Part shown: positions 1-64,000 of the stretch, piece by piece
Layout of the letters: each line of letters starts with the position of its first letter
Numbering within the stretch: position 1 is the first letter of the stretch
Virus record (IMG/VR): IMGVR_UViG_3300042384_001374
Span: 1 to 64,000 of that record
Direction: 5' to 3' (one strand)
Source of the DNA: a virus
DNA length: 64,000 nt
Made by a program: the position numbers and the translations under genes
The notes under the pieces: model-generated
The model's database searches: none
The model's input: the letters and a program-made list of their open reading frames with translations, nothing else
Told to the model about the DNA's origin: nothing

Positions 1-1212
1 TCCTGCGGATAAAGTTGCACTAACGGTGGCGTTTCCAGTGGTGGTTGTGGCCCAAGTCCCAGCGCTAGGAACGCTGAATTGCGTCGCCCCCGCCCTCTGC
101 AAATTTGTAGGTCCATTCGCCGTAACCCCCGCAAATGTCGGACTCTGCTCGACGCCCAGCCCCAGTGCAGTCCGCGCCGCGCCCGGCGTAGCCCCGCCAG
201 TGCCGCCGCTCGCAATCGGCAGGGTGCCAGCGAAAGAATGAGCGACTCCCGCTAGTGTCGCGTAACCCACGATGAGGTTTTGGGCGTCTCCGGTGAGTCC
301 TGCCCCATTGCCGTTGTAGGCTCCAGCGATGGGGCTGGTTACAACGCCAAGAATTGCGCTGTTGAGATAGAGCGGCTGGGTAAAAGAGTTTGAAGTGCTA
401 GTGAAGGTGTTCGCACCTGCCAAGCTAGCATACTGCGGAAGGCGTCCTTGCAAATTGGTGACGATCACACCCGTGTTCGCATTCACCCGAGAAACAACCC
501 CCACCGATTGGATTTCCCCGGTGGTGGGCTTTGTCCCGGTCAGCACGCCGACACCCACAAAGAGTTCCTTATTGAGCAAAAAGGCATTCGTGTTTGCCGC
601 GTCGAGTTCGCCAACAATGATCCCGTCGCCGTCGCCATTGTTTGCGAGGTCTTGATCGAGCAAAGCCACCGCTGGCATTTTCGCCGGATTCGTGGAGTCG
701 GCTGCTGATACAGTGACGCGATCCGTATCACCGACGTTGCCCGTGATGTAAACCGGAGTTCCACGAGTCAATGGGCCACCGCTGGTGTTCCTGACGTGCA
801 GGTAGAGGTTGCCCGCGATACTGCCATGGATGTGGGGGAGAGTTGCTGTGCCAGTTGCTGAAAGCGTGGTGGCGCTCAGGGGGCCGAATGCGGCCTCGCC
901 TGATGCTCCTCGCAAGACGAGGGTGTTGGCGGTGGCGGCGGATGCCCCAGCCGTTGCCCCACTCACCGAGGTGCCATTCGCGGCGATGAAGCCCGTAAGG
1001 TTTGATAGGGTCGCAGTAGTAATGGACGAGCCAGAACCTCCGCCCTCGGTAGCAGACGACCATGCTTCCTCACTTAAAACCGGATCGTCATCGGTTGTGT
1101 CGAGGTAGGATTGATACTGGCTCTTCCCGGTCGCTCCGACAGCGCCAAGGCTGATAGGCGCGGAAATGGTGGTTGCGCCAATCGTGATCGGGGCGTTGAT
1201 GATGGTGCTCAT
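1..1212 (-). CDS. Tail fibre / receptor-binding protein (partial, runs off window start)
   Basis: Not in the ORF track because no stop lies in the window. ATG at 1212 (MSTIINAPITIGATTISAP...) is open to position 1. It is Gly/Thr/Ala-rich with a fibre motif (LPIASGGTGGATPGAARTALGLG) and abuts the upstream adaptor gene. Confidence 0.75.
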   Translation of the reverse strand, partial: MSTIINAPITIGATTISAPISLGAVGATGKSQYQSYLDTTDDDPVLSEEAWSSATEGGGSGSSITTATLSNLTGFIAANGTSVSGATAGASAATANTLVLRGASGEAAFGPLSATTLSATGTATLPHIHGSIAGNLYLHVRNTSGGPLTRGTPVYITGNVGDTDRVTVSAADSTNPAKMPAVALLDQDLANNGDGDGIIVGELDAANTNAFLLNKELFVGVGVLTGTKPTTGEIQSVGVVSRVNANTGVIVTNLQGRLPQYASLAGANTFTSTSNSFTQPLYLNSAILGVVTSPIAGAYNGNGAGLTGDAQNLIVGYATLAGVAHSFAGTLPIASGGTGGATPGAARTALGLGVEQSPTFAGVTANGPTNLQRAGATQFSVPSAGTWATTTTGNATVSATLSAG

Positions 1213-1213
1213 G

Positions 1214-1588
1214 TTATTTGGTCACGTCGTCTCCGACGGTCAGTTTGCCCTTGTAGAGCGTGAGCGGTGACTTTTTTCCGATTTGATAAAACTCCATGTC
1301 CCAGTCCCATTCGCCGTTTTTGGAAAGGAAGGACTGAGTTTCCGGGATGTTTACCGCCCAGGTTGTGGCATTGCTAATGACAATTGGGGCGTTTGGGACT
1401 TCACCAGCAGAAGAATCTAGCTGGTATCGCAAACCATCCTCGCGCCTGACGAAGTGCATTCGCACGCGACTGAGACTCGCCGTAGGTGGTGCTCCATTGA
1501 TCAGCACTGGTCCGATAGATGCGATGCCCGGCCAGCGGTCGCCCCGCTTGTGATCGGGGAGGTTGATTTCTACGGTGTAGTCAGCCAT
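1214..1588 (-). CDS. Tail-fibre adaptor / BppU N-terminal-like protein (paralog of 4720-5085)
   Basis: Shares [26 protein letters not shown] and PLT.Y.G.LTV with 4720-5085; lies directly upstream of a fibre gene. Confidence 0.6.
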   Translation of the reverse strand: MADYTVEINLPDHKRGDRWPGIASIGPVLINGAPPTASLSRVRMHFVRREDGLRYQLDSSAGEVPNAPIVISNATTWAVNIPETQSFLSKNGEWDWDMEFYQIGKKSPLTLYKGKLTVGDDVTK

Positions 1589-1592
1589 GTGA

Positions 1593-1973
1593 TTAGAGTG
1601 TTGCGGTGCCTTTGAAATGCCTCCACCCGGCGAGTCTGACAGCGCGATGAATCACACTGCGGATTGTCCATGGAACACCTGCGTTATACATAGCCTCCTT
1701 AAAGATGTCGTCGGCTTCGTAGCGGTCGAACTGGTCGTTGTGCGGAGAGTAGAGGTAGTCGTGAATGATCGCTGCGTGGAAGTAGCTGCCGAATGGCCCA
1801 AGGAAGGTGTGAAATGTGCGGGGAATCGAAGCGCCATCGGTGACGAAAAAAGCCGGGACTGAAATCGTTCCATAGCTCGACAAGTAGCGGAACGGTTCAA
1901 GCAGCATGAACAGGCGTGCGCCGTTTTTCATGCCGACGTCTTCAAACCGCAGCTTGTCGGGGAATGGATTCAT
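1593..1973 (-). CDS. DUF1353-family phage protein
   Basis: Motifs VPAFFVTDGASIPR, AAIIHDYLY and ADDIFKEAM are typical of DUF1353. Confidence 0.8.
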   Translation of the reverse strand: MNPFPDKLRFEDVGMKNGARLFMLLEPFRYLSSYGTISVPAFFVTDGASIPRTFHTFLGPFGSYFHAAIIHDYLYSPHNDQFDRYEADDIFKEAMYNAGVPWTIRSVIHRAVRLAGWRHFKGTATL

Positions 1974-2173
1974 GGTTGGCGGTTTCTATAGAGGCACGTC
2001 CCGAGTCCGCAGCCTTTGCTCAAGCGGTCCACATCGTCCTGTAGTTTGGAGACGATGCTGCGGAGGTTGGCAATCTCGGTAGCGAGCGAGCGGTAGATGA
2101 TTGCCGCCAGCGTCGAGATGGCGGTGGCGAGGGCGATGAGGACCATCAGGATCCATTCGGTCGGGATTGTCAT
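1970..2173 (-). CDS. Small membrane protein, holin-like candidate
   Basis: MTIPTEWILMVLIALATAISTLAAIIY gives one TM helix followed by a coiled coil. Likely start is ATG 2173. Confidence 0.45.
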   Translation of the reverse strand: MTIPTEWILMVLIALATAISTLAAIIYRSLATEIANLRSIVSKLQDDVDRLSKGCGLGTCLYRNRQP

Positions 2174-2207
2174 TGGGTGTGGGTGAGTGGGTGAATAGCT
2201 GCTGGGG

Positions 2208-2534
2208 TTAGCACCAGAAAGTATTAGGCACGGTTGGATCGTCTGTAGGGCGCGGGTCGCCAGATGTGGATGACCAATGGATGAACTGCTCGCCACCTTC
2301 AGGAATCGGGATGCCGATCAGGTCACGAAACAACACCCAGTATTGCCCGTCTCCGGTGGCTGGCGTGTCCTCGTCGCCGCCCGTGAAGTGCTCGCCGATG
2401 ACGCACAGCGCGTGCGTGTGACTGGCGAGGTTGGATTGCACCACGCCTGACTCGTCGGGCGAAGCGAAGCCGTTGTCCACACCGAATTGCTCGGCGTGGG
2501 CTTTGCTTGGGAATACTAGCAGGTAGTCGGTCAT
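2208..2534 (-). CDS. Tail-fibre-associated small protein
   Basis: 108 aa; start overlaps the stop of the fibre gene 2531-4723. Confidence 0.5.
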
Positions 2535-4723
2535 GACGTGAGGGATTGAAGTTTGAAGTTGGTGAGGCGTTTTTTGTAGTAGCGGACGGCAGCAATGTGC
2601 GAGCCAGACGATCCGATGCTCATCAAATCCGCCCCTGCGAGAATTTCTGACGGTGGGCTATCGGCTGCACTAAGGGTTCCGTTCAAAGCACCTCTGATGT
2701 CGTCCGTTTTATAGGCTAGCGCAGCCCGTGACTCTGGCGTAGGGGATGTTCCAACTGACTGATATTGCGTCACGGCTGCTTTGGTGCAAAAGAACTCAAT
2801 CGGGCTGGAGTCTCCGGTTTTGTTCCCGTTGGTTCCGATCTGAAATCTATTACTGCCTGAGTCAGATGAAACGGCAAACCTTACTATCGGGACATAAGCA
2901 ACCCCTCGGCGAAACTCTGATACCACTGCCACGACAGTCCCCTCGCTCTGATTATAAAACCCACTGAAGGCATACCCCGTAATCGAGCAAACATCCGCAC
3001 TGCGAACCACGGACGCTGTGGTGGTCGGGATGTAGCTGGTTGCAAAGGAGCCTGCTTCGAGTTGTGCTCCCCAGATAAAGATGCCGGATGTCCCGTCGCC
3101 AGTGTATTCTGTGGTAATGCCATCGGAAGACATGCGAATACTCCCCTGTGTTCCCGCAGCACTTGTTACTGTGCAGCGATACCATCCATTACCGAAATTA
3201 GTTATAGTAGGAGTGTTTACGCTTGTGAGTGCTACCCCTGTATCAATGTTAAAAAAAGCATCCAATCCGCCAAGTCTTAAAACAATAAAATTTCTTTCCC
3301 CCTTTTTAGCGAAAACACTAAGTGTATGCGAAGTTGCTGGAGGGGTTACAGTGGAACCAATAGTATGAGTATTTGAAGTGGATGTGTCTTCAACTAATTT
3401 GTCCGCAGTAAGCGCACCATCTGGTGCTGTTGTTGCGTTCGCTGTAATTGATGATCTTGTTTTTGTCCAAGTCGCATCTTCAAATGTTTCTGAGCGAGCA
3501 TATAAATTAGTCCTGCCCTCCTCGATCAGCAAGCCTTTGCACGCGAGGGTGACGGGATCGTGGTCGAAACGTGCAGCGTTAATAGCAGCAGATTGGATAA
3601 GTCCATTGCTTCCCACGAACGTCGCAGCCGAAGCACGGGTAAAAACCGGAGTCGGACCACGGCGGGCGATCAGGGTTTTGTCTCGGGAAAACTGGAGGTT
3701 GAGGCTCAGAAATTCATCGTCTGAGTCCAGCTCGCGGTCCACGTCGAGCGCGTAGGGGATAATCCATCGGCTTTGCGCTGAGCTGTAAAGGTAGAGGATT
3801 TCCGTGGTCGTCCGCATCCACAGCATCCCATCGGTCGGCGATGTCGGGGCGGCGTCGGCAATGGTTACCGGGCCGACGCCTTGGACTCCCTGAATGCCTT
3901 GGATGCCGATAGGTCCTTGCGCTCCGGTCGCTCCGGTCGCTCCGATCACTCCCTGCGGTCCTGTCGCTCCGGTTGCTCCGGTCGAGCCGGTTGCTCCGGT
4001 TGCGCCGATAGGTCCCTGTGGCACGGTCAGATTGAGCACCTGCGCCCCGGCCACTCCAGTAATAGCGACGGCGGCGGTTGATCCCGGCGCTCCGGTAGTA
4101 GTAGTCCCAGCGGTCAGGCGGGAAGCATTTGCGGCGGTGATGGCGCTGGCGGCGGCGTTTGTCGCTGAAGTGGCGGCATTGCTCGCGCTGGTCCCTGCTT
4201 CGCTGGCTTTAGTCGTGGCGGTGCTTGCCGATGCGGTGGCGTTGTCTGCCGAATCGGAGGCGGCGGCGGCTTCGGCGGTGGCGATTCCGGCTTGCGTGGT
4301 GGCCCCGGAATCCGCAGCCGACGCGGAGCTGGCGCTTGCTGCCGCTTCGCTTGCTTTTGTCGTCGCAATCCCGGCTTGCGTGGTGGCCGTGCTTGCCGAG
4401 GTGCTTGCGGATGCCGCAGAGGCGCTTGCTGCGGTCGCACTGCTTGTCGCCTCACCTGCTTTGGTGGTGGCGATGTTCGCTTTTGTGGTAGCAGTCGATG
4501 AGGATGTAGCGGCAGAGGTGGCGCTTGATGCGGCCTCAGCTGCTTTTGTAGTCGCAACCACTTTGGATGCTTCTGCGGCGGCGGCAAAGGTGGCGGCTTC
4601 GTTTTGCGAGTCTAGCCATTGGTTCAGCGTGCCATCAAAGCCATTGGCAAGCGCGAGCTGATAAGCATCTCGCGCCTGCGTGAACGGCGCGGTAATGTCG
4701 ATTTGTGTGATGTGGATGCTCAT
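2531..4723 (-). CDS. Tail/head fibre protein with Ala/Ser/Thr repeats, collagen-like G-X-Y stretch and C-terminal beta-sandwich domain
   Basis: ATTKASEA-type repeats, [10 protein letters not shown] collagen triplets, and [41 protein letters not shown], a motif common in phage fibre/spike proteins. Confidence 0.85.
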
Positions 4724-5085
4724 TTGGTGGTTTCGGGCATGACGGTTAGTGTTCCGCGATAAAATGTCAGAGGCGCGGCGTCAGTCCCGGCCCAGAACTC
4801 CATGTCCCACTGCCACACCCCGGCTTCGAGCGGAAGAGGTTGCGATTCGGGAATGTGTGCCAGCCATGTGGTGGCGTTGGAGATGACGATGGAAAAGCTG
4901 TTGCCTAGTTTGCTGTCGAAGGTCGCGCCAAGCCTGCCGTTGCGACGGAACTGCATCTTGACGCGGGTAAGTGGCAACGCTGGCTGCGCGTCGTCGATGA
5001 TTACCGGGCCAATGGAGGCGATTCCATGCCATTTGTCGCCAGCGGTAGTGGGCGATAGGTCGATTTGTATGGGAATGGCGCTCAT
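4720..5085 (-). CDS. Tail-fibre adaptor / BppU N-terminal-like protein (paralog of 1214-1588)
   Basis: Clear paralogy with 1214-1588; its stop overlaps the start of the fibre gene. Confidence 0.6.
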
Positions 5086-5086
5086 G

Positions 5087-5881
5087 TTATGCTAGGGCGA
5101 GTTCGGCCCAAGTGGAGCCGGTCCAGATATAAAGCGTGCCGGTGTCGATCACCGTAAGTGTTTGGCCGATGCGGGTGCCGACTGGGGGTGGAGTGAAATT
5201 GTAGGTGCCGGGAACGACGTTGCCTGTGCCGTTATTTCCTGGGGCAAAGCTCGCGGTAAAAGGTGAAGGTAATACGGCAACAGCCAAATTGATTAGCTCG
5301 CTTGCGGTCATGGTTCCCGGAACCGACCCACCCGGAGATCCGATCCCAATAGTCAAAACCGAATCGGCGTATCCTGCTGTTGTTGGTGTCGGATTAACAG
5401 AAGGTGCAGCTGTAATTACAAGCTGAAGTGCTCCGAGTCTTGATAAAATCACATCATTGTTTGTGCCCGCAAAAGCAGTTTGAATGAAATTGATATTCGG
5501 ATTCGCCCCGGCGAAGGTCAGCGCGGCGGTGATCGGGCTCTTGCGGCCGTGGGTCACCTCGCGCAGCAGGGTGAGGGTGCCAGTGCGCACGGTCCTCACT
5601 TCCTCGCTTTCGTAGCTCTCGGCCTGAATGTCCCAGTAGAGGGTGGCGGCGTCCAGATCGACGGTGAGGTCGCGGGTGAGGCTGACGGAGGCGAAGTGGT
5701 TGTTGGCGGTGAGGCCGTCGCCAAGTTCGAGTTGGATCGGGGCGGCGGGATCGCTGTACTGGGGATCGTATTTGGCAGTGAAGACCAGATGCCAGTCGTT
5801 GCCGGGGAGGAACGGACGGTTGCCCCACCGCAGCGGGATGCTGAAGGTGCGAGTGTCTCCAAGGCGTTGGACTAAAATCAT
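5087..5881 (-). CDS. Virion structural protein (BppU-like N-terminus plus short fibre-like C-terminus)
   Basis: LGDTRTFSIPL...LYWDIQ...GTLTLLREVT resembles the adaptor fold; lies in the structural block. Confidence 0.5.
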   Translation of the reverse strand: MILVQRLGDTRTFSIPLRWGNRPFLPGNDWHLVFTAKYDPQYSDPAAPIQLELGDGLTANNHFASVSLTRDLTVDLDAATLYWDIQAESYESEEVRTVRTGTLTLLREVTHGRKSPITAALTFAGANPNINFIQTAFAGTNNDVILSRLGALQLVITAAPSVNPTPTTAGYADSVLTIGIGSPGGSVPGTMTASELINLAVAVLPSPFTASFAPGNNGTGNVVPGTYNFTPPPVGTRIGQTLTVIDTGTLYIWTGSTWAELALA

Positions 5882-5900
5882 GACGGTTTAGCCGTGGCTA

Positions 5901-5938
5901 AAATAAAGCCCCGCCCCCACATGACGCGAGGACGGGAC
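5901..5938 (-). terminator. Probable intrinsic terminator
   Basis: On the minus strand, hairpin GTCCCGTCCTCGCG..TGTGGGGGCGGGGC followed by TTTATTT, after the 5947-6228 gene. Confidence 0.55.
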
Positions 5939-5946
5939 AAGTTAAA

Positions 5947-6228
5947 TTACGAAACGCGATACCACTTGTTGCCAAGCGCCCGAAAAGTCCCAGACGCGCC
6001 AACCGCAACTGCGGCCGTGCCAACAATGGTGTCAGGCGAGGTAACCGTTGCCGTGACAATATTGCCAATGGCGACGATGGTGAATTCCTTGCGACGGCCT
6101 TTGCTGGAAGGAAGTAGCAAGTTGACGGCAGCGGTGCAGGTCGAAACCTTGCGGCGCAAGCTGCCGGTAGCGGTAAATACTCCAACCGAATTATTGTAGG
6201 CGGGAAGATTGCGAGTGATGGCTTTCAT
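5947..6228 (-). CDS. Small virion protein, possible capsid decoration
   Basis: 93 aa, beta-rich, immediately downstream of the capsid gene. Confidence 0.45.
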   Translation of the reverse strand: MKAITRNLPAYNNSVGVFTATGSLRRKVSTCTAAVNLLLPSSKGRRKEFTIVAIGNIVTATVTSPDTIVGTAAVAVGASGTFRALGNKWYRVS

Positions 6229-6259
6229 GATGATTTGGAAAAAATGCCCGGTTTTAAGG

Positions 6260-6298
6260 AAAAAGCCCCGGCCCGGATGGGCGTCCGAACCGGGGCTT
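6260..6298 (-). terminator. Intrinsic terminator after the major capsid gene
   Basis: On the minus strand, AAGCCCCGGTTCGGA..TCCGGGCCGGGGCTTTTT. Confidence 0.7.
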
Positions 6299-6325
6299 GA
6301 AACAACACACTAATCAGCCTGAGAG

Positions 6326-7783
6326 TTAGCCGAGCGAACTGCCGTCGATGATGCGACCGTCAGGACGAGGCACCGCAAGGTGGCGGATGACAATTCCGTA
6401 TTCCGGATTGACCGGGCGGGTGCCGTTGGCCATCACCATCAGGAATTGACCCATGTTGCCAAGCGGGTTGTCTTGCTTGTCTTCGTAGTTTTTCCATTTT
6501 GGCGTTCCGATGTAGTCGGTAGCCATGAAGGTGGCGTCGTCCACCGAAGTGATCGGACGCGGAACCTCGCTGACGCAGACGCCTTGATGGAACACGTAGC
6601 TGTCTTCCCAAGTGGCGATGAGCCATTTCTGATTGGGCGTGCGCTTGAGGGCGAGACCGGAACCGGAATAGACAAACCGTGGCACCTTGAGCCATGCGGT
6701 GAACGCATTGGAGGCAGAGAACGCGGTGATGGCTGCGCCGTCGTCACGAACCACGAAACCGGTAGTGGTTGAAGTGGCGGTTTTGACGATGTACTTGATG
6801 CCACCGGCAATGATGGTCGAGCCTTTAGTGAGCTGTGCGGCATTGGTGGAAGTGGCACCCAACGCGGCCGACAGGGTGTAAGCACCCGTGGTGACAACAA
6901 TGGCGAGGGTTGGAGTGCCTGCGGTGGCGTAGGATTCCCAGCGGTCGCAAGTTTCGTCGAGTGTGTGAGCCCAGCCGTTGTAGCTCCATTTGGTGCGCAT
7001 CGAACCGAGCAGCTTTTCGTTTTGGCTCGAATAGCGGAAATCCTCGCGGACATCCGGGTCGTCCATGATCAGGCGGCGGCTTTGGCGTGGCGAAGTAATG
7101 AGCGAATAGACAGGACCGGCATTGGCTTCACCCAGCGAATCACCGCCAGCGCCTTGATGGTTGAGGTATTCGTAGAACTCATCCAAGAAGCCGTTGCTCA
7201 AAATTGAGCTTTCAGTGCCAGTGGCGGCCGGAAAGACAACGCGGTTGTAGTCGTCCAAACCAGTCAGGTTCATGCCGGAGTCAAGCACGACAAGGTTGCC
7301 TGCGATGCGTTTGTATTCGGAACGCTTGCGGTCAATCCAGTATTCGCGGCCTTGGTCGGCGAGCGCTTTGACGCACGCGCCCATCTGGGTGGCACGAACA
7401 AATTTGTCGCGCAATTGCTCGACGTTGACGTAAGGTCCCCAAATCGACTTCCACTGGAGGTTGTATTCACGCAGCGTCTGACCGAACACGACGTTGTCGG
7501 AAGGTGGGATGTGGCCGTCTGTTTTTTCCGCTTGATGGTTGGCGTGGGCGTCGTTGAACGAAACGTCAGGCACCATGTCAGTCCAGTCCACTTCATCGGC
7601 TCCACCAGCCACCATGGCGCGGTCGAACTGGAAGGTTTTCTGTTTGGACGATTTCTCGTCCTTCCAGAATTCCTGACGATAGAGAGTGATCCACGGGGTG
7701 GGTGCCGCCATCATCTTTTGGTTGATGTCGGTGGAGATTTGAGCTTCGCGCTCGACGAGGTAGTCTTGGATGGTCGTAGCCAT
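6326..7783 (-). CDS. Major capsid protein (putative)
   Basis: 485 aa, follows portal and scaffold, has a long leader and its own terminator. A central Thr/Ala-rich insertion suggests an extra surface domain. Confidence 0.7.
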   Translation of the reverse strand: MATTIQDYLVEREAQISTDINQKMMAAPTPWITLYRQEFWKDEKSSKQKTFQFDRAMVAGGADEVDWTDMVPDVSFNDAHANHQAEKTDGHIPPSDNVVFGQTLREYNLQWKSIWGPYVNVEQLRDKFVRATQMGACVKALADQGREYWIDRKRSEYKRIAGNLVVLDSGMNLTGLDDYNRVVFPAATGTESSILSNGFLDEFYEYLNHQGAGGDSLGEANAGPVYSLITSPRQSRRLIMDDPDVREDFRYSSQNEKLLGSMRTKWSYNGWAHTLDETCDRWESYATAGTPTLAIVVTTGAYTLSAALGATSTNAAQLTKGSTIIAGGIKYIVKTATSTTTGFVVRDDGAAITAFSASNAFTAWLKVPRFVYSGSGLALKRTPNQKWLIATWEDSYVFHQGVCVSEVPRPITSVDDATFMATDYIGTPKWKNYEDKQDNPLGNMGQFLMVMANGTRPVNPEYGIVIRHLAVPRPDGRIIDGSSLG

Positions 7784-8031
7784 GGGAGTGGTTTAGTTGA
7801 GAGTTGGTTTGGTTTTAGCCACGGCTAAAATGCGTGGCGGTTTGAAAGAAATGCCGGAAGCAGCGACGGGTCAGAAATGACTCGGTCGTTTGGTTTGCTT
7901 TAGGACCCAACGTGGGAACGGCGGCTTGAGAGTATTCAGTCCCCTCTCAAAGCTTCAGGGACGAACGGGGTTTACCTTTATTCCGCTTGATTGTCAACCG
8001 AAAAACTTACGCTTGGTTGATTTTTTTCAAA

Positions 8032-8067
8032 CCCAAACAAAAAGCCCCGCCTTTTCAGGGGCGGGGC
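8032..8067 (-). terminator. Intrinsic terminator after the scaffold-like gene
   Basis: On the minus strand, GCCCCGCC-CCTGAAAA-GGCGGGGC-TTTTGTTT. Confidence 0.7.
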
Positions 8068-8138
8068 AGAAGCGTCAACTTCCATCAAAAGTGGAAAGCT
8101 CCACAAAACTGCTCTTGTTCTCCAAGCAGAAAAACGGA

Positions 8139-9395
8139 TTAGAGAACCAAATCGGCTTCCATGAAATCATCCATAAACGAACGAGCTTTCTTGGCTCCGG
8201 CCGGTATCTGGACCACCGAACTGCCGGTGTCAGGCTTCGCCTTGAGGGCCTTTTTGTCGCCTGCGCGGTATTCGGACAGCTCGCGTTGCAACGAGATGAT
8301 TTGCTTCTGGGCAAATGGCAGCAAAGTTCCGGCGAGAGCCGCAAATGCCTGATCCGAAGCGCGGGCTTGGCTGAAGTCGAGCGACAGGCTTTCGTTCTTC
8401 ATCTTGGTGTATTCCAGAGTGGGTTCGCCGTCGTCGTCCAGCAAACCGGGGATCGCCTTTTCCCAGCGGCTCCATTTGTCCTTCTGGATGGTCTGCACCG
8501 CTTTGCGTTGATCGGCTAGCGACTTTTCGGTGGCTTCGATGCGCTTGGCTTCACGCTGGCCCATTTCCTTCTCGGCGTTCTCCATGAAGCCCGCATGCTT
8601 GTCGAGCAGGTCGGTCACTTTGCCGATGGCTTGAAACACCTCTTGTTTGCGGACTTCAGAAAACCCGGCAAGGTGGGTCTTGATCATCTCGTCCTGCACC
8701 CTCATGTCATCCTCGCGGACCAAGGAGCGCAGCACGGACGGGTCCATCTCGTAAACCTCGGACAACTTGTCGAGCTTGGCGTGGATTTGGCCCCACGGCT
8801 CGCGCACTTCCTTGATGTATTGGTCGTCGTTTTCGACCATCACCTTGGCGGAGACGCCGGAAAGTTCCTTGATGCGCTCGCGCAAACCTTCTGTTTCTTG
8901 GGCTTTGGTTTTGAGTTCTTCCAGCTCTTGAGTGAGCGCAGCGGGAGGAGCGGCTTGTTTGGCGGCTTTCAGCTCGGCTTTGAGAGCTTTAAACTTTTCT
9001 CCTGCCTTAGCGTCCATCCCTTTCACTTCCTCTTCCGTCTGCTTGTCGAAAGCGGCTTCGTCAAATGCGCCGGGGTCTTTGACGACTGGCTCAAGTTCGT
9101 CTGCCTTGCTGAATCCCTCGTCCAGTCCTTCGATAGCCTCCACAGGCTTCTCTGCGGGCTTAGAGACGACTTCCTTGACGGGCGTAGCAACAGGGGCCTC
9201 AGCAGCCTTCACGGGCTCCGCAGGAGTGGCATAAACAGGCTCTGCGGATTTCACCGGCTCGGCCTTGGCGATTGGTGCGGCTGGACCGTCAAAGAATTCA
9301 TCCATCCCCGCAATCAACCCCTTTCCGGTAGGATCGCCCCATGCTTGGGGTTGCATTTGTTCTGGCGCGGCAATCTGTGTTGTTTCGGTGCTCAT
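8139..9395 (-). CDS. Scaffolding-like protein
   Basis: Acidic Pro/Ala/Glu-rich N-terminus and coiled-coil body; located between portal and capsid. Confidence 0.55.
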   Translation of the reverse strand: MSTETTQIAAPEQMQPQAWGDPTGKGLIAGMDEFFDGPAAPIAKAEPVKSAEPVYATPAEPVKAAEAPVATPVKEVVSKPAEKPVEAIEGLDEGFSKADELEPVVKDPGAFDEAAFDKQTEEEVKGMDAKAGEKFKALKAELKAAKQAAPPAALTQELEELKTKAQETEGLRERIKELSGVSAKVMVENDDQYIKEVREPWGQIHAKLDKLSEVYEMDPSVLRSLVREDDMRVQDEMIKTHLAGFSEVRKQEVFQAIGKVTDLLDKHAGFMENAEKEMGQREAKRIEATEKSLADQRKAVQTIQKDKWSRWEKAIPGLLDDDGEPTLEYTKMKNESLSLDFSQARASDQAFAALAGTLLPFAQKQIISLQRELSEYRAGDKKALKAKPDTGSSVVQIPAGAKKARSFMDDFMEADLVL

Positions 9396-9652
9396 GTTAT
9401 TGGTGTTTCAGGCTTGAATCGGCGGTGGCTGGTGGTAACCGCCTTTTTGGCGTCCACGCTAGCGTAAAGAGTCGTGACAAGCAGCTTGGCCCCTTCCTGC
9501 ACCTTGTAGGCGAGGGCAGCGGACTCGACGGTCGCCATTCCGGAATGGTTGGTGATGACGCTGGAAAGTGCGTTCTCAAACGCCGCCTGCAACAGCGGGT
9601 TGGCAAGCATCTCCCGAAGTTCGGTTTTCTGGTGTTCGCTGAATGGGTCCAT
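9392..9652 (-). CDS. Hypothetical protein (portal-adjacent)
   Basis: 86-aa ORF translationally coupled to the scaffold gene. Confidence 0.6.
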   Translation of the reverse strand: MDPFSEHQKTELREMLANPLLQAAFENALSSVITNHSGMATVESAALAYKVQEGAKLLVTTLYASVDAKKAVTTSHRRFKPETPIT

Positions 9653-9684
9653 GGTGTGTGTTTTAGTTGTGGCTAAAGCAAATC

Positions 9685-12006
9685 TCAGATTGATCCGGCA
9701 CGCTTGCGCTGCTGAGTGGTTTGCAAGTCCGCGTCTTTCGCGGCAATCTTGCCCATTGCTTCCTGAGCTGACAAAACTTGTTTTTGCTCCGACGCTTGTT
9801 TTCCAAGCTGCATCTTAAGCACGCCTTCCTGCATGATGTGTTGCAACTTCTGACCCTGCTTGGCTTCAGCAATGGACATTTCATTTGCCGCTTTGCGTTG
9901 AGCAATGGCTTCGTCGCTTTCGCCTTCCGGGCCAGCAGCCTGTTTGCCCTCTTCTTGGCTTTGCGCGTTGAGCATTTTTAGTCCGTTGACAACCAACTCG
10001 CCGATCTGCTGGACTTGCTGGCGGTATCCATTCAATTCCGACTGCACCGATTCGTGAACGCTGGTCATTTCGATGGTAGCAACGCAATGCGTGTAAAGCA
10101 TGTTGTGCTCCATCGTCCACGACATCAAATCGAGCTGGCCTTGATTCACTTGTTCAAGTTCGCCAGCAAGCTCCGGAATGTGGATGGACAAATGCGCCAT
10201 GTGGTCTTGACCGTCGCGTGGTTCCAAGAAGTCTCCTTCGAGAAGCTGGAAGTTTTCGACGTAGGCAATTGAGTGGTCGTAGGTTTCGCGCTTTTCGTTC
10301 GGCTTTCCAGCGTAACGTTCAGCCTTTTCGGGCCCGACAATCTCGCACATGTAATCGTATTCAAAGTTGGCCCGGCCCACTGCGTCAAAAGTGGAATACA
10401 TCTGCTGCATCTGATCATAAATCATCATCCGCGAAGCTCTGGAGCCAGTGCCGATGATGCGAGTGGCGCGAACGCGGTCAAAGTCGATGAGCTTGAACAT
10501 CTCGGCCGGAACGCCGCGATCCATGCAGCGTTGTTTCATTTCTTTGATGCGCTTGGCCCATGTCGGGTCTTTTTGACGAACGGTGTAAATGCGTCTGACT
10601 TGCTCTCGGGTGATGTTGTCGAGTGGGCCGTAGAACAAGTTGATGGCAAACGAATTCATCTTGTTCATGAAATCGAGCTTAGCCGACACTTCGGTTGTGG
10701 TCTCCCGCGAGTCTCTGTCTTGAAGCATCATCCCTCCTCCTGACATGCCGCCTGTCGCACGGTTCATCACGCCACGCGCTTCATTGAGCGCCGGAATCAC
10801 GTTGTTGTTCAGGTTTTGCCCCATTGGCTTCTCCGGAATCTTCATGTTTGGCGGCAGCATGATGCCCCAGCCAGCGTCGATGCTCTGCATATCCTGCGCG
10901 TCGTCCATGGAAGCAGGCTGCAAAATCAAAGAACCTCCGACACGGGCGTTGTCGAAGGTCTTGCAAGTGAGGATGTCGATGGCGTTGCAAAGCTGGTAAA
11001 TGATGTAGCCCATGCCGCGAACGGTGTAAATCAAGCCGCCGTTGCCCACCGAGAAAGCCATGATTTGGAGGAATTGCCCCATTTCGTCGTAGCGACCTTC
11101 GCACTTGTAAATGAAGTCTTCCTTCCAATTGGTATGGCTTTCGGAAAGTGCCGTTTTAGCCGCAATGTAGTAACTTATTTTGCCGTTAAATTCCTTCACC
11201 CACAAATGAACCACCTCAATAGGCGGGCAAATGCAGTCGATGTAGACTTCGTTGGCCTTCATTTCCTGCTGCACTTTTTCCCAGTCGTTCCAGTCAGAAT
11301 TCCCGGATTTTTCGGTGCTTTGCAAGATGGCGAGGCGAATTGCTTTTTCGTTCCAGTCGGGGTCGGTGCCGATTTTGTTGAATAAGTCGGCCGCGCCGTA
11401 AGTTCCTCGTGCCGTGCAGAGTTGCACTTTGTTGGTGATGATCGGGGTGTTGCGGGGAAACTTGAAGTGGTCGAGCCCGGCTACTGAATAATACGGATTT
11501 TCGCGGTCGTCAAAGTAAGGAATGGCGACGCCATGGGTCGAATAGATGTCGCACATCAAGTTGAAGCTGGCCAGCGATTCGCCGCCGTCGTTACGGATCA
11601 GGTCGGTGTATTCTTCGGCCATCACCTTGCTCCACGTCTCGGCGTATTGCTGGTCCACCTCGCGTTTGAGCGGGATGGAGGCGAGCAACTTGGGAGTGGT
11701 GAAAATGTCCACCAGTCCGGCCGTCGCTTCGTTGGTAACAGTGGCGTTCTCCCCGGTGGTGATGTTGAAACGGTCGGACTGGCCTTTGTTCTCAAGTTCC
11801 TTTTCGTTGTGCGGGCCGTGGAAGTCCTTTTGCGCCTGCACCAGCGAGCGGTTGTAAGACCCAGCCTCGTCATCGAGCGCCAGCTTGCGGTGGATGGCCC
11901 TAACCGCCTCCGGCGTGCTGATCCGGCTTTTCGGTTCTTCGAGCGTTTCCGGGTCGAGGGTTCGCAACTCGTCCAATTGTTGTTCGCTTTGGGTGAAAAG
12001 TGACAT
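9685..12006 (-). CDS. Portal protein (putative)
   Basis: 773 aa, helical, with a long Gln-rich coiled-coil C-terminus as in P22-like portals; canonical position after the terminase. Confidence 0.7.
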   Translation of the reverse strand: MSLFTQSEQQLDELRTLDPETLEEPKSRISTPEAVRAIHRKLALDDEAGSYNRSLVQAQKDFHGPHNEKELENKGQSDRFNITTGENATVTNEATAGLVDIFTTPKLLASIPLKREVDQQYAETWSKVMAEEYTDLIRNDGGESLASFNLMCDIYSTHGVAIPYFDDRENPYYSVAGLDHFKFPRNTPIITNKVQLCTARGTYGAADLFNKIGTDPDWNEKAIRLAILQSTEKSGNSDWNDWEKVQQEMKANEVYIDCICPPIEVVHLWVKEFNGKISYYIAAKTALSESHTNWKEDFIYKCEGRYDEMGQFLQIMAFSVGNGGLIYTVRGMGYIIYQLCNAIDILTCKTFDNARVGGSLILQPASMDDAQDMQSIDAGWGIMLPPNMKIPEKPMGQNLNNNVIPALNEARGVMNRATGGMSGGGMMLQDRDSRETTTEVSAKLDFMNKMNSFAINLFYGPLDNITREQVRRIYTVRQKDPTWAKRIKEMKQRCMDRGVPAEMFKLIDFDRVRATRIIGTGSRASRMMIYDQMQQMYSTFDAVGRANFEYDYMCEIVGPEKAERYAGKPNEKRETYDHSIAYVENFQLLEGDFLEPRDGQDHMAHLSIHIPELAGELEQVNQGQLDLMSWTMEHNMLYTHCVATIEMTSVHESVQSELNGYRQQVQQIGELVVNGLKMLNAQSQEEGKQAAGPEGESDEAIAQRKAANEMSIAEAKQGQKLQHIMQEGVLKMQLGKQASEQKQVLSAQEAMGKIAAKDADLQTTQQRKRAGSI

Positions 12007-12036
12007 ATGGGTCGATTAACGGATCTGGCAAATAAT

Positions 12037-12294
12037 TTAGGCTGGATTGGCAATGACAATTGCCGTGCCGGTAACCGCTGTGACAACAATGGCAAGCTCG
12101 GAGTGGGCTCCATAATTGATCACGGCTTGCTCGGCAGTCAGGGTGACCGGGGTTGCAAATGCTTGGTAAGTACCCGGCGCGGTCAGATACTTGACGGTTG
12201 CCGTGATGGTGCCGGATGTGGCGAAATAGCATGTTTTTCCCGGCGCAATATCCACAAGATAAGTTCCGGTAGCGGTGATGGTGAGCTTTTGCAT
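12037..12294 (-). CDS. Small beta-rich hypothetical virion protein
   Basis: 85-aa ORF between terminase and portal. Confidence 0.5.
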   Translation of the reverse strand: MQKLTITATGTYLVDIAPGKTCYFATSGTITATVKYLTAPGTYQAFATPVTLTAEQAVINYGAHSELAIVVTAVTGTAIVIANPA

Positions 12295-12440
12295 AAAAGG
12301 GTGGGGTTACTACCCATTGACAGCGGGAGTGCCACTGTCTTGCTGAATCTACGGAGAATGTCAAGAAATCCTGCATAGATGACGGATTTCCATTCTGGTG
12401 TAATGGGTAACATCTGCCTGATTTTAGCCGCAGCTAAAAC

Positions 12441-15338
12441 TCAACGCCGCATTTTGCTGCCGCAAGTAGTCGTCAAACCGATCTTCTGCTTCACTTTTTC
12501 CCAGCCCCGGTTGGCCATCTTGCTGACCTTCTTCACTTCCTCTGAACGAAAGCGTCCCTTAGTGACAGCCTTCTCCACCAACAACAGGAAGGCGTCAGCG
12601 CGGTCGGGCGATTTTTTCAGCCGCTTCTTCGCTTCGTCCTTACCCTCCACCCGCACGGTGCGGCCTTCCTTGGCGTGATACTCGCGCTCCACCAGCTCGG
12701 CCATCGTCTCAATTGACAATCCGCTGATCTGGTTGGAACGGATGAACTCGGCCGGTTGAATCCACAACTCTGAGTTTTTGTTGTAATAGGTGCAGTCTTC
12801 GTTGCGAAAAAGCACGGTGCGGTCGGACGCCTTGCCTTGGAAATTGACCTTCTGCACCGCAGGCGACCACTCCACGTCCACGATGTGCCCAAACGGAGTG
12901 CCCGCTCCGGTGTTGTCGTGGATGGCGTCGCACGGTTTTACTCCCATTTGGATGCCCATGTCCCGCCACTTGCGAATAATCTGGTAGCTGAGCGGGGTGG
13001 TCTTGTCGGTGATGTCGTCCTCGATGGTGGTTTCAAGGCAAACGTGCAGATGATCGCGGCCGTTTACCTTCCCAAGCTTGCCGAAAGCCGCTTGCGAACG
13101 GTCGCCGCCGCGTGAAAACGACGGGTCCAGCGATTCGAGAATTTCCGGATGCGTGTCCCACGCTGGTTCGATTTGGCTCAGGGCGCACGAAATGAGAAAC
13201 TCAGTTTCGGAGTAGATCGAATTGGCGGAACCGTCCGGGCACCAGAACGCCTTGACGAACCGGTAGTAACCCCGCGACTTCTTGCCGCCTCGTTGACCCG
13301 CAATGCGGTCGCAATACGCCTGATCCGGCTGCCAATGAAACTTGTGTCCATCCGGGTGGGTAATGCGCGGGCTTTCTTCAGCATTAAAGCGCACGCATTT
13401 GCCGTATTTGGTGCGCCAACGCATCTGGGATTCGTTCACCGACTTCCAGCCCTCGTCAGGTTCGCAGAGGTCGCCGAATGGATCGGTGAGCTTGTCCGGG
13501 TTGGCCATGCCTGCAAATGTCAAAGTTTCGTTGGAAATCAAGTTTTCGGAAGCAGTCTTAAGGATACCCGGATGCAGCTCGTTGAACTCGTCCGCCGCCA
13601 CAACCACCACCGGGTTCTTGATTCCGAGCAGCTCTTTGGATGCTTCCTCCCCGTCTGCTTTGCCCGCCGCCTTAAGCACGATGCCCGAGTTGCGCCACAG
13701 TTTGCCGTTGGCATCCACTCCCTTAATGTAGCCGTCCGAGTCAATGAGCTTGCCGGGACAACCCATGATGGACGCCTGCCCCCACAATTGAGTGAGCGAC
13801 TTCCAAACCCGCATTCGAGCGTCTTGTTTGGTGGTAGACATGATGATGAACCAAGTCTCAGACGGGCGACCCCAGTAGGCCATCAACCCGTAAAGAGCCA
13901 CCGCGTCGCTCTTGCCCGAGTTGTGATGAATTACCCCTTCCGCAAAGTAGTGCCCCTGAATTGGCACGGTCACATCGTAGAACTCGCAAATCCCAAGATT
14001 GGTGATTGACTCCACCTGTGGAAGTGAGACCATCAAATACGATGAAACATCAGAATAAAGGCTGGAGCAAGCATGTGGAACGGAATCAAAAAATTGCGGA
14101 TCTGTTCCGAGAGATGAAAAGCACCCGTCTGGTTGCTGACGAGGTTGGAATGTCGGTGAAAATGATTGGCTATATCCTGAACCGGCAGGGCATTCCGACA
14201 CCAAGGACTGGAATGCGCTGTAACCCTTACGCAGCTTGCGACCGAAACTCAGCGCTAGTGCTAAAAATGTGCTCCGAAAGCTCCACTCTGAACGAGATGG
14301 CGGAGGCAGTTGGAACCGTAGGGCGGGAGGTGAAGAAATTCCTTCGTCGGAATGGCGTGACAAAAGAGTTTCCAAAAGCTCCGCACACCGGAGATCGTCA
14401 TCACCAATGGAAGGGCCGGACGGTGGACAAGGACGGCTACATTCTGATTCATCACAAAGGTCATCCGAATGCGCGGAAGCACAGCCACTTTGTTCTGGAA
14501 CATCGTCTGGTGATGGAAAGCGCTCTAGGCAGGCATCTATTGCCAACTGAAGTCGTTCATCACCGCGATGGAAATAAGCAGAACAACCAGATTGAAAATC
14601 TCCAGTTGTTTGCAAGCAATGGAGAGCATCTTGAAGTGGACCTTGCTGGACGGTGCCCGAAATGGAGCGAGGAAGGGAAGGCTCGTATCCTAGAAGCGAC
14701 GCGCCAACGCTGGCTTCGCGAGCACGCTTCCAGCCGTCCGGAGTCAGAATTAAGTGGTCTCCAGTGCATTTGAACGATTTTCCATTGCTGAGCCGAAATT
14801 CAAACATCTCGGCCTTTCCTTTGAGGTAAGGAGTTTCGGCCAGCTCCGGACCATTCAGCGTCATAACCCACGGTCGCTCACCCGCATCAGAGAGTTCTTT
14901 GATCGTCGGTTCCTCCCATGTGGTCGGATCAAAAATCCGGGTGTCTCCTGAAACGCAAGACGAGCACCCGGCATAGCCGACAAAATTCTTCTCTCCCTTA
15001 TCGGTGATGCACTCGCGCAAAATCGTCTCGGTCCATTCGTTCCAGATAATACGCCTGATCGAGCCGGGGCAGTTGAACGACAGGTCGATGGCTCGGCGTA
15101 GGTAACGCCAGCGGTCGTCCTTGGTCGGCGGTGCACCCGTGCGAGAGCCTCCACGCCACTCAGCTTGGAAGCACATGAACAGACAGGCCGTCAGCTCGGA
15201 CGTTCCATTCGGAAAACCAGCCCCGTCCAACCAAACCGAGCCATCGGCATCAACTGTGTAAGGCGCAGGTTCAAAGAGCCCTTGCGGGCTGGGCGCTATC
15301 GCTGTGGTCATGCCTTCCACTACCAGACATTCAACCAA
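12441..15338 (-). CDS. terL: Terminase large subunit containing an intein
   Basis: Walker A is split by the intein (YAGCSS|SGKS). Also has Walker B VVVAADE, nuclease motif SLDPSFSRGGD and C-terminal KSPDRADA. Confidence 0.9.
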   Translation of the reverse strand: MVECLVVEGMTTAIAPSPQGLFEPAPYTVDADGSVWLDGAGFPNGTSELTACLFMCFQAEWRGGSRTGAPPTKDDRWRYLRRAIDLSFNCPGSIRRIIWNEWTETILRECITDKGEKNFVGYAGCSSCVSGDTRIFDPTTWEEPTIKELSDAGERPWVMTLNGPELAETPYLKGKAEMFEFRLSNGKSFKCTGDHLILTPDGWKRAREASVGASLLGYEPSLPRSISGTVQQGPLQDALHCLQTTGDFQSGCSAYFHRGDERLQLAIDACLERFPSPDDVPEQSGCASAHSDDLCDESECSRPCPPSGPSIGDDDLRCAELLETLLSRHSDEGISSPPALRFQLPPPSRSEWSFRSTFLALALSFGRKLRKGYSAFQSLVSECPAGSGYSQSFSPTFQPRQQPDGCFSSLGTDPQFFDSVPHACSSLYSDVSSYLMVSLPQVESITNLGICEFYDVTVPIQGHYFAEGVIHHNSGKSDAVALYGLMAYWGRPSETWFIIMSTTKQDARMRVWKSLTQLWGQASIMGCPGKLIDSDGYIKGVDANGKLWRNSGIVLKAAGKADGEEASKELLGIKNPVVVVAADEFNELHPGILKTASENLISNETLTFAGMANPDKLTDPFGDLCEPDEGWKSVNESQMRWRTKYGKCVRFNAEESPRITHPDGHKFHWQPDQAYCDRIAGQRGGKKSRGYYRFVKAFWCPDGSANSIYSETEFLISCALSQIEPAWDTHPEILESLDPSFSRGGDRSQAAFGKLGKVNGRDHLHVCLETTIEDDITDKTTPLSYQIIRKWRDMGIQMGVKPCDAIHDNTGAGTPFGHIVDVEWSPAVQKVNFQGKASDRTVLFRNEDCTYYNKNSELWIQPAEFIRSNQISGLSIETMAELVEREYHAKEGRTVRVEGKDEAKKRLKKSPDRADAFLLLVEKAVTKGRFRSEEVKKVSKMANRGWEKVKQKIGLTTTCGSKMRR
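13920..14957 (-). mobile_element. Intein (346 aa) inserted in the terminase Walker A motif
   Basis: N-terminus CVSGDTRI, block B KCTGDHLILTPDGW, C-terminus FYDVTVPIQGHYFAEGVIHHN followed by Ser +1. Confidence 0.93.
14042..14773 (+). CDS. HNH homing endonuclease encoded antisense inside the intein
   Basis: HQWKGRTVDKDGYILI..HP..VLEHRLVMESALGRHLLPTEVVHHRDGNKQNNQIENLQL is an HNH_3-type motif, preceded by two HTH-like segments. ATG 14042, 243 aa. Confidence 0.9.
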   Translation: MKHQNKGWSKHVERNQKIADLFREMKSTRLVADEVGMSVKMIGYILNRQGIPTPRTGMRCNPYAACDRNSALVLKMCSESSTLNEMAEAVGTVGREVKKFLRRNGVTKEFPKAPHTGDRHHQWKGRTVDKDGYILIHHKGHPNARKHSHFVLEHRLVMESALGRHLLPTEVVHHRDGNKQNNQIENLQLFASNGEHLEVDLAGRCPKWSEEGKARILEATRQRWLREHASSRPESELSGLQCI

Positions 15339-15352
15339 CCGAAAAGACTTTT

Positions 15353-15607
15353 TTAGCCACGACTAAAATCGCACTTCGGCAACATAGACGCAAGTTTGTC
15401 AAATTCAGCTCGATTCCTTTCGATCCAGACGCGCTCCACTTCTTCTTGAAAGAATCGAATTACCTCACGCATCTGATTCCTCTTTATCTCACTCGTTGCA
15501 GCGACGCTAGGAGCCGCTTGAACTTCAACTGCGGCACATAGTGAGGGAGCGATAAACGGAGCGCTCACAGCGCCCGTCAGCAGGGTAAAGAAGGAACGTC
15601 TTTTCAT
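15353..15607 (-). CDS. Small protein with twin-arginine-like signal peptide
   Basis: MKRRSFFTLLTGAVSAPFIAPSLCAA. Confidence 0.5.
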   Translation of the reverse strand: MKRRSFFTLLTGAVSAPFIAPSLCAAVEVQAAPSVAATSEIKRNQMREVIRFFQEEVERVWIERNRAEFDKLASMLPKCDFSRG

Positions 15608-15656
15608 GGTGGTGGAAAAAAACCGGGCTGGCCGCAGTTCAACACATCCTCTCCAC

Positions 15657-16001
15657 CTAGTCAATCCCGCTTTCATCGTTCTCGTTTTCGTTTTGGCAGA
15701 CTTGGCAAATGCACGAATACCCGGTGTTTACGCCGCCTTTTTCAATCAACTCTTTCACCTCGGCGTCCGACAAATCCATTTCCTCTTTCATCTGATTCAG
15801 CAGCTCAACCGGGGCGTTCTCATATGACCCCGGCGCTTCCCCATGCCACGTTAAATCCTCCCCCTCCCAGTCCACCGCAAACCCGGTTTCAAGCATGCAT
15901 TCCGGATCAGCCGGGAACTCCGCTCCACACCAGTCACAAAGCCACAGCACGGGTTCAAGTTCCATAAACCGCATTCCAGACCCAGATATCTTGAATGTCA
16001 A
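15657..16001 (-). CDS. Hypothetical acidic Zn-binding protein
   Basis: CDWC and CICQVC motifs; true start uncertain. Confidence 0.5.
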   Translation of the reverse strand: MTFKISGSGMRFMELEPVLWLCDWCGAEFPADPECMLETGFAVDWEGEDLTWHGEAPGSYENAPVELLNQMKEEMDLSDAEVKELIEKGGVNTGYSCICQVCQNENENDESGID

Positions 16002-16529
16002 GCTGTCGGTAATTCTTTAGCCACGGCTAAAACCCAGTTGCCAATCACCCATGAACATCAAACCGCTTTGTCGCTCACCAAACGTCAATCCGCGTACATC
16101 AAACGAATTTTTTTAGCCGGGATTTTTTTATTTTTCGTGAGTGATTTTTTCTGAATCTGTCACATGGAACCCATGCTGTCATCCTCGTCCCTGTGACATC
16201 TCGCGCAACAGAGGAGACACCCGTCGCCCCTGCAAGCCACTGAGATACAACACAACACCAATAGAACGATACGACAATGAACAAGATCAACATCACCATC
16301 CAACAGTCAGCCTACCACGCACAGCTTCAGAACCTTGAGACACGAAGACTCAGCATCCTTGCGTTGGCGCGCACTGGCACACCTGATGTGCCTGCGGGTA
16401 ACGCTAATGGTCAGGGTCCACTCATTGATGCACTCAAGGAAGTAGAACGTGAGATGGCGCGGGTATTCACGCTGTCGATGACGAGCTGGCATTGACTGCA
16501 TCGCGGAGCCTGACCGCACAACAGGCAGT

Positions 16530-16832
16530 TTACCACTTGGCTTTGTCGGCCCAGTAGGCTGCACTCATCTTGCCCTTGGCGATGTTCTTGCCGTGGCGTG
16601 ACTTGAAGCTCGCACGCTTGTCCTTCATCGCTTGGGATTCACCCTTCTTCGGAGCGCCTGCGGTCTTTGCGCCTTGCTCGCCAAAGCGGATGGTCTTCAC
16701 CTTCTCACCCACCTTGGCCACTACGATGTGGCTCTTTTTCGGGTGGGCGGGTGTGCGCTTCGGTTTGTTGACGCCGCTGACTCCGGCTCTCTTGACTGCG
16801 GATGCGGCTTTACTGGTTGGCTTTGCGCTCAT
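16530..16832 (-). CDS. Conserved basic phage protein
   Basis: KTIRFGEQG...RASFKSRHGKNIAKGKMSAAYWADKAKW, a Lys-rich motif recurrent in aquatic phages. Confidence 0.65.
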   Translation of the reverse strand: MSAKPTSKAASAVKRAGVSGVNKPKRTPAHPKKSHIVVAKVGEKVKTIRFGEQGAKTAGAPKKGESQAMKDKRASFKSRHGKNIAKGKMSAAYWADKAKW

Positions 16833-17465
16833 GCAGCAAGCGTAAAACAAAGCGCCAATCGCATGCAATCCTTTTCCCTCGCTCGGTGGACACCACTGAG
16901 CCCTCTAGGGAATCTAGAGACACGCACCAGCCGTGAACCTACGCTGGCTTTACACGTATGAAAGACATCATCTATGAACTGGGTCAAGTGGCCCTGAAGA
17001 CCATTTGGCTCGCCTTGGCGGTTGCAGCCGTCATCGGTGTGCTCAAGGCAATGTCTTGGGCCGACACTGGTATGCGCACCCTTGGCATCGAGGAGGTGCA
17101 GCCATGATCCACTATTCGTCGCCCGATTGGGTAGGTGAGATGCTGGTCATGCTTTACGGCGGTGAGCAGTTGGAGTTTGAGTTTTAGCCACGGCTAAACG
17201 AGTTGGAGCGCCAGTCAATTGGCTGGTGTCTCCTTCTCCTTTCGGGTGCGCGGGTCGAGAGCTAGGCTCTCCCTGCGGTGGTTGGTTTGGGCTGGGCCCT
17301 GAATCCCCAGTCGTGATCCCATCCCATCCCGTATTGTATTTACGATATCAATCATTCTGAGAGGTAAGAGGCTGCTGCTTATTGTCTTTATTGGTCGTCT
17401 GAGGGTTCTCAGGCACTTCGCGCTATTGCGAAGGCAAGACCAATGCGACACAACCACACACGTCC

Positions 17466-17711
17466 ATGAGCCGATACATCACCACCACCAAGTCAGGTCA
17501 GTCCTTCAGCTACGGATTCGACGACTGCGGCATTCCCGGATACTTCCTGTCCAACGACGAGTCTGATTACGACACACGCGCCTTCATGGCTGACGAGGAT
17601 TGCTGCCTCTCACGCGGCCAAATTCTCGACATGATGAACTTCATCAACGAGATTGGCGGCTTTATCCCACAAGCTCACATCGACGCCATTGCGCTCGATC
17701 TGCCTTTTTAA
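17466..17711 (+). CDS. Hypothetical acidic protein
   Basis: 81-aa ORF with an AC-rich leader like other genes in this genome. Confidence 0.55.
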   Translation: MSRYITTTKSGQSFSYGFDDCGIPGYFLSNDESDYDTRAFMADEDCCLSRGQILDMMNFINEIGGFIPQAHIDAIALDLPF

Positions 17712-18059
17712 ACGACTGTTTGACACTTCGCAGAGTGGCCCTTCGGGGTTAATGCGGCAGTCAGGTCACACTGGCTCTGGTCACAAGCCCAGACAACAAA
17801 AATAGTTTTGAAGTGGTTTCATTGATAACACAGTCACTTGTGAATCCTTAGTAAACCACTCAAGTTACTATTGTCTTGATCTAACGCTGACCCTCCCACT
17901 ATCCTTGGTACAGCGCTAAGCGGGTGTGCACCTCGCCTAATCTCCTCGCTTCAACTCAAATTCATCACACAGGGAAGGCTTAAGAGTCTTATTTGAACCC
18001 CTGATTACTTCAGTATTCCGAATGGTTCGCCTGATTTGCAGCTTGGCTAAAACGTACAC

Positions 18060-18533
18060 TCAGTCATCAGACACGCGAGGGGAGAAGCCGACAGCGGTAA
18101 GGATGGCAAGGTTGACGTTACCGGACGATTGGTTTTCCTCGGGAGGGGTGATGGCTTCGTTCATGAGCTTGGCGGCTATTGCGGCCTCGCCGAACGACTG
18201 CGGGACGGGAGCCATAGCGAAGAAGCGTTCAAGCGACTTCTTGGCCCCTTGGAAAACGGTTTCTCGTGCCTGTTCCTTGCGAGCGACCCACACGGTGGCT
18301 GCTGCGGCTGCGGGATCGTCCTTAGAGAGTTCGCCGCGCACGCCACGTTGGATGCGTGCAGGGGTGCACCATTGCTCTTGTGAGGCGCGGTCCTTGATGG
18401 TTTGCACGACCACGGGATACTGCGATGCAATGGCTTCGTAGGCTTCGCCGGATTCGGCGCGGGCCTTAACTTCGAGCCACTGCGTCTTGCTCATCTTCGG
18501 TTTAGCCTCTGGCTGTGGTGTGCTGTCATCCAT
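18060..18533 (-). CDS. Terminase small subunit-like HTH protein
   Basis: WLEVKARAESGEAYEAIASQYPVVVQTIKDRASQEQW is an N-terminal HTH; same strand as and upstream of terL. Confidence 0.55.
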   Translation of the reverse strand: MDDSTPQPEAKPKMSKTQWLEVKARAESGEAYEAIASQYPVVVQTIKDRASQEQWCTPARIQRGVRGELSKDDPAAAAATVWVARKEQARETVFQGAKKSLERFFAMAPVPQSFGEAAIAAKLMNEAITPPEENQSSGNVNLAILTAVGFSPRVSDD

Positions 18534-18994
18534 GCGCGATGCTTACCATTCTCTCTCATCCGCTGCAATGCTCTTTCCTTGCCCTGCTGCAATGCCTGTG
18601 GCGCGTTTAAATGCGCGTCCGGGCACTGTGTCCCCAAACCACTCTCCAAACCATAGAATCCACACGTATGACCACACAACAAGCCATCCAAACCAATGCC
18701 AACATCTCCTACATCGAACCCGGTGATGACGGCATTACACCAGTAACCATTACTGTCAGCGCATGGGAAGCCATCGCTCTCACCGCACCATCGTATGCAC
18801 GCGCCAACCTCAAACTCCGAACCAATGGGCAGGACATTCTCCAACCCACATTCGAGCAAATGCTTGACGACTACCTCGTCGTTCACTGGGCAACCATCCA
18901 GCCTTTTAGCCGTGGCTAAAATCAAACGCCTCTCATAGCCCTTCGGGCGTGAGAAGCAACCACTCTCCCAAACAAAGAAAGACACACGCACCAA

Positions 18995-20842
18995 ATGAAG
19001 ACTACATCAGCTAGCACTTATGCCTCCGCGTTCATCGACACGATGGCGTATTCCGACATCAACGGCAACGTCGCCGAGTCAATCGAAGACGCGCTTGCCG
19101 CCAACTTCAGCCGTGACTTGTTCACGCCCACCCACAACCTGCCTGCCGACATCTTCAAATCAGACGAACTGGTTCACGTCATCAAGCCATCGTTGGTCAG
19201 GACAATGGCCCAAGAACTCGCCGCGTTCCACGACCGCCGCCGCTTGGCAGACGCGCGCTGGACCCAAAAATCCACGTTGTTCTCAAACTTCGGCCGCTGG
19301 CTGCAAGCGGACGAGAAGGCCATCGTAGCCAATGCCAAGGAAGGCTTGGAATCAGTTGAGGACCGCTTGGGCGTCCTGCCCTACGTAGTCGAAAAGATCC
19401 GCTCACGCAAAGCGTGGAAAGACGAGCAAAACGTCGCGCAAGACCCAACGAATTATGCGGACACCTCGCTCGACTACGATCTGCCGCCACGCACCAAAGG
19501 ACGCTCGCACGCTCCGGCGTATTACAGCATCACCGGACCAAGCGGTCGCACCATCGACCTGAGCCAACCGCACAACGCGTTCAAGCCGATCCTCTCATCC
19601 AATCCAAACGATGCGTTCCGACGCTTCATCACCCGCTTGGGTGTGGACCGCAAAGGCGGCGAGACCGAGTTGCTAAACCTGTTGCTCAAGGCCGACAAAG
19701 TGACTTGGGTCAATGCCAACGGCGAACCGTGCAGCGACTACAAGTGGCTGCCGAGCTACGTCAGCTCAATGCGCAACGGTGTGTGGTTCGTGATGGTCGG
19801 CTGGAAGCTCAACCCAAAGTGCCAATACGGCCAGTTCCACCGCGAGCTGCCTGACGGTTCGATGGTGATGCCGTTCATCGAGAACGCATCCGGCGAGCTT
19901 GAGCCATTCATCCCCGGCGTCCACATGGAGTCGGACATCCTCACCACTTCGCAACTCGACTACAAGCTGCTCTGCGAAGACAGCGGCATGGCAATCGTGG
20001 ATAAGAACGAGGACATCGTCGATTACATGAACGAGTCGGAAGAACTCGTCATGGAAGGCTTCATCCGCGACGACGACCACGCCGAAGAGGAGGTTGACAA
20101 CTGGCTGCTAATTCAAGCTGCGTCCGAAATGGACCGGATGATCGACCTACGAGTCGGTTCGGCAGTGTGGCTGATCGACGGCTTCGACGATCAGGTGTTC
20201 ACGCACACCCGCAGTGTAGGTGCAGAGTGCCACAAGCTAAAGATGCTCATCCGCGACAAAAAAGCTCAAATTGCCGCATTCGTCACATCAACGCCACCTG
20301 ATGGTTTCGATGCTGAGTCGCGCAATGCCGAAGGCAAAGACCTCGCCTATGCCTTGGAAGCACTCCAGAGCAAGCTCACGTCCACCCGCGCCAACTACCG
20401 CTTGGCCAGTGAGGATTTGAAAGCGCAAACGCGTCAAACACTCTGGGAAGATCGCCTGCCACGCGAATGCGTAGGCACACCACGCTCGTCAGCTCCGGAT
20501 GCCTTCAGCGCACCATTGCCAACAAGTGTGAATGTGCTGGGCGGGCATCCCATGGCAGGTGCGAACGTGACGGTCATTCAAGGTGCGTCTAACGAGCCGC
20601 GCAACATCGCGATTTTAGCCAAGGCTAAAGTAAACGCGGTCGAACGCATCGTCCCAACCGCCAATCCGATGCGCTTGTTGCAAAACGGCCTCACACGCCT
20701 CTGCACCACACCTACGGGCAATGTATCCACCCGGATGGCTGCAAAGCCTCCTGTGCGTCACACAACACCCGCAAACGCATCACCAAAGCTCAAGCGCACA
20801 TTGCTGCGCATGATGCTCGGTGGCAAGCCGCTGAATGCATAA
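18995..20842 (+). CDS. Hypothetical early protein (615 aa)
   Basis: Long ORF with phage-like codon use; no family recognised. Confidence 0.7.
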   Translation: MKTTSASTYASAFIDTMAYSDINGNVAESIEDALAANFSRDLFTPTHNLPADIFKSDELVHVIKPSLVRTMAQELAAFHDRRRLADARWTQKSTLFSNFGRWLQADEKAIVANAKEGLESVEDRLGVLPYVVEKIRSRKAWKDEQNVAQDPTNYADTSLDYDLPPRTKGRSHAPAYYSITGPSGRTIDLSQPHNAFKPILSSNPNDAFRRFITRLGVDRKGGETELLNLLLKADKVTWVNANGEPCSDYKWLPSYVSSMRNGVWFVMVGWKLNPKCQYGQFHRELPDGSMVMPFIENASGELEPFIPGVHMESDILTTSQLDYKLLCEDSGMAIVDKNEDIVDYMNESEELVMEGFIRDDDHAEEEVDNWLLIQAASEMDRMIDLRVGSAVWLIDGFDDQVFTHTRSVGAECHKLKMLIRDKKAQIAAFVTSTPPDGFDAESRNAEGKDLAYALEALQSKLTSTRANYRLASEDLKAQTRQTLWEDRLPRECVGTPRSSAPDAFSAPLPTSVNVLGGHPMAGANVTVIQGASNEPRNIAILAKAKVNAVERIVPTANPMRLLQNGLTRLCTTPTGNVSTRMAAKPPVRHTTPANASPKLKRTLLRMMLGGKPLNA

Positions 20843-21039
20843 GCCCTTCGGGCGGGAGATGAAAATGTCAGGAGAGAGTGGCGGGTTCGCAAGGACTTGC
20901 CGCTCTCTTGTCTGAAAGGGGCCTTGCGACATCGGGCCTGCAATAGCAAATCGACACGCAATACGAATACAGACAAACAGGGGGCGCGACCTGAACGCGC
21001 AACACAACAACCAAACTAGAATCGAACCTACCAAACATC

Positions 21040-21516
21040 ATGAATTCAGAAACCAACATCGAAAACACTGAGGCCCAAATCGAATTCCCAACCGCCGAGC
21101 TGACCGTCAACACGGGCTACATCAAACTGGAAGAGTCGCAAGACACTCCGGCCACCGTCATCACCGCCGAGCCACGCGTCAATGCAGGCGGCAAGCCATT
21201 CATCGCCCTCACGCTTCAACTCGCCGAAGGCCGCACCAGTCACAAAATGTGGGTTAGCACCCCGGCAGCCGCTGCAAATACACTGCGCCAACTCAACCGC
21301 GCATTCGGCATCAAGGCGTTCACCGAGTTGCCATCCATCGTCGATCAAAAGTGCAGCATTAGCTCGCGCTTCGACGACTACTCGCAGCGCATCACGGTGG
21401 CATACATCAACCGCTACAACGAACACGCCAACGACGTAGTGGACCTGTCCAGCCTTGACGCGCTTGCCGCATCCGTGCCAGAAACCACAACCGACCTCGC
21501 AAGCGTCGAATTCTGA
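21040..21516 (+). CDS. OB-fold/DUF669-like ssDNA-binding candidate
   Basis: ATVITAEPRVNAGGKPFIALTLQ beta-barrel pattern with an acidic tail ending in F. Confidence 0.4.
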   Translation: MNSETNIENTEAQIEFPTAELTVNTGYIKLEESQDTPATVITAEPRVNAGGKPFIALTLQLAEGRTSHKMWVSTPAAAANTLRQLNRAFGIKAFTELPSIVDQKCSISSRFDDYSQRITVAYINRYNEHANDVVDLSSLDALAASVPETTTDLASVEF

Positions 21517-21537
21517 TTCCCCCCCCCAACCCCCCCA

Positions 21538-21578
21538 GCCCGCCTGTGCTTAACCGCGCAGGCGGGTTTTCTTTTTGT
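21538..21578 (+). terminator. Intrinsic terminator
   Basis: GCCCGCCTGTGC-TTAACC-GCGCAGGCGGGT-TTTCTTTTT. Confidence 0.75.
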
Positions 21579-22318
21579 GACACTTCAATCATGAAAACCA
21601 CCAAAATCAGATCAATCTTCACACGCAGCCACGCGCAACTCCGCAAAGCCCGACGTGAATACATCAACACGCAGCGCCACGCCATCCTGCAATCCGCCGG
21701 AAACGACGTAATGCACGCTGCCATCTTGGAGATGATCGACTCGGGGCTCTATGCCAAGCCTGCGTCACGGCCCAAATCCGAGCGCTCGTTCCACGACTTC
21801 CGGTTCTCAGTCGCCAGAGCCATCTGGCAAATCGAAAAAGAAATTTGGGGAGCTGAACTCGTTGGGCAATGGCATTTCTGGACCACCCGCAATGGGTTCG
21901 ACATGCAGTTTGGCCGCAACCTCAAACAGCAAAAAATCGCATGAAAACCCGCATCTTGCTCCACCTTGGCTGCCTATTACGCCGTCCGTCCCACCTTGTT
22001 TGGCATTTACGCGGCATCTTACGTGAGTTTGCGCATTGACTCGACGTTTAGCCACGGCTAAAACTTTTCACACATCAATCATTCTATGAAAACAGAAACC
22101 TCCACCTACGTTCCCGGCTACTGGGTGCGCCGCTAAACCAACATGACAACAATCCCCACACCCCCTGAAGAATCCGGCACTGCACGCCGCGACCGTCATC
22201 AAGTCCATCAAACGTTGATGGAGGAACAAAAAGCCCGCATCGTCACCGCCCGCGAGCGGCACAAGCGCGACCACGGCCGCATCCGCTCGTATTCAGGGAA
22301 TTTCTACTAATTTTCCAA

Positions 22319-22657
22319 GCGGCTGTAATGGTTTCGACGTAACTGGAAGACATCAAATAGCATGCAGGGGTTGATCGACTGGCCCCTTTAACAAGTCGAT
22401 CACAGACCAACTGGCAAATTGGAACTCGCGGCCTAAGCCGCAAAACGGTTGGTGAAGCGCCCGCTCCGCACCAACTACAAACCGGGCAACCAAACGCAAC
22501 TCAGCGGCGTAAAGACTGAGTGGTGGAGGATGAAAGGAGCTGCACCACAGCGCCAATCGTCCCTCGGACTGGCCCACCGTGAAGGGCCAACCCATAAGCA
22601 TGTTTGAAGTTTGATAAAAAACAGTTGCGGACGCGGGTTCGACTCCCGCCAGCTGCA
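22319..22657 (+). ncRNA. ssrA: tmRNA (phage-encoded)
   Basis: 5' GCGGCTGTAATGGTTTCGAC and 3' GCGGGTTCGACTCCCGCCAGCTGCA. The acceptor stem has a G3-U pair. Predicted tag ORF GKLELAA* at 22413-22436 follows the AACT resume context. Confidence 0.9.
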
Positions 22658-22706
22658 TTATCTTGGGTTGCGCCATATACGCACGATTCACCGACGTAAT
22701 CGGTGA

Positions 22707-22874
22707 CCCCATATCCATCCATCGACGTGGGCGCGCAAAGTCGCGTTGTTTGAAGTAAAAGGCGAAATGCTGCCAGCTTCATTAAAACTACCTTGGCACA
22801 CAAGCTAGCTACTTGTCACAGCATGTGGAAAATTGCGATGAAGTGTGAGCGACCTGCGGTGGATGGACATGGGG
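22707..22874 (+). ncRNA. Rod-shaped structured RNA, 6S-like candidate
   Basis: 18-bp closing helix CCCCATATCCATCCATCG/CGGTGGATGGACATGGGG; inner helices TCGCG/TGCGA and ATGCTG/CAGCAT flank an unpaired A-rich bubble. Confidence 0.45.
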
Positions 22875-23157
22875 TTAAAGTTTGAAATGTAGCTTTCTCC
22901 CCACGGGACTTAATGACAACTCGCCCGATACCATGTGTTCCTTTGTCCGCTTCGCCCTCGTAAGGGGCCATTCAATAATCTGCGTCTGAAAACTGGACAG
23001 GAGCCGAAGGACCAAGGAGCACCTTGATAATCCTTCCCTGCCTGGTTCATAACGACGATCATGACAGGCCACCATTTTCTCAATGCCATGCTGCCCTTGG
23101 AACGGAATGCGTATCCTAGGAACGTCGCGTCCCTCTCGGGGCGGTGTGGCACCTCAT

Positions 23158-23247
23158 GAAGCAGCTAGTGTATGTGACGTTCCGACAAGACAGTGACACG
23201 CCCTCAGTAGGAAGGAATGCGTCGGTGCAATTCCGGCCTGCTTCACC
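23158..23247 (+). tRNA. Atypical tRNA-like RNA (enlarged D arm, imperfect anticodon arm)
   Basis: Acceptor GAAGCAG/CTGCTTC-ACC and T-arm GTCGG-TGCAATT-CCGGC. Confidence 0.5.
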
Positions 23248-23466
23248 TTTCTTTTTAGCCACAACTAAAATTCACACCATGAGCCAACTCATCGAAGGTC
23301 ATTCGTTTCTGACACACCGACCCAAAGCCACTTGCCGCGTGCTGTGGCGCGTCGCAAACAAGTTTGGAACAAGATACCGCTGGGATAAACAAACCTGCCT
23401 TCACGCCACACAAGCGGACGCGTATAAAGCCGTTGGCCTAGATCCAAACCAAGCTCCAAAAAAACC

Positions 23467-23769
23467 ATGACACCTGAAAAACAACGTGTAGCCATCGCGG
23501 AAGCGTGTGGGTGGAAGTGGGAAAGGCTTTGGACAGGAGAATTACATGGAAAACCTGTCGGAGAACAAGGGCCATTCCGTGAATTGCCCGACTACCTAAA
23601 CGACCTGAACGCGATGCACGAAGCGGAAGAATCACTGCATGGAAATCAATATGTGGAATACACAAATTTGCTTATTGAAATCGAAGGCAGCTTATTTGGA
23701 ATCAGGGCAACTGCCGCAGAACGCGCCGAAGCTTTTTTAAAAACTCTCAATCTCTGGATTAAATCATGA
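23467..23769 (+). CDS. Conserved phage protein (ABA-sandwich-like)
   Basis: AIAEACGW...PDYLNDLNAMHEAE...ATAAERAEAFLKTL pattern. Confidence 0.55.
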   Translation: MTPEKQRVAIAEACGWKWERLWTGELHGKPVGEQGPFRELPDYLNDLNAMHEAEESLHGNQYVEYTNLLIEIEGSLFGIRATAAERAEAFLKTLNLWIKS

Positions 23770-24350
23770 AAACCATCAACACTCTCGGGGAAAACTTTGA
23801 GAAACGGCATCAATTTTTGCTGCAAATTGCCAAGTTAAACGAGGTGGCCATCTGCGGAGGCTGCGCTGCAGCCATTTCGAAAGACCGTCAGGATTACATC
23901 CCAGCCGATCTCGATCTGGTTACCACCAAGGCCAACGCGCTGCGGTTTGTCGATGCGCTCAACCACTTCCTTTTGGACAAGCAGGTCCACTACCGAATCT
24001 ATGCCAACTGCCACAACGACTTTGTGCCAACACCAGCGACAGCACACTTCCGCATCCAATGCCCGTTCTGGGTGCCGGTTTGCTTGTTTATCATCCCGCA
24101 CGACAAGTTCCGCTATTACCGCATCCAAGGCGGGCATCTACTCCAGTTGCCGCAAGACGTGAAACAAGCAGCGGACGCCCTCACCGAGCGGGACGAAAAG
24201 CCGCGCCTCGCCAACGAACTGGCCGAAAAATTTGAAAACAACACCGAACAAATGGATTTGAACGACGACTACCACGACGTGTTCTTCGATCAGGAACCTG
24301 TCGAGTCTAATCCTTTCAACGGCCCCCAATCTTACACCCAATCTTTATGA
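23766..24350 (+). CDS. Nucleotidyltransferase-fold protein (putative)
   Basis: AICGGCAAA...PADLDLV matches the hhGG..DxD motif of the Pol-beta superfamily. Confidence 0.5.
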   Translation: MKTINTLGENFEKRHQFLLQIAKLNEVAICGGCAAAISKDRQDYIPADLDLVTTKANALRFVDALNHFLLDKQVHYRIYANCHNDFVPTPATAHFRIQCPFWVPVCLFIIPHDKFRYYRIQGGHLLQLPQDVKQAADALTERDEKPRLANELAEKFENNTEQMDLNDDYHDVFFDQEPVESNPFNGPQSYTQSL

Positions 24351-25195
24351 ACCGCCAAGAAGCCGTCGAATTGCTCCCGCTCATCGAAGCGTTCATCGCC
24401 GGAGAGACGATCCAATATCTGCAACACGCTGAAAAAAATCAAGCCCTTAGCGTGTGGCGGGACATAGATGACGTGCTCTTCACGGACGTTCCGCAGAACT
24501 ACCGAGTCAAGCCCACGCCTAGAGAGTGGGACATGTGGATAACTCCCAAAGGGGAGCTGACCACTAACAGCGACATGCTAATGCGCGAGTCAGTGCGGGT
24601 CCGTGAAATTCTTGACTAAATCTCTCGTTGAACGCCGCGACGAGCCAACAACGCGCTAGGCCGTGCTGATCGCCTGCCTGTCCGTGAAGCCGGGCAGCCA
24701 CCCAACCCGAACCGGATACGCTTCCTGCTTGCAGCTCCGGGTTCATTTCCCATCATCCGTCCCATGAGCGAACCATCCAAACCTGAGCCGGGCACTAAAG
24801 CGTCGCGACTCGCAGCCGCCAACGAACGCGTCATCTTCTGGAAAATCTGGGCAGAAGAAAGCATCGCGCCTGAATCCAAGGCCTATTTCAAATCACGTTT
24901 AAATCACTGGGAACGGACAGTGCAGCACATTGAAAACGAACCTGTTTAGCCACAACTAAAATCCCATGAAAGTTACCATTGCCGTCATCATACTGCTTTT
25001 GATTGCCGGGCGTTGCACAAGAAGCGCACGCAAAAGCGCTCTTGACGCGTCTAAGCCCATGTATGGCACCAAGTGTCAGCCAGATGCTTCAAAGCCTTTC
25101 TGACCTGCCTACAGCATCCACAAATCCCGCTTAAGCGCGTTGCGCGTGGGAAATAATCGTCTCCAGTCTCAAAACCAAGAAAGAACCACAAAATC

Positions 25196-26380
25196 ATGAC
25201 CTCAAACATCCCCATCCAAACCAAAAAAGCCATCTTCTGGAACTCGTCCATCATTGAGCCCGCCGCTTGGGAGCTTCATGGCGTTTCCAGCAAAGATAAC
25301 CCGGACACCGCCATTGGCAGATTCGGGACTGGTGCTTGTTACTACATTGCCGTGCTGCTGCGCACCGGTCACAAGGTTTCCATCAAGGCCGCTGAGCAAT
25401 GGTATCATTTCGGGTTGATTGACATGGAGTTTCGCGGCAAGGAATTCCAGCGCGTCACTTGCAATGGCAAGGAGTTGTCGTTCACCACCCACTACGGCGT
25501 CAACTGGACCGTAGATCAAGCATACCGCGAAGTTTACGCCAACTGCGCGGATGAAGGCGGCATTCACTTTGTCGGAGAGCCGATGGATGACGGCACTTCC
25601 ATCATCATCGAAGGTGAAGGCGTCCTTGATTCGATGGGCCGACACGAAGAAATCTTTGTCGGCAACCGCGAGCCGTTGGCCGAAACCAAAATTGCCCGAA
25701 TCTACGAAGGCTCCGGCACCATCTACTTTCGCGGCGTCAAAGTGGGCGAGATTGAAAACGCGATGTTTTCTTACGAAATCCTCAACGATTTGGAGCTGAC
25801 CGAAGATCGCTCGATCAAACATCAATATCGGATTCCACAAGAAATCGGCAGAATGGTCTGCACCCAATTGAAAGACAAGAATTTGATTCGCCTCACTCTG
25901 GTTGCGAACGAATCCCGGTGGGAACACAAAATCGACTTTGACTGGACCACATGGAGTTCGGAATTCACCGAGGTTGCCACCGATTTGTGGAAAAACTCGC
26001 CGACCAAGCTGAACAAGCATGTTTTTAAAATGCTTCGAAAAAAAGTCAAAGACATCGGTTGGGAGGCCCGCGATATGGATGAGGACAAGGAAATCATGCT
26101 CGAAAAAGCCAAGGACTTCTTGAAACGCGCCGGATATGAAGTGACCGTCCCCATCAAGCTGGTGAGCAATGAAGACCAAAACAATATCGCGTTCTACTTC
26201 AACGACACCATCCACTTGACCGACAAGTCATTCGAGGAAGGCATGTTCCAATTGGTCCGCACGTTGATGGAAGAGAATTTTCATGCGTGGGGACACCTCG
26301 ATTGCTGCCGCTCATTTGAAGATTTCCTTCAAAAAGAACTCATCAAGCAGGCGTCAAAACGTCTGCGTGACCCACTTTAA
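25196..26380 (+). CDS. GHKL-type ATPase domain protein
   Basis: GVSSK...AIGRFGTG and REVYANCADEG GHKL-like motifs. Confidence 0.65.
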   Translation: MTSNIPIQTKKAIFWNSSIIEPAAWELHGVSSKDNPDTAIGRFGTGACYYIAVLLRTGHKVSIKAAEQWYHFGLIDMEFRGKEFQRVTCNGKELSFTTHYGVNWTVDQAYREVYANCADEGGIHFVGEPMDDGTSIIIEGEGVLDSMGRHEEIFVGNREPLAETKIARIYEGSGTIYFRGVKVGEIENAMFSYEILNDLELTEDRSIKHQYRIPQEIGRMVCTQLKDKNLIRLTLVANESRWEHKIDFDWTTWSSEFTEVATDLWKNSPTKLNKHVFKMLRKKVKDIGWEARDMDEDKEIMLEKAKDFLKRAGYEVTVPIKLVSNEDQNNIAFYFNDTIHLTDKSFEEGMFQLVRTLMEENFHAWGHLDCCRSFEDFLQKELIKQASKRLRDPL

Positions 26381-27044
26381 AAAAATACAGCTATCATCAT
26401 GACCGACATCAACACGTCACGCCCCAAAGGACTTCCAGAAGAATTTTCCAATCCACCACCAGCTCCAGAAGGAATGCGCTGGAAATATCGAGGAATTGGA
26501 TGGGAAGCACCTTCTGAAACAATCTCGGCCAATTACAAAGACGGAAATTGGCACATCGCTCGCGCGTTCGGAAGCATCCTCCATCATTATCTCGAAGCGA
26601 TTCCCATCAAGCCAAAACCACAAGTGTGGACGTTTGAAAGCAAAGGTTGGCAAGAAATCAACAACTTGCGCAAGCAAATCAAAGATTTGACCACAATGCA
26701 TTTTTACCAGCGCGATCAAATCAACGAGCTTGAAGCACGCTTGAACGAAGCACTTTGTTTGCTCAATTCCATTGCTGAAATCGCCGAACAACGCGAACTT
26801 TAGCCGCGACTAAAATGACTCTTGATTCAAATGGCAAACAAGTAAAAGCGGGCGACTTCATCACCAGTGCGTATGGCATCCCCCCTAAGGCCATCCGGGG
26901 CGAAGTGTTCCGCAAAAATGGAAGACTGCGCGTGCTGACGCCCGGTCACAATCCGGCGGAATGTTCGTTGGTAACTTTCAGGAAATGTCTCGGCGATTTC
27001 TGGAAAGAAGAAATAGGATAAAACCCTACCTTTGCCAAAATCCT

Positions 27045-27073
27045 TTGACAAAATCCGACAAAAACCATATAGC
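27045..27073 (+). promoter_or_regulatory. Sigma70-like promoter
   Basis: TTGACA-17 nt-TATAGC. Confidence 0.55.
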
Positions 27074-28601
27074 CGGGTGAACTACGAAGTTCACAGGGCA
27101 GCGCCCGCCGCAGCAAGTAGTCGGATCAGCGTCAAGATCCATCAAATCAAGTCCCCGTGCGAGAGTAAGAATGTTTTCCCCGAACATCGACTCCCACGGG
27201 GCTTCTTGCGTACATTCATCACCAGAAAACCGAACATGAACCTAATCTGTCAAAACACCATGACCGGCATCAAAAACATCTCAACTTTCTACTTTGACAC
27301 AGGTGTCCGTCCTGAAAACCGATTGCACTTGCCGGACAAAGCTGTGTGGCGAGGCACCATGCAATTTCCATTCGAGTGCGAAAATGTCCCGCAAAACGCC
27401 ACTTTGATGTTTCTTTGCGACAATCCAAAGTCTTTTGAATCTGAAGCAGATAACGTCATCGTACGTAAACTTTTGCCGGGTTCCGGAATGATTTCCAAAT
27501 ACGCTTATTTCCGTCTTTCTTTGCAGCTATGAGCTTCAAGCTACAAATCCTTGCCAATCTGTGCCAATGTGGCTCTGGTGAGCCTTGGTGGCGTCTCTAC
27601 GACGCTTCCGCAATCTATGTAGCAAGAGTGTGCGACGTGTGTGAAGCAGCCGTAAAAAGCAAATACAGGCCCGAAATTTTCTCAGATCCGAACTACGAAA
27701 CCGATGAACCGAAAGAACCTGAAGAATTTTAGCCACGACTAAACCCCAACCTTAACCAAAACACCACCATGGGATCAAGAGGAAACACCTACCTGACACA
27801 TCGCAACGACAAGTCGCAAGCCATCACCGATCACATCGACCTTTACTGGCACTCTGACGGCCACAACAACGAAAATTACACCCGCATTGGCCTCAAGGCT
27901 TGCAAGCCACGCTGGAACGATCCTTCTTACGGCACCGCGATGTTTCTCGGCGCTTTGGATGCCGCTAAAAAATGGCCGTCCGGAATCAGCATCGGTTCGT
28001 TCGATGACAACGAGCATGATTTGTTCGAAGTGTGCTGGACCGATAGAAAAGTCCGCAAGTGGCCAAGGAATGCGCACGCTAAAAGCGATATTCTCAATGA
28101 TTTGTCAAAAGCCCTTGAATCTTGGACGTTTCAAGAATTTGTTGATTTTGTGGTTGCTTTACCCGATTTAGAGTAGTAATTCCTTGCCCGTCGAGAGGTT
28201 GCCACTAATCGACAAAGGCTTTGGAGTTGTAGTTGAAAGACCGATTCCAGAAGAACCCGCCCGGTAATGGCAACCTCCCGGTGCGGGTTTTTCATTTTCC
28301 TTCGATCACACGGGTTCGCCGACAGTGTGAGGAGCAGGTAAAAAGTTCGCGACATCGTCCGGTAACGCGGGCTTCGTGGGCAAAGGGGGCAACCTCATGC
28401 TTGAAACAATCTTCAAAACAGGGTGGCGATTCACGCGTTCTTAGCCACCCGCAAGACAAAATGAAAGACGGGACACCTCAGGGGGCCTATACGGATGACG
28501 ACCGATTGAGAGAAGATTGGGAGGGAAGGGGTAAGAGCCAGACTTCTCCGCCAAGCGACCAAGTAATCCTAGGAGCCTTAAGGTGTCCCTAAGAACGCGC
28601 T

Positions 28602-29042
28602 TTGCCCAGTTTCCTTGAAAGCCTGCCGGATGACGACAAAAGAAAACACACCACCAACCCGACAACAGCACTAAACGCCACGCCCACCGTGAGACAGCAC
28701 TTCACAACTTCAGGCAAGCTGACTTTCGGAAAACACCGTGGGAAGTCGTACAAGGAAGTGTTGTTCAAAGATCCTTCGTGGATCAAGTGGGCCGGCCTCA
28801 ACATCGACGGCTTCAAAGAAGCGGTGGCGGCACTTAACAAGCCGGTCAAGCCGAAGCCAAAGCCCAAGCGCCAAACTAAAGAACAAGCGGCCGCAACCGC
28901 CGCCTTCAATAAACTCACCCACAACGAACGCTTGGCCATGATAGCTGAGCGCGTTCGCGCTAGGGAATGGATGGACGAACCGCTCGTTCACGGTTTTCTT
29001 GATTCGTTCACAGCTTTTGACCCTAAAACCGCTCCTTATTAA
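28602..29042 (+). CDS. Protein with FGKH motif (exonuclease X C-terminal/DUF3820-like)
   Basis: LTFGKHRGKSYKEVLFKDPSWIKWA; start uncertain. Confidence 0.55.
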   Translation: MPSFLESLPDDDKRKHTTNPTTALNATPTVRQHFTTSGKLTFGKHRGKSYKEVLFKDPSWIKWAGLNIDGFKEAVAALNKPVKPKPKPKRQTKEQAAATAAFNKLTHNERLAMIAERVRAREWMDEPLVHGFLDSFTAFDPKTAPY

Positions 29043-31288
29043 ATCATGCCATCCTTCTCTCTAGACTTTGAAGTTTACTGCGGCACTTGCGGCGCGGGAC
29101 TTTGCAATCAATCCAATACCCGAACATCGCGTCATCGAGGCGAGCCCCAAGTGACGGTGGAAGTGTGTCAAGACTGCGTACAAAAAGCACTTGCTCCGCT
29201 AGAAGACAAAATTGAGCTGCTTGAGTCGCAACTGGAAGACGCTCAAGAGCAAATCAGCCAACTCGAAGAACTCGTTTCTTGAGCCCTCCGGGCGTGGGGA
29301 ATAAATGTTCACCATCAAACAAACAACATGACACTAGCCCAACTCATCGAAGCCTGCGGAGACGACGTGACTTTTCAAGTCCTTAACGCCTGTCTGCACG
29401 GCAACCAAAAACTGACCAAACACGGCACCCAAATCACCTTTATTGCACCGGGCATCGAATTAGTAGATTTAGTGCGCAAAGAACCCGATCAAATGGGATT
29501 TGTAGTGTGGTTGCCAGGATCTAAGGTCAGGGAAATTCAAAATTCGTTGGAATGATTGTGCTCGCCTTCTTTTTCTCAGGCATGGCCGTATTGCTCTTCC
29601 AGCAGGCCGTAGAAGCCTTCAAAAGAGTTTACTGCGACTGGACAGCCATCCTTACTTACAAGCCCGTCAAATGCCGCTACAAGCCCCACAAATCTTACTC
29701 CGTCATTTTCAAAGCATGAAGCTTTTCAAACTCCGGCTTCGTTTGAAGTCCGCCCGCAAAAAACTCGCCGAGCAAAAAGAAATAAATCGCAAGCTCTACG
29801 AGCAACTTTCCGTTTCTACCGCCAAGAACAAAACTCTTTACGCCGACAACGTCACACTCAGATGGAACGCACGCAACCCATGAATCCAATCAACTTGGCA
29901 CTTGTTTCAAATGGCTGGAAAATATGGCCCAATCCATTTGGTGAAAAACAAACGACTTTTTTGGCTAAAAGCTTTGAAGGTCACGCTAAATGTCGATGTA
30001 ACGAAACAAAAAACAAACAAATTGAAATCTACCACCACCACCCGCAAACAATCAGCGGTCACCATCTCTACGCTACATGGAGCATTGAATGCAATGGAGA
30101 GCTTCCTGATGGTGAATGGCTAAGAATAAAAGTTGGTGGGCTTACAGATTTAAAAACCATTGAAGAAATGGTCGAAAGACTGCTTTTTATTTGGGATCAC
30201 GCTGTTTCCATCACCCCAAAAATCCCTAAACATGACCGATAACTCGCCTATCAACATCTCCAAACAGCCGGTGCCTGAAGGTTGGATTCTCATCGCAGGC
30301 AAAAACCTCACCAACATCGCTCGCCCCGCCAAAATTGCGTTCCGCATTGCAGAGTCATCACCCGCAAAATGCGGCCACCCAATTTCCGCAGGCATTATTA
30401 TCCAAACACAGGACAAAGAAGCGTGGGATGCGGCACAAGCCAAAAGCGAAGCCCGCAGAATCAGAGAGTCTGTTTATCCATCCCGCACCAAAAAAACCTC
30501 TAGCAAACCATGAACACGTCCGTCATCATCCCCGCCAAGATCCAAAACACCGCTCCGAAACCGACAAAATCCCAGCTTGCCGAAGCTTTGTTGGATCGCG
30601 CTTTCAAAGCACATGTAGCCAATGAAGCTGAAAAAGAACTCAAGCGTTCCGCATTGGAAGAAGAAGGATTCAAATTGGTCATTGAGGAGTTCAAAAAAGT
30701 CATTCCAAAATCGGAAAACATCAATTTTTACAACCAATGGAGACCCGGTTGCGAAGCAAGCGTGACTGTTTCCGTAACGTCGGCCAAAATCAAAGCCATC
30801 CAAATCAAACTATCCAAGCTTCACGAATGCAGCTTCGACCGGGACGGAACCAAAAAGCGCATCACCGATGGCCTCAAAACCCCCAATCCGTTGCTTGGCA
30901 ATGAAGACACGGCCAAAGCTCTGGACGCGCTCCTTGCCACTTTGATGGCTCCGCAAACACCCGCTTTGATTACCGTAGATGTATGAGCGCGTTGCGCTTG
31001 AAAAAAATTTGTCATGATTATCCAACCCAAACTCAACTTTGCCTTGCTCGGCACGGGATACGACAAGCAAAGGCTTGATAACACCCGCACCTACACCGCT
31101 CGACTAGCTATCAACCAGCCCGACTGGCAAAAAATGGGCAAGGTTTTCGTTTCGTTCGACAACGATGACGAAGAGCCATCCATACTGCTTAAACGCAACG
31201 ACTACGACATCATCGAAGCTTAATTTTAGCCGTGGCTAAAAAACCGCTTTCAAAGCCTGCCTCATCCCGCCACGTTCCCAACTATTCC

Positions 31289-32140
31289 ATGACCGATCAA
31301 TTCAAAAAACAACTCCAAAGCTTTCCAAGTCCGTTTTTACGGGCAATGCAGAACAACGTTTACACCAAAGGTGATTCGCAGTTTAGCGTCACCCAGTTGA
31401 TCGGCCCTCCGCAGCGAACATGGCTGGCGACACTACACGAGAAGCAGGAGACGCCTTACAGCTCGTTCGCCGCCTTCCTCGGCACCGCAATGCACGCTGT
31501 CTTGGAAGCCAACGTAGACCCATCACAAGGCGAAATCGCGGAAGAGCGCATGTTCGCCACCATCTGTGGAGCCAAAGTGAGTGGCCAGCTCGACCATCTT
31601 GAGAAAAAAACGTTGTTCGATTATAAGACGACACGCGGAGCGCAAGACGCGATGAAGCCAGACCACCGAACACAGGTAAATGCGAACGGCTACCTTGCCA
31701 CCCTCAACGGACACGAAGTGGAGCATGTCGCCATCGTTTACATCCAAATGGATTGGTCCTACATGCAGAGTAGTTTAAACCCTCTGTATCCTCAAAGCCC
31801 TTACAAAATCTTTGTTGAAGACTACGACCAGCAAAGCGCTATTGATTTTTTCAACCGCGCCATCCCCGAACACCTCGCCGCGCTCGAAGGAAAGCCCCGC
31901 GAATGCACACGAGACGAAAAATGGCAAAAAGACGACAGCTACGCTCTGATGAAAACCGGAGCCAAGCGGGCATCCAAAGTTTGCTCTACACGCGCCGAAG
32001 CCGAATCTTTGATCAAGCCCGGCCAGTTCATTCAAGAACGTCCCGGCGAACGCACTTTTTGCTCTTCGTTCTGTGGATTCAATCAATGCCCTCAAAAAAA
32101 GCGTGAAGACGCGAAATCTGTAAAACCAGAAGAACCATAA
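31289..32140 (+). CDS. PD-(D/E)XK (Cas4/RecB-like) exonuclease
   Basis: FSVTQL, GTAMHAVLE, SGQLD, DYKTT and a C-terminal Cys cluster. Confidence 0.8.
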   Translation: MTDQFKKQLQSFPSPFLRAMQNNVYTKGDSQFSVTQLIGPPQRTWLATLHEKQETPYSSFAAFLGTAMHAVLEANVDPSQGEIAEERMFATICGAKVSGQLDHLEKKTLFDYKTTRGAQDAMKPDHRTQVNANGYLATLNGHEVEHVAIVYIQMDWSYMQSSLNPLYPQSPYKIFVEDYDQQSAIDFFNRAIPEHLAALEGKPRECTRDEKWQKDDSYALMKTGAKRASKVCSTRAEAESLIKPGQFIQERPGERTFCSSFCGFNQCPQKKREDAKSVKPEEP

Positions 32141-32830
32141 ACTCCGATACCTGCTTTTGTTTGATGTTTATCGTCTTAATCGGTGGTTGCTCGTTTACCG
32201 CACATTCATGGCACAATGTCCTCAAAGAAGAAAAACGAACCCAATCGGTCGAACGCCTCGAAATCCTCAAAACCACCGGAAAAATTCCTGAACGATGAAA
32301 AAGAAATTGATCAAGCCCGTGTTGAAGCGTGAAGAACGCTGGAAACTTGGCAAGCTGACCTGTGCCGAGCTTGCCGAGTTGGTGGTCGCCGCGCTGGAAA
32401 CCGACATCAAGCGCAATGACACGAACGAAGCGCTGCGCCTGCGCTACGCCCACGCGCGCAACCTCGAACTGCTCAAGCTGTGCGGCACGCTTAAGGCGTC
32501 CTACCATGCCGCCCACTGCCGCACGGCCGTCCACTTCACCAAGGTGCCTACGTTGGTGCTGACGGCCACCGGAGGCAAGCCTAAGGCGTCTTCGATGCCG
32601 CCGTTCACCGCGTCACTCAAAAAGCTGGCCGCTCAACACGGGGTTGTCATCCATCGTTTTGGTAAAGGCGCTTTCATCCTCGCCAAAAATCCCCCAAAGC
32701 CTAAACCCGTCACTACTGGCCTTTGTGACAAATCATTCAGTCTTGTCCGTTAAGCGCGTTGCGCTTGGGAATTAAGAGCTTTCCAATTTGTTTTAGTTTC
32801 GGCTAAAATCCACACCAACCACACACATTC

Positions 32831-33439
32831 ATGCAAACCTCAGAATCCATTTCAGAAATCGCCGGAGCCATGGTGCTCGCCCAGCAGGCGATGCTTCCGC
32901 TCATCAAGGACAGCAACAACCCGTTTTTCAAATCCAAGTATGCCGACCTCCAAGCAGTCACCGAGGCGTGTTACCCGGCGCTTCAGGCCAACAGCATCTG
33001 CGTGATGCAGTCGGCGGAGTCGCTTGGAGCACTCGGAATCAACATCAAGACCCGCCTGATCCACAAGAGCGGCCAGTTCATCGAGACCGAGTGCGCCATC
33101 CCGCCTGCTGGCCAAGACCCACAGAAATACGGCTCAGCCGTCACTTACGGCCGCCGTTACGGACTCCAAGCTGCCGTGGGACTCGCCGCGATTGACGACG
33201 ATGGGGAAAGCGCCATGAACCGCAACGCCACCAAGCCAGCCGCACAACCCGAAACCACACCCACCCCGTCCGCCACCAACAACGACCCGGCAGTCGTGGA
33301 AAAAATCACCTCGGTGTTTTGGCAGCAGACCACATTGGCCGGGCTTAACGAAATGATGGCGTTGGCCAAAACCAAAGGCTACGGCACGCACAAGGACGTG
33401 GTGTCCGCCTACGACGAGCTAAAGGTCAAGCTCGCCTGA
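32831..33439 (+). CDS. erf: ERF-family single-strand annealing protein
   Basis: KDSNNPFFKSKYADL, LIHKSGQFIE and QKYGSAVTYGRRYGLQAAVGLAAIDDDG. Confidence 0.9.
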   Translation: MQTSESISEIAGAMVLAQQAMLPLIKDSNNPFFKSKYADLQAVTEACYPALQANSICVMQSAESLGALGINIKTRLIHKSGQFIETECAIPPAGQDPQKYGSAVTYGRRYGLQAAVGLAAIDDDGESAMNRNATKPAAQPETTPTPSATNNDPAVVEKITSVFWQQTTLAGLNEMMALAKTKGYGTHKDVVSAYDELKVKLA

Positions 33440-33455
33440 TTCCCCCCCCACCAAT

Positions 33456-33556
33456 GAAGCGGCGGCGTGAAGAAGTCCTAAGCACGCAGTCTGTGAAAGG
33501 CTGGAGGGAATTCACTCAACCTCGGCTTGCCGGTTTAAGGCCCGGCCCGCTTCACC
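33456..33556 (+). tRNA. Atypical tRNA-like RNA with long variable arm
   Basis: Acceptor GAAGCGG/CCGCTTC-ACC, D stem CGTG/CACG, anticodon stem CAGTC/GGCTG (loop TGTGAAA), variable arm GAGG/CCTC, T-arm GCCGG/CCGGC. Confidence 0.55.
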
Positions 33557-33584
33557 CACTCTCACCACACACAAAACAAACGAA

Positions 33585-33866
33585 ATGTCAGAACAATACC
33601 AAATCAAAGGAACCGTCAAGCTGGTCGGTCAAACCGAACAAGTCAGCGACAAGTTCAAGAAGCGCCAAGTCGTCATCACCACGCCGGATGAAAAATACCC
33701 GCAGGATCTGGCGGTTGAATTCACGCAAGACAAATGCTCTTTGCTCGACGCCATCAACGTCGGCGACGAAGTGACCGCTTCCATCAACCTGCGCGGCAGC
33801 GAATACAAAGGTCGCTATTACGTCAACCTGACCGGCTGGAAGATCGAGACCGACCAACCATTCTGA
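33585..33866 (+). CDS. DUF3127-family OB-fold (SSB-like) protein
   Basis: FKKRQVVITT.DEKYPQ...EFTQDKC...NLRGSEY.GRYYVNLTGWKI. Confidence 0.85.
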   Translation: MSEQYQIKGTVKLVGQTEQVSDKFKKRQVVITTPDEKYPQDLAVEFTQDKCSLLDAINVGDEVTASINLRGSEYKGRYYVNLTGWKIETDQPF

Positions 33867-33870
33867 TCCA

Positions 33871-34338
33871 TTGGCCAGCATCCACCAACTCACGACGGCG
33901 GTAAACGGCCAAGACTTCATGACCATCGACAAGGTCACGGTGTCGCGCCAGATGCCGCCGAAAACGGCTCGAAACAACAAGCTGTATTCGTTCGTCGTGC
34001 TGAAAAGCGCGGGGTCTGAAATCACGCTGTCGTTGTGGGACGATGCCGCCAAGTGGAAGTTGCCAGAAGGCGAGATGACCCTGCGCGGTAAGTTCGTCAA
34101 AGAAGACTACCAAGGCAAGCCGTCGTTGCGTTGCGAAGACCTGAGCCCGCCTGAAGGAGCCACGGAGTTCGCCGCGTCCGAGATTGTCGCGGCAGTCACC
34201 AAGCCCTCCATCAAGGATTGCCTTGACGCAGGGATTCGATGCGCCGACTACATGGTCACCAAAAAGCGGCCGGAACTTGCACCTACGGCTTTCACCTTCG
34301 GAGCCAACGCCCTGCTTGCAGGACATCGGCTTGAATGA
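33871..34338 (+). CDS. OB-fold-like hypothetical protein
   Basis: VLKSAGSEITLSLWD...GKFVKEDYQGKPSL pattern. Confidence 0.45.
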   Translation: MASIHQLTTAVNGQDFMTIDKVTVSRQMPPKTARNNKLYSFVVLKSAGSEITLSLWDDAAKWKLPEGEMTLRGKFVKEDYQGKPSLRCEDLSPPEGATEFAASEIVAAVTKPSIKDCLDAGIRCADYMVTKKRPELAPTAFTFGANALLAGHRLE

Positions 34339-34341
34339 CTT

Positions 34342-34391
34342 GGAGACGCCGAGCTAGGAGCAAGAGGGTTCGAGTCCCTCCGGTGTTCTCC
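34342..34391 (+). ncRNA. Minimal tRNA-like element (acceptor plus T arm)
   Basis: Canonical T arm GAGGG-TTCGAGT-CCCTC; closing helix GGAGACGCCG/CGGTGTTCTCC; only a tiny hairpin between them. Confidence 0.45.
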
Positions 34392-34447
34392 CTCACCTTC
34401 CCCTGCTGCGTTCACCGTGCAGACAGACAGACCGGGAAGACACGGTG

Positions 34448-34500
34448 CTCGTTGCAGGTTTGCGTTCTTTGTCGTTTGTGACCTGCAACGAGTTTTCTTT
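34448..34500 (+). terminator. Intrinsic terminator
   Basis: Perfect 12-bp stem CTCGTTGCAGGT/ACCTGCAACGAG followed by TTTTCTTT. Confidence 0.65.
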
Positions 34501-36629
34501 CTGCCGTTTCAGCATGCTTGACACCGCCAAAAATTTTCAACAAAAACGGGCATGGCAAAAACCAAAGCAAAACCCACCAAAGGCGGTGGCAAAGGCATGG
34601 GCAAAGGTTGCAAAACCTGCTAATGCGTCAGAGTTGCCGGTCTCTTCAAAACCGGATTATTTTCTACTGCTCCAGCAGCAAGCGGCTTGCCGCGACCTGT
34701 AAAGCATGGCCAACAACACTGGAGGAAGAAGGCCCCAAAAAACGTTTTGGTAAATGCGGTGAACCATCACCAATAGCGTGAAATCGGTGACACATCGGAA
34801 AGACGGTGCCTTAGGCATGGAGTGGCGCGGTCGTAAGCCGCAGTTCACACCCATAAAACCGACAGTAGCGTCAAGCTGTCACCGGATACGGTCACCGGAC
34901 TTTTTTTAGCCACGACTAAACCAGCGCTCGGGATGACTCAGATAATCCTACTATGAGCTGCGGAGTGCGCGCCCTGAAACTCCCGGCAAGCAAATGTAGA
35001 CATATCCTCTGATGACCAGTCCGGGAAAGTAGCGGACACACCTTCCTCCGTGACCATGGATAGCATGGAACGAAGCGCCAGCAAGTGGGCGAGCCACAAG
35101 AGAGGTCCGTGCTTAGGCGGAACCCTGATCCAGACCGGGAATTATCTAGACGCACATGACAGCGGAGCGATACGCGCTGTCACTTCAATGGTCGGCGTCT
35201 GAGAAGGGTATCGAGTTTGGGGCACGGCCCACGCGCAAGCGGTCATAACAGTCCTCAATAACGACGAGCTAGCCCGGCCACCCCTTTCCTTTCACATCTT
35301 TTGATATTGCACAAATCCTGATTTTCACCTACATCCAACCATCAACGGGAAGGACGTTGCCACTAATGAGCTTAGCCGGGGGGCAAGCTTGGTGCGGTGG
35401 TAGCATCCTTCCCGCCTTTTTTTATGACAATCTACCTCTACAAAACCGCGAAAACTGGAAATGCGCTTCAACAGGCCAAATTGCATCGCGTCCATGAAGA
35501 TTCGGCGATTCAAGCATTGCTGGGACTGATGGTTTTAGAGGAAGAAAATAATCTCGTATTGGTTTTGCTGGACGGGGCCAAATTGGATCGACAAATGATC
35601 ATCGAAAATCTTTGTTTCAACCGCGTTCCGGTCATTCTCATCGTGGCTTCCTCTTTCATCCAGTTCAAATGATCCTATCCGACAAAGCCTTAAAGCTGCT
35701 CCGACTCGCACTCAGCGAAGTGAATCCACATGAGGCAGCCAGCGCGGCCGTTATGTTCATGGCTGAACTCAGGCGTGAAGGAATTACAGCGGAACGGTTC
35801 GAAGGATCGCCAGTGCCGAAAGGCTTCACCCGTGTGAAACGTGAGGATGCTCGTCCTGCGGCTTCAATGCCTCATGCGGGACAAAGCGCCAGCCAAGACA
35901 TTCAAACGCCTTCTAGGACATCTCAAGCACCAAAGAACAACTCTTACGGAGCCTACGAGGGAGAACAGTTGCAGTGGGTATATGAAAACCGTCACCGACT
36001 CTCGAAAAAGATGGCTGCTGCCGTCGTCGAGGAGATGGAGGCGCGTGGATTAATCTAAATTTTAGCCATGACTAAAAAACAACATCCACTTTGCGACATG
36101 TCCAAACCATGGGGCGTGATCAAGTTTGTCCACTTTCGTGACGGCTCCGAAAGGAAATTTTACTCCATGGTCAACAAAATGACAGGCAACCGCATGACGG
36201 CGTTTGATAACGATCCTCCGGGAATTAATGACCCGATGCCATGGATCAAATCGGTGTTCAAGGACATCAGCAAGAAAGCCACCAAAGTTATCGAATACCA
36301 AGGCACCAAGCACTTCCAATGAAAAACTACATGCTCGATGTTGCCTTCACGGTTGAAGGTCCGTGGGACGAAATGGAAGATATTCCTACCGAACAAATTC
36401 TTCTCGGTCTTCAACGCCGACTCACTTCGCTTCTTGAGGCACACACCAACAAAACCGAAGACGTTACCGAAGCTTTCGGTTTTTGCGATTCCTACGAAAT
36501 TGGCGACCCTCCAATTAGTTCCTTTCGTGAAGTGTTGCAACCCAACCCGATGAGAGGTAAGTGGGGAACTGTAATTGAAGCTGATGGGACAGAACGTCCT
36601 GCTGAACCTAATCCCAACTGGAAAACTCC

Positions 36630-37109
36630 ATGAAAATCATTCTCGCAATCGACCCCGGCAATAAACAAAGCGGATGGGCGTGTGTTCAAGACGGCAAGTT
36701 GGTCGGAAGCGGCGTGCTCCCGAACAACGAATTGCTGCATCTCAGCGCTTTCCAGACGGCCGACGTGCTGGCTATCGAGTGGATACAGGCGATGGGCATG
36801 GCGGTAGGTCAAGAGGTGTTTCAAACATGCATGTGGGTCGGGCGGTTTGTTCAGGTCGCAAAAACTTTACAAAACCGTCCAGAAATCCGTTTAGTGCCAC
36901 GCGGAGTCATCAAGCATCACCACTGCGGAAAAACAACCGCTAAAGACGCAAACGTCACTCAAGCACTGCGCGACAAGTATGGCGAAAAAGGAACCAAGAA
37001 AGCTCCCGGCTACTTCTTCGGAGTTTCGTCTCACGCATGGCAGGCGTTCGCCGTCGCCGCTTATATCATCGAAGGCGGAACCCACGCCAACGAAATACAC
37101 CCTCTATGA
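36630..37109 (+). CDS. RuvC-like Holliday junction resolvase
   Basis: ILAIDPGNKQSGW, LAIE, VGRF and HAWQAFAVA. Confidence 0.8.
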   Translation: MKIILAIDPGNKQSGWACVQDGKLVGSGVLPNNELLHLSAFQTADVLAIEWIQAMGMAVGQEVFQTCMWVGRFVQVAKTLQNRPEIRLVPRGVIKHHHCGKTTAKDANVTQALRDKYGEKGTKKAPGYFFGVSSHAWQAFAVAAYIIEGGTHANEIHPL

Positions 37110-37450
37110 TAACGTCCAAACAAGAAAAAGCCGCCGCCATTTATCAAGCCACACTTGCTGTCGCTTCATTTTACAACATCCAAGCCTCTTTGTTGTTGTC
37201 TGAATCCTCATCCAAAAGCAAGCAGCTCAACCGAGGACGAGGTTTGCTGATGAGCCATTTGTTTCGTCAAGGAATGTCGCACGTTTCCATTGGCCGCATC
37301 GTGCAACGATCCACTGACACCGTGCGCACTGGAATTACCCGAGCCGATCTCGATGTCACCGCAGACGAACGCCAGTTAATGGCGGTGTTGCCATTCATTC
37401 CCCATACCATTTTAGCCACAATTAAAAAGCCCTCCGGGCTTGAGAAGTGA
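37106..37450 (+). CDS. HTH DNA-binding protein (DnaA C-terminal-like)
   Basis: RGLLMSHLFRQGMSHVSIGRIVQRSTDTVRTG. Confidence 0.5.
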   Translation: MITSKQEKAAAIYQATLAVASFYNIQASLLLSESSSKSKQLNRGRGLLMSHLFRQGMSHVSIGRIVQRSTDTVRTGITRADLDVTADERQLMAVLPFIPHTILATIKKPSGLEK

Positions 37451-37493
37451 TTGTATCCTCTCCCAAAACAAACAACCCCAAAACACCAGAAAC

Positions 37494-38498
37494 ATGTCTC
37501 ATTTAATTCAATCCCGCGACCGACAATCCGCAAAAACACAAGCTTGGCACGGCTTGACGACCATCGTTGACGATGTCAATCAATCCTCTGCCTTTGGCTG
37601 GGATGTCGTTGAAACGCCAATTCTCTACCGGGTTCCAAATCCAGAGCAGCCCGGTCAGGAAAAAATCATTGAGCACCCGAAATACATGCAGCTTGTCGCC
37701 AACGACGATTACCTGCCCATCGGTGAGCCATACAACAAGGACACCTACACCCCGTCGTCGATCAAGATGCTATGGGAGATCGTGCGCCTCGGTATGGGCG
37801 ATACGCCGCACACCATCGAAAGCGCTGGGTCTGTCGACGACCGTCGCAAAACGTTCATCAGCCTCAAGGTGAGTGACGGCTTTACCATCGGTGACCGTGA
37901 GTTCAAGGACTACATCACGTTGCTCGACAGCTTCGACAAATCGTGCTCGCTCACCTGCCTTTATTCGTCGATCTGCGTGGTTTGTGCCAATACCTACGGG
38001 GCCGCGATGCGGACTGGTAAGGAAGTGGGCAAAGCTAAGCACACCAAGATGATCGACCTGAACGTGCAGCGCTTAATCGACGCCATTGACGCGTTTTCCG
38101 GCACAAGCGCCCATTTCAAGGGTTTGATGCAGGAAGCGTTTGTAACCCCGTGCTCACGAGACGAAGCCCGCGCATGGCTCACCGGCATCGAAGGTCGCAA
38201 CATGGACCGCCCAACCAACGGGTTGCTCCAAAAGTCGGCTCGGATGGCTGATTTGTTCGAGCGCGGCAAGGGCAACGAAGGACGCACCCGTCTGGACGCG
38301 TTTTCGGCGCTCACCGACTTTCACAGTCATGAGTCTTCCAACCGCAAGGGCGAGGACGCGCAATACATGTCCAGCGAGTTCGGCGCGTCGGCTGTCATCA
38401 AGACGCTCGCAGCCAGCCGCTTCAAAGAGGACTGGGAGAAAAATACGCGTCACGGCAACGCGCTGCTCGAACAAGACCGCGTAGCTCTCACCAACTGA
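37494..38498 (+). CDS. DUF932-family protein
   Basis: AWHGL, IESAGSV, YITLLDSFDKS and VVCANT. Confidence 0.8.
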   Translation: MSHLIQSRDRQSAKTQAWHGLTTIVDDVNQSSAFGWDVVETPILYRVPNPEQPGQEKIIEHPKYMQLVANDDYLPIGEPYNKDTYTPSSIKMLWEIVRLGMGDTPHTIESAGSVDDRRKTFISLKVSDGFTIGDREFKDYITLLDSFDKSCSLTCLYSSICVVCANTYGAAMRTGKEVGKAKHTKMIDLNVQRLIDAIDAFSGTSAHFKGLMQEAFVTPCSRDEARAWLTGIEGRNMDRPTNGLLQKSARMADLFERGKGNEGRTRLDAFSALTDFHSHESSNRKGEDAQYMSSEFGASAVIKTLAASRFKEDWEKNTRHGNALLEQDRVALTN

Positions 38499-38886
38499 CT
38501 TTTAGCCACAACTAAAATACAATGCCACACTACGAAATCGAAATCACAGCCAAAAAAATGATCTGCGTCGAAGCCGACGATGAAGATGAAGCTCTGGAAA
38601 TCGCAGAAGAAAATGTTGGTATGGGTTGGGACACGTCAAATGTCCAAACCGAAGACGAATACGACGAAAGCAACCCGCACCACGCTAAGTGGATTGCAGA
38701 ATACAAACGCAACGGTGAGTTTTATTCAAATTAAATCTTCCTTGATGGCCGCATAGCGGAGTCAGGAAACGTGCATACGGACAAAGGCCCGGAAAATGGC
38801 ATTGATGTCGTCTCAAGGCTTCGGACGGAACCGCTACAACGTCATGGTAGCGCCGCAAACGGTAAGCGGCCCTAGCTTTCAAAACA

Positions 38887-39219
38887 ATGAACACCTCATT
38901 CACTCCCGGTTCTTGGAGCGTCTTCAATCCAAGGCTTCGAACCAATCCTTCGTCAGAGCATCGACTTCTTGTCGTTCATCCTGACGGAGAGCGCATCATA
39001 GCCCGCATGGACGAAGGCTTCGTTAATGGGAAAGGAACTATGACGCTGAAAGAAAGAGAGGCCAACGCCCGCCTTATAGCGGCCAGCCCAGACCTTCTTT
39101 CGGCGATTCAGGAAATGTATTCCATGTTCTACGCCCACGAACAATACGACGACAACTCCGCAGCCGCAGTCAAGCTCGCCCGCGCCTCCATTAACCTAGC
39201 CACTGGACAAGAGCCATGA
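38887..39219 (+). CDS. Small phage protein (TPGPW...ANARLIAA family)
   Basis: FTPGSW...EANARLIAASPDLL; paralog at 39988-40326. Confidence 0.65.
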   Translation: MNTSFTPGSWSVFNPRLRTNPSSEHRLLVVHPDGERIIARMDEGFVNGKGTMTLKEREANARLIAASPDLLSAIQEMYSMFYAHEQYDDNSAAAVKLARASINLATGQEP

Positions 39220-39987
39220 AAGTGTGCCACAGCCAAATCACCCCCCGTCTCGACCATTTCAAGGCGGAAGAGCGCGGCGCGATGGTTTCCATCATGGCGG
39301 TAGGACATCTCGTCTCTATCAAAGTCCAAGACAAAAACGGCAAGGGGTTTGATCGGATGATTTCCTTCAACGATCTAAACCGCTTGCTTTTCACCATCCC
39401 AGAACAACCCGACCGAGGATACAACCGAATCCCATGAACCAAGAAACCATAGCCCTTGTCTTCATGGCGGACGACACAAGATCCTTTTTCATTGAAGGGC
39501 CTCCTTTTGGGCCTCCTGAAAAGTGGATTAAGCAGTTTGTTGCTCACGTCGCAGAAGTGGAATATGTCGAAGTGTTCGAACTGGGTTCACGGGCTCATTT
39601 TTGGTGCAATCCAAACGTCTGTCCAGAAAATGAATTTTAATTTATGAATCCGCCCGCACCCGATCAACCCACAAAAGACCAGCTCATTGAATTATTTTCA
39701 GTTTTCAATACAGTCTCCGGAGCATTGCAGCTCGACATCAGCCGGGTAATGGCTACCAAACCAGATGTCGCTGCACAGCTCAAAAAACAATTCGAAAGCA
39801 ACGAGCAAGACCAAACGTGGGCGATGGATCAAGCCGCTTACCAATACCTGAAAATCTTCCCTCTCGCCCAAATGAACCGCACCAACATGTTTTGCCGACT
39901 TGCCGCACTGCATTCCGGGTTGACCGGCGACCCGCTGATGCGCGAGGTGTTTGAGGAAGTCAACCGGAGGGTCATCGACAAAGATTT

Positions 39988-40326
39988 ATGATCAAAACAC
40001 CATTTACTTCCGGGCCTTGGACATATGATCCTTTCATTGATACTTTCAGCATCGGAATGATTGCAGTAGGCCCTGATCCAGACAATTATCCAGTTGCCCA
40101 TGTTGAATCGTGGAATGGAGACGGTCCTGACTGTGAAGAAGCCAAGCGTGCTCTTGCCAATGCTCGTCTAATTTCCTCCGCGCCACGCATATTTCACGCT
40201 CTGCAAAATCTCGTTGCTTCATTTGACGGGGGCGGAGCCTTCGGCGGGAAAGAATGGGGATACAACCGAAAGTTTGCCATCGAAGCCCGCGCCGCGCTTG
40301 CTGAAGCTCTCGGTGAATCCGCTTGA
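39988..40326 (+). CDS. Small phage protein (TPGPW...ANARLIAA family)
   Basis: FTSGPW...ANARLISSAP. Confidence 0.65.
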   Translation: MIKTPFTSGPWTYDPFIDTFSIGMIAVGPDPDNYPVAHVESWNGDGPDCEEAKRALANARLISSAPRIFHALQNLVASFDGGGAFGGKEWGYNRKFAIEARAALAEALGESA

Positions 40327-40363
40327 ATTCCATTTTAGCCACGAATAAAACAACCACTCAATC

Positions 40364-41560
40364 ATGACCACCACACCAACTCCGCTCTACTACGACAACT
40401 GCCTGCTCACCGAAGACGATTTGCCCAATCTCGCCGCCGAGCACAAAATTCCATTCACTGATCTGCAAAAAGCCTGCGAGCAAATCCGCAGCAAAGGCGA
40501 AGTGCTTTACAGTCTGTATCCAAACACCACGCGAGAGCGGCTGCGGACGTTCGCAGCGTCCATCACCTTTGAGCCTGATGAAGCTTTGGATTACACCCCC
40601 GGAGAAGACCCCACTCCATGCCTTGTTGTAAATAGTCCGCAGGAGGCAGCCACAACGTCTTTGGTCACCGTTGAGGCACATACTGACGCCGAAGCAGTTC
40701 AAAGCCCGCTAAAGCCGCGCAGCAAAGCAAAGAAAAGCAAACTGGAAGAATCCGTGTTCGATCTCGCAGCCGAACTTTACGATGAAGAAGAAAATGATGA
40801 ATCCACCGAACCTGCCCCGGTCACCCAGCGCGACGAAGTGGTGGAAAGCGCTTCCGTTGCGCTAATGCAGGCAATGGTCGGTGACAGCGCCTCGTTCATC
40901 ATCACCGAGGAAGGCATCTGCTCCATCAACCCGGCGCACCCGCCTACCTTGGTGCATTCCTACCAAGTCGTCTCGTCTGTCCTACGCTTGTCTGACCTGT
41001 CTGACAAAGTAAACGACAAAGGCTGCTGGATGCTTGGCTCAATCCTTGCTGCGTTGGAAGACTACCACGGAGAAAACTTCAACGTCGGACAGGTGTGCGA
41101 GCAAACTGAAAAAGCAGAAAACACCATCCGCACTGCACTGTCTGTGTTCAAAGCGTTCAAAGACAAACGTTACAACCTGTCATTCAGTTCGCACAAGGAA
41201 GGATTTCACATGAAAGCCCCGCTGGAAGTGAAAAAGCTCATCCTGCACAAAGCCGAAACTTACGAACTGACCACCAAGCAAATTCGGGCGCTCGGCAGCG
41301 TGTATCGAGCGATGGAAGACGACACCACCATTCGCAACATCCGCAGCAAACAGCAGGCTTTGGATTTGGTTTCGGCGGTGGAAAGCGTCAAAGTGAAGTG
41401 GTTGGTCTATGAAGACGGCAGGATGGTCGAGCTAACTCGCACAGACGGCTCAACCCCAGACGGTCAGATGGCCATCAATCTAAAAGACAAAGTGTTCTTC
41501 ATCAACGGCGAAAAAGCCGGAGAGGTGGAACGCATCGGCGTCAAAAAAGCCGTGAAGTAA
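40364..41560 (+). CDS. Hypothetical protein upstream of the helicase
   Basis: 398-aa ORF; no family recognised. Confidence 0.65.
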   Translation: MTTTPTPLYYDNCLLTEDDLPNLAAEHKIPFTDLQKACEQIRSKGEVLYSLYPNTTRERLRTFAASITFEPDEALDYTPGEDPTPCLVVNSPQEAATTSLVTVEAHTDAEAVQSPLKPRSKAKKSKLEESVFDLAAELYDEEENDESTEPAPVTQRDEVVESASVALMQAMVGDSASFIITEEGICSINPAHPPTLVHSYQVVSSVLRLSDLSDKVNDKGCWMLGSILAALEDYHGENFNVGQVCEQTEKAENTIRTALSVFKAFKDKRYNLSFSSHKEGFHMKAPLEVKKLILHKAETYELTTKQIRALGSVYRAMEDDTTIRNIRSKQQALDLVSAVESVKVKWLVYEDGRMVELTRTDGSTPDGQMAINLKDKVFFINGEKAGEVERIGVKKAVK

Positions 41561-41604
41561 AATTGATTTTAGCCGCAACTAAAACTGAAAGGAGCACCCG
41601 ACCC

Positions 41605-43029
41605 ATGAGCAAAATAAAGAATCTCAGCGAAGACATCACCAAAGCGCCACCACATGCAATAGGACCTGAAAAATCCACTCTTTCATCTATGTTGCAAGAA
41701 CCCGGACGATTTATCCGGCAAGCGCTCAATGAAAATCTAGTTGTTGACGACTATTACATTCCAGCCCATCGCCATCTTTATCAATTTTTGCTCAAACTTC
41801 ACGAACAAGGAGAGCAAATCGAATTGGTGTCACTGGTCCAGCGGCTACTTGACAACGGGCAGCTTGATCGAATTGGAGGCGCGTCGACACTTGCCGAGCT
41901 GCATAACTACGCTATCGGACACAGCCATTTCTCTCTTCATTTGTCTCAAGTGAAAGACAAAGCGGTGCTGCGGGAAATCATCCGAAAAGCAAACGCACAA
42001 ATCCGTGCGGCTTACGAACAGCCCGATGAAGTCAAAGAGCTGGTCAACCAGCTTGCTTCGGACGCCGCTGAAATGGCGGTGAAGACCGAAAACCGGGCGT
42101 CCGATTTCAAAAAGTATCGCGAACAAATTGTCACTCCGGATTCGATGAAAGAACAAGTGGTCAGCTACCTCAACGGCGACCGGGTGCTTGGTGGAGACGG
42201 CTTTTTCCTTTCCCCGTTCGATCTCGCATTCCGCAAGCACGAGTGGACGGTGTGGTGCGGAACGAGCACCCACGGCAAATCGCAAGCCGTGCAGAATCAG
42301 CTCGCTTGGCTTGCATCGCTCGGCCGCAAGTCGATCATCGCTTCGCTGGAGCAGCCGCCCGAAATCACGCTTGGTCAAATCCTCAAGGCAATGACCGCCT
42401 ACAAGGACATCGCAAGAAGCGAGGAATTCGAACCGGCGTGGGGCTACATAAACACCCAGATCCAGATGTATCGCGGGCAACGCAAGACCAGCCCGAAGCA
42501 TCTCATCGAAACCTTTCGTCAAGCCTATCTGAACAACGGCACGGACACCGGGGTGATTGACAACCTGATGTGCCTGCAAGTGGATAGAGGCGACAACTCG
42601 GCCTTGGCGAACGCCATCGACATGTTCCGGGTGTTTGTTTCGGAGTATCCATTTCACCTTCATCTTGTCGTCCACCCCCGCAAACCGGGAGGCAACGAAT
42701 CACCCAACCGCGCACCCACCCAAGCCGACATCCGTGGACCGGCAGAAATCGGCGATCAACCGAACAACGTCATCGTCATTTCCCGAGACTTGGACAAGAG
42801 CCGAAAGCTCGCCGAGATGGAAGCGGGGCATTTCTCCAAGCTCGAACGCGAAGCCTTCTGGCAAAGCACTCCCTGCGGCAAGATTGCGGTTGAAAAGCAG
42901 CGCATGACCGGCTCGATGCCCATCAAGCACACTTGGTTTGACCCGGTTTGCAACCAGTTCATGGATCACCCCGGCAAAGCCAGACCGATGTTCTTGATTC
43001 CACCGTGGGAGGTTGAGCCTTTGGCTTGA
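41605..43029 (+). CDS. dnaB: DnaB/SF4 replicative helicase
   Basis: DnaB N-domain PPHAIGPEKSTLSSML, Walker A GTSTHGKS, ASLE, VIDNL, VVHPRK and EKQR. Confidence 0.85.
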   Translation: MSKIKNLSEDITKAPPHAIGPEKSTLSSMLQEPGRFIRQALNENLVVDDYYIPAHRHLYQFLLKLHEQGEQIELVSLVQRLLDNGQLDRIGGASTLAELHNYAIGHSHFSLHLSQVKDKAVLREIIRKANAQIRAAYEQPDEVKELVNQLASDAAEMAVKTENRASDFKKYREQIVTPDSMKEQVVSYLNGDRVLGGDGFFLSPFDLAFRKHEWTVWCGTSTHGKSQAVQNQLAWLASLGRKSIIASLEQPPEITLGQILKAMTAYKDIARSEEFEPAWGYINTQIQMYRGQRKTSPKHLIETFRQAYLNNGTDTGVIDNLMCLQVDRGDNSALANAIDMFRVFVSEYPFHLHLVVHPRKPGGNESPNRAPTQADIRGPAEIGDQPNNVIVISRDLDKSRKLAEMEAGHFSKLEREAFWQSTPCGKIAVEKQRMTGSMPIKHTWFDPVCNQFMDHPGKARPMFLIPPWEVEPLA

Positions 43030-43584
43030 GAGCTTAGTATGAACGATTCAGTCACTCTTTGTTCTTTCTGCAACAAACCAGCAACCACCTATCACATTCC
43101 GCCCAATGTAAACAGCAAAACCTTCGCTGCCATCCCACTTTGCGGCGGCGATCATCGCGGCGGCGTCCGAACCAAAAAGAAGTCTAAAAAATGCGCGACA
43201 TAGCCATGATGGAAATTCACCGGAGGACCAAAGGGGTGGGCCGCAGCAAGCCGGGCGACATCTCTGGTTGTTTCGACATTGCGATGGGCCACAACCGCTA
43301 CGCAGGCCCGAGAACAGCCGTGTGCAAGGTGATGGTGAAGCAAGGTTGGGAGTGCTTGACCATCGCAATCAAATACCGGGTCAGGAGCCGCCTCTACGAA
43401 CGGGCTCCCAATCCGTCTGAAGAAGCTCGCCTGTTGCCGCTGTTCTTCCACGAATGGGAGCTGCCCATCCGGGTGTTTGTGATGCCAATCGACATCGACG
43501 CACCCGCAAGATATTTGCTTTCTGAACGCAGCAACCAACTTATGGATCATTTACCCCAATTTTAGCCAAAACCAAAAACATTTC

Positions 43585-43854
43585 ATGTCATCCACCGAAC
43601 AAATCCTTGCCGAGCGTCCAGCGACTCACGGCCGCTTTGAGGACAACTCGCGCATCACCTGCGACATCATGCAGGTGCTTCAACAATCTCCAAACTGGAA
43701 ATTGACTTCTCCAACCATCAAAGTTGGAACCATCATGATCGTCCACAAATTAGCCCGCGCTTTCTCCGGTGATTTGAACTATTCCGATCATTGGCTTGAC
43801 GTGGCAGGTTATGCCAGTCTGATTTTCGACACCAACCAACAACCAACCAACTGA
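43585..43854 (+). CDS. DUF6378-like protein
   Basis: ILAERPATHGRF...KLARAFSGD..YSDHWLDVAGYA. Confidence 0.75.
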   Translation: MSSTEQILAERPATHGRFEDNSRITCDIMQVLQQSPNWKLTSPTIKVGTIMIVHKLARAFSGDLNYSDHWLDVAGYASLIFDTNQQPTN

Positions 43855-44045
43855 CATCATGCTCTCACGAATCCACGTTCTCACTGAAAAGCTCACTGCC
43901 GCCACCGCTCCGATTTTCATGGAGCACAAAACCTACGATGACATTCTTGCCGCCATGTGTTTGTTGATGGCGCGTATTGTGCAGTCAACTCCGGAAAAAG
44001 GTCAGGAACTTCAAGTTTTAGACAACGCTCAAAACCAAATTTCCC

Positions 44046-44750
44046 ATGCTCTCACGCAATTCCTCAAGCTTGAAGAACAAATTATCAACGCCCGTGCGGC
44101 CGAAAGGGACCGGGCTCGGAAACTCGTTGAAGACGGCATTGCTGGTTTTGGAGATCTTACCGTCGTCAACGGAAATGAGTTTGGACCCGCTTTTGTCGGA
44201 AAGCCAGTTGCCATTGAAGCAGAAACCATTTTGCAAATTGACGACAGGCTCCCAGAAGATGATGAATTTCCCGATTCATTCGAAGCGACCAGTTCCAAAG
44301 ATCAAAACGACATGGCCAGCGACATTGAAGACGGCTACAACCCGGACGGCCCGAGAAGTTACGCACAAGGCATTTAAAAAAGCCCGCAAGCAGTCCGCTG
44401 GCGCTCAGCGTCGCAAAGCCCTAGAAGCCTCTTACAAAGCTGCCTGTGAGGAAATACATCCTGAAGCCGTTTGTGCCGTCTGCGGCGTCCGTAGCGAAAG
44501 CGCAGGCATGGAGCGCCATCACGTCGCGGGCCGCCGTAAAGCCAGCATGTGCTTCTTCGTTCTGCTCCACACCCCGTGTCATCACGAAAGGGTCCACGCC
44601 AATCCCAAATGGGCCGAAGCAAACGGTTTGCTCTGGAGTGGTCGCAACTCTAAAACCCTTACTCTTGCCGACGCAAACCGACTTCTGGCTTTAATGCCGC
44701 ACCCGCCAAGCGATTGCATTCCTCGCTGGATCAAGCACACGCCTCAATAA
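44046..44750 (+). CDS. HNH-like/Zn-finger nuclease candidate (true start probably near 44320)
   Basis: CAVCG...ERHHVAGRR...LHTPCHHERVH. Confidence 0.55.
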   Translation: MLSRNSSSLKNKLSTPVRPKGTGLGNSLKTALLVLEILPSSTEMSLDPLLSESQLPLKQKPFCKLTTGSQKMMNFPIHSKRPVPKIKTTWPATLKTATTRTAREVTHKAFKKARKQSAGAQRRKALEASYKAACEEIHPEAVCAVCGVRSESAGMERHHVAGRRKASMCFFVLLHTPCHHERVHANPKWAEANGLLWSGRNSKTLTLADANRLLALMPHPPSDCIPRWIKHTPQ

Positions 44751-44754
44751 ATTT

Positions 44755-45150
44755 ATGACCAACACACCTACACTCGACCAACTCGAAGCCCTTGTCCTAG
44801 AATGGGGAAAAGCCAAAGGCATTCTCGAACACGCTACGCCAGAATCCCAGTTTCGCAAAACTCTGGAAGAGGTTCAAGAAATTGCAGACGGACTTGAATT
44901 TGGAATTGATGAAGAAATTCTGGATGGTATCGGAGACACGGGGGTAACTCTAATCTTGCTTGCCGCCCTTAAAGGCTGGACGTTCCGTCAGTGTCTTGCG
45001 CACGCCTACGGCATTATTTCCAAACGCACCGGACGAATGGTTGATGGAATGTTCGTGAAAGATGTTCCGTCAAGCGATGATGACCTTGGTGAACTAGACG
45101 CGTCCAAAGCTTGTCGTGTGGGTGATGAACCCTGCGAAAGCTGCCAATAA
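44755..45150 (+). CDS. MazG-like nucleotide pyrophosphohydrolase
   Basis: QFRKTLEEVQE...DGIGDTGVTL...AYGIISKRTGRMVDGMFVKD. Confidence 0.85.
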   Translation: MTNTPTLDQLEALVLEWGKAKGILEHATPESQFRKTLEEVQEIADGLEFGIDEEILDGIGDTGVTLILLAALKGWTFRQCLAHAYGIISKRTGRMVDGMFVKDVPSSDDDLGELDASKACRVGDEPCESCQ

Positions 45151-47268
45151 TTTTAGCCACGGCTAAACAAATCCCGTCCGTAAACAATCGGACAAATGAC
45201 CGAAGCGTGATTGCAAGCGCGTGACGGCAAGAAGCCTATATGGTAAGTGGCTCCCCATCTGCTCGGCGTGGTAACAACTGACCGGGCGCATTCTCCAGCC
45301 AACCCAACTCATAAGCGAACATTACATCGGCCGCGCCGCCGAAGCTGCCGCCCGAGCCCGTCACAACCGAATCCACAAACCAATGAAAAAGACCGCCAAG
45401 AAAAAGACCGCCGCCAAGAAAGTTCCAAGCAAGCAGGCCCGCGCCTTCTCGCAAGCCTTGGAGACATTCAAGAAGCCTGAGTCCCCAATCGAACTTCAGC
45501 ACGCGGAACACCTGCTTGTTCGTAAAATTGGTCAGGTGATAAAAGAACCGGCTGACAGCTTTGTGGATTTGCCTAATTCCGATCCAGTTCCAGAGCATGC
45601 CGAAAATTGGGAATCCGTGCCCAACTACGGCCCTTCCACCGAAGTGGACGAAGAAGCGATGGCTCGCGAGGTGTTGTTTGGCGAGATGCCAGTTTCTGAT
45701 GCTCATGCAGCAGCCGTAGAAGCGTCGCCGCCTAACCTTGGCCACATAGTGCCACAAACCACACCCGACGCGCCACAAACGCCCCTACACGACGAAAAGC
45801 TCGGACAAAACCTTAAACCATCCGAAACCACCGACGATCAACTCGACCCAGAGCAACTCGCCAACAACATTGAGCTGCTGATCGACTCGCTCAACTTCAT
45901 CCACGACCGGGGATGGCTGCGCAAAATGCAGGAAAAAGACATCCAAATCGTCAAAGCCCGCATTAAGTGCGGACGCAAAATTATCAGTCAACTCCGCAAC
46001 TAATTTTAGCCACGACTAAAATGGAAGAGATCAACCTTGCCGCGCCTAACCAGCAAAAAAAAAGCGGCTTTATTCTGCGTCCAACCCCGGACCCGGAACC
46101 TCCCGTCGTCGTTCCGTGCTGCCAATACGTTCTTACCGATACCCAAGAATACTCAGTATTCTGGAATCCTTTCAACAAAGTAGTGCAATGTCACAACTGT
46201 GGACACATCTGGACCCCGGAATCCATCAAGTGAGCAAAAAACCCAAAACCAAAAAAATCGGAGTCAAGGAACTGCTTGCGCTTTTAGGTGCTGATCCAAA
46301 CGAAGCTATCCCAACCGGACTGCGCGAAGCGGAATGGGCCACGCAATTAGAAGGCTGTGAACATGAGCCCGTCGGGCTTGGGAAATGCTCAACAACCAGC
46401 AAGGTAATGTTCTTGTCATTCTCTCAAGCCAAAGCCGCCAGCAAGCGCCGTCTCAAGCGCGGATCAAATGCCAACGCTTTCCGGATTTATCTGTGCCCGG
46501 ATTGTTCGCACTTTCACATGACCAGCCAAGTCAAACGCTCATGACTGAAACCCTACCACATAAAAAAGACGACCAAGACTTCATCGACAAACACGGCCGC
46601 AACCACACTTGCGAATGCGGTTTGACCAACATTTGGAGCCCACGTTTCGACATGTGGATGTGTTCCGGTAACCTCGCCAAATACAAAGCACTCTACAAAA
46701 ATTCCCTTGAAGTATGAATTCCATCTGCCACTACAAAGAAAACGAACAAGGATATTGGAATTCCGATTGCGGCAAAACATTTGACTCGATCACTTGGCAC
46801 GATTATGCCCGCGATTTTATTTGGTGTCCCTATTGCGGATCTGAAATGAATTCTGAAATGCACATGTCAAAACAAGACCTTAAAGAAGATCGCGGCGACC
46901 GGGCGCATCAAGAAAGGAAAGATGACGAAGAGTGAGCGCAAAAAAGAAAACAGCCCAGCACGTTTATGCGCTAAAAGTCAGCGAGATCCTAAAAAAGCTG
47001 GGAATCCCTGAGGCCAAACAAGACAAATTCGGAAATCCTTATATCAACCCGGAATATTTGACGCGCCTTCCAGTTACGGTAAAATCTGATTACCAGTCAA
47101 AAGATTGCCACCGGGTAATTTTCAAGCTTTATAAGCAATAGAAACAACCAAAAAACCCAAAATCATGACTACCATTGACATTGTAATTTTAATTTGGTCC
47201 GCCGTCATCGGCGTAATTTTCATTTTTTGGCATGTTTTTATCAGCGGGAGAAGGGGACGATAACTTTT

Positions 47269-47676
47269 ATGGAAAATACAATACAAAGCGAAGTAACGTT
47301 GCCATGCACGCCTAGTGATGCATTTAAAATGGTGGAATTCATTCGCCGATACAATAGGTGGAGGCGCGGCGACGAATCGCTTGAGATGGAATCACCGAAA
47401 GCCATTGGAGATGCCCTTGATGCTGTTTGCAGCTTTATAGAAACTCTAGAACGCGAGCAAGACGAATGGGTCGCCAAAGCGGTAGAGCTATGCGCCGAGC
47501 GGGAATCCAATGCCATGCAGGCGTTGGCGTATAAAGCCGAGCGGGACGAGGCGCGTGCAATGGCGCGTGACATGCGGAACCAGCTCGAAAAGGCATCAAC
47601 GGCCCGACTGCTCTTTCCTTCCGAGAACGCTGGGGGCCATGCGCCCGGAGTAAAAGATCAAGCCAATGAAAAGTAA
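47269..47676 (+). CDS. Hypothetical protein ending inside attC A
   Basis: Coiled-coil ORF; stop lies in the attC loop. Confidence 0.6.
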   Translation: MENTIQSEVTLPCTPSDAFKMVEFIRRYNRWRRGDESLEMESPKAIGDALDAVCSFIETLEREQDEWVAKAVELCAERESNAMQALAYKAERDEARAMARDMRNQLEKASTARLLFPSENAGGHAPGVKDQANEK

Positions 47677-48001
47677 CAGAAAAGCTTCTCCGGGTCGTAT
47701 GCGCTCCCTTGTTCGTCCGTGGCAGGAACTCGCGACCCATGCTGACAAAACAATCACGCCGACCGTGGGTGAGACGCTGGAATACCTCTGGGATGGCTAC
47801 CGTGGAGAGGGGCAATGGAGGTCATGCACGATCACACGGATTGATGAGGGGCAATCATGGACGCGACTCCATGCCCGAATGTATTGGGGTTTCGATCACG
47901 CGGATCGCCACCCACGCGAACAAATACTGCACCCACGGGCATTCCGTCGGACGAACGCTAGGGCTATGACGCCAGCAACTGAATCAGACCATGGAAAGTA
48001 A
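47666..48001 (+). CDS. Cassette ORF (hypothetical)
   Basis: Starts in attC A and ends in attC B. Confidence 0.6.
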   Translation: MKSNRKASPGRMRSLVRPWQELATHADKTITPTVGETLEYLWDGYRGEGQWRSCTITRIDEGQSWTRLHARMYWGFDHADRHPREQILHPRAFRRTNARAMTPATESDHGK

Positions 48002-48350
48002 CAGAAAAGCTATTGAGGGTCGGGCATCAGCCCCTTGTTCTCGGTCTTTTGATGACCTACTGGAGAGCTTGGACGCATGGATCGAGGACGCGCTAAAAGG
48101 CTCGAAGCCTATCGGACTAACGCTATCCCGCGCCCGCACCACCATCACCGATCAAAGGGATAGGATCGGGGAAATCTTCGATGCGTTGGAATGCCAGAAT
48201 AAGGAAGTGGAAAAGCTCCGCGCCGCCATCCGAAACCTCCGCGATGTAAAGGGACGCCATCATACGCAAATCGCCACGGAACAACTCTTCGCCCTTCTTC
48301 CCGAGAACGATGAGCCCATGCGCGGCGAAAATGGAACGAATATGAAATGA
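47991..48350 (+). CDS. Cassette ORF (hypothetical, coiled coil)
   Basis: Starts in attC B and ends in attC C. Confidence 0.6.
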   Translation: MESNRKAIEGRASAPCSRSFDDLLESLDAWIEDALKGSKPIGLTLSRARTTITDQRDRIGEIFDALECQNKEVEKLRAAIRNLRDVKGRHHTQIATEQLFALLPENDEPMRGENGTNMK

Positions 48351-48427
48351 AATTGAGGAGCTTCTGGCCGTCGAATGCGGCGGCTTGTTCTCTGAATCAG
48401 CCCGAATAACACGAACGACGACGATCA

Positions 48428-48637
48428 ATGAAAGACGAAGATATAGCCGATGCCGAAGCGCAAGGATTTGCTTCCCTCAAGTGGGACGCCGCCGAAAATC
48501 GAGATATCAAAACCGCCCTTGAAATGCAAAAGGCGGAAACGGAATCACTTTGCCGTCTGGCGAAGATGATTGAACAACCCGACCCGGAAGATCCAACGAA
48601 AGCCGCCGACTGGTGGAAACCTGAAACCGACCAATGA
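48428..48637 (+). CDS. Cassette ORF (hypothetical)
   Basis: 69 aa, coupled to the next ORF. Confidence 0.5.
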   Translation: MKDEDIADAEAQGFASLKWDAAENRDIKTALEMQKAETESLCRLAKMIEQPDPEDPTKAADWWKPETDQ

Positions 48638-49047
48638 AAAACAACCGCACGCAAAAAGAAGTGATCCAAGAACGCCAACGAAATGCCGGGTCCAATATCG
48701 CGGCGTATCTGCCAAAACCTCCTGGATCGTATGGAAACCCTTACGAACGGCAACAGACCGCAAACAAGCCGCAGCATCTACGTCCTGATTCGGAAGGCTG
48801 GTGGTGGAGGCTTTGTAAGGGCGAGTGGGAATGCGGCAAGGCTGAATACATCCAGTGGGAAGACGCTGGAGAACCCGAACAAGAGCGAGTATTAGCGTGG
48901 TCCCGTGGAGGATGTTACACGCGATGCGACCAAATCAACCTTCGCTTGGACTCTGGGACACGCTGGTTCAAAGCAACTCCGCCCATCTTGGATTCAGAGA
49001 ACACAACCAGCCCATCTACGGGCGCAACTGAAAAAGATCATGAGTGA
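48634..49047 (+). CDS. Cassette ORF (hypothetical)
   Basis: Ends in attC D. Confidence 0.55.
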   Translation: MKNNRTQKEVIQERQRNAGSNIAAYLPKPPGSYGNPYERQQTANKPQHLRPDSEGWWWRLCKGEWECGKAEYIQWEDAGEPEQERVLAWSRGGCYTRCDQINLRLDSGTRWFKATPPILDSENTTSPSTGATEKDHE

Positions 49048-49405
49048 GAAAATGGAAAGCGATAGCCCGTTAGATGCGGCGACTTGTTCGGCTCTTCTTG
49101 ATGCCTCGCTCGACCTGCTCGCCGGATGGTGCGATGCCGTGAAAAACGGCGGCACTGGGTGGGATGATTGGGACGGATGGTATAAAGACGCCTGCTATCG
49201 CCCCGGCCCGCTGCGCGAACTGATCGATGCTCGCATAGCGAAGATCGCCGCCGATGAATCTGAATGTCCGAGATGCCATGCAACGCGCACATATTACGAC
49301 GGGTGGAACTGTCCGACTGAAGGATGTGATTCTTTGCCGAACGCATCAGCGATGGCACCGCCGCCCCAGCGGCTGCCATCCACGAAGGACGTTCCCGGCG
49401 GTTGA
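49040..49405 (+). CDS. Cassette ORF with C-terminal Zn ribbon
   Basis: ATG 49040 lies in attC D; CPRC..CPTEGC; stop lies in attC E. Confidence 0.6.
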   Translation: MSEKMESDSPLDAATCSALLDASLDLLAGWCDAVKNGGTGWDDWDGWYKDACYRPGPLRELIDARIAKIAADESECPRCHATRTYYDGWNCPTEGCDSLPNASAMAPPPQRLPSTKDVPGG

Positions 49406-49448
49406 CCATCCGCGTCTTGTTCTGGGTCTTTTTGGGGGCGCGAAAAAA

Positions 49449-49500
49449 TATGAGAATCTCATAAAATAAATGTTGACCTTGTGCGAGAATCTCGTAATGT
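49449..49500 (+). promoter_or_regulatory. Sigma70 promoter overlapped by two palindromic operators
   Basis: TTGACC(49473)-16 nt-TAATGT; operators TATGAGA-A-TCTCATA (49449-49463) and CGAGA-A-TCTCG (49484-49494). Confidence 0.7.
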
Positions 49501-49546
49501 CTCCCCAGTTGCACGACGCAACGCCAACACCAAACCAAACACGAAA

Positions 49547-49819
49547 ATGAAAATCACCATCAGCCACGACCAAGACAGCATCGACCCATCCGCCACCTAC
49601 TCCGACGAGCAATTCGTGGAAGTCCGCAAGGCTCTCGAAGCCGAATACGAAAAGGCCATCCTCGCCGAATACCCCGAAGCCGAAATCGACTTCAGCGGCA
49701 CTGACACCACCTACGCGATCCGCGTAACCGGAACCGAAATGGATGACCCGAGCGAGATTGAGGAGAACGTGCAAAGCATCTGCGAAAGCGTCTTCGAAAC
49801 CGGAAACTTCTGGATCTAA
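49547..49819 (+). CDS. Small highly acidic protein (anti-defence/DNA-mimic candidate)
   Basis: 90 aa with 22 D/E versus 5 K/R. Confidence 0.6.
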   Translation: MKITISHDQDSIDPSATYSDEQFVEVRKALEAEYEKAILAEYPEAEIDFSGTDTTYAIRVTGTEMDDPSEIEENVQSICESVFETGNFWI

Positions 49820-50004
49820 TGTTCGCCGATCAACTCAAAGATGAGCGCAAACGCCTCGGCCTGACACAGGCCGGGGCGGATGCCGTCCTCGATACCTGTC
49901 GGGGACAGGTAGCCGCATGGGAAAGCGGACGCAACACGCCGCACGTCCTCACTCAGGAGGGAGCCTTGGCACGCCTCCGCAACCGGAAGACTCCGCGCAA
50001 ATGA
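49819..50004 (+). CDS. XRE/Cro-type HTH regulator (Aca-like context)
   Basis: LKDERKRLGLTQAGADAVLDTCRGQVAAWESGRNTP. Confidence 0.85.
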   Translation: MFADQLKDERKRLGLTQAGADAVLDTCRGQVAAWESGRNTPHVLTQEGALARLRNRKTPRK

Positions 50005-50079
50005 TTCTTCCCCAGAACGCAATAGGTGAGGCACGGGCGGACAACGCCAGCCCGCCACAAGATCAAAATCTCTAATCAC

Positions 50080-50379
50080 ATGGAAACTCCGAATCAAACC
50101 GACCCGCCCGTTGACCTCGACCGCCTTGTTCGTCCTTCTTGGTTCAAGGGGGACGCGGCTTGCGACTGGCATGAAGATGCTGGCCACGAGAACGGCAGCT
50201 ACTACTGCAAGTGCCTCGACTGCGATGCTGACTTCGTGGGGCATAAACGCCGCCACATCTGCCGCAAATGCCACTACGAAGCCAAGGCCAGATATGACGC
50301 TCTGACCCCCGAAAAACGGGCGGCATTTGATGAAAAACGAAACGCCGAAATCAGGGCATTCTTTGAGACGAACGCCTAG
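50080..50379 (+). CDS. Cassette ORF with Zn finger
   Basis: ATG lies in attC F; GSYYCKCLDCDADFVGHKRRHICRKC. Confidence 0.65.
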   Translation: METPNQTDPPVDLDRLVRPSWFKGDAACDWHEDAGHENGSYYCKCLDCDADFVGHKRRHICRKCHYEAKARYDALTPEKRAAFDEKRNAEIRAFFETNA

Positions 50380-50394
50380 CTCATGCACCCGCCC

Positions 50395-50640
50395 ATGAAA
50401 GACTCCGAATCAAACAAAGACGCTCCGGCGGGTTGCATGAAGCGACTTGTTCGTCCTCTTTATTCGATGCAGCGATGCAGGAAGGATAATTCCAGATACG
50501 GGAAAATCCACTTCGCGCATCATGAATTCGAAACGCTTTGTGGGCTGACTACGGATTCCGACTGGTGGGTTCTCACAAACAGGCATGACGGCGATGCGAC
50601 ATGCGCAAAATGTATTAAGACGAACAGCAGTTGTTCGTAG
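50395..50640 (+). CDS. Cassette ORF with His/Cys Zn-binding motif
   Basis: ATG lies in attC G; IHF...TLCG...ATCAKC. Confidence 0.6.
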   Translation: MKDSESNKDAPAGCMKRLVRPLYSMQRCRKDNSRYGKIHFAHHEFETLCGLTTDSDWWVLTNRHDGDATCAKCIKTNSSCS

Positions 50641-50699
50641 TGCCCGACCGCACGAATAATCAGCGAAGCAAATAATGAAATTTTAGTTGAGGCTAAAAC

Positions 50700-53600
50700 C
50701 TATTTGTTTTCTTTGCGAATCACCTCGCGCATTTCGGCGCGCTTTTCCGCTCTCGGCTCTCTGGCAAACGGAATAGCTTCAAATGTCAAATAGGTGGCCG
50801 CGTCCAGCAACGAAGCCGCCCGGTTGCGTTGCGCTTCCCTGCTCATCAAATATTGCGAAGTAAGGACGCCCGCTTCCAGCGCGTCGTGAGCCATAGCGGT
50901 AGGTGCGGTCAAGTCAGCCAGTGAACCGTGCCACGAGTCTTTGTAAGAGCGAATGGTAACACCGTTCTTGTCGTAGCTTCCAAAGCCTGCTTTAAGCTGT
51001 TTGCGATTAAACGTGTTGTTTAATCCAGCGGCTCCGGCAATTGCCATCGGGTTAGTGACGGTTTTCTGCACCAACCCGGAGACCGGTGCGTAACCCGCCA
51101 TTACCCCCAGCACTGGCACTGCTGTGGTTAGTTCCAGCAAGCTTCTGGAAGCAATTTCAGCAAATGCCGACGCCTGCGCCGCGTCTGCTTTTTTGGTCTG
51201 GTCAAACAATTCCCGTTTGTTGCCAAACGTGATGGTTTTAATGACTTCGCCGAGCATAGAGCTTTTTTTGTCCACGAACATCCACTCGTTGGCGAGTTTC
51301 TGAGCTTTTTTCTGGGCCTTGTCATCATCGTCGCCGCCTGCCAAAAAAAACAAATAAGACACCATTGGCACCAGCATTTGAAGCTTAAACGGGTAAAACA
51401 AAATGTTTTGGGTCAGTGAGGTGACCACGTTCTCCAGCGCCTCTTTCTTGGTTTCCGCGTCAGCCTTTTCATCAAACAAAATGGGCACCAAAACCGAAGT
51501 GTTGGACGCCATGCTCGACGTGTGATTGCTGAAGCGCACCATCGAACGCCACAGCGCGTTGCGGCCGGGCGAAGATGTCCGGTTCTGAAACATCCACGAT
51601 TTCTTGCTTTGGTCCGACTGAGCCATCACATCGTTCACCTTGCGCCGGGCGTTGCTCTTTGCCATCGCGGTGGGCTCGACGTTCGATTTGACCACGTCGG
51701 CCGGTTCCATCTTCATCTGGTCAGCCAGCTCGACAATGAACATCGCCGTGGACAAGTAGGACTCACCCTTGCCAATAGTCCAATGAAGCGCCTTCTCGCC
51801 GAGCTTTTCGTATTCCCGAAGCCCTTTGCCAGCAAGGTTCTTGGCCGTGCTTTTCCCAAACCTGACTTGGCTGTGCATGATGTCACGCGCCACATCCGCG
51901 CCGTCCGCCGAGCGGTAATACACCGAACGGTCGGTCTTGCGGACAAACTCCCGAGCCTGTTCATTGAATTTTCGGTCGGTGATCAGCTTTTGCAGGATGC
52001 TGAAGTATTGCGCTGCTTGCTTGCCCTTTCCAACCGCAATCTTGCCAGCGGCATACCCTACTGAAGGGCCTGTCGTCTGGTTCCAAACTTGTTGAAGGCT
52101 CGCCAAAGCCCGGACTATGTACAACGATCCGAGAAAGCGCATTGCTTCCGCGCCACCCGTGTTGCTCACTCCGTTGGCAGCGTCGTTTTGGAGGATCGTC
52201 TCGTTTTCTTCCGCGATGGCGGAAAGAGCTTGGCGAAACTTTTTAATCTCGTCCTCAGCTTCCTGCTTGGCTTTGCGCTGGGCCGGATCGTTCCAGTCGA
52301 TGTCGTCAGGAATCATCTCGTTCGCTTTATTGAGAAAGTCACCGTCTTTGATGGTGTTCACGCCGTGCTCATCCTGCACCACGCGGCCGAGTGAACGCCG
52401 CAGCACCTCGTAAGTCGGAGTGACGTTCAGCTTATAGATAGCGTCGTCCAAAAGCGAAAGCGGCGCGGTAAGTCCGTTCAATGAAATCGGACGGAACGGA
52501 TTGCGGGAGTTGAAGTAGCCACCCTTGCCGTAGCCGCCGAAGAACGACGAGTCCTTCAACGACACCATGTCGATGGGGTCGGCGATGAAGCGGTCGGAAC
52601 TGACCTGCTGCTCTGCCGGGTCGGGGCGTGCCGCGTAACCAACACGCAGCGGCACGGACGAATAGGTAATCTTGAATGCCTCCTTAGCGTCGTCCCGCCA
52701 CGACTCGCCCGTCACCATGCGCTCGCCCTTCAGCAACTCGCCCGGCTGCTTGTCCACCGCCGCATCCTGCGACAACATCGCCATGGTAAGCTGCATCGCG
52801 CTACTGATGTCGGCAAACGACCTGTTGAGCTGCTGGGCATATCCTTCGACCGCAGCCTCGTTACCCAGAGTGACTTTCGATTCAAGCAGTGCAATGAATT
52901 TGTCCGTCAGCTCTTTCGCTATTTCCGGCGAGCTAATGATGGTATTCGAAATGCCGGATTCCAGCATCCATCCGCGAACTTCCCGAGCCAGTTCCAAATC
53001 ACGGATCATGTCGAGATTATCCGCGTTCCAGTAGCGGTTCAGTTTTGGAATTACTTTGCCGGTCGGAATAGGATTTTTGTTCGCATCCAAAACAGCCTTG
53101 CCATCCGGGCCTTTTACCAGCTCGCCAAAATACAATCCTTGCGCCCGATTCAGGTTTTCCAACTCGTTCAGTCCACGCCCGATGTCGGTAACCAAGCGGT
53201 TGGTCGCCGTCTCGCGGTGCATTCCGAATGCTGTGTCGATGCCTCGGAACACCGAAATGAGGTAGCCGATGGTTTGGTCTTTGGCGTTATTACCAATCGG
53301 CTTGGCCGCCTTGACGATCTTTTCCTCCTCCGCTTTTTTGGAAGTCTCATAGCCTTGGCGTCCGCTGGTGCCGTCGATGCCATATTCGATGAAGTCTTGC
53401 AAATGGATAGCGGCTTGGCGGGCAGCGAAGTTGCGGCGGAACTTGCTACGAATGCGAGCGTCTTGGTGATGCAAGAATTTCAAGGCTCCCAATTCCAGAG
53501 CATGCTTCTTGCCGTCAAACGATACAAAATCAGTAATCAGGCACTTCTGGATTTCTATTGCTTCAATTTCGGCGAACGCCAGCGAAAACACCGGCTCCAC

Positions 53601-56600
53601 CCGGAAAGCAAGCATCCGGCTGACATCCATGTCCTTGACTGAAGATCCGCCCACTTTGGCGAACTCGCCCGAATCAATCGACTTCAACAAGGTTTTGATC
53701 TTAGCCTTGGTGCTGTCGCTAAGCCGGGTGTCGCCGTGCGCGATGACCAACCGTTCGATCATGTAACCAAATTGGTCGAGCTGCTTCTTAGACACGTCGC
53801 CAGTCAGGTCGGCGGTGCGTTTTGCACCAGTAACCGAACTCATCGCGTCGTCCAGCCATGTCTGCATGCCTTTCCGCCAGTCGTCCGAAAATGCCTTAGC
53901 GGCTTCACCTTTTTTCAGGTTTTGTTTAGCCGGACTAAAATCAGCGCCGTCAAAATCCTTGCCAACTTCTTTTTCAGTTCCGGCAAGGAAGTAAGAATAA
54001 GACCCTTGCGCTGGCACACCTTGATTGACTGGCAGTGCATCAAGGATAATGCGCTCCATCTCACGGTTGACGTTGCGCTTGGTAATCTTTGGAAAGTGCT
54101 GCATCAACAACTCGCGGGCGTTGAGCGGCATCATGATCACCTTCTCGCCCTCTTGGTTGATGAGAACACCCAGCTTTTCCTTCCGGAGCTGGTGACTCTT
54201 TGGCAGGTTGATTTGTTTGACGCGGTTTTGGGCGGTGCGGGTCAGGGTGAGTGCCTCTTCCGGGTCGGACAGGTAGGCTGCGGCGTCGGCCGTCATGCCC
54301 TTGTATTGCGCTTCCTGCGCGTCGGAGTGGGCGTCCTGCATCACCTCTTTGACAATTTGCTCCTCAAGCTGCACCAAGTCCACCGCTTGGTTGATGGCTT
54401 TGAGTGGGTCAAAGTTCATGAATTGGTCGCGAGAGCCCCGAACAAACTTGTAGGCGTCCTCAATGCGGTTTTCAGACTGCTCAGTAAGAGCTGTAATGAC
54501 GGCTTTCTGTCGTATCCAGTAGTCTCTGCGGGACATAGTGCCAGACGGCTCGCTTGAAGCGCTTGCAGGTGCCTGAACGTCGTCAGAAACAGGCGGCAAG
54601 GGGTTTGTCAGTGTCAGCTGTGCTTTGTATGTCACTTTTTCGTCGATTGCCTTGGTCAATAAACCTCCAGACTGATCGTTTTTTTGACCCTGCGACGCCC
54701 GCCCCGAATAATAACCCATCCCCACTGGCACTTTGCCTTTGTTGCTGTCGATGACGGACAGTTCGTTGCGAGTCTGCTCCAGTTCGCGCTCCACCCGTCC
54801 GAGGTAAATGGCAGCTTCCTTACGGCCCTGTTCCTGCTCCACGCTGCGGGCCTTACTGGAAAGCAGCGCCCGTGCTTGGTTGGTAGTCAAAGCGATGTCT
54901 TGAAGGGCTCTTTGAAGATCCACTCCAATCAAAACCTGTTGTTTTTGAGTGGATAAATTCTCAAAATTGCGAGCAGCACGAAAGATTTCATCAATTGATT
55001 GTTCAGGATCAGAAACAAAACCTTCGTTACTATCCAGCAACTTGTTAATTTCCTCGTCGATAAACGCGGGCAAGTCAATGGTTTCGTTCTTCATCAACTC
55101 CTCTGACACCATCCGCATGAACGCGTTGGTCTGCATCTTTGGTTTAGCCCCGGCCGTCACCCCTTGGGTAATCTCACGGACCATGTTGTCCATAAACCCT
55201 TGGGCAAACTTGCGGCCGTTGAGCATTCCAGACAGCGAGTTCATTACGTCGGTTTGTTCCTGACGCGTGAAATCGTCGGTTTCCTTGAATGTTTTTAAAC
55301 GGAACCCGCTCAGATTCGCTTTTTTCGGGTCCACCCCGGTCCAGCGCATCACTTGACGGGCGTGCATCTCGGCGTGCGAGTTGAAGATGGAAACGTGCAG
55401 GTTGAACAAACGGGCAGCGTCGCTGATGCGGCTGTTGATGCCTTGCGTGTCGCCCTGTGGCAGCTCGTTGTTCTCGTCCGGAGTGAGCAGGGTGTTGCGT
55501 TCGCGGACCAGCGCGCCGATGGCGTTGGCTTGTTTGTAAAGCCCGTCCACCGCCGCTTTGAGCTGCGGGTTGTTTTCCATGCCCTCGGTGAGCATCAAAT
55601 GCACGACATGCCCAAGATTCGCCGCATTACCGGAATCATCTTTCATCATTTCCGCAAAACGGGTGACGTGCGCCACCACCATGTCCCGAGTCTCCGCTTT
55701 CAGAGATTCGGACCAGTCTTTAGCCGTGGCTAAAAGGTTTGCACCTTCCGGGCTGTTGTCCAACAACTCCTGAAACGCCTGACCATTATCCGCTTCGTAA
55801 GCGCCGATCTCCGCCAGCAGCGCCTCGCGCAGCTCGTTCAGGCGAGTTTGGTTCTTTTCCAGCGTGTCGAGCGACAGCTTGGCTTCCAGCTCCGCTGCAT
55901 CCAGCACGCCAGCAGGCAGCGCCATCCGAATCGACTCCATCATCGCGTCGTCCAACGGCAAATTTACATCCACAAGCCCAAACCCGGACGCATCGGCATC
56001 CTTTGAAAACTTAGAAATGGCCTTTTTCACAACCGCAGCACCCACCAGCGTCCGCACCGCAGGCGCACGCAGCAACAATGAACTGTTGGTCGAGTCGATG
56101 TTTCTTTTTTGAAACGCGATGTTCTGTGACGTGCGACCGCTCACCTTTGGGATAGTCAGGTTGCGCATCTCACCGACATACATTTTGGTTGCCGCTTTCA
56201 GTCCTTTTTCAACGTTGCCTTGCAATGCTGGTCCCGCTACCGCAATGCGGAGCTTGTCAGTGCTGATGCCTTGGCCGGTCGGGTCAAGCGGGGCGCTCAG
56301 GATGTCGCTGGTCGTGCGTTCGTTGGAAGGAGCCATCGGGAATACCCCGCCAGCCGCTTTGCCCTGCTCTATGATGCGGGCAAGCCCGTTGAACAGGAAC
56401 GCGTCGGACGGATTGAGCCCGTTGCCTTGAAGCTCCTTGGCCAAGCGCTTGTTGATGCGCGGCGCGTCAGGACCAAAGCGGTTGGCTTTGCGGTCGTCGT
56501 CAAATTTTGTAGACTGGCGTCGGCCTTCCATTATTTCCTGAAGTTCTTCAAATGTCTTCGCTTCTTTGAGTGCTTCAATCTCCGGAGCGTCCGGGGTGCT

Positions 56601-59600
56601 ATCATACCAGTTATAATTGTCGGATTCCTCCTCGTCCAACGTGACCGATTCTTCGGTGGCGCGGTCCACATGATCTTGATCGTGCTCTTGAGCGCCTGTG
56701 TTGGCCCGCAGGATGTTGCGGATGCCTTCCTGAAGCGCCAGCTCTACCGGCTCGGCCAGCAAAGTGTCGGCAAAGCCGTCCACTCCGATGTAAACCTTGT
56801 CGAACAACTCTTTGGCTTTCGGGTTAGTCAGCACTTCGGCGACAATCAGAATGTCAGACGCCGTCGATTGGTCGTCGCCAAACATGTTGATGAGAGCCCC
56901 GCCGTCACCATCCAAGCGCAGCGTGCGTCCAAGCTCAGCCACGTCAGACAAGTGTCCAGACGGGTCCGCCGCAATCGACTCGGGGAAGACGGCCGGGTCA
57001 AGCGACAGCCGGATGATCCGCGCCATCTCCGCAACCTGCCCGCGCACCGCTTCGTTCTTCGACGCGATCTTGAGCGACTGGGCGATGCCGCCGAAGCTCT
57101 CGGTGGCGTTTTTGTCCGGATTCTTCTGGCTACTTGGCGAATACACCACGTTTGGTCCGCCATCCGTTCCGGGGAAAATTTTGAAGCCAACATCATCCAA
57201 CCCGTAGCGAGTCACTTGGCTGTCCTTCGGCGACACGACCAACGTCTCGCCCGGAAACGTCTGGATGAGCTGTGACAAAATCGGGTTGCCGATGCCGTCG
57301 ATGCCGTGGACCAGCATCGAGGCGTCATACACCATCACCTCGTCGTTGCTGGTCATGCTGCCCTTCAACATCCGGGCAATGGCATCAGACTCTTCTGGCG
57401 AAGCCATTGAATTGGTCTGCAAAGAACTTTTTGCCACTTTGCGATATTTTTTAACATCGCGTTTGACGGGTTTTTTCGGTGTTCCCTGCTTGACCTGCTC
57501 CAAGTAATGTTTTGAGTCAAAACGCTCACCCGCGCCATTTTCCAATGACCAGAATTTACTTCCCGATCCTTCAACGTAAGAAAGAATGGTATTGGATGAC
57601 TTTCCTTGCCATCCCTCACCACGATACGCCCATTGATAACCATTTTTGGCATTCGGAATTTTAGGCAGTCGGGAAAATAACAATTCCTCATCAACCGTTT
57701 CATTCACAATGAACTCTTCATCCGTTTCCACGTTTCCGCCAGAATACTTGGGAGGGTTTACACCCGGATTGTTAATGGTTCCGTTCGTATCCACGATTTC
57801 CTCAACCCGGCCAGCAGCCAGTTTAACCACAGCAAGCGCTCGGCCGATCTTGTGGCCCGCCTTAGCTTCTTCAACGATGGTCGCCTCAAACGACTGCTTA
57901 AGTTCCAACAAGCTCACTAGCACCGTCTCAACCGATGGGGTTTGCCCAGTCAAGTTGGATAGCTCTTTTTCCATTTCATCGTAGAACGCTTCCGGATTGC
58001 TCATGCTTTTGGCCAGCGGGAATGTGCCCCGGATGCCCTTGCGGACGAGCTGGCGTTGTTCGTCGCGGCTTTTGTGGTCGTTCTCCATTGCCCACAGGTC
58101 AAACAGGAAGGCACGTCCAGCGTCGATGTCGAGCGTGTCGCCGTTGCTCTGCGAACCAATCATCAAAGCGGCTCCGGTAAGCGCCATGCGGCGTTGGTTT
58201 TCGGGTCCAGCAGCTTGGTCGATGGCCACTTCGGCAGCCGTCTTCACGCGGTCACCGTCCAACGACTCCATCATGGATTGAACCGTTTCCGAACGATTAG
58301 TGCGCTTGTCGTCATCAAACACATTCGGGTCAGTAATGTTGCCCGTTTTGTTGTAGATCATCGGCATAACGCCTTCGCCCCGATTGGAACGGTTGATCAT
58401 CTCCAGAAGCTCAAAGGCGAAGTTGGAACCAAACACGTAGTCGCGCTGTTTTTCGTGGAACTTCATCAGCCACGAGAGGTTCGACAGGATGCGAGCGTCA
58501 ATCGGAGCATCGCGCAGGCGCTCAAGCTCCGCATTGTCTCCCGTGTAGGAAGCTTCCCGCTGCCAGCGTGATCCCTCGAACGCCACGTTGTCACGCCATT
58601 GCTGGTCGCGAAATTCTATCAGTGCCTTGTTGGTGAGGCGGGCCGCGTCGTTCGCACCATCCAAACGGGCACGCACGTTTACGATCATCCCGTCGAACAA
58701 CTCGGCTGCCACCACTCCGTGGTCTTTTGTAAGAACCATCTGCAAGTCGTCCAGCAAGCGGATCAGGCCGTTGGTTTCCGTCTCCCCGCCGATCTGACGC
58801 AGGAATGCCTTGTTGTTGAACTGACTTTCAATGAGCCCCTTCACCCGGCCCGCCAGTGTCTGTTTGCCGCCAAGCTCGGTGATAAGCGGCGCGAAGCCAT
58901 CGGCAATATCCTCCTTCGGCTGGCTGACCAATGCGACAGTTTCCTTGGCCCATGCTTCCATTTGGGAGACGTGCGCGATAAGCGCTTTGCGGGCTGGCTG
59001 GTTCTTGTCACCCTTGCCCTTGGCGAGCTTCTGCGCTTCGTTGGACGCTTTGAACACAAGGTCGTTGAACATCTTTACGTCCGCCGTGCGGAACGCGTTG
59101 GCGGCGCGATAGCGGTCAGCCCCGATCTCCGAATTAGTGTCCTTGGGCAAGGCAAAGCCCCCGGTGTGCCAGTAGGTGTCCGCTTCCTTGGTGTCACCAA
59201 TCTTGCCGTCCACCCAGTCCACGAAGAATTGGAGCCACTGCATGCGCCCGGCATAGGCGGCGTTGCTGTTGCCAGCAATTTCAATAACGGCACGCTCTTG
59301 GTTGTCCATCACCTGATCCGGAGTCAACGGGTCCATCCCCTTGCCTTCTTCATACCAATGCAGCTTTGGACGGAATCCGAGATAGCGGCCGGTGTCTTCA
59401 AAGCGCACGCCAAACGTATCGTTCTTGTTGCTAGACGGCGCGATGCTCGGTGCGGACAAGTTGTCCAATGCGGACGGGCTTGAGATGCTAGTCGGGAAGC
59501 TCAGGCCCTCACCGCGCCCTGTGCGAGCTTCGCGGTTCAGGTCGCGCATGCCCAAGCCAAATTCTTTCGGCCGCGTCCACACGTCCCCAAACGCAAGACG

Positions 59601-62600
59601 CTGAAGGTTCTGGATCGAGCCGTTGTAAGTGTCCAGCGCTTCCTTAAACTGCATAAATTTTGACATCCGTTGAGACGACAAAGGAACTTCCGGGACATCC
59701 CATTGAACCGAAAAAGATTTGGCTTCAGCCTCCGAAGCGCTGCGACGTGCATCCGCAAGTTCAGTTTCGAGAATTTGTAATTGGTCGGCAACTTTAACCA
59801 TAGGCAACATCACATCATCAGATGTTGAAATAAGCGGCTCTGCCGTTCGTCCCATGTATGATGAATGCTGCTCCAAGTTGACAGAGCGTTCCAAAACCCG
59901 AGCTTTCAAACGCTTCATGATGGTCGTCACGTCATTCGGGTTGATGCCTTCACGGTCAAATGGATTCTCCAATCGAAACCTTTTAGCCGTGGCTAAAATC
60001 GAACGACGCCCAATGTTCGTGCGCGGGTCCATCGCATTGATCAAAGTTTGATCGCGTCCAGCTTGCTTCAAGCGAAGCATCGCCATCTTTCCTTCAATCG
60101 CCCGGACACGTTGTTTGTGCATGACGGAAAGCTGGCGGTAATCTTCAGCCTGCTGTTCTTTCGGCACCGTGTTGTCGATGTGCTGACGGATGCGGGACAG
60201 CGTCTTGCCCGCATCAGGACCACCCAGCTCCAATGCCGGTGTGATGTCAAAGTCCATTGCCGCCATCCGTGCCTCCATTACCTGACGGTTGAGAAACACC
60301 AAAGTCTTGGCCCGCTCAAAACCAGTTTGATCAGCTGACAAATCCGATTTTTCGTCGTTGATGTCGGCCAACAGCGCGTCAATGCGCTGCATCGCGGCGG
60401 ACGTTCCCGAGTCGTCCAAAGCAAAATCGGCGACGTACTTCTCAAGGTAGTCTTTGATGATCGGTTTCAGGCTCATCGCCAGCGTCTCGCCGTCGATGTC
60501 GAACACGCTCTCGAACTTGGTGTTGGGGAACTGGTCCACGATTTGGCGCAACTCCGTCACCGCTTGGAAGTGCTCGGCGGTGATTTTGTTGCCCCACTTC
60601 AAGTGGGCCTCGGTGCCTTCGCGCTGCATCTCCAGCGTGCGCTCCAAAGCATCTTCCCGAGCGAAGTTCACGTCCCCTTGCACGCCAGCCTGACGGTATG
60701 CTTGATCCAAGCGGAACAACATCTGTTGCTGGCTTTGCGGGAGCTGACCGATGGTCCAGCGCATCGCGAGGATGTTCTTAATCCGGTCGGAGTAGCGTTT
60801 CACCAACGCGGCCACCGTGTTAACCAGCTTGCCGATCTTGCCAGTCTCGTCCGCGTCCATGTTGATGGACCCTTGCAGCCACTGGCTTTCGTTGCGCACC
60901 GCACGTTCAGTGTAAGAGCCGCTATGACGAAGCTGGTGCAGTTTGCGGATCAGTTCCGCCGCTACCGCGTAGTCTGCGCCCTTGACGAATTTCAGACCCT
61001 TAGCCTTGTCTTTTTCCTTCGGGTCCACTGAACGGCCGGGGTAGCGTTCCGCAGCCGTCTCAACCAGCAGTTTGTAAAATGGATGTTCCGGATTCTTGGC
61101 GATGTCCTTGTAGAGCTGTTCCAGTTCGGCGTCCTCAAAAACGTCCTTGGTGAGCAGGTGGAGCGTTTCTTCGTCCACCCAGTAAGCCAAGACCCGCGCC
61201 ACATCGGCGGCAAGGATGTTTTTGGCCAAATCAGACGACATGTTCACCCCGGCGTATTGTTGGCGAAGTTGCTCCTTCAACTTACTGAAGTCCACCTCGA
61301 TGCGGTTGGTCTGCAAATTGGCCCTTAAGAAAGAAGCTCCTTCTTTAGACAAATCCAGCTCTGCCACTTTGTTTTTAAAGTTGGGCGATACCACATCCAT
61401 CACGCCGCTCAATGCCGAACGAACTTGTGAGACAGTAACGCTTCCATTGGCGATACCGGGAAGCAGCGGCTTGATCAGTTTCGCCGCTTCCGTAAGCCGG
61501 GTCTTGTTCCACTGGATGTTGCGCACCCCTTGGTTAAGCGTGCGCAGCGAAAGTCCTTCCGGCGACAGGCTGACTTTGCGGAACGTCCACTTGCCGTTCT
61601 TCGCAGAGTCGAGCACGAGAATGGAATCGGGCTCACCTTGGATCAGGACAGTCTGCCCCACTTTCACCGAGAGCGTCTGGCCCTTTGGGGCCTTGTAGGT
61701 GTAAACGATCTTCTCCCCCATGCCGTCCTGCACCGCGTTCTCCTTGGCGCGTTCCTGCTCGCTCTGCTCCTGCATGTTGACCCGCTCCCACTTGCCGCCA
61801 GCCTCGTCGGTCTGGCTCTGCTCGATGGTGTCGGACGCGACGATCAGAGCGCCCTCCGGGTCTACTGCGTCAATCGCGGAGCCCTCAAATTTTTCATCAG
61901 ACACTTTGAGCGCATCCAGTTTGGCAATGGATGAATTGTTCTTCCTTTTCCTTCTTGGAAGACGCCGTTTGCCTTGACTTCTGTTTTGCGCTAACTGGCC
62001 ATTCATTCCAAACGACCTGTATCCAAGCACCCGAGTTTTTGGAAACGCAGCGACATTTACCGAATCTTCGGAATTACCACTAAGCAAAATGACGTGGGTT
62101 GATGTTTCGCCAAGAACAAAGCCCGTATGTCCGCCCCAACCATTTTTCCCGCCAGTGGCCGGATTGTTGTTCCAAAGGACCGCAACGTCACCGTAAGATG
62201 GAGATGTGGTTTTTTCACCCATATTCAAAAACGCTCTGGCTGAGAAGTTTTTAACGGACGACCCACCCTGTCTCAGTGACCATGATGTGAATGCGGTGCA
62301 CCATGGGAAAGTGGAAGGGCTCTGAGAAACGCCCAAGCTGACCAGCATCGACTTAATTCGAGATGAACTTTTCTCTTTTTCGTTAAGCAATGCGGCCCCG
62401 GCATTCACCGAAGGATCACTTCCCTGACGCAACCACCACTTGCTGATTTTTCCGGGCAAGACAATCGCGTCATCCGGCCCGAATTCATTGCTTGATGCGA
62501 TAAAGTTCTCGGTGGATTCAAGACTTGGCCCCACATTAGTCGTCTTTGTCTCCACCTCAACCAATGGCGCGGGAATATCAATGCTGACGATGGACGGAAA

Positions 62601-64000
62601 AGGAAGCGTCGACTCGTCAAGAATCGCTACGTTGTCTTTCGCCACCAACGGCAATTCATTGGAACTTGAATCAAACTCGGCATCTTCAAATTCATCCTTC
62701 GATTCAAAGACTGGAGCTTCATAAGAAACTTCCAAACTCGCCACCATTGGAGACAGCTCGGCCACCGAAGCGATTTCCTGATTGGTCGAGTTCGGAGCGA
62801 TAGAGATTCCGGCAATGGCAATGGCCATCATCTTGGCCGAAGTCCAAATCTTATCTCCAAAACGAGAAAGCTCTTTTGAAAATCCGCGAAGCCAAACAAG
62901 GAACTTGTCTTTGCTGCCAAACTTCAAAGCCTCCACCACGGCTGTATCAACCAACGTCGGAGCAGCTTTCCTGATTTCCTCCAAAGGAGCCTCATCAGGA
63001 AGTGTTTCAAGGCTCTCTGATTCTTTTTTAGTTTCAGCGATTTCCTTCAAATCCTTTTCGGAAACAGGCTCTTCAGCTTTTACTTCCGCTTTCGGTTCAA
63101 CCGGAGCAGTTGTTGCAGCCGGAACCTGAGGTAATGATTCTCTAAACCGTTGTAAAGCAGTAGCTAGTTTAGTGGCGCTCAAATTGTCCCTCATCGTTTT
63201 CACACGAATGTCGATGTCGGAGGCAATCAACTCCGAGTCGTCGTCATGCTTTTCCTGAAGCTCGCGCAGCAAACGCGGCTCCACCGTCACCTTGCCATCA
63301 CGCCCGACCCACAACCCGGTTTCTTTGATGCCGTCCATTTCGGCTTGGTGGCTGGATACGGTAAATCCTCCCGACGAAATGGTTTTGACCTTTGGCTTGG
63401 GCGCGACCGTCGCCTTATTGGTCGAATCAATCCGAACGGCATTGGCGGTGGCTTCTTCGTCTTTGGTAAGTGTGTCGGTAGACGATACTTCTGGTTTAGC
63501 CGTGGCTAAAGCCGGGTCAGATCCCGCAGGTTTTGCTCCACCACTTCCGGTGGGAGCAGATTCCACCCCTTTGCCTGCATCCGTTCCCGCATTGCTCGGG
63601 CTTTTTGCCACAGGCGTTTCCGCTGTACTGGTGTTGTTTTCATTAGATGGTGATGATCGAAGAAGAGAGGCTATCATTTCCGAGGCATCAACGCGACTCT
63701 TCTCGTCGCTCATTGATTCAGTGATACGTCCAAGTCTGGAAACTTGACTCTTCATTCGAGATAGCTCCGCTCCTTTTTGAGAATCATCCAAGCTCGCCAT
63801 TTTCTTGTAAGCCGTCGCAACCAACTTTTTAAGTTCAGGAGACGCTTCTTTCCATTCTTGAGCCCATGCTTTTTCCGCTGACTCTTGGCCTCCTCTAGCC
63901 AAAATGTCTTGGTGATGAAACACCTCTTCATCAATAACTATGTCAAGAACGGCCTCCCACGTATCTTTGAACTTTTTCTTGATCCGTGAAAGAAATCCGG
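50700..64000 (-). CDS. Giant (>4430 aa) virion/ejection polyvalent-type protein with a TIGR02594/CHAP-like peptidoglycan hydrolase domain; partial at the 5' end
   Basis: The frame is open from the window end (GFLSRIKKKFKDTWEAVLDIVIDEEVFHHQD...). PWCTAFTSWSL..SARAF..GDVAVL..GHTGFV..LLSGN..V lies at about 62010-62370. Two EExxH zincin-like motifs are present. Confidence 0.8.
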   Translation of the reverse strand, partial: GFLSRIKKKFKDTWEAVLDIVIDEEVFHHQDILARGGQESAEKAWAQEWKEASPELKKLVATAYKKMASLDDSQKGAELSRMKSQVSRLGRITESMSDEKSRVDASEMIASLLRSSPSNENNTSTAETPVAKSPSNAGTDAGKGVESAPTGSGGAKPAGSDPALATAKPEVSSTDTLTKDEEATANAVRIDSTNKATVAPKPKVKTISSGGFTVSSHQAEMDGIKETGLWVGRDGKVTVEPRLLRELQEKHDDDSELIASDIDIRVKTMRDNLSATKLATALQRFRESLPQVPAATTAPVEPKAEVKAEEPVSEKDLKEIAETKKESESLETLPDEAPLEEIRKAAPTLVDTAVVEALKFGSKDKFLVWLRGFSKELSRFGDKIWTSAKMMAIAIAGISIAPNSTNQEIASVAELSPMVASLEVSYEAPVFESKDEFEDAEFDSSSNELPLVAKDNVAILDESTLPFPSIVSIDIPAPLVEVETKTTNVGPSLESTENFIASSNEFGPDDAIVLPGKISKWWLRQGSDPSVNAGAALLNEKEKSSSRIKSMLVSLGVSQSPSTFPWCTAFTSWSLRQGGSSVKNFSARAFLNMGEKTTSPSYGDVAVLWNNNPATGGKNGWGGHTGFVLGETSTHVILLSGNSEDSVNVAAFPKTRVLGYRSFGMNGQLAQNRSQGKRRLPRRKRKNNSSIAKLDALKVSDEKFEGSAIDAVDPEGALIVASDTIEQSQTDEAGGKWERVNMQEQSEQERAKENAVQDGMGEKIVYTYKAPKGQTLSVKVGQTVLIQGEPDSILVLDSAKNGKWTFRKVSLSPEGLSLRTLNQGVRNIQWNKTRLTEAAKLIKPLLPGIANGSVTVSQVRSALSGVMDVVSPNFKNKVAELDLSKEGASFLRANLQTNRIEVDFSKLKEQLRQQYAGVNMSSDLAKNILAADVARVLAYWVDEETLHLLTKDVFEDAELEQLYKDIAKNPEHPFYKLLVETAAERYPGRSVDPKEKDKAKGLKFVKGADYAVAAELIRKLHQLRHSGSYTERAVRNESQWLQGSINMDADETGKIGKLVNTVAALVKRYSDRIKNILAMRWTIGQLPQSQQQMLFRLDQAYRQAGVQGDVNFAREDALERTLEMQREGTEAHLKWGNKITAEHFQAVTELRQIVDQFPNTKFESVFDIDGETLAMSLKPIIKDYLEKYVADFALDDSGTSAAMQRIDALLADINDEKSDLSADQTGFERAKTLVFLNRQVMEARMAAMDFDITPALELGGPDAGKTLSRIRQHIDNTVPKEQQAEDYRQLSVMHKQRVRAIEGKMAMLRLKQAGRDQTLINAMDPRTNIGRRSILATAKRFRLENPFDREGINPNDVTTIMKRLKARVLERSVNLEQHSSYMGRTAEPLISTSDDVMLPMVKVADQLQILETELADARRSASEAEAKSFSVQWDVPEVPLSSQRMSKFMQFKEALDTYNGSIQNLQRLAFGDVWTRPKEFGLGMRDLNREARTGRGEGLSFPTSISSPSALDNLSAPSIAPSSNKNDTFGVRFEDTGRYLGFRPKLHWYEEGKGMDPLTPDQVMDNQERAVIEIAGNSNAAYAGRMQWLQFFVDWVDGKIGDTKEADTYWHTGGFALPKDTNSEIGADRYRAANAFRTADVKMFNDLVFKASNEAQKLAKGKGDKNQPARKALIAHVSQMEAWAKETVALVSQPKEDIADGFAPLITELGGKQTLAGRVKGLIESQFNNKAFLRQIGGETETNGLIRLLDDLQMVLTKDHGVVAAELFDGMIVNVRARLDGANDAARLTNKALIEFRDQQWRDNVAFEGSRWQREASYTGDNAELERLRDAPIDARILSNLSWLMKFHEKQRDYVFGSNFAFELLEMINRSNRGEGVMPMIYNKTGNITDPNVFDDDKRTNRSETVQSMMESLDGDRVKTAAEVAIDQAAGPENQRRMALTGAALMIGSQSNGDTLDIDAGRAFLFDLWAMENDHKSRDEQRQLVRKGIRGTFPLAKSMSNPEAFYDEMEKELSNLTGQTPSVETVLVSLLELKQSFEATIVEEAKAGHKIGRALAVVKLAAGRVEEIVDTNGTINNPGVNPPKYSGGNVETDEEFIVNETVDEELLFSRLPKIPNAKNGYQWAYRGEGWQGKSSNTILSYVEGSGSKFWSLENGAGERFDSKHYLEQVKQGTPKKPVKRDVKKYRKVAKSSLQTNSMASPEESDAIARMLKGSMTSNDEVMVYDASMLVHGIDGIGNPILSQLIQTFPGETLVVSPKDSQVTRYGLDDVGFKIFPGTDGGPNVVYSPSSQKNPDKNATESFGGIAQSLKIASKNEAVRGQVAEMARIIRLSLDPAVFPESIAADPSGHLSDVAELGRTLRLDGDGGALINMFGDDQSTASDILIVAEVLTNPKAKELFDKVYIGVDGFADTLLAEPVELALQEGIRNILRANTGAQEHDQDHVDRATEESVTLDEEESDNYNWYDSTPDAPEIEALKEAKTFEELQEIMEGRRQSTKFDDDRKANRFGPDAPRINKRLAKELQGNGLNPSDAFLFNGLARIIEQGKAAGGVFPMAPSNERTTSDILSAPLDPTGQGISTDKLRIAVAGPALQGNVEKGLKAATKMYVGEMRNLTIPKVSGRTSQNIAFQKRNIDSTNSSLLLRAPAVRTLVGAAVVKKAISKFSKDADASGFGLVDVNLPLDDAMMESIRMALPAGVLDAAELEAKLSLDTLEKNQTRLNELREALLAEIGAYEADNGQAFQELLDNSPEGANLLATAKDWSESLKAETRDMVVAHVTRFAEMMKDDSGNAANLGHVVHLMLTEGMENNPQLKAAVDGLYKQANAIGALVRERNTLLTPDENNELPQGDTQGINSRISDAARLFNLHVSIFNSHAEMHARQVMRWTGVDPKKANLSGFRLKTFKETDDFTRQEQTDVMNSLSGMLNGRKFAQGFMDNMVREITQGVTAGAKPKMQTNAFMRMVSEELMKNETIDLPAFIDEEINKLLDSNEGFVSDPEQSIDEIFRAARNFENLSTQKQQVLIGVDLQRALQDIALTTNQARALLSSKARSVEQEQGRKEAAIYLGRVERELEQTRNELSVIDSNKGKVPVGMGYYSGRASQGQKNDQSGGLLTKAIDEKVTYKAQLTLTNPLPPVSDDVQAPASASSEPSGTMSRRDYWIRQKAVITALTEQSENRIEDAYKFVRGSRDQFMNFDPLKAINQAVDLVQLEEQIVKEVMQDAHSDAQEAQYKGMTADAAAYLSDPEEALTLTRTAQNRVKQINLPKSHQLRKEKLGVLINQEGEKVIMMPLNARELLMQHFPKITKRNVNREMERIILDALPVNQGVPAQGSYSYFLAGTEKEVGKDFDGADFSPAKQNLKKGEAAKAFSDDWRKGMQTWLDDAMSSVTGAKRTADLTGDVSKKQLDQFGYMIERLVIAHGDTRLSDSTKAKIKTLLKSIDSGEFAKVGGSSVKDMDVSRMLAFRVEPVFSLAFAEIEAIEIQKCLITDFVSFDGKKHALELGALKFLHHQDARIRSKFRRNFAARQAAIHLQDFIEYGIDGTSGRQGYETSKKAEEEKIVKAAKPIGNNAKDQTIGYLISVFRGIDTAFGMHRETATNRLVTDIGRGLNELENLNRAQGLYFGELVKGPDGKAVLDANKNPIPTGKVIPKLNRYWNADNLDMIRDLELAREVRGWMLESGISNTIISSPEIAKELTDKFIALLESKVTLGNEAAVEGYAQQLNRSFADISSAMQLTMAMLSQDAAVDKQPGELLKGERMVTGESWRDDAKEAFKITYSSVPLRVGYAARPDPAEQQVSSDRFIADPIDMVSLKDSSFFGGYGKGGYFNSRNPFRPISLNGLTAPLSLLDDAIYKLNVTPTYEVLRRSLGRVVQDEHGVNTIKDGDFLNKANEMIPDDIDWNDPAQRKAKQEAEDEIKKFRQALSAIAEENETILQNDAANGVSNTGGAEAMRFLGSLYIVRALASLQQVWNQTTGPSVGYAAGKIAVGKGKQAAQYFSILQKLITDRKFNEQAREFVRKTDRSVYYRSADGADVARDIMHSQVRFGKSTAKNLAGKGLREYEKLGEKALHWTIGKGESYLSTAMFIVELADQMKMEPADVVKSNVEPTAMAKSNARRKVNDVMAQSDQSKKSWMFQNRTSSPGRNALWRSMVRFSNHTSSMASNTSVLVPILFDEKADAETKKEALENVVTSLTQNILFYPFKLQMLVPMVSYLFFLAGGDDDDKAQKKAQKLANEWMFVDKKSSMLGEVIKTITFGNKRELFDQTKKADAAQASAFAEIASRSLLELTTAVPVLGVMAGYAPVSGLVQKTVTNPMAIAGAAGLNNTFNRKQLKAGFGSYDKNGVTIRSYKDSWHGSLADLTAPTAMAHDALEAGVLTSQYLMSREAQRNRAASLLDAATYLTFEAIPFAREPRAEKRAEMREVIRKENK

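Follow-up and report, generated by a model that had tools for sequence, protein, structure and literature searches.

What purpose could be served by an 18-bp palindrome that recurs throughout the genome of an uncultured tailed phage, at the borders of genes as well as inside them? The window analyzed here comprises the first 64,000 nt of a 76,099-bp genome record and is not, as had been assumed in the initial annotation, the whole phage genome. Copies with up to 3 mismatches to the full 8-2-8 palindrome number 33 in the 76,099-bp genome against ∼0.3 expected: there are 4, 12, 11, and 6 copies with 0, 1, 2, and 3 mismatches, respectively, versus 0, 0, 0.03, and 0.27 in Markov-2 controls, which excludes composition as the source of the excess. 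Thirty of them, the number originally estimated, are found inside the window, from 5886 to 63511, and the other 3 are located beyond 64 kb. For the half-site TTTTAGCC, the window has 33 occurrences versus 1.66 expected. The sites in the window, to which no strand is assigned, are as follows.

5886..5903, 1 mismatch, 8 nt from the start codon (ATG) of 5087-5881(-)
7813..7830, perfect, ∼30 nt before the ATG of 6326-7783(-); position shared with the relatives G002 and G006
9661..9678, 3 mismatches, sense G-to-A form, between a portal-like gene and 9392-9652(-)
12422..12439, 1 mismatch, immediately past the stop of the terminase gene 12441-15338(-)
15351..15368, 1 mismatch, immediately before the terminase start
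16015..16032, 1 mismatch, before 15657-16001(-)
17182..17199, 1 mismatch, in a small-ORF region
18904..18921, perfect, in the gene-arm divergence region, with a triloop hairpin ∼15 nt further on
20613..20630, 1 mismatch, within a 615-aa gene, encodes ILAKAK
22046..22063, 1 mismatch, precedes 22143-22310 and the tmRNA gene
23253..23270, 2 mismatches, sense G-to-A form, 8 nt from motif to ATG
24944..24961, 3 mismatches, sense G-to-A form, 4 nt from motif to ATG
26798..26815, 2 mismatches, contains the TAG that ends 26399-26803 plus the first base of the ATG at 26815
27727..27744, 2 mismatches, motif TAG is the stop of 27529-27732
31224..31241, perfect, adjoins the stop (TAA) of 31014-31223; the exonuclease gene follows
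32791..32808, 2 mismatches, opposite orientation, triloop hairpin 25 nt before and Erf gene ATG 22 nt after
34904..34921, 2 mismatches, motif TAG is the stop of 34778-34909
36060..36077, 1 mismatch, ATG of 36068-36322 in the motif center
37410..37427, 3 mismatches, adjoined by a triloop hairpin (37428-37440); site missing there in the close relative L038
38500..38517, 2 mismatches, 4 nt to ATG; a 250-bp gene beginning at the motif is missing from L038
40333..40350, 2 mismatches, with the ATG of a candidate reader gene 13 nt further on; position shared with G002 and G005
41567..41584, 2 mismatches, separates the candidate reader gene from the helicase gene
43560..43577, 3 mismatches, 7 nt from motif to ATG
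44016..44033, 3 mismatches, the weakest site counted, 12 nt from motif to ATG
45151..45168, 1 mismatch, adjoins the TAA of the MazG-like gene 44755-45150
46004..46021, 1 mismatch, occupies the entire gap from TAA (46001-46003) to the ATG at 46021
50681..50698, 2 mismatches, at the gene-arm convergence point, just past the giant gene stop
55718..55735, 1 mismatch, within the giant gene, encodes LATAK
59981..59998, perfect, within the giant gene, encodes LATAK
63494..63511, 2 mismatches, within the giant gene, encodes LATAK

The description of these sites as near-evenly spaced does not hold for this phage, in which the coefficient of variation of the spacing is 0.86 versus 0.96 under uniform random placement (P 0.25) and one gap of 11.4 kb is free of sites; it does hold for two relatives, in which the spacing is significantly regular (P ∼0.001). 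The sites are, in any case, spaced more evenly than randomly drawn gene starts (P < 0.0002).

The same motif is common to a large family of uncultured phages with genomes of 60-80 kb and GC contents of 40 to 58%, each with a giant gene for a protein of 5,000-6,000 aa. Five further complete genomes contain 11-28 sites apiece (0-2 in controls), and ∼40 partial relatives also keep the array, so a lack of conservation can be dismissed. The arms TTTAG/CTAAA are invariant across the family, and in this phage they lengthen to TTTTAGC. Spacer lengths are discrete and clade-specific, with N6 in 30 of the 31 sites of this phage, N5 in all 28 sites of G002, and N4 or N5 in the most distant clade; some genomes hold two spacer classes side by side, and no site with any other spacing was found in the compared genomes. 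Spacers of 4 to 6 nt place the arm centers 9-11 bp apart, i.e., at one helical turn. The information content is restricted to the 18 bp, with none in the flanks, and the consensus is symmetric, as are 13 individual sites in this phage and 15 in G002.

Such deep conservation across phages of very different GC content, together with the presence of an identical motif in an unrelated element of an Akkermansiaceae genome, would fit a host-specified word gathered by the phage, such as a Chi-like, uptake-type, or nucleoid-protein site. However, this 5.3-Mb metagenome-assembled genome carries four perfect copies of the palindrome within a single 1.3-kb element and none elsewhere, and its 46 half-sites, 10 of them in the element, compare with 246 for the reversed control. 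The motif is thus not a host-wide word in this bacterium, which may not be the host in the first place, and a host-specified word appears highly improbable.

About a quarter of the gene borders carry a site. The motif contains stop codons in two of the three frames on both strands, and because only one frame per strand is open through it, the copies are confined to gene borders or, inside genes, to readings such as LATAK. At 32 of the 47 sites with a nearby gene end, the stop codon lies inside the motif or ≤6 nt before it, and the ATG after the motif mostly follows 1-10 nt downstream; the overlaps with start and stop codons reported earlier at 26798, 36060, and 46004 are all present. The motif also flanks tRNA genes, with one copy just 2 nt upstream of such a gene, so it is not a translation signal. 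The giant gene contains several copies:

50700..64000, minus strand, giant ORF of 5,280 aa, continuing to 66542 beyond the window, with five in-frame motif copies

The three LATAK-encoding copies in this ORF and the ILAKAK-encoding copy at 20613 were correctly recognized from the outset. In the relatives, copies in the giant gene mostly occupy nonhomologous positions and the peptide is not conserved, which indicates that selection acts on DNA.

The tight stop-motif-start layout and the proximity to tRNA genes could also reflect a hairpin in the transcript, serving as cistron or tRNA punctuation, as a processing site, or as a translational-regulator site like the Cluster K sequences discussed below. 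The spacer length varies as a loop would, and the genomes do not use Shine-Dalgarno sites, SD-like motifs being depleted upstream of the starts. Indeed, a spacer that varies between clades and two coexisting spacers are natural for a hairpin and unusual for a rigid dimer. The strand pattern, however, argues against this. As had been proposed, asymmetric copies tend to follow transcription (17 of 20 match the coding strand), but in start-adjacent copies this takes the form of sense-strand G-to-A changes that abolish the mRNA hairpin, weakening it from -5.4 to -1.4 kcal/mol, while the template strand retains G-T-compatible pairing. Start-proximal asymmetric sites are found 30:4 in the hairpin-breaking orientation, whereas the start-distal ones (20:23) show no bias. 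Thus, nearest the start codons, the sense RNA would have C-A mismatches in place of G-U pairs and a stability of about -1 kcal/mol. Furthermore, no compensatory change was seen at the outer motif positions, the YY..RR symmetry persists even in the 4-nt spacer class, which does not allow these bases to form hairpin pairs, and copies within the giant gene are under selection. An RNA hairpin is accordingly regarded as quite unlikely.

The directionality of the start-proximal copies and the pairing retained on the template strand would be consistent with a promoter for an unrecognized phage RNA polymerase, either T7-like and read as a duplex or N4-like and read as an extruded template-strand hairpin. 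Transcripts would then begin at the 3′ edge of the motif and have very short leaders, in line with phage-specific sites that precede start codons by 0-10 nt and a tRNA gene by 2 nt. T7-group promoters have conserved outer parts and a group-specific inner part, which the constant outer and clade-specific inner parts of the motif resemble. Sigma-70-like promoters are not enriched in the 15-24 kb region, and the family combines a giant virion-type protein, as in N4, with GC-rich triloop hairpins that covary and are distinct from the motif. The hairpin promoters used by the N4 virion RNA polymerase are likewise short inverted repeats, and some spacer classes of the palindrome would form a 3-4 nt loop; however, the three N4 promoters lie at one end of the genome and have GC-rich stems, variation that preserves the structure, and a defined distance to the start site (PMC4496689), unlike the ∼33 AT-armed sites that are found everywhere here, without covariation or a detectable polymerase domain. 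There is also no space for the N4-type geometry at the several sites where an ATG overlaps the motif (PMC4496689). An RNA polymerase signature is absent from the giant ORF and from every other ORF, 13 sites in this phage and 15 in G002 are symmetric, start-distal copies show no orientation bias, and some copies lie within the giant gene or at the gene-arm convergence point. Overall, a promoter function is unlikely.

Some of the sites coincide with junctions between otherwise similar genomes. T4-type phages have promoter-stem-loop cassettes that were proposed as recombination junctions, and the palindrome could mainly be a similar linker, at which related phages exchange gene cassettes by means of the Erf and exonuclease system. 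Genes for Erf, an exonuclease, and a resolvase are present; in the comparison with the 99% relative L038, two of the three indel borders fall at motif copies, a 250-bp gene is inserted immediately after site 38500, and 9 of 77 synteny breakpoints lie ≤25 nt from a site versus 1.4 expected at random. However, this excess is no greater than expected for breakpoints at gene borders, given the share of borders that carry a site, and a linker would leave unexplained the copies in the giant gene and the strict arm spacing. The pattern may be a by-product of the array and not what the array is for, and the linker explanation is considered improbable.

Plasmid RK2 has ∼12 OB sites, compared to the ∼33 sites in this phage. 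Its KorB and KorA proteins bind palindromic operators with arms identical to those of the motif (PMC11790492): OB is TTTTAGC-G-GCTAAAA and OA is GTTTAGCTAAAC, while the phage motif reads TTTTAGC-CACG-GCTAAAA. Both replicons, with sizes of 60-76 kb, carry numerous scattered copies, of which some adjoin genes and others are remote from any start. The TTTAG arms are separated by 6 nt in this phage (4-5 nt in relatives), 3 nt in OB, and 0 nt in OA, and the arm identity could be a coincidence. Unlike RK2, the phage shows no sign of plasmid maintenance, and no ParB_N CTPase domain, KorB or KORA domain, or ParA partner is detectable in it; six-frame searches of all six complete genomes for ParB_N, KorB, and KORA were negative.

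Comparable arrays are known from other phages. The 17-bp palindrome of Cluster O mycobacteriophages (7-bp inverted repeats with a 3-bp spacer) is present in >30 copies throughout each genome, in intergenic regions, near 5′ ends, or in genes, without a clear orientation rule; it is kept cluster-wide and its function is unknown (PMC4351075). Its sequence, host phylum, and phage family are unrelated, and its repeats are invariant, whereas the inner bases and spacer of the motif described here vary by clade and with the distance to the start codon. Cluster A stoperators similarly comprise tens of sites in short intergenic gaps genome-wide, with orientation tied to transcription and a single phage protein acting on all of them, but these are asymmetric 13-bp sites of a monomeric immunity repressor in temperate phages (PMC9283540, PMC6550527). 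The orientation bias of the palindrome is start-proximal only, and the symmetry of the site, together with the negative search for an integrase, repressor, or immunity module, makes a stoperator-like role in immunity less likely. Finally, the start-associated sequences (SAS/ESAS) of Cluster K precede start codons, mostly ATG, by 3-7 nt, often include the stop of the upstream gene, are absent from the host genome, and also have no known function; they differ in being asymmetric, with a Shine-Dalgarno core, and limited to nonstructural genes (PMC3203893), whereas the palindrome belongs to genomes without Shine-Dalgarno use and is found in both gene arms, within genes, and flanking tRNA genes.

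The symmetry, invariant arms, uninformative flanks, in-gene turnover, and family-wide array all fit the early suggestion of a site bound by a protein genome-wide, as opposed to an operator serving a single promoter, with the binder itself being putative. The palindromes can be predicted, with a probability of roughly 0.5, to be operator-like duplex-DNA sites for a dimeric sequence-specific DNA-binding protein encoded by the phage family. The depth of motif conservation counts against the operator-like assignment, since it far exceeds what is usual for phage immunity operators. From the array, its conservation, geometry, coding constraints, and strand pattern, we infer that a protein binds the motif, and two conserved proteins are candidates, the first being the better one:

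40364..41560, plus strand, candidate reader, 398-aa core protein found in all six genomes, with a weak ParB/KorB-like fold match
18060..18533, minus strand, second candidate reader or small terminase subunit, 157-aa HTH protein with HTH_7 and Terminase_5 matches

The 398-aa protein has no match in Pfam or, in profile searches, among PDB sequences. In its structural model (pLDDT 72), a disordered linker connects a small helical domain at the N terminus with a central helical domain, and a beta domain forms the C terminus. Fold comparison of residues 190-316 gave as top matches the DNA-binding domains of ParB, Spo0J, and KorB, which ranked 1, 3, and 20 of 48,161 chains with weak Z scores of 5.1-6.5, a range that the fold tool itself calls common for helical proteins. 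A site is located immediately upstream of this gene in three genomes. All six genomes and L007 encode the 157-aa protein, and its HTH_7 and Terminase_5 matches are below the Pfam cutoff; it is one of two HTH proteins named in the initial annotation, whereas nothing was found for the other (37037-37450). The 31-kb contig with the Akkermansiaceae element, which stops 1.2 kb past the last site, encodes no homologues of either candidate. Among the functions originally considered, a ParB-like organizer or regulator comes nearest because of the arm identity with the KorB and KorA operators and the weak ParB/KorB fold match.

In the proposed mechanism, one monomer of the predicted dimer would contact each invariant arm (TTTAG, or TTTTAGC in this phage), with both arms on the same helix face, one helical turn apart. 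Its sites would be placed at gene borders owing to the stop codons in the motif; where a gene is too long, the site would be written into the single open frame, and where it abuts a start codon, the sense-strand G-to-A changes would remove an mRNA hairpin that might otherwise hinder Shine-Dalgarno-independent initiation. With ∼33 sites blanketing the genome, such a protein would be able to act on every gene block, possibly as a silencer or roadblock that controls transcription globally or, as KorB does from OB on plasmid RK2, as a genome loader or organizer.

The 18-bp palindrome TTTTAGC-CACG-GCTAAAA and its variants occur in this phage far more often than in the control sequences. The half-site is found 33 times in the window against 1.66 expected, and the 8-2-8 palindrome is represented in the whole genome by 4, 12, 11, and 6 copies with 0, 1, 2, and 3 mismatches, respectively, versus 0, 0, 0.03, and 0.27 copies in Markov-2 controls, which rules out a composition artefact as the source of the motif count. 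Thirty of the counted palindrome sites lie inside the window and three more past it, in agreement with the ∼30 copies claimed in the initial annotation, whose codon-level details (overlaps with stop and start codons, the reading of in-gene copies) were also correct on checking. The consensus is symmetric, the sites are dispersed over the whole genome, and all information is confined to the 18 bp, with random flanks that hold no further conserved elements. On either strand, the motif contains TAG in one frame and TAA in another, leaving a sole open frame that encodes LATAK; because only this frame is open, the in-gene copies share a frame and most copies are intergenic. The original observation is real except for the near-even spacing claimed for it: the CV is 0.86 versus 0.96 for random placement (P 0.25), and there is one 11.4-kb gap. 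The same comparison with random placement did reveal significantly regular spacing in two relatives, and array spacing is more even than that of random gene starts.

The IMG/VR virus record of the phage is complete at 76,099 bp, of which the window (GC content, 0.536) represents the first 64 kb; its 127-bp terminal repeat looks like the assembly overlap of a circular or permuted genome. A gene map built from codon usage consists of two gene arms, one of which includes an extremely long gene:

∼18.5 kb down to 1, then via the junction from 76.1 to 50.7 kb, - strand: gene arm (codon-usage map)
18.6-50.4 kb, + strand: gene arm (codon-usage map)
50700-64000 in the window and onward to 66542, - strand: giant ORF, 5,280 aa

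The minus-strand arm encodes tail proteins, a portal-like protein of 773 aa, an intein-bearing terminase, and the 5,280-aa giant ORF, and the plus-strand arm encodes Erf, an exonuclease, SSB, a resolvase, a DnaB-like helicase, MazG, and DUF932. None of the phage genes was recognised as encoding an integrase, a DNA polymerase, or an RNA polymerase, and GenBank phages gave no DNA-level match. The intein of the terminase large subunit gene (12441-15338, - strand) spans residues 144-473 (Pfam Intein_splicing). The phage also carries a tmRNA gene at 22319-22660 (+ strand; 111 bits against Rfam RF00023) that was not called by ARAGORN; a tmRNA is found in the relative G003 as well (L214 4837-5196). 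A match to the Twister-P5 ribozyme (RF02684; 17729-17792, + strand; 43 bits with a cut-off of 37.6) is located in the small-ORF region separating the two gene arms.

More than 100 homologues of the portal-like protein were found, on contigs that reach ∼80 kb in length. An alignment of 15 of them led to 50 related viral loci; five complete relatives were taken whole. The array, whose presence in relatives the initial annotation had proposed to check, was found in all five, with 11 to 28 sites in each versus 0 to 2 for the reversed control; it is missing from a relative with 29% portal identity. The arms TTTAG and CTAAA are unchanging (34 of 34 sites in one count), and the length of the spacer between them depends on the genome: 6 nt in 30 of 31 sites here, 5 nt in all 28 sites of the relative G002, 5 and 6 nt in G003, and 4 and 5 nt in the most distant clade, with a single 3-nt instance outside this range across all sources. 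These discrete spacers of 4 to 6 nt place the arm centres 9 to 11 bp apart, i.e., about one helical turn. The YY..RR symmetry of the inner bases is kept at the 4-nt spacer too, where hairpin pairing is impossible. Some sites hold their position between genomes, such as those ∼30 nt before the homologues of the gene at 6326-7783 and directly before the homologues of the gene at 40364-41560. The giant ORF is itself kept in all five complete relatives (5,085 to 5,977 aa), best conserved in its N-terminal 800 aa and C-terminal 1,170 aa, and showed no match in Pfam, PHROG, or PDB sequence comparisons. From genome to genome, the motif copies within it are mostly at non-homologous places, without conservation of the peptide they encode; the target of selection is therefore the DNA word.

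In all six genomes, motifs resembling the Shine-Dalgarno (SD) sequence are rarer before starts than in random windows (0 to 4% versus 8 to 14%), and the leaders are A-rich; the family seems to initiate translation independently of SD sequences. The six genomes have 120 sites in total, of which 34 are asymmetric and start proximal, i.e., located at most 12 nt upstream of the ATG of an ORF with 50 or more codons. The changes are from G to A on the sense strand in 30 of these 34; start-distal asymmetric sites show a 20:23 orientation split. In the sense-strand form, the mRNA hairpin is less stable (about -1.4 instead of -5.4 kcal/mol), whereas G-U pairs would persist in the opposite form. This strand pattern can be read as selection against mRNA structure at ribosome-loading sites, superimposed on a symmetric DNA signal, and it argues against an mRNA hairpin function. 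The possibility that the motif serves as RNA punctuation or as a translation signal is weakened by the same 30:4 ratio at start-proximal sites. No known RNA families overlap the motif, its outer pair shows no compensatory change, and neither sigma-70 promoters nor terminators are enriched near the sites in the region tested, positions 15 to 24 kb. The motif is also found 2 nt upstream of a tRNA gene in the relative G004 and ∼6 nt after another one in the related locus L030, and it therefore marks gene borders generally rather than translation starts. In its position relative to starts, it resembles the start-associated sequences of Cluster K phages, which are asymmetric, contain an SD core, and lie 3 to 7 nt before the starts of non-structural genes. 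Unlike them, however, it is a palindrome without an SD core that occurs in both gene arms, inside genes, and beside tRNA genes.

Motif copies could also be promoters for an unseen phage RNA polymerase, a possible reading given that the sites are phage specific and lie directly upstream of genes, with a conservation pattern like that of T7-group promoters, and that the family encodes a giant protein of virion type and has, as a distinct class, GC-rich triloop hairpins that covary. Many of the sites, however, are perfect palindromes, copies occur inside genes and at the point where the arms converge, and some ATGs overlap the motif; moreover, no polymerase signature was found in the phage. No ORF contains a DxDxD or T7-like polymerase motif, and comparison of the giant ORF with a protein atlas yielded nothing above chance; for the 615-aa product of the gene that begins the plus-strand arm, the model was too poor for use (pLDDT 52). 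The hairpin promoters of N4 are served by a T7-like polymerase domain in a virion protein, have stems kept by compensatory changes, and are few, at the genome end that enters first, whereas the outer pair of the phage motif lacks such changes and its sites are genome-wide. The triloop hairpins form a second repeat family, with a GC-rich 5-bp stem and a 3-nt loop followed by a purine-rich stretch:

Window 30986, 32753, 37428, 46366, and ∼18937: triloop hairpins
G002 4401, 8058, 12380, and others: triloop hairpins in this relative

The stem at 37428 differs by a compensatory change from that in L038, a close relative with 99% identity, and three of the hairpins have a copy of the 18-bp palindrome at a distance of 0 to 25 nt. 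This second family may serve as N4-like promoters or terminators.

Comparison with L038 also bears on the idea that the motif is a recombination linker, for which the support is anecdotal: one gene is inserted exactly at a motif copy (38500..38517), as follows.

38517-38767: 250-bp segment with a 70-aa gene, present here and missing in L038, beginning exactly at the copy at 38500

At 37401-37428, a 517-bp insertion in L038 replaces a motif copy. The excess of breakpoints at the sites is nevertheless no more than gene borders alone predict, and a recombination hotspot was rejected on these grounds.

A scan of 185,579 prokaryotic genomes (one per species) returned scattered single motif hits, with the exception of one contig in an Akkermansiaceae metagenome-assembled genome (MAG):

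L044 4636-5902 (G001:C94 28636-29902): motif cluster, four perfect copies and one variant in 1.3 kb

This cluster is 3.6 kb from a tRNA-Met gene, and two of its copies are followed 45 to 60 nt later by canonical intrinsic terminators. The contig has no detectable protein in common with the six phages. Distant portal homologues are encoded in 2 of the 401 genomes of the same order, and this finding and the motif-bearing contig suggest that the phage host probably belongs to Verrucomicrobiota. The palindrome is absent elsewhere in the 5.3-Mb MAG, and the half-site is several-fold rarer there than the reversed control. The motif scan of this one candidate host, a check envisaged in the initial annotation, thus showed no enrichment across the Akkermansiaceae chromosome. 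Host-wide words such as Chi, uptake sequences, and REP could be rejected for this genome, with the motif confined to one element of the candidate host MAG and its half-site under-represented; the motif travels on mobile elements and is not a host-wide word.

In form, the array is closest to the KorB OB operators and the palindromes of Cluster O. The RK2 OB operator is given as TTTTAGC-G-GCTAAAA, and OA, the operator of KorA, as GTTTAGCTAAAC (PMC11790492); both are TTTAGC palindromes with arms identical to those of the phage motif. The TTTAG arms are separated by 3 nt in OB and by 0 nt in OA, compared to 6 nt in this phage and 4 to 5 nt in its relatives, and the OB geometry, in which the arms of a 13-bp core are 3 nt apart, is not matched by the phage sites. 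The reader in the KorB-OB system has a ParB N-terminal CTPase domain, whereas the phage genomes have no detectable one: six-frame searches of the six genomes gave no match to ParB_N (PF02195), for which control genomes were positive, nor to the KorB (PF08535) and KORA (PF16509) domains. These absences speak against kinship with the KorB system, a global regulator of ParB-CTPase type with dispersed operators. That system also has a ParA-type partner (IncC) and a KorA-type partner that locks the clamp; ParA was likewise not found in Pfam or PHROG scans of about 60 ORFs.

Two phage proteins are candidate readers of the motif. The 398-aa core protein encoded at 40364-41560 (+ strand) was modelled with a pLDDT of 72: a small helical domain at the N terminus is joined by a disordered linker to a second helical domain, which is followed by a beta domain at the C terminus. 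In an all-against-all structural search with this model, residues 190-316 gave as their top match the ParB-parS complex 6s6h_B (Z 6.5 over 104 residues), followed by Spo0J (1vz0_A; Z 6.2, rank 3) and the KorB operator complex (1r71_A; Z 5.1, rank 20, 105 of 114 residues); all three are weak matches, in a range (Z 5.1 to 6.5) that, according to the warning of the search tool, is common for helical proteins and not decisive. Foldseek against PDB returned nothing for this protein, and neither did sequence profiles of its family, including a deeper one, against PDB sequences. The ParB/KorB fold match can be considered a lead to the KorB type and no more. The second candidate, the 157-aa HTH protein encoded at 18060-18533 (- strand), is kept in all six genomes and may equally be a small terminase subunit. 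Homologues of both proteins were absent from GenBank phages and PLSDB plasmids.

The stoperators of Cluster A differ from the phage motif in being asymmetric sites for a monomeric immunity repressor of temperate phages; the consensus here is symmetric, and no integrase or repressor gene was found. The best-supported reading is that the motif copies are operator-like sites on duplex DNA, arrayed in the genomes of the whole family for a putative dimeric binder that the phages themselves encode; what such binding would achieve is inferred. A more specific proposal, to which we assign roughly one chance in five, concerns a whole family of uncultured 60- to 80-kb phages whose hosts are probably Verrucomicrobiota: these phages would use a global system of the KorB kind that lacks the ParB CTPase domain. 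Its reader would be a single core protein that recognises, through a DNA-binding domain of the ParB/KorB type, TTTAGC-armed palindromes placed at almost all gene blocks, with spacer lengths that depend on the clade and an operator half-site common to the IncP-1 KorA/KorB regulon. If so, the common half-site would reflect shared ancestry or else convergent evolution of the same way of reading DNA.

Palindrome arrays that span the genome, without an assigned function, are on record for a few phages in culture, including the Cluster O mycobacteriophages (PMC4351075). The array described here is conserved in a phage family that is large, deeply diverged, and otherwise without annotation, and the natural differences among its members in spacer length, inner bases, and site turnover can be exploited; the match of the array's arms to those of RK2 KorB/KorA, the best-understood dispersed-operator system, names concrete proteins and assays. 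Should the KorB link hold, KorB-type long-range silencing or clamp loading would reach from plasmids to lytic-looking phages, and the family would illustrate how a densely packed genome that dispenses with Shine-Dalgarno sequences can accommodate such sites.

Follow-up and report, generated by a model that had tools for sequence, protein, structure and literature searches.

The window, the 64,000-nucleotide stretch of DNA analysed here, comes from a complete phage genome of 76 kb that carries direct terminal repeats. Its minus strand encodes the precursor of a terminase large subunit (TerL) as one open reading frame (12441–15338; 965 aa from the first TTG, with a likely ATG start at 15311) that runs stop-free through an N-extein, an intein and a C-extein. 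As judged by alignment of TerL homologs and comparison of the junction DNA, the N-extein (14958–15338, minus strand) ends in AGCSS, the first half of the Walker A motif; the homolog alignment places the start of the C-extein (12441–13919, minus strand, through the terL stop codon) at SGKSD, the second half. Between the two lies a 346-aa class-1 intein (13920–14957, minus strand) that begins with Cys1, ends in His-Asn and is followed by a +1 Ser. On the plus strand, an open reading frame spans 14006–14773, and a conserved ATG at 14042 yields an HNH homing-endonuclease gene of 243 codons plus stop (14042–14773). The final HNH codons and the stop (14771–14773) overlap intein block B (KCTGDH; 14754–14771), and HNH codon positions 1/2/3 lie opposite terL positions 1/3/2, as calculated from the coordinates modulo 3. 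ORF and modulo-3 checks therefore bear out the initial annotation in its coordinates and frames, the 346-aa intein, the 243-aa HTH+HNH ORF and the overlap of the HNH tail with block B.

The terL clade itself is found in metagenomic collections only: a tblastn search of the ‘phages’ collection with the whole terL returned nothing. The PHROG terminase match is weak. Most of the 90 TerL homologs are 575–615 aa long and lack an intein. When viral contigs were scanned with the C-extein, a single-protein query recovered near-identical copies only and an alignment query reached further.

HMM searches, suggested in the initial annotation for both frames, returned a match for each: Intein_splicing for the minus strand (PF14890; 5e-10, above the cut-off, with a gap across the middle) and HNH_3 for the plus strand (1.6e-9; 37.6 bits against a cut-off of 24.8). 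The intein’s N-terminal splicing domain (~aa 1–95, 14673–14957; blocks A and B; pLDDT 95–98) is conserved across loci, and its C-terminal splicing domain (aa 303–346, 13920–14051) contains blocks F and G. The catalytic residues C1, T65/H68, D328, H345–N346 and the +1 Ser are all present, with C1, H68, D328, H345 and N346 invariant among 61 aligned inteins. In the AF2 model, aa 1–95 and 303–346 form a Hint fold at pLDDT 96–98 around a low-confidence linker, and Foldseek places this model close to the Mtu RecA, Ssp DnaB and Npu DnaB mini-inteins (E of 1e-7 to 1e-6); the two splicing domains are thus predicted to make up a normal mini-intein fold joined by a disordered linker of ~205 aa. The AGCSS/SGKSD sequence is uninterrupted in the intein-less P0122, P0125–P0127 and ~40 further loci, giving an exact alignment across the junction. 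This is a class-1 intein with a Hint fold, inserted in-frame at the conserved Walker A site. The TerL precursor probably undergoes protein splicing, as phages cannot do without TerL, none of the catalytic residues has been lost and Walker A would otherwise be disrupted.

The linker (~aa 96–302, 14052–14672, minus strand; pLDDT 36–57) is the antisense read-through of the HNH gene, and shows low identity between loci. The initial annotation had described it as non-functional Ser/Pro/Cys-rich filler: the lack of constraint and the Ser/Pro richness hold (16% Ser and 10% Pro, as compared to 7% and 4.5% in the exteins), and the Cys richness does not, with Cys falling outside the eight commonest linker residues.

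The HNH protein is composed of two HTH units (aa 6–48 and 65–103), a beta-beta-alpha-Me HNH core (aa 126–200) and a C-terminal helix (aa 210–231). Its top PHROG HNH family matches at 5.8e-25, and we collected 272 homologs. H173, H174, N182, N186 and H196 are invariant in the HNH alignment, and across 52 sequences the catalytic H/N/H columns do not vary. The AF2 model (pLDDT 87.9) shows the beta-beta-alpha core, and its best fold match in the PDB is I-HmuI (1u3e), although with a weak Foldseek E-value of 0.14, as the model is multi-domain; a profile search of PDB sequences with the HNH protein matched the HTH repeats alone. The HNH protein also matches, at 28% identity, mycobacteriophage loci whose annotation reads methylase and/or HNH endonuclease. 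In many of its homologs the C-terminus is ...PCI-stop, which mirrors FKCT. Together with the codon-position pattern described below, the domain and family matches point to a separately translated predicted endonuclease with two HTH units and an I-HmuI-like HNH_3 domain.

How this gene might be expressed can be approached from its surroundings. The initial annotation placed it on the early-gene strand, which is correct as to orientation only: the HNH gene is surrounded by the late block and lies upstream of the start of the plus-strand block (~17.5–19 kb), and therefore cannot be read from the promoters of that block. A promoter and terminator scan of 13300–15500 found no sigma-70-like promoter upstream of HNH, and a hairpin-promoter motif was neither present near HNH nor enriched in the genome overall. 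No Shine–Dalgarno sequence precedes HNH, and the same is true of all ATG-start genes checked (0/16 with one; upstream 30 nt). Expression of HNH, like its cleavage specificity, is presumed here.

Long antisense ORFs are frequent in GC-rich coding DNA, and we therefore weighed whether the HNH frame could be a chance antisense ORF or the product of an inverted assembly, the latter being an artefact that the initial annotation had raised. Across the overlap the other four frames contain 7–16 stops. When the HNH protein was held fixed and its codons were resampled, only 0.09% of 20,000 trials left the terL frame free of stops (mean of 5.8 stops); in the reverse resampling, with the intein frame fixed, the HNH frame was open in 0.7%. 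As a control, 39 of 61 HNH_3 homologs in prokaryote-genome loci have 1–10 stops in the matching antisense frame, these stop-bearing homologs being mostly distant and matching the catalytic core only. Furthermore, the same frame relation, with intein blocks on both sides, is found in 87 of 89 related loci. An inversion is contradicted by independent assemblies and isolate genomes: the twin locus L002 from an independent sample (99.6% HNH and 99.4% C-extein identity) has the same layout, as do dozens of divergent metagenomic loci and two isolated phages. Given in addition the 272 homologs and the confident fold of HNH, we regard chance or misassembly as having a negligible probability. Both reading frames are held open by selection, and for the essential terL frame this is what the initial annotation had proposed.

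The nature of this selection differs along the overlap. We measured it by counting differences per site at each codon position. In the HNH core the values at HNH positions 1/2/3 are 0.26/0.19/0.54, and the close pair L124/L125 gives 0.033/0.024/0.252, i.e. ~10-fold more change at the third position; this third-position excess substantiates the earlier view of a separate antisense endonuclease under purifying selection. In the last 28 HNH codons (aa 216–243; 14687–14770) the pattern flips to 0.23/0.39/0.24, the peak being the wobble position of the intein, and the intein frame therefore dominates there. This flip marks 14673–14773, where the HNH C-terminal tail runs over the intein N-terminal domain and block B, as a stretch that is coding on both strands. 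On the same bases, amino-acid identity is 67% for HNH as compared to 36% for the linker: the linker protein is unconstrained, and only the openness of its frame is selected.

This openness has left a mark on the nuclease. Phe followed by Ile, Met, Thr, Asn or Lys in HNH would always give a stop in the antisense frame. Such dipeptides occur 0 times in 120 HNH homologs, as compared to 125±10 expected, and 7 times in 134 representatives (50% identity), as compared to 94±9 expected; terL-frame openness thus bars certain dipeptides from the HNH protein. The result bears on whether terL could instead be a split gene, its halves translated separately and trans-spliced around a free-standing HNH gene, with the open read-through being incidental. 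The layout does resemble the fractured genes that Dassa et al. 2009 described (PMC2677866), and gene callers do split this ORF (P0121 is a 530-aa call) and GenBank annotates the PHS3 terL as truncated. We nevertheless consider a split terL very unlikely: the frame is open across the linker in 87/89 loci against the 5.8 stops expected, and the HNH protein avoids precisely the dipeptides that would close it, both of which argue for selection for contiguous translation.

The composite of intein and antisense HNH is common in environmental phages. At E<=1e-30 the HNH family comprises 1180 clusters at 50% identity, associated with many P-loop protein families outside actinophages, and in every locus with both splice junctions readable the intein site is the P-loop. 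The unit occupies the P-loops of Terminase_3 proteins, AAA ATPases, clamp loaders, and DnaB-type, SNF2-type and Strawberry-notch helicases. The position within a packaging gene invites a different reading, namely that HNH is a terminase-associated packaging nuclease, like the HNH proteins encoded beside the terminase genes of cos phages, rather than a homing enzyme. HNH proteins are well established as packaging cofactors, as reportedly found by Kala et al. 2014. We find this extremely unlikely: HNH is missing from near-identical intein-less phages and from ~40 intein-less relatives, the same family resides within inteins of helicases, clamp loaders and AAA ATPases, the genome has direct terminal repeats, and HNH resembles the homing nickase I-HmuI in its fold.

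A homing element should move, and several comparisons suggest that this one does. In the terL tree 8 of 48 alleles carry the intein, requiring at least 7 changes. Two near-identical alleles, L125 with the intein and L110 without it, are 99–100% identical in extein DNA and have identical junction sequence, which indicates recent mobility. Between L157 and the window the intein and HNH are 59–60% identical, as compared to 34.5% for the C-extein and 25% for the N-extein, and the unit has been transferred between unrelated exteins. The patchy distribution can reflect loss as well as gain; P0122, the intein-less allele closest to that of the window (92% identity in the C-extein), could be the outcome of precise loss. 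Besides its near-identical twin, the closest relative of the window’s HNH is 67% identical, and the case for recent mobility consequently rests on the other alleles rather than on the window’s copy. This isolation, together with the lack of a recognised promoter upstream of HNH, is what one might expect of a decaying or domesticated remnant within a vertically inherited intein, its frame open by inertia. The precise presence and absence between 99–100% identical exteins contradicts this, as do the strong purifying selection on the HNH frame, which extends to the recent pair L124/L125, the catalytic H/N/H columns invariant in 52 sequences and the HNH frame being open in only 0.7% of the intein-frame resamplings. 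We judge a remnant to be unlikely.

We therefore strongly favour a two-strand selfish element, an intein plus an antisense HNH gene, residing in the Walker A codons of terL. The minus-strand intein would excise itself after translation, restoring GCSS-SGKS and an active terminase, with its linker of ~205 aa being simply the nuclease gene read in antisense without a stop. During co-infection, intein-less alleles would be nicked or cleaved by the plus-strand HNH at their P-loop codons or close by, and recombinational repair would then fill the empty allele with a copy of the whole unit, intein and HNH gene alike. Selection acts on the HNH protein in its core, on the intein protein in the true overlap and on bare terL openness over the linker. 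The initial annotation pictured a free-standing HNH gene invading a mini-intein in antisense. This was no local invasion in the window’s phage: the frame relation shared by 87/89 loci shows one old composite unit, which moves between P-loop genes, and any such invasion would have happened once at most, long ago. A broader proposal, to which we give somewhat less than an even chance, is that one ancient, frame-locked intein and antisense-HNH unit constitutes the commonest non-canonical phage intein architecture, spreading by recognising Walker A DNA and hopping among P-loop NTPase genes, with the nuclease expressed on a timetable separate from that of the late host gene, and dual coding shaping the nuclease sequence.

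On the favoured reading, a selfish element is encoded on both strands over hundreds of bases under three kinds of selection: for protein sequence on one strand, for frame openness on the other, and with a switch of the dominant strand at the domain overlap. There are practical consequences for annotation: gene callers and GenBank truncate or mislabel the terL genes concerned (Pseudoalteromonas phage PHS3, KX912252; Pectobacterium phage Ymer, OP748252; and the 530-aa P0121), and intein surveys based on in-frame domains overlook the entire antisense-HNH family. The element lends support to a ‘splicing first, nuclease later’ origin of inteins and to the idea of nucleotide-binding motifs as bridges for extein switching. 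Cultured carriers exist, namely Ymer and PHS3, making splicing, antisense timing and the HNH target testable.

How does this element relate to known systems? With in-frame HNH inteins and I-HmuI-type intron nickases it shares the HNH_3 catalytic core; unlike in in-frame HNH inteins, the endonuclease lies outside the intein polypeptide. One in-frame HNH_3 intein, L072, was considered as a direct relative and rejected, the similarity being 33% over 70 aa only. As in the fractured genes, an endonuclease gene of the free-standing type is nested between intein halves; the window’s terL, however, is one continuous 965-aa ORF whose openness is selected, and its nuclease is HNH rather than VSR-like. 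The ShiLan domain, in which out-of-frame HNH insertions are hidden in phage methylases (Arsenault et al. 2025, PMC11855218), likewise places an HNH gene in another frame of a stop-free host ORF, although there the inserted gene shares the strand of its host and has no splicing domains, whereas here the insert would be spliced out of the protein as part of a full intein.

The closest parallel is provided by inteins with antisense homing endonucleases. According to the account in bioRxiv 10.1101/2025.01.02.630785, antisense LAGLIDADG endonucleases were described in the inteins of Synechocystis DnaX and a Chloroflexus SpoVR-like protein (Gorbalenya 1998; Gogarten 2002); they also occur in actinophage terL and other genes, and antisense VSR-like endonucleases in inteins were reported by Gosselin, Arsenault and Gogarten (bioRxiv 10.1101/2025.01.02.630785). 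The literature check that the initial annotation called for reduces the novelty: antisense homing endonucleases in inteins are already published, and we found no report of an HNH_3 version in the literature. The published inteins and the one in the window share an opposite-strand endonuclease ORF between blocks B and F with the intein frame kept open, the terminase large subunit as a frequent host, and a patchy distribution suggestive of ongoing transfer; the proposed origin, a free-standing endonuclease invading an intein, is likewise the same. The difference lies in the nuclease, HTH plus HNH_3 in the window: in the survey of Gosselin et al. 2025 HNH endonucleases are in-frame only, and the antisense ones are LAGLIDADG or VSR-like. 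The HNH_3 form is therefore a variant of the published antisense layout rather than a described member of it.

The terL gene (12441-15338, minus strand) is a single 965-aa ORF with a likely ATG start at 15311, and its exteins match about 90 terminase-like proteins, mostly 575-615 aa in length. Alignment against intein-less relatives places 346 extra amino acids (13920-14957) exactly within Walker A (AGCSS / intein / SGKSD). The insert starts with Cys, ends with His-Asn followed by Ser, carries KCTGDH as block B, and is matched by the Pfam Intein_splicing model at both ends, with a gap across the middle. Residues C1, H68, D328, H345 and N346 are invariant in a 61-sequence alignment, with which the predicted structure reaches pLDDT 96-98 at aa 1-95 and 303-346 and 36-57 at about aa 100-300 (the linker); the confident portion matches the Mtu RecA, Ssp DnaB and Npu DnaB mini-inteins (E about 1e-7). 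Gene callers cut intein-bearing terL to about 530 aa, with a start inside the linker (P0121 and P0123, two related proteins); since they prefer the HNH ORF and truncate terL, the architecture is under-reported in protein databases.

Antisense to the intein lies the HNH gene (14042-14773, plus strand, 243 aa), which scores above the curated cut-off for Pfam HNH_3 and matches 15 PHROG families (best 5.8e-25), of which 14 carry the annotation HNH endonuclease; we collected 272 homologs. Its model (pLDDT 87.9) comprises two helix-turn-helix domains, a beta-beta-alpha-metal core and a C-terminal helix, the top PDB match being the homing nickase I-HmuI (probability 0.99, E-value weak). The element coordinates of the initial annotation hold, as does the overlap of the HNH gene (stop at 14771-14773) with block B (14754-14771), and HNH codon positions 1/2/3 do face intein positions 1/3/2.

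Could both frames be open by chance? The remaining four frames of the overlap contain 7-16 stops. When the HNH protein was held fixed and synonymous codons were redrawn from the codon usage of the window genome (20,000 trials), only 0.09% of the draws left the terL frame open (mean 5.8 stops); the reverse test gave 0.7%. An assembly inversion, named in the initial annotation as a possible artefact, is excluded by recurrence of the layout in an independent sample (L002: 99.6% HNH and 99.4% C-extein identity) and in isolate genomes. Across viral and metagenome collections, 87 of 89 loci, with HNH identity down to 35%, share the frame relation and are free of antisense stops across the HNH match; in each of the 87 the HNH lies inside a long antisense ORF, and in most the N and C blocks of the intein are detectable on either side. 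As a control, the corresponding antisense frame has 1-10 stops in 39 of 61 HNH_3 homologs from prokaryote genomes, the stop-bearing ones being mostly distant and matching the catalytic core only.

To establish which frame is under selection, we aligned six divergent terL alleles with the intein codon by codon. The number of differences per site, counted separately for HNH codon positions 1/2/3, comes to 0.26/0.19/0.54 over the HNH core (aa 1-215) and to 0.033/0.024/0.252 there in a close pair (L124/L125). Judged by these codon-position differences, the core shows the pattern characteristic of purifying selection acting on the HNH protein, in line with the initial reading of this frame as a gene. 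As HNH position 3 faces terL position 2, the linker amino acids are free to change; over the same bases, identity is 36% for the linker versus 67% for HNH. In the HNH tail (aa 216-243), over the N-terminal splicing domain of the intein, the pattern is reversed (0.23/0.39/0.24), making the intein wobble position the fastest site there. Many homologs end in ...PCI-stop, the mirror image of intein FKCT. Phe followed by Ile, Met, Thr, Asn or Lys in the HNH protein always creates an antisense stop: 0 such dipeptides are observed in 120 HNH homologs versus 125±10 expected, and 7 versus 94±9 in 134 representatives (50% identity clustering). Judged by this composition, the HNH protein sequence itself bears the imprint of keeping the terL frame open.

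In the mechanism we consider most likely, the terL precursor would be translated straight through the linker, after which the Hint domain would splice out and rebuild the P-loop. HNH would be produced from its own message and would nick or cut empty alleles of co-infecting genomes, and break repair would copy the whole intein-HNH unit into the empty allele. In the window's terL clade 8 of 48 alleles carry the intein, each adjoining intein-less alleles on the extein tree, which requires at least seven changes. The intein-bearing L125 and intein-less L110 share 99-100% identical extein DNA and an identical junction sequence; the nearest intein-less allele to the window, P0122, was compared at the protein level. 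Between L157 and the window, intein and HNH are 59-60% identical, as against only 34.5% for the C-extein and 25% for the N-extein.

The insertion site is the P-loop in all loci with both splice junctions readable, most commonly as Gxxx / intein / [S/T/C]GK[S/T], with a few insertions after GK or in helicase-type GLGKT or GVGKG motifs. Host proteins include Terminase_3, AAA ATPases, clamp-loader-like proteins and DnaB-type, SNF2-type and Strawberry-notch helicases. The HNH family numbers 1180 clusters (50% identity) with E<=1e-30, and at least 520 metagenomic stretches code for a relative. A different, canonical LAGLIDADG intein (PF05204/PF05203) occupies the same P-loop of the terL homolog P0173 (967 aa), three residues downstream, after GK, which makes the motif a double target. 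A second intein, in the C-extein of another antisense-HNH-intein host protein (L072:539-1618, minus strand, contig Ga0172381_10009121), has HNH_3 in frame (Intein_splicing 2.6e-19, HNH_3 2e-9), only distantly related to the window HNH (33% over 70 aa).

Two isolated phages carry the P-loop intein with antisense HNH: Pectobacterium phage Ymer (OP748252; terL 1107-3371, minus; HNH 2480-3178, plus) and Pseudoalteromonas phage PHS3 (KX912252; terL 1188-3314, minus; HNH 2456-3166, plus). Ymer terL is annotated as 'hypothetical protein' and its HNH is unannotated, and the paper describing the Ymer phages makes no mention of inteins; PHS3 terL appears as a truncated 391-aa protein next to an 'HNH endonuclease'.

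The window covers the first 64 kb of its parent virus record, which is complete (76,099 bp, direct terminal repeats). A 4407-aa ORF (50700-63923, minus), the portal-position ORF (9685-12006) and several further large ORFs lack PHROG matches at E<=1e-5; the phage belongs to a poorly characterised lineage. A Shine-Dalgarno motif is absent from the upstream 30 nt of all 16 ATG-start genes examined in the window (e.g. 6326-7783, 18995-20842, 40364-41560). The leaders of these genes are for the most part rich in A and C and poor in G, a pattern suggestive of a host that initiates translation independently of SD sequences. In the genome collections, the element's nearest relative (L157) lies on a contig that was binned with an Opitutae MAG. 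The final 13 nt before the HNH ATG resemble the A/C-rich leaders; neither a sigma-70-type promoter nor the genome's hairpin motif was found upstream. HNH is oriented like the replication genes (helicase at 41563-43029), and it sits within the late block, upstream of the plus-strand block, so the 'early-strand' expression initially proposed is hypothetical.

According to citations in bioRxiv 10.1101/2025.01.02.630785, Gorbalenya (1998) and Gogarten (2002) described inteins that contain LAGLIDADG ORFs in antisense. To these, that 2025 survey adds VSR-like nucleases encoded in antisense and EndoVII-like ones encoded out of frame in inteins of actinophages, with many of the cases in terL, and proposes that free-standing endonucleases invade and that exteins are switched via nucleotide-binding sites; its HNH domains are in-frame only, whereas the window HNH is antisense. 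The window HNH also matches loci in a mycobacteriophage cluster (e.g. Bombitas, Constella; 28% identity, E 8e-6) whose annotation reads DNA methylase and/or HNH endonuclease; these loci may correspond to the out-of-frame, hidden HNH insertions of PMC11855218. As the antisense layout is already published and our full-text literature search turned up no description of an intein with HNH in antisense, we regard the window element as a variant, with HNH_3, of an architecture already known, set apart by an overlap with block B that is truly functional and by its very broad distribution.

Follow-up and report, generated by a model that had tools for sequence, protein, structure and literature searches.

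A short triloop hairpin recurs at gene junctions of the early/middle block in the genome of an uncultured phage. The element is real and lineage-wide, and it is constrained as a structure. We tentatively propose, at a probability of about 0.4, that these hairpins are transcription start signals of the early and middle genes that act as folded DNA, as the hairpin promoters of N4-like phages do. The source genome is 76,099 bp (~76 kb) in length, and the window, that is, the whole stretch of DNA presented here, spans its positions 1 to 64,000. Two complete relatives (G1 and G2) and ten further loci of the lineage were used for comparison. The lineage consists of diverse, uncultured phages with genomes of 67–80 kb; homologues of its giant protein form some 70 clusters at 50% identity, and the closest relatives, with 86% and 73% identity, lie on a 57-kb Logan contig. 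Megablast and tblastn searches of INPHARED with the early region or a terminase-like ORF matched no phage record, and a single-protein scan of IMG/VR for relatives found nothing. The genome comprises a rightward early/middle block that runs convergently towards a giant virion-protein gene, which ends the leftward late block. The order of modules between hairpins varies among this genome, G1, and G2. The features considered are as follows.

18937..18956, + strand: hairpin copy 1, A-GCCC-TTC-GGGC-G followed by TGAGAAG (33.0 bits)
18995..20842, + strand: 615-aa ORF, lineage-specific
20842..20861, + strand: hairpin copy 2, A-GCCC-TTC-GGGC-G followed by GGAGATG
20872..20909, + strand: 17-bp perfect stem just 3' of copy 2 (z = -4.3)
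21537..21577, + strand: canonical intrinsic terminator, 13-bp GC-rich stem and T-run
25134..25153, + strand: hairpin copy 3, A-GCGC-GTT-GCGC-G followed by TGGGAAA
29282..29301, + strand: hairpin copy 4, A-GCCC-TCC-GGGC-G followed by TGGGGAA
30986..31005, + strand: hairpin copy 5, A-GCGC-GTT-GCGC-T followed by TGAAAAA
32753..32772, + strand: hairpin copy 6, A-GCGC-GTT-GCGC-T followed by TGGGAAT
37428..37447, + strand: hairpin copy 7, A-GCCC-TCC-GGGC-T followed by TGAGAAG
46366..46385, + strand: hairpin copy 8, A-GCCC-GTC-GGGC-T followed by TGGGAAA (31.3 bits)
50700..64000, - strand: giant ORF (5,280 aa), convergent with the early/middle block and continuing to genome position 66542

Seven of the eight copies had been listed in the earlier note, and each was recovered with the same position and sequence; the copy at 46366 is new. 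The consensus in this genome is A-GCSC-NNN-GSGC-K-TGRGAA. The pattern AGCSCNNNGSGCK has 12 matches, palindromic matches being scored on both strands, whereas 100 shuffles gave 1.9 on average and never more than 7. When the full 76,099 bp were scanned, the motif with the TGRGAA tail was found at eight places only, all on the + strand. All eight copies are located at gene junctions of the early/middle block, and in six of them the first A doubles as the last base of a TAA or TGA (five of the seven listed earlier, as had been reported). The stops at copies 20842, 29282, 30986, and 32753 close ORFs whose codon-usage score is coding-like in three cases and near zero in one. Copy 1 lies 46 nt 5' of the ATG of the 615-aa ORF, and the first A of copy 2 is the final base of the TAA of this ORF. 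An 18-bp palindrome is present 32 nt upstream of copy 1. Copy 3 is located 50 nt 5' of a 394-aa GHKL-like ORF (GHKL being the gyrase, Hsp90, histidine kinase, MutL ATPase fold), and the same position is occupied in G1 and G2. Copy 4 overlaps a TGA stop, with the next ATG 34 nt on; copy 5 overlaps the TGA of a 158-aa ORF, with an ATG 16 nt away at 31014, and the orthologous junction in G1 also has a hairpin. Copy 6 overlaps a TAA stop and has an ERF recombinase ORF (32831) downstream, copy 7 is found 5' of a DUF932 ORF at a junction that carries a hairpin in G2 as well, and the stem of copy 8 is followed by an ATG 7 nt later. Some copies are thus placed only 6–16 nt 5' of the next ATG.

Base pairing was analyzed in 16 copies from the three genomes. 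Stem cells are paired in 95% of cases, compared with 17–54% when the 3' partner is slid, and the covariation score is 0.26 versus 0.055 in shuffles, with 0 of 500 shuffles reaching 0.26. The compensatory C-G/G-C swap described earlier is clearly seen in these copies, with pair 10-16 being G-C in nine, C-G in seven, and unpaired in none. A survey of the lineage yielded 41 distinct sites from at least 12 genomes, with six Watson-Crick stem forms (GCGC, GCCC, GCAC/GTGC, GGCC, GACC/GGTC, and GGGC/GCCC). The stem is 4 bp long, a fifth A:T pair being added in 34 of the 41 sites, and the loop is exactly 3 nt in all 41. The coding-strand loop is TTC in 28 sites, TCC in 4, TAC in 2, and TGC in 1; on the template strand, 35 of the 41 sites therefore carry a G-N-A loop closed by C:G (GAA 28, GGA 4, GTA 2, GCA 1). 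An invariant G is located 2 nt beyond the stem, inside TGAG, GGAG, or TGGG tracts, and a stop codon finishes exactly on the first A in 19 of the 41 sites. The two promoter classes proposed in the earlier note are not a feature of the lineage. The GTT loop is peculiar to this genome, and before the GHKL-like gene both relatives carry TTC. The hairpins are covered by no Rfam family. A UNCG RNA tetraloop is impossible in register for the dominant GCGC class, and a double-stranded operator for a dimeric protein was rejected because half-site sequences vary within a single genome yet remain complementary.

Conservation in relatives was checked with a covariance model, for which matches with E < 0.1 were considered significant. 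The motif was found in both complete relatives, with 5–8 co-oriented copies in each of G1 and G2, and more copies were found in the ten further loci. All significant matches in this genome, G1, and G2 are on the gene strand of the early/middle block, with none in the late block, and 26 of 27 matches in the ten further loci are co-oriented with genes. The model gave no significant match in 912 kb of other, unrelated phage DNA. A hairpin precedes the first large gene of the early/middle block in all genomes, and no copy is present at the convergent end of the block. The 615-aa ORF is flanked by hairpins on both sides in this genome, G1, G2, and most of the ten further loci. The hairpin goes with the gene on its downstream side: before the GHKL-like gene it is retained in the three genomes despite a change of upstream neighbour.

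Other signals in the region were also compared. The earlier note had described second hairpins behind several copies. As part of the element these were rejected, being at chance level (z +0.9 to -0.9), and only the 17-bp stem after copy 20842 stood out; G1 and G2 have analogous long stems in the corresponding position. The terminator at 21537..21577 closes the first hairpin-bounded unit, and its position is conserved in G1 and G2. A twister ribozyme is located near the hairpin region, at 17729-17792. Sigma-70-type sites are not enriched (5 versus 10.4 expected, and 10 versus 9.0), and none lies beside any hairpin copy. The Bacteroidota -7 box is enriched in none of the three genomes and is depleted in this genome (14 versus 30 expected); its single match near hairpins lies 176 nt past a G1 copy.

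The suggested resemblance to N4 virion-RNAP promoters agrees with the N4 record (EF056009), which shows 5-bp stems, 3-nt TTC/TCC loops closed by C..G, and a downstream G-rich tract. The non-template strand reads GTTGC-TTC-GCAAC-TTAT-GGA in P1 and GAAGC-TCC-GCTTC-TTTT-GGA in P2. The coding-strand TTC and TCC loops of the lineage are identical to those of P1 and P2, and the heptamer GC-TTC-GC of its GCGC class is that of P1. Stems of N4-type hairpin promoters are 5–7 bp, and those of Pseudomonas phage LUZ7 at least 4 bp; the central base of the template-strand loop in such promoters is usually a purine. In the N4 promoter loop, -10G and -12A form a sheared pair, and a G-N-A triloop in DNA is hyperstable (PMC4496689). 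The virion RNA polymerase gp50 transcribes from the early promoters P1–P3 of N4, and N4 and LUZ7 transcripts begin at a G 11–14 nt away from the middle of the loop. With nine early and four middle promoters of this kind in LUZ7, several scattered copies in one genome are nothing exceptional. The lineage shares with N4 and LUZ7 a GC-rich stem of 4–7 bp, a 3-nt loop that on the template is G-N-A with a C:G closing pair (35 of the 41 sites in the lineage, four of eight copies here), a G/purine tract a few bases downstream, and co-orientation with early genes; the convergence of the early/middle block with a giant virion-protein gene is also N4-like. Several features differ from N4. The G tract lies 1–2 nt past the stem in the lineage but 4 nt in N4, and template -8 is G or C depending on the stem class, whereas N4 fixes template -8 G and -9 C. 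The lineage has 5–8 copies distributed across about 27 kb, compared with three at a genome end in N4, and half of the copies in this genome have loops other than G-N-A (GTT in three, GTC in one). Most structural proteins tested have no PHROGs family match and none matches an N4-type family, and a gp50-like or RNAPII-like polymerase was undetected in this phage. To our knowledge, hairpin promoters have so far been known only from N4-like phages, in which they are read by a dedicated T7-type polymerase.

If the hairpins are promoters, the inverted repeat would extrude or become exposed as a single strand, and the template strand would fold into a 4–5 bp stem capped by a G-N-A triloop with a C:G closing pair. 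The hairpin shape and the adjacent conserved bases (template 3'-..M-A-C-Y-C..5') would be recognised by a polymerase or an initiation factor, and RNA would begin in the purine-rich K-K-G-R-G-A tract, a few bases beyond the stem. The covarying structure, the N4-type loop, the downstream tract, co-orientation, confinement to one block, and association with the downstream gene all support the promoter reading, as do the lack of terminator features and of any other enriched promoter type. From these we infer action in DNA rather than RNA, the start-site role, and a reader of the hairpins. Covarying hairpins are more often RNA than DNA elements, which counts against a promoter. Also against it, no RNA polymerase was found, four of the eight loops in this genome are not G-N-A on the template, and a stop codon ending on the first A equally suits a 3' end or RNA punctuation.

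The earlier note had suggested that an injected polymerase might read the motif. This found no support: the giant ORF showed no T7/N4-type or two-barrel RNAP signature in the searches described here. Sequence, profile, motif, and partial-fold searches recognised no RNA polymerase in this genome or its relatives. Segments of the giant ORF and large unknown ORFs gave no RNAP match in Pfam, PHROGs, or NCBIfam, and neither a PDB sequence search with the giant ORF nor a six-frame genome search with PF00940 found one. When each 1200-aa chunk of a 32-sequence family alignment was compared by hhalign with seven Schitoviridae mini-vRNAPs, the probability was 0.1% throughout. Residues 1501-4500 of the giant ORF had no tblastn match among 50,697 phage records (INPHARED). 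The giant ORF lacks DxDxD, and R-x3-K-x6-8-Y/F has no conserved instance in a 5-sequence alignment of it. AlphaFold modelling of the giant ORF covered residues 3900-5099, a segment that came out all-alpha and resembled no polymerase; the ESM Atlas gave no usable match for residues 1540-3560. Individual candidates were also rejected. The giant ORF contains a DGxSG ... DSSFFGG pair with T7-like spacing, but its aspartates are not near-invariant across the wider family, and the modelled region is all-alpha. The 398-aa ORF shows no similarity to N4 RNAPII, and the DVDYD motif of a 580-aa late ORF lies in a protein without a detectable homologue in G1 or G2. The 615-aa ORF matched no known family, and its AlphaFold model is poor (pLDDT 61), with no fold or RNAP-like match. 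We consider it unlikely that the hairpins are read by a polymerase neither T7/N4-like nor canonical two-barrel, carried within the 5,280-aa polyvalent virion protein or together with it. If true, this widespread uncultured lineage would offer a second and independent example of virion transcription that depends on hairpins.

A possible but less probable explanation than a promoter is punctuation at the RNA level, in which the hairpin in read-through mRNA would be a processing site, a protective 3' cap, or a binding site for a regulatory protein. A host or phage endoribonuclease might cleave in the K-K-G-R-G tract, and the upstream message would then be capped; T7 uses RNase III sites, and T4 RegB cuts at GGAG. 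The covarying stem with conserved complementarity, an orientation that always matches the mRNA, the upstream stops whose last base is also the first of the stem (19/41), and the GGAG, TGAG, or GGAT directly 3' of it are all consistent with such a role, as are the nearby use of RNA processing by the twister ribozyme and the failure to find a phage RNAP. However, the loop length is invariable, RNase III would need a longer stem, the late block lacks the element though it also needs stable mRNAs, and the hairpin follows the downstream gene as neighbours change. Moreover, no stable RNA loop is known with the conserved letters U-N-C, while the complement of these letters, G-N-A, gives a hyperstable triloop in DNA (PMC4496689). 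Termination or attenuation is very unlikely. RNA polymerase would be stopped or paused at module ends, maybe overridden by a boxB/N-like antiterminator, which would suit GC-rich hairpins that directly follow stop codons and bracket gene modules; the boxB elements of P22 and lambda are likewise GC-rich 5-bp stems. Yet the hairpins are not intrinsic terminators, because their tails (TGAGAAG, GGAGATG, TGGGAAA, etc.) have no T-run, strong canonical terminators are kept at other conserved places, and copies 6–16 nt before an ATG leave no room for a separate new promoter. The stem is only 4–5 bp, and the convergent block end has no copy. Lambdoid nut sites have a 5-bp stem, a 5-nt GNRA-like loop, and a boxA partner and occur once or twice per genome; the constant 3-nt loop, 5–8 sites per genome, and alignments without a conserved upstream box or boxA-like partner do not fit them.

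A signal in single-stranded DNA is also quite unlikely. The hairpin could be a priming or primosome-loading site on the lagging-strand template, or a break-point for module exchange, for which ssi signals, G4 origin hairpins, and PeSL-type cassette boundaries are models. G-N-A mini-hairpins do occur in ssDNA origins. The GC skew of the + strand is negative from about 8 kb on, even across the oppositely transcribed giant ORF, so the hairpin-bearing strand could be the lagging-strand template, and the three genomes differ in the order of their hairpin-bounded modules. Priming sites, however, would be needed genome-wide, whereas the hairpins are restricted to gene junctions of the early/middle block, at conserved distances to downstream genes. 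The PeSL (promoter-early stem-loop) cassettes of T4-type phages are similar in that repeated short stem-loops bound small early modules whose order differs between related genomes, but PeSL couples the stem-loop to a sigma-70-type early promoter, which the hairpins here do not have alongside.

An N4-like DNA shape is conserved in a lineage without recognisable N4 proteins or polymerase. Start sites of this kind would imply a polymerase or initiation factor that has so far escaped recognition, or else a known enzyme working on folded DNA in a setting new to it; as RNA elements, the hairpins would be a new and very compact punctuation signal for phage operons. Either way, the motif marks transcription-unit boundaries of the lineage, which can be annotated with the covariance model.

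The giant ORF was also compared with other large virion proteins. Like crAss-like phi14:2 gp66 and the tape-measure fusion of Thermus phage P23-45, both of which conceal an RNA polymerase, it is a very large virion-carried protein in a phage otherwise without obvious early transcription machinery, but those proteins carry the two-barrel DFDxD motif, which the giant ORF does not. As far as we know, their promoters are not hairpins. The C-terminal module of the giant ORF appears, from its model, to resemble the large polyvalent ejected proteins that phages and conjugative elements encode, a likeness that covers the giant ORF and not the hairpins; we know of no link between polyvalent proteins and hairpin signals. 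Its C-terminal 1200 aa matched BFVD entries in Foldseek with E values of 1e-8 to 1e-4 and TM of 0.2-0.4, including Flavobacterium and Tenacibaculum phage structural proteins. A further likeness to polyvalent proteins is the lysozyme-like domain embedded in the giant ORF at about residues 1380-1514.

All seven triloop hairpins proposed in the earlier note were present in this genome (copies 1–7; 18937, 20842, 25134, 29282, 30986, 32753, and 37428), and an additional, eighth copy was found at 46366. The complete motif, A-GCSC-NNN-GSGC-K-TGRGAA, has 12 pattern matches against 1.9 expected, palindromic ones being counted on both strands. A genome-wide scan restricted the motif to the eight sites, all located at gene junctions on the + strand. 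Four copies have as their first A the final base of a stop codon that closes an upstream ORF with a coding-like codon-usage score (near zero in one case). The distance from the 13-nt core to the next ATG ranges from 7 to 66 nt, with the exception of copy 2 (186 nt).

The parent IMG/VR phage record is 76,099 bp in length, of which the window is the initial 64 kb. Its ends share a 127-bp overlap within a gene, indicating a circular assembly of approximately 75,972 bp. Leftward genes (1–16 kb and 50.7–76 kb) are late genes, including a terminase-like ORF, tail proteins, a lysozyme, and a giant ORF. Rightward genes (approximately 17.4–50.6 kb) form an early/middle block encoding exonuclease, ERF recombinase, Holliday-junction resolvase, DnaB-like helicase, MazG, and DUF932. 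Pfam and PHROG searches assigned no family to most proteins of the genome, and no similar phage was retrieved from INPHARED with the early region, the terminase-like ORF, or giant-ORF residues 1501–4500 as queries. The features needed below are as follows.

about 8040–8067, − strand: canonical intrinsic terminator, after a 418-aa late ORF that may be the major capsid gene
21537–21577, + strand: canonical intrinsic terminator, 13-bp stem and T-run at 21537–21568; position kept in both complete relatives
25196–26380, + strand: 394-aa ORF (phrog_8203), downstream of copy 3
50700–66542, − strand: giant ORF, 5,280 aa, reaching beyond the window end at 64000

The hairpins are conserved in relatives, a check that the earlier note had called for. 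Two complete IMG/VR genomes, G1 (66,967 bp, 40% GC) and G2 (69,405 bp, 47% GC), were fetched whole. The 394-aa ORF carries a GxFGTGLKYAIAVLLR-type motif, which suggests a GHKL (gyrase/Hsp90/histidine kinase/MutL) ATPase, and its orthologues share 49% (G1) and 44% (G2) identity with it. A hairpin precedes this gene in all three genomes though the upstream neighbor changes; in G1, the upstream gene is one located downstream of the GHKL-like gene in this genome. Likewise, the lineage-specific 615-aa gene (18995–20842, + strand) has a hairpin on each side in all three, and the order of inter-hairpin modules varies among genomes. A covariance model trained on 16 hairpin copies found eight copies in this genome, five in G1, and seven in G2 (one a weak match, E = 0.54), all on the early/middle gene strand. 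Ten further lineage loci, retrieved via the 615-aa protein, contain 27 matches, 26 of them co-oriented, and in most of these loci matches flank the 615-aa gene on both sides. No match better than E = 0.1 was obtained in 912 kb of phages sharing merely a distant GHKL-like homologue, and in an exact-word scan of IMG/VR only lineage contigs carried more than one copy. Homologues of the 394-aa ORF are widespread in metagenomic phages, numbering hundreds (263 clusters at 90% identity, E < 1e-3).

Anatomy was counted over 41 distinct lineage sites. The stem occurs in six Watson-Crick forms, and the compensatory swap noticed earlier was confirmed, the third pair being G-C or C-G (9 vs. 7) and never unpaired in the first 16 copies. 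Since half-sites vary within one genome yet stay complementary, the folded form is under selection; a simple double-stranded operator is excluded on the same grounds. The loop is 3 nt long at every site (coding strand: TTC 28, TCC 4, TAC 2, TGC 1, GTT 4, GTC 1, TTT 1), and on the template strand 35 of 41 loops read G-N-A closed by C:G. The second base 3′ of the stem is G at all sites, in the context TGAG, GGAG, TGGG, or GGAT, and a stop codon terminates on the first A at 19.

The likeness to N4 virion-RNAP promoters was judged on the non-template strand of the N4 early promoters (EF056009), P1 being GTTGC-TTC-GCAAC-TTAT-GGA and P2 GAAGC-TCC-GCTTC-TTTT-GGA. N4 promoters are conserved from −17 to +1 with a GC-rich heptamer centered at −11; the stem is required as a structure, hairpin stability is explained by a sheared pair between template −10G and −12A, the transition from double to single strand is between −5 and −4, and RNA synthesis starts eight nucleotides downstream of −8 (PMC4496689). 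The proposed resemblance holds for the lengths of stem and loop, the loop letters, and the C:G closure, which are identical, and the lineage's GCGC class also carries the P1 heptamer GC-TTC-GC. It fails in the G tract, which lies 4 nt past the stem in N4 but 1–2 nt in the lineage, in the −8 base, which is variable here, and in the loop, which in half of the copies in this genome (GTT, GTC) is not G-N-A. For the N4-like phage LUZ7, in which 5′ ends have been mapped, nine hairpin promoters are known in the early class and four in the middle class (PMC9163698), so the copy number and spread of the lineage hairpins are no mismatch.

We tentatively favor template-strand DNA-hairpin start signals (probability about 0.4), because loop length is constant at 3 nt with G-N-A/C:G chemistry, a purine-rich, initiation-site-like tract follows the stem, the hairpins are confined to the early/middle block, and each accompanies its downstream gene. 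RNA-level punctuation, with the hairpin acting in processing or stabilization, is somewhat less probable; stop codons adjoin the stem, covarying hairpins are commoner as RNA than as DNA elements, and polymerase searches were negative. A single-stranded DNA signal for replication or recombination is improbable. Least probable is a terminator or attenuator. The hairpins do not qualify as terminators: all copies lack a T-run, canonical terminators are used elsewhere in the lineage, and in none of the three genomes does the early/middle block carry a hairpin at its convergent end. Some copies lie only 6–16 nt upstream of the next ATG, so transcription either starts at the hairpin or reads through it. 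The 21537 terminator ends a unit of hairpin, 615-aa gene, hairpin, long stem, and a gene of about 150 aa. Sigma-70-like sites were not enriched (5 vs. 10.4 expected; 10 vs. 9.0), nor was the Bacteroidota −7 box TAnnTTTG in the three genomes (depleted here, 14 vs. 30 expected), which occurs near no hairpin except for a single match 176 nt beyond a copy in G1.

Failure to detect a polymerase is the weak point of the start-signal reading. The suggestion of an injected phage RNAP was not borne out by sequence, profile, or motif searches or by the model of giant-ORF residues 3900–5099. No RNAP was found with PF00940 in six frames of the genome, with Pfam, PHROGs, and NCBIfam in five overlapping giant-ORF segments or the large unknown ORFs, or with phmmer against PDB sequences. 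The hhalign comparison with N4 mini-vRNAP was negative, and a 32-member family alignment, split into 1200-aa chunks, gave 0.1% probability throughout against seven Schitoviridae mini-vRNAPs. The 398-aa ORF showed no BLASTP similarity to N4 RNAPII. The giant ORF lacks DxDxD, and no R-x3-K-x6-8-Y/F is conserved in its five-sequence alignment. The AlphaFold model of residues 3900–5099 is all-alpha (pTM 0.70) with no PDB match; in BFVD it matches chunks of "large polyvalent proteins" as well as Flavobacterium and Tenacibaculum phage structural proteins. Residues 1540–3560 had no ESM Atlas match. A lysozyme/TIGR02594-like domain occupies residues ~1380–1514, residues 800–1500 are variable, and YWVDEETLHLL (1787–1797) is nearly invariant. 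Homologues group into ~70 clusters at 50% identity, mostly 4,000–6,400 aa in length. The giant ORF is best described as a candidate ejected polyvalent protein. The 615-aa protein gave a poor AlphaFold model without match.

Shine-Dalgarno sequences are absent before start codons throughout the window. Leaders are A/C-rich and G-poor (e.g., CAAACAAACAACATG), a style common to all three genomes despite a GC range of 40% to 53%, which suggests a host with SD-independent initiation. Together with the BFVD matches, the leader style hints at a possible Bacteroidota host.

Other elements were observed in the same genome.

17729–17792, + strand: match to the type-P5 twister self-cleaving ribozyme (RF02684), 43 bits vs. 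gathering score 37.6; directly after an 81-aa ORF (17466–17711), in the interval separating the late block from hairpin copy 1
20872–20909, + strand: 17-bp perfect stem (RNA fold −32.8 kcal/mol, z −4.3)
22319–22660, + strand: full-length tmRNA match (RF00023), 111 bits, E 7.5e-43; early region

The tmRNA match sits downstream of the 21537 terminator and has no ARAGORN call; read in one frame, it yields a short tag that ends in ...GKLELAA before a stop. The palindrome TTTAGCCRYGGCTAAA has ~40 copies genome-wide with ≤3 mismatches (e.g., 5887, 7814, 16016, 17183, 18905, 22047, 31225, 45152, 55719, 59982, and 63495), mostly 0–30 nt ahead of a start codon, on either strand; the giant ORF contains four or five and the convergent junction one (50682), and the palindrome adjoins hairpin copies 1, 6, and 7. 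It is not multi-copy in G1 or G2 and is thus genome-specific, in contrast to the hairpin. The 17-bp stem, which may be a structured leader or processing site, lies between copy 2 and a 158-aa ORF, and similar long stems occur there in G1 and G2.

Follow-up and report, generated by a model that had tools for sequence, protein, structure and literature searches.

The array lies in a complete lake-water phage genome of 76,099 bp, of which the first 64,000 nucleotides (IMG/VR record IMGVR_UViG_3300042384_001374) form the window analyzed here. Seven structured sites, all on the + strand, occupy positions 47622-50455 and delimit seven cassettes (Table 1). The original prediction had listed seven imperfect palindromes together with complementary core pairs, and all of these sites and quoted pairs are found at the positions given for them. 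In site 1 the + strand corresponds to the bottom strand, and the R' and R'' boxes read CGAGAAC and GTTCGTC. The attI-core-like end has two inverted boxes without a hairpin body and contains the stop codon of ORF J. Its core is similar to the bacterial attI-proximal junctions GAAC-AGTTTTGTTC, GAAC-AGTTAAATTC and GAAC-AGTGG. The array of an unrelated phage locus (L010) terminates in ...GCGAAC-AGTGTTATTATG, and the attI junction of a bacterial locus (L023) reads ...TCGAAC-AGTGGTATTATG.

Table 1. Sites, cassettes and genes of the array, in window coordinates.
Feature	Coordinates	Strand	Evidence
ORF A, backbone gene at far array end	47269..47676	+	homologues are cassettes in L003, L004, L005, L008, L010
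attC-like site 1	47622..47717	+	R1 64.8 bits; R2 45.5 bits; fold
Cassette 1, C of GAA^C to next GAA	47628..47955	+	ends complementary 5 nt beyond core
ORF B, 111 aa, cassette 1	47666-48001	+	no family match; codon score weak
attC-like site 2, three-extra-base type, T at position 24	47950..48043	+	R1 54.0 bits; R2 37.2 bits
Cassette 2, ORF C (119 aa, 47991-48350)	47956..48307	+	codon usage; complementary ends
attC-like site 3	48302..48393	+	R1 71.8 bits; R2 65.3 bits
Cassette 3, ORFs D (48428-48637) and E (48634-49047)	48308..49001	+	complementary ends; codon usage positive
attC-like site 4	48996..49092	+	R1 67.4 bits; R2 56.8 bits
Cassette 4, Cys-rich ORF F (121 aa, 49040-49405)	49002..49341	+	codon score; complementary ends
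attC-like site 5, three-extra-base type	49336..49425	+	R1 57.3 bits; R2 42.7 bits
Cassette 5, ORFs G (49547-49819) and H (49819-50004)	49342..50017	+	highest codon score
attC-like site 6, long variable loop	50012..50134	+	R1 46.8 bits; R2 32.9 bits
Cassette 6, zinc-ribbon-like ORF I (50080-50379)	50018..50372	+	phrog_10481 E = 4e-7
attC-like site 7	50367..50455	+	R1 68.3 bits; R2 55.3 bits
Cassette 7, adjoins attI-like end, ORF J (50395-50640)	50373..50624	+	complementary ends; codon score weak
attI-core-like array end, GACGAAC-AGCAGTT GTTCGTAG	50619..50640	+	sequence

ORF A is mosaic and related to a cassette-borne family, and its last codons (...SEN) hold the left box of site 1; no site is found upstream of it within the window. 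The alignment of six ORF-A members is too divergent for locus search, and the C-terminus of ORF C is similar to the ORF-A-like cassette found in L004 and L005. The prediction placed every ORF on the + strand. Codon usage supports this for eight of the ten ORFs and family matches for ORFs G, H and I, but support for ORFs B and J is weak. ORF G is acidic and DinI-like (Pfam DinI, E = 0.0016), and ORF H resembles XRE-type HTH proteins (HTH_31, E = 1e-4), both matches being below the gathering cut-off. Upstream in cassette 5 there is a promoter-like element, TTGACC-17-TAATGT, which a scan for consensus promoters leaves unflagged, along with two GAGAATCTC palindromes. Cassettes of the relatives hold three DNA methyltransferases, and the phage analyzed here has the DinI-like and HTH pair and ORFans; an accessory or anti-defence role of the cargo is inferred. 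Neither the giant ORF nor the large structural ORFs of the phage have a PHROGs match, and an 'N4-like' label remains unconfirmed. The giant-ORF C-terminus has no relative in IMG/VR, blastn of positions 44000-51000 against the phage collection gives no match, and Rfam returns no family.

The sites have the architecture of attC. Across 31 related sites, 89% of helix cells are paired, compared to 68% in shuffles, and 100 double-change cells are observed versus 33, with none of 500 shuffles reaching the observed value. The AAC and TTGTT motifs occur in 31/31 sites, and the R and L boxes are paired, the R boxes carrying AAC/GTT triplets at their inner ends (31/31 for both triplets). With numbering that starts at the 3'-most base of the 7-nt GTTCnnn box, the order is a 5-nt spacer (positions 8-12), a 3-bp L box (13-15), an extra base (16), a 6-bp stem (17-22) and an extrahelical T at position 23, or at 24 in sites with three extra bases. 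This numbering origin was checked only against attCaadA7. The unpaired T is present in 30 of the 31 sites, and on the + strand it is the 3' arm that holds the extra bases, as expected from the claim that unpaired bases and a conserved T sit on the right arm. The arrangement expected of attC extrahelical bases (position 16, T at 23/24, 6-bp stem, spacer of ~5-6 nt) is therefore present, and extra base, stem, T and spacer occupy the same bottom-strand positions in Nivina 2016 (PMC5027507). Two features deviate. Position 16 is C in 25/31 sites, instead of the usual G, and the extended R-box consensus RYYYAAC/GTTRRRY is not met, the boxes reading GAAC/GTTC instead of YAAC/GTTR (the base beside the triplet is G in 27/31 and C in 27/31 of the related sites). 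Because of these boxes and the C at position 16, a standard integrase such as IntI1 might reject the phage sites. The same R-box deviation is found in IntI-linked bacterial sites of the same family (22/31 and 26/31), to which the position-16 deviation is also common.

A crude minimum-free-energy scan for GAAC...TTGTTC hairpins proved non-specific, and covariance models were used instead. The phage-derived model R1 identifies exactly seven sites in the window, on the + strand only, with scores of 46.8 to 71.8 bits. The next best match has 16 bits, reverse strands stay below 12 bits, and nothing is found in the remaining 12 kb of the genome. The second model, R2, was seeded solely with 31 sites from bacterial MAG arrays, several of them beside bona fide IntI genes, although these seed sites had themselves been found with R1. 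R2 recovers 7/7 window sites (32.9-65.3 bits, E = 9e-14 to 9e-6), again only on the + strand and with no further match in the rest of the 76-kb phage, as well as 12/12 sites in L010 and short attCs beside 45-47%-identical IntI genes. Here R2 serves as a proxy for IntegronFinder's own model in the detection of attC on one strand. Taken with the geometry, the strand-specific matches bear out the proposed attC architecture with minus polarity. A specific 24-nt pattern scanned over 596 Gb gives 19 loci, 7 of which lack a full site and are probably chance; degenerate site patterns were judged too noisy for a scan of that size.

In freshwater Verrucomicrobiota MAGs of the Akkermansiaceae type, sites of the same attC family accompany bona fide IntI genes. 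In three of five MAGs, IntI genes exceed the TIGR02249 cut-off of 265 bits, with scores of 371.8, 358.1, 293.8 and 280 bits. In L023, ~700 nt separate intI from a group of four such sites. Its first cassette has the ends GTTCGAC/GTCGAAC, with ORFs encoded opposite to the strand of the model matches. ORFs are on the top strand in eight bacterial loci and on the bottom strand in the window, L010 and L003. Genes antisense to the canonical orientation had been predicted, and the IntI-linked arrays with the same attC family do carry their ORFs on the other strand. The usual cassette form, a promoterless top-strand ORF followed by attC, is absent from the phage, where the ORFs are on the bottom strand and attC precedes the ORF, but it is present in bacterial arrays with this attC family.

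The window was said to lack an integrase, and this extends to the whole 76,099-bp genome, in which none of the four families searched for (IntI, tyrosine recombinases, serine recombinases and Y1 transposases) was found. The array does not qualify as a complete integron (intI with adjacent attI and Pc), the attI-core-like site standing alone. Seven sites within 2.9 kb and no integrase do fit the class of CALINs, judged without an IntegronFinder run by the definition quoted in 10.1101/2024.07.02.601686 (two or more clustered attC sites without a nearby integron-integrase). With no integrase of its own and genes on the reversed strand, the phage therefore probably relies on the integrase of its host, and host IntI is inferred to be the acting recombinase. 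The sites might instead be recombined by an unrecognized phage-encoded enzyme, such as a novel single-strand hairpin recombinase or nuclease. The host is undemonstrated, L010 has its own recombination module beside the array (AAA_24, Sak4-like, and a PD-(D/E)XK nuclease), and most phage ORFs, including the giant ORF, have no family match, so such an enzyme cannot be excluded. We nevertheless regard it as improbable, given that the tyrosine, serine and Y1 HUH families have no match in the complete genome even at E <= 1, that the sites reproduce IntI-specific extrahelical-base geometry and belong to the family found beside bona fide IntI genes, and that no conserved array-flanking gene is common to the two phage lineages.

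The attC family would point to Verrucomicrobiota as hosts of this uncultured phage group, an inference that rests on attC-family similarity only and is exposed to errors in MAG binning. A search for CRISPR-spacer links between a 20-kb phage segment and 121 genomes found none, giving only short gene-like similarities; the 31-nt match does not lie in a repeat array. No cassettes shared between the phage and the bacterial array loci were detected by tblastn with the phage cassette proteins.

The cassettes carry the footprint of a circular intermediate, in that the start of each is complementary to its own R''. This holds for 7/7 window cassettes, with complementarity extending 5, 4, 8, 3, 4, 3 and 3 nt beyond GTTC/GAAC (12 nt in all for cassette 3). 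Within single sites the corresponding values are 0, 0, 2, 0, 0, 0 and 3 nt (permutation P = 4e-4). Of the 11 site pairs in L010, seven match across 7-9 nt with the core counted, and another across 8/9 nt; complementary cassette ends also occur in L003-L005.

Comparison with related phages reveals that the cassettes are mobile, with turnover at AAC in natural lake populations. The phage contig L001 matches at 99% identity as far as 47630, beyond which it has another hairpin and another cassette. The backbone is kept to 47630 and again from about 50623 in L001 and in contigs from other lakes, and the cassettes between differ. Among Logan contigs of other lake runs, divergence begins at 47630 (with three different continuations), 48309, 49336, 50013/50015 and 50623-50633, the positions 49336 (site 5), 50013 and 50015 (site 6) being loose ends; array parts without Logan contig cover were not counted as absence. 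In addition, L004 and L005 share a 403-nt cassette (99.75% identity) whose limits coincide exactly with AAC...GGAGAAC and whose neighbours differ between the two, though some comparisons draw on the short contigs L003-L005 and L008, which may be bacterial and not phage. Whole cassettes are thus gained or lost with breakpoints at AA^C, which is the outcome the prediction had named as its check. Exchange at AA^C would explain both the complementary cassette ends and the differences between related genomes exactly there. We note that these comparative + strand breakpoints support recombination at AA^C of the bottom strand only indirectly; recombination itself is inferred.

Could the phage simply have captured a host chromosomal integron, with the differences arising by homologous or microhomology recombination between hairpins? 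Within-family attC identity reaches ~90% (L004, L005 and L023 type), enough for homologous exchange; the phages have general recombination genes, and ORF A is visibly mosaic. Yet breakpoints at at least five independent junctions fall at AAC(G), outside the hairpin bodies, and the hairpins flanking a breakpoint are often dissimilar. Moreover, all phage cassettes combine reversed orientation with an in-frame AAC, neither of which is seen in bacterial arrays, so that they are not simple copies of host cassettes. There is, in our view, little chance that passive capture accounts for the array.

The phage attC sites are coding junctions. AAC is in frame 0, as an Asn codon, at 8/8 window junctions, and counts for frames 0, 1 and 2 are 24, 2 and 5 over phage and metagenome sites versus 7, 5 and 4 over bacterial sites. 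The stop of the upstream ORF follows 2-21 codons after AAC, within or just past the incoming hairpin, and the next start is often in the loop; the loop of site 1, for example, contains the stop of ORF A and the start of ORF B. An ATG within the site opens a long ORF in 17/21 phage sites versus 6/31 bacterial sites. In bacterial arrays, 19/31 top-strand ORFs stop inside the site, and these arrays are without start codons inside sites. A protein-level cause of the conserved ...PEN C-termini and ...CS/LVR N-termini was considered and rejected, as one DNA motif is read in different frames. The hairpins might be primarily RNA or translation elements, serving stop/start coupling, processing or termination, with the likeness to attC secondary. 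Most junctions do have stops and starts in the loops, hairpins would form in RNA too because the + strand is that of the mRNA, and two right arms score as terminator-like. This account leaves unexplained the cassette-end complementarity and AAC breakpoints, the strand-specific extrahelical bases (16, 23/24) and the kinship to IntI-linked bacterial sites, which there are antisense to the genes. Because the motif is kept across different reading frames (LVR versus CS), its conservation is at the DNA level. As a primary function the RNA role is hardly credible, even less so than the two alternatives above; a regulatory role in addition to recombination is likely.

We consider it probable that the region is an integrase-less integron-type array, namely a CALIN with an attI-core-like end, whose seven mobile cassettes are reshuffled by host IntI, although this is deduced from sequence comparison and no recombination has been seen directly. 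In this array, each cassette unit on the + strand runs from an attC hairpin through its gene or genes and closes with the left half of the R box that follows. The + strand is the recombinogenic bottom strand, and strand exchange would take place at the left foot of the hairpin, where 5'-AAC is cut between its second A and the C. During infection, host IntI would act on folded single-stranded phage DNA to excise, insert and swap cassettes, through attC x attC exchange or exchange of attC with the attI-like site at 50619-50640. The genes on the bottom strand are co-directional with phage transcription, and expression of the array from a + strand transcript is inferred.

The Vibrio cholerae superintegron is the paradigm of sedentary chromosomal integrons. 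The phage element resembles the chromosomal integrons of freshwater Verrucomicrobiota in its attC family (GAAC/GTTC, C at 16, T at 23/24), complementary cassette ends, homogeneous attC sites per array and attI-proximal GAAC-AG... junction, whereas the bacterial integrons have intI, attI and top-strand genes. It also recalls the promoter-early stem-loop (PeSL) modules of Arbiol, Comeau and Krisch 2010, which are said to flank genes of T4-type hyperplastic regions and reportedly combine an early promoter with a terminator-like stem-loop, the proposed route being homologous recombination. In both, repeated stem-loops bracket small phage accessory genes and modular shuffling is proposed; the present sites differ from PeSLs in lacking a promoter consensus and in their attC geometry, cassette-specific complementary ends and exact AAC breakpoints. 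The closest precedent is the report of CALINs in phage genomes by Qi et al. 2023 (Front Microbiol, PMC9892861), with 2-4 sites in a typical cassette-array structure, where five of six tested phage attC sites were recombined by IntI1. Clusters of attC in phages have thus been published, and the present array is a variant of them. It shares attC arrays without intI in virulent phages, DNA methyltransferase cargo and a proposed bacterial IntI with those of PMC9892861. Unlike them, it has seven sites (12 in L010) with all genes on the bottom strand, attC sites as stop/start junctions with in-frame AAC, an attI-core-like end, AA^C turnover in natural populations on a 99%-identical backbone and a specific candidate host attC family.

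A broader interpretation is that some freshwater phages keep a 'mirror-image' cassette pool with attC as universal coding junctions, parasitizing host IntI at their own attI-like core so that accessory and counter-defence genes can be rearranged. With the polarity reversed, captured host cassettes, such as defence systems, would stay silent, and so would phage cassettes in host arrays. We give this slightly less than an even chance. Were it true, most cassette orders would leave genes properly terminated, in many cases with stop and start overlapping, and a few junctions would yield fusions. Integrons count as bacterial devices, and the chromosomal ones have recently been presented as stores of anti-phage defence genes; the 'mirror-image' pool would be the phage counterpart of these defence biobanks.

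The array suggests that lytic-type phages use integron machinery without encoding it, and this hypervariable array has a gene orientation and coding architecture unlike every bacterial array examined. The recombination-site family leads to a host prediction, Verrucomicrobiota, for the uncultured phage group. The array may also provide a tractable system for the action of host IntI on infecting phage DNA, for the joining of attC to genes at cassette creation, attC itself being coding here, and for the question of whether phage and host cassette pools are separate or shared.

A check of the sequence recovers all seven attC-like hairpins of the array, together with every complementary core pair of the original prediction, at unchanged coordinates. 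Segment by segment, the cassette ends are complementary over 5, 4, 8, 3, 4, 3 and 3 nt beyond the GTTC/GAAC core, compared with only 0, 0, 2, 0, 0, 0 and 3 nt for the ends of single hairpins (permutation P = 4e-4). The covariance model R1, seeded with 16 sites, picks exactly these seven sites on the + strand only, with scores of 46.8 to 71.8 bits. Elsewhere in the window nothing exceeds 16 bits, the other 12 kb of the genome contain no site, and reverse strands stay below 12 bits. Pairing is maintained across 31 related sites, where 89% of cells are paired versus 68% in shuffles; double-change cells number 100 against 33 expected, a value reached by none of 500 shuffles.

The bottom strand of attC carries AAC in its 5' R' box and extrahelical bases on the opposite arm, at position 16 and as a conserved T at 23/24, with a 6-bp stem between them; the spacer measures 5-6 nt and unpaired regions are purine-rich (Nivina et al., PMC5027507). 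Because the geometry of the phage sites (see table) matches this description, we read the + strand as the attC bottom strand, which upholds the polarity originally proposed. AAC and TTGTT are invariant across the sites, and the loops are 0.59-0.63 purine on the model-hit strand. The sites differ from canonical attC in having GAAC/GTTC rather than YAAC/GTTR boxes, and C rather than G at position 16.

Architecture of the attC-like sites on the + strand, with positions numbered from the 3'-most base of the 7-nt GTTCnnn box
Feature	Positions	Occurrence
Unpaired spacer	8-12	
L box, 3 bp	13-15	
Extra base	16	C in 25/31 sites
6-bp stem	17-22	
Unpaired T	23 (24 where the site has a third extra base)	30/31 sites

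Related phages differ in their cassettes, with breakpoints at AAC, as expected of an integron-type array. The independent IMG/VR contig L001 matches window 38767-47630 at 99% identity and departs just past GAGAACGC, where it continues into another hairpin and another cassette with its own complementary ends, GTTCGGC/GCCGAAC. In other lake-water runs, Logan contigs span the backbone as far as 47630 and again from 50623/50633 onward, leaving the array uncovered. Their loose ends fall at 47630, 48309, 49336, 50013/50015 and 50623, and three different continuations occur at 47630, one of them of the L001 type. Two short metagenome contigs, L004 and L005, share a 403-nt cassette (99.75% identity) that runs exactly from the AAC of one site to the GGAGAAC(GCC) of the next, with different neighbors on both sides. 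The hairpin body moves together with the segment downstream of it, which on sequence evidence puts the point of exchange at the AAC of the hairpin's left foot (+ strand), in agreement with the polarity derived from geometry.

A similar array is found in a different phage (L010/L011), the backbone of which has no nucleotide similarity to that of the window phage. All 12 of its sites lie on the + strand, most pairs of cassette ends are complementary over 7-9 nt, and the cargo includes MT-A70 and N6_N4 DNA methyltransferases; a cassette of the metagenome contig L003 encodes an NPPY methyltransferase. Upstream of the 12 sites, L010 130-5749 encodes AAA_24 (Sak4-like), an SbcC-like AAA_23 ATPase and a PD-(D/E)XK nuclease, and this array therefore lies within a recombination/replication module.

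The right end of the window array (50619-50640) reads GACGAAC followed by AGCAGTT GTTCGTAG. These two inverted boxes without a hairpin body resemble an attI core. In bacterial attI-proximal junctions GAAC is followed by AGTTTTGTTC, AGTTAAATTC or AGTGGTATTATG. The L010 array ends with GCGAAC and AGTGTTATTATG (12753-12772), which after AAC is identical at 11/12 positions to the attI-proximal junction of the bacterial locus L023, TCGAAC followed by AGTGGTATTATG (2096-2114). At the other end, ORF A (47269-47676) is mosaic. Toward the N-terminus it is similar to cassette-borne homologues with a RRYNRWRRGDESLEME motif, in the middle it shares 87% identity with a non-cassette gene of L006 and L007, and its C-terminus resembles the metagenome contig L008. 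An attC upstream of ORF A seems to have been lost.

The absence of an integrase, first noted for the window, extends to the whole phage genome, in which no IntI is detected even at E <= 1. At the same threshold the genome has no match to a tyrosine recombinase, serine recombinase or Y1 transposase, and no tyrosine recombinase is matched in the partial records of L001, L010 and L011. When each prokaryote species is represented by one genome, 19 loci match a 24-nt pattern taken from the most common right arm, versus about 0.3 expected. These belong mostly to freshwater Akkermansiaceae or Verrucomicrobiota MAGs, with additional loci in Gemmataceae and one Nitrosomonadales MAG. Full sites are present in 12/19 loci and arrays in eight, and three of five such MAGs encode IntI above the NCBIfam curated cut-off (371.8, 358.1, 293.8 and 280 bits versus 265). 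In L023, intI (2280-3704, minus strand) adjoins four sites; the first cassette is limited by GTTCGAC (1565) and GTCGAAC (2096), and the site at 828-920 is, by eye, about 90% identical to the L004/L005 type. The layout here is co-directional, with intI transcribed toward the cassettes, and the protein is extended N-terminally by about 160 aa. The usual divergent layout is seen in L036, a second integron of this Verrucomicrobiota MAG.

The model R2 was seeded with 31 sites of bacterial origin only, with the caveat that these were found using the phage-derived R1. R2 recovers all seven window sites on the + strand only (32.9-65.3 bits) and nothing else in the genome, as well as 12/12 L010 sites, and has matches in 63/121 genomes sampled from the family of the MAG carrying L012. 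Short attCs beside IntI genes of 45-47% identity score lower (19-34 bits). Such IntI relatives of the MAG enzyme occur on three IMG/VR contigs classed as viral (L041, L042 and L043), with attC sites of 60-67 nt upstream of the IntI gene in the canonical divergent layout. These contigs may represent phage-borne complete integrons or misclassified bacterial DNA.

Stretches of late genes of the phage (window 1677-1903, 3921-4006 and 4946-5045) show 67-83% identity to DNA of several sampled Akkermansiaceae-type family genomes. Common tail, prophage or host-like domains could account for this similarity, a weak pointer to the host. The 25 nt at 12198-12222 are matched exactly at chromosomal positions in four genomes of this family; the stretch is not a tRNA.

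The IMG/VR virus record is 76,099 bp long, has direct terminal repeats and is rated complete; its first 64 kb form the window. Minus-strand genes occupy 1-16 kb, followed by + strand genes between about 18 kb and 50.64 kb. Convergent with the array is a giant minus-strand ORF of roughly 5,280 aa, which starts at 50700 and runs past the window end to about 66542 of the genome (3-3542 of L002, the rest of the record). The 18-bp palindromes TTTTAGTTGAGGCTAAAA and TTTTAGCCACGACTAAAA mark gene junctions at 50683-50700, between the array and this ORF, and at 46004-46021. Family matches of the phage include primase/helicase, MazG and tail lysozyme. Three 1,400-1,500-aa segments of the giant ORF gave no PHROG match at E <= 1e-5 and the large structural ORFs have none either; the label "N4-like" is therefore unconfirmed.

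In eight bacterial loci, cassette-filling frames run opposite to the model-hit strand, which is the canonical arrangement, whereas those of the window, L010 and L003 occupy the hit strand itself. The phage genes are thus antisense to the canonical attC orientation, as originally claimed. The accompanying statement that every ORF is on the + strand is sustained by codon usage for 8/10 window ORFs and only weakly for ORFs B and J; family matches of weak to moderate strength exist for ORFs G, H and I. Long ORFs start from an in-site ATG at 17/21 phage sites versus 6/31 bacterial sites, and top-strand ORFs end within 19/31 bacterial sites. The conserved AAC serves as an Asn codon at each of the eight window junctions, in a frame that has been open for 57 or more codons before it and that ends 2-21 codons on, inside or just beyond the hairpin of the incoming cassette. 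For site 6 the frame in question is not that of ORF H, which ends at 50004, shortly before the site, but an overlapping one of 52 aa (49917-50075) that may not be a gene. AAC falls in frames 0, 1 and 2 at 24, 2 and 5 phage and metagenome sites, versus 7, 5 and 4 bacterial sites. Read-through at a few junctions would yield fusions. Since translation of the right arm gives LVR in one frame and CS in another, its constraint is inferred to act on DNA and not on protein.

Phage arrays are not without precedent: 17 phage CALINs were reported by Qi et al. 2023 (PMC9892861), who described them as structurally typical and found that IntI1 recombined 5/6 tested phage sites. Our literature search found no paper on reversed, coding attC arrays, on their population turnover or on an attI-like core in phage. 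In the short contig L004 (117-2312), one reversed ORF-A-like cassette with a bottom-strand gene occurs together with two cassettes carrying long top-strand ORFs, which hints at contact between phage and bacterial cassette pools. The contig may itself be bacterial, and could be either a bacterial array with a phage-type cassette or the converse.

The array as first observed is confirmed and its interpretation as an integron-type array is supported; the action of IntI and the mechanism remain inferred. We propose that a host IntI would act on folded + strand DNA of the replicating phage to excise, insert and swap cassettes at AA^C, with replication resolving the recombination products. Captured host cassettes in canonical orientation would be antisense to phage transcription; the reversed cassettes would be those that the phage can express.
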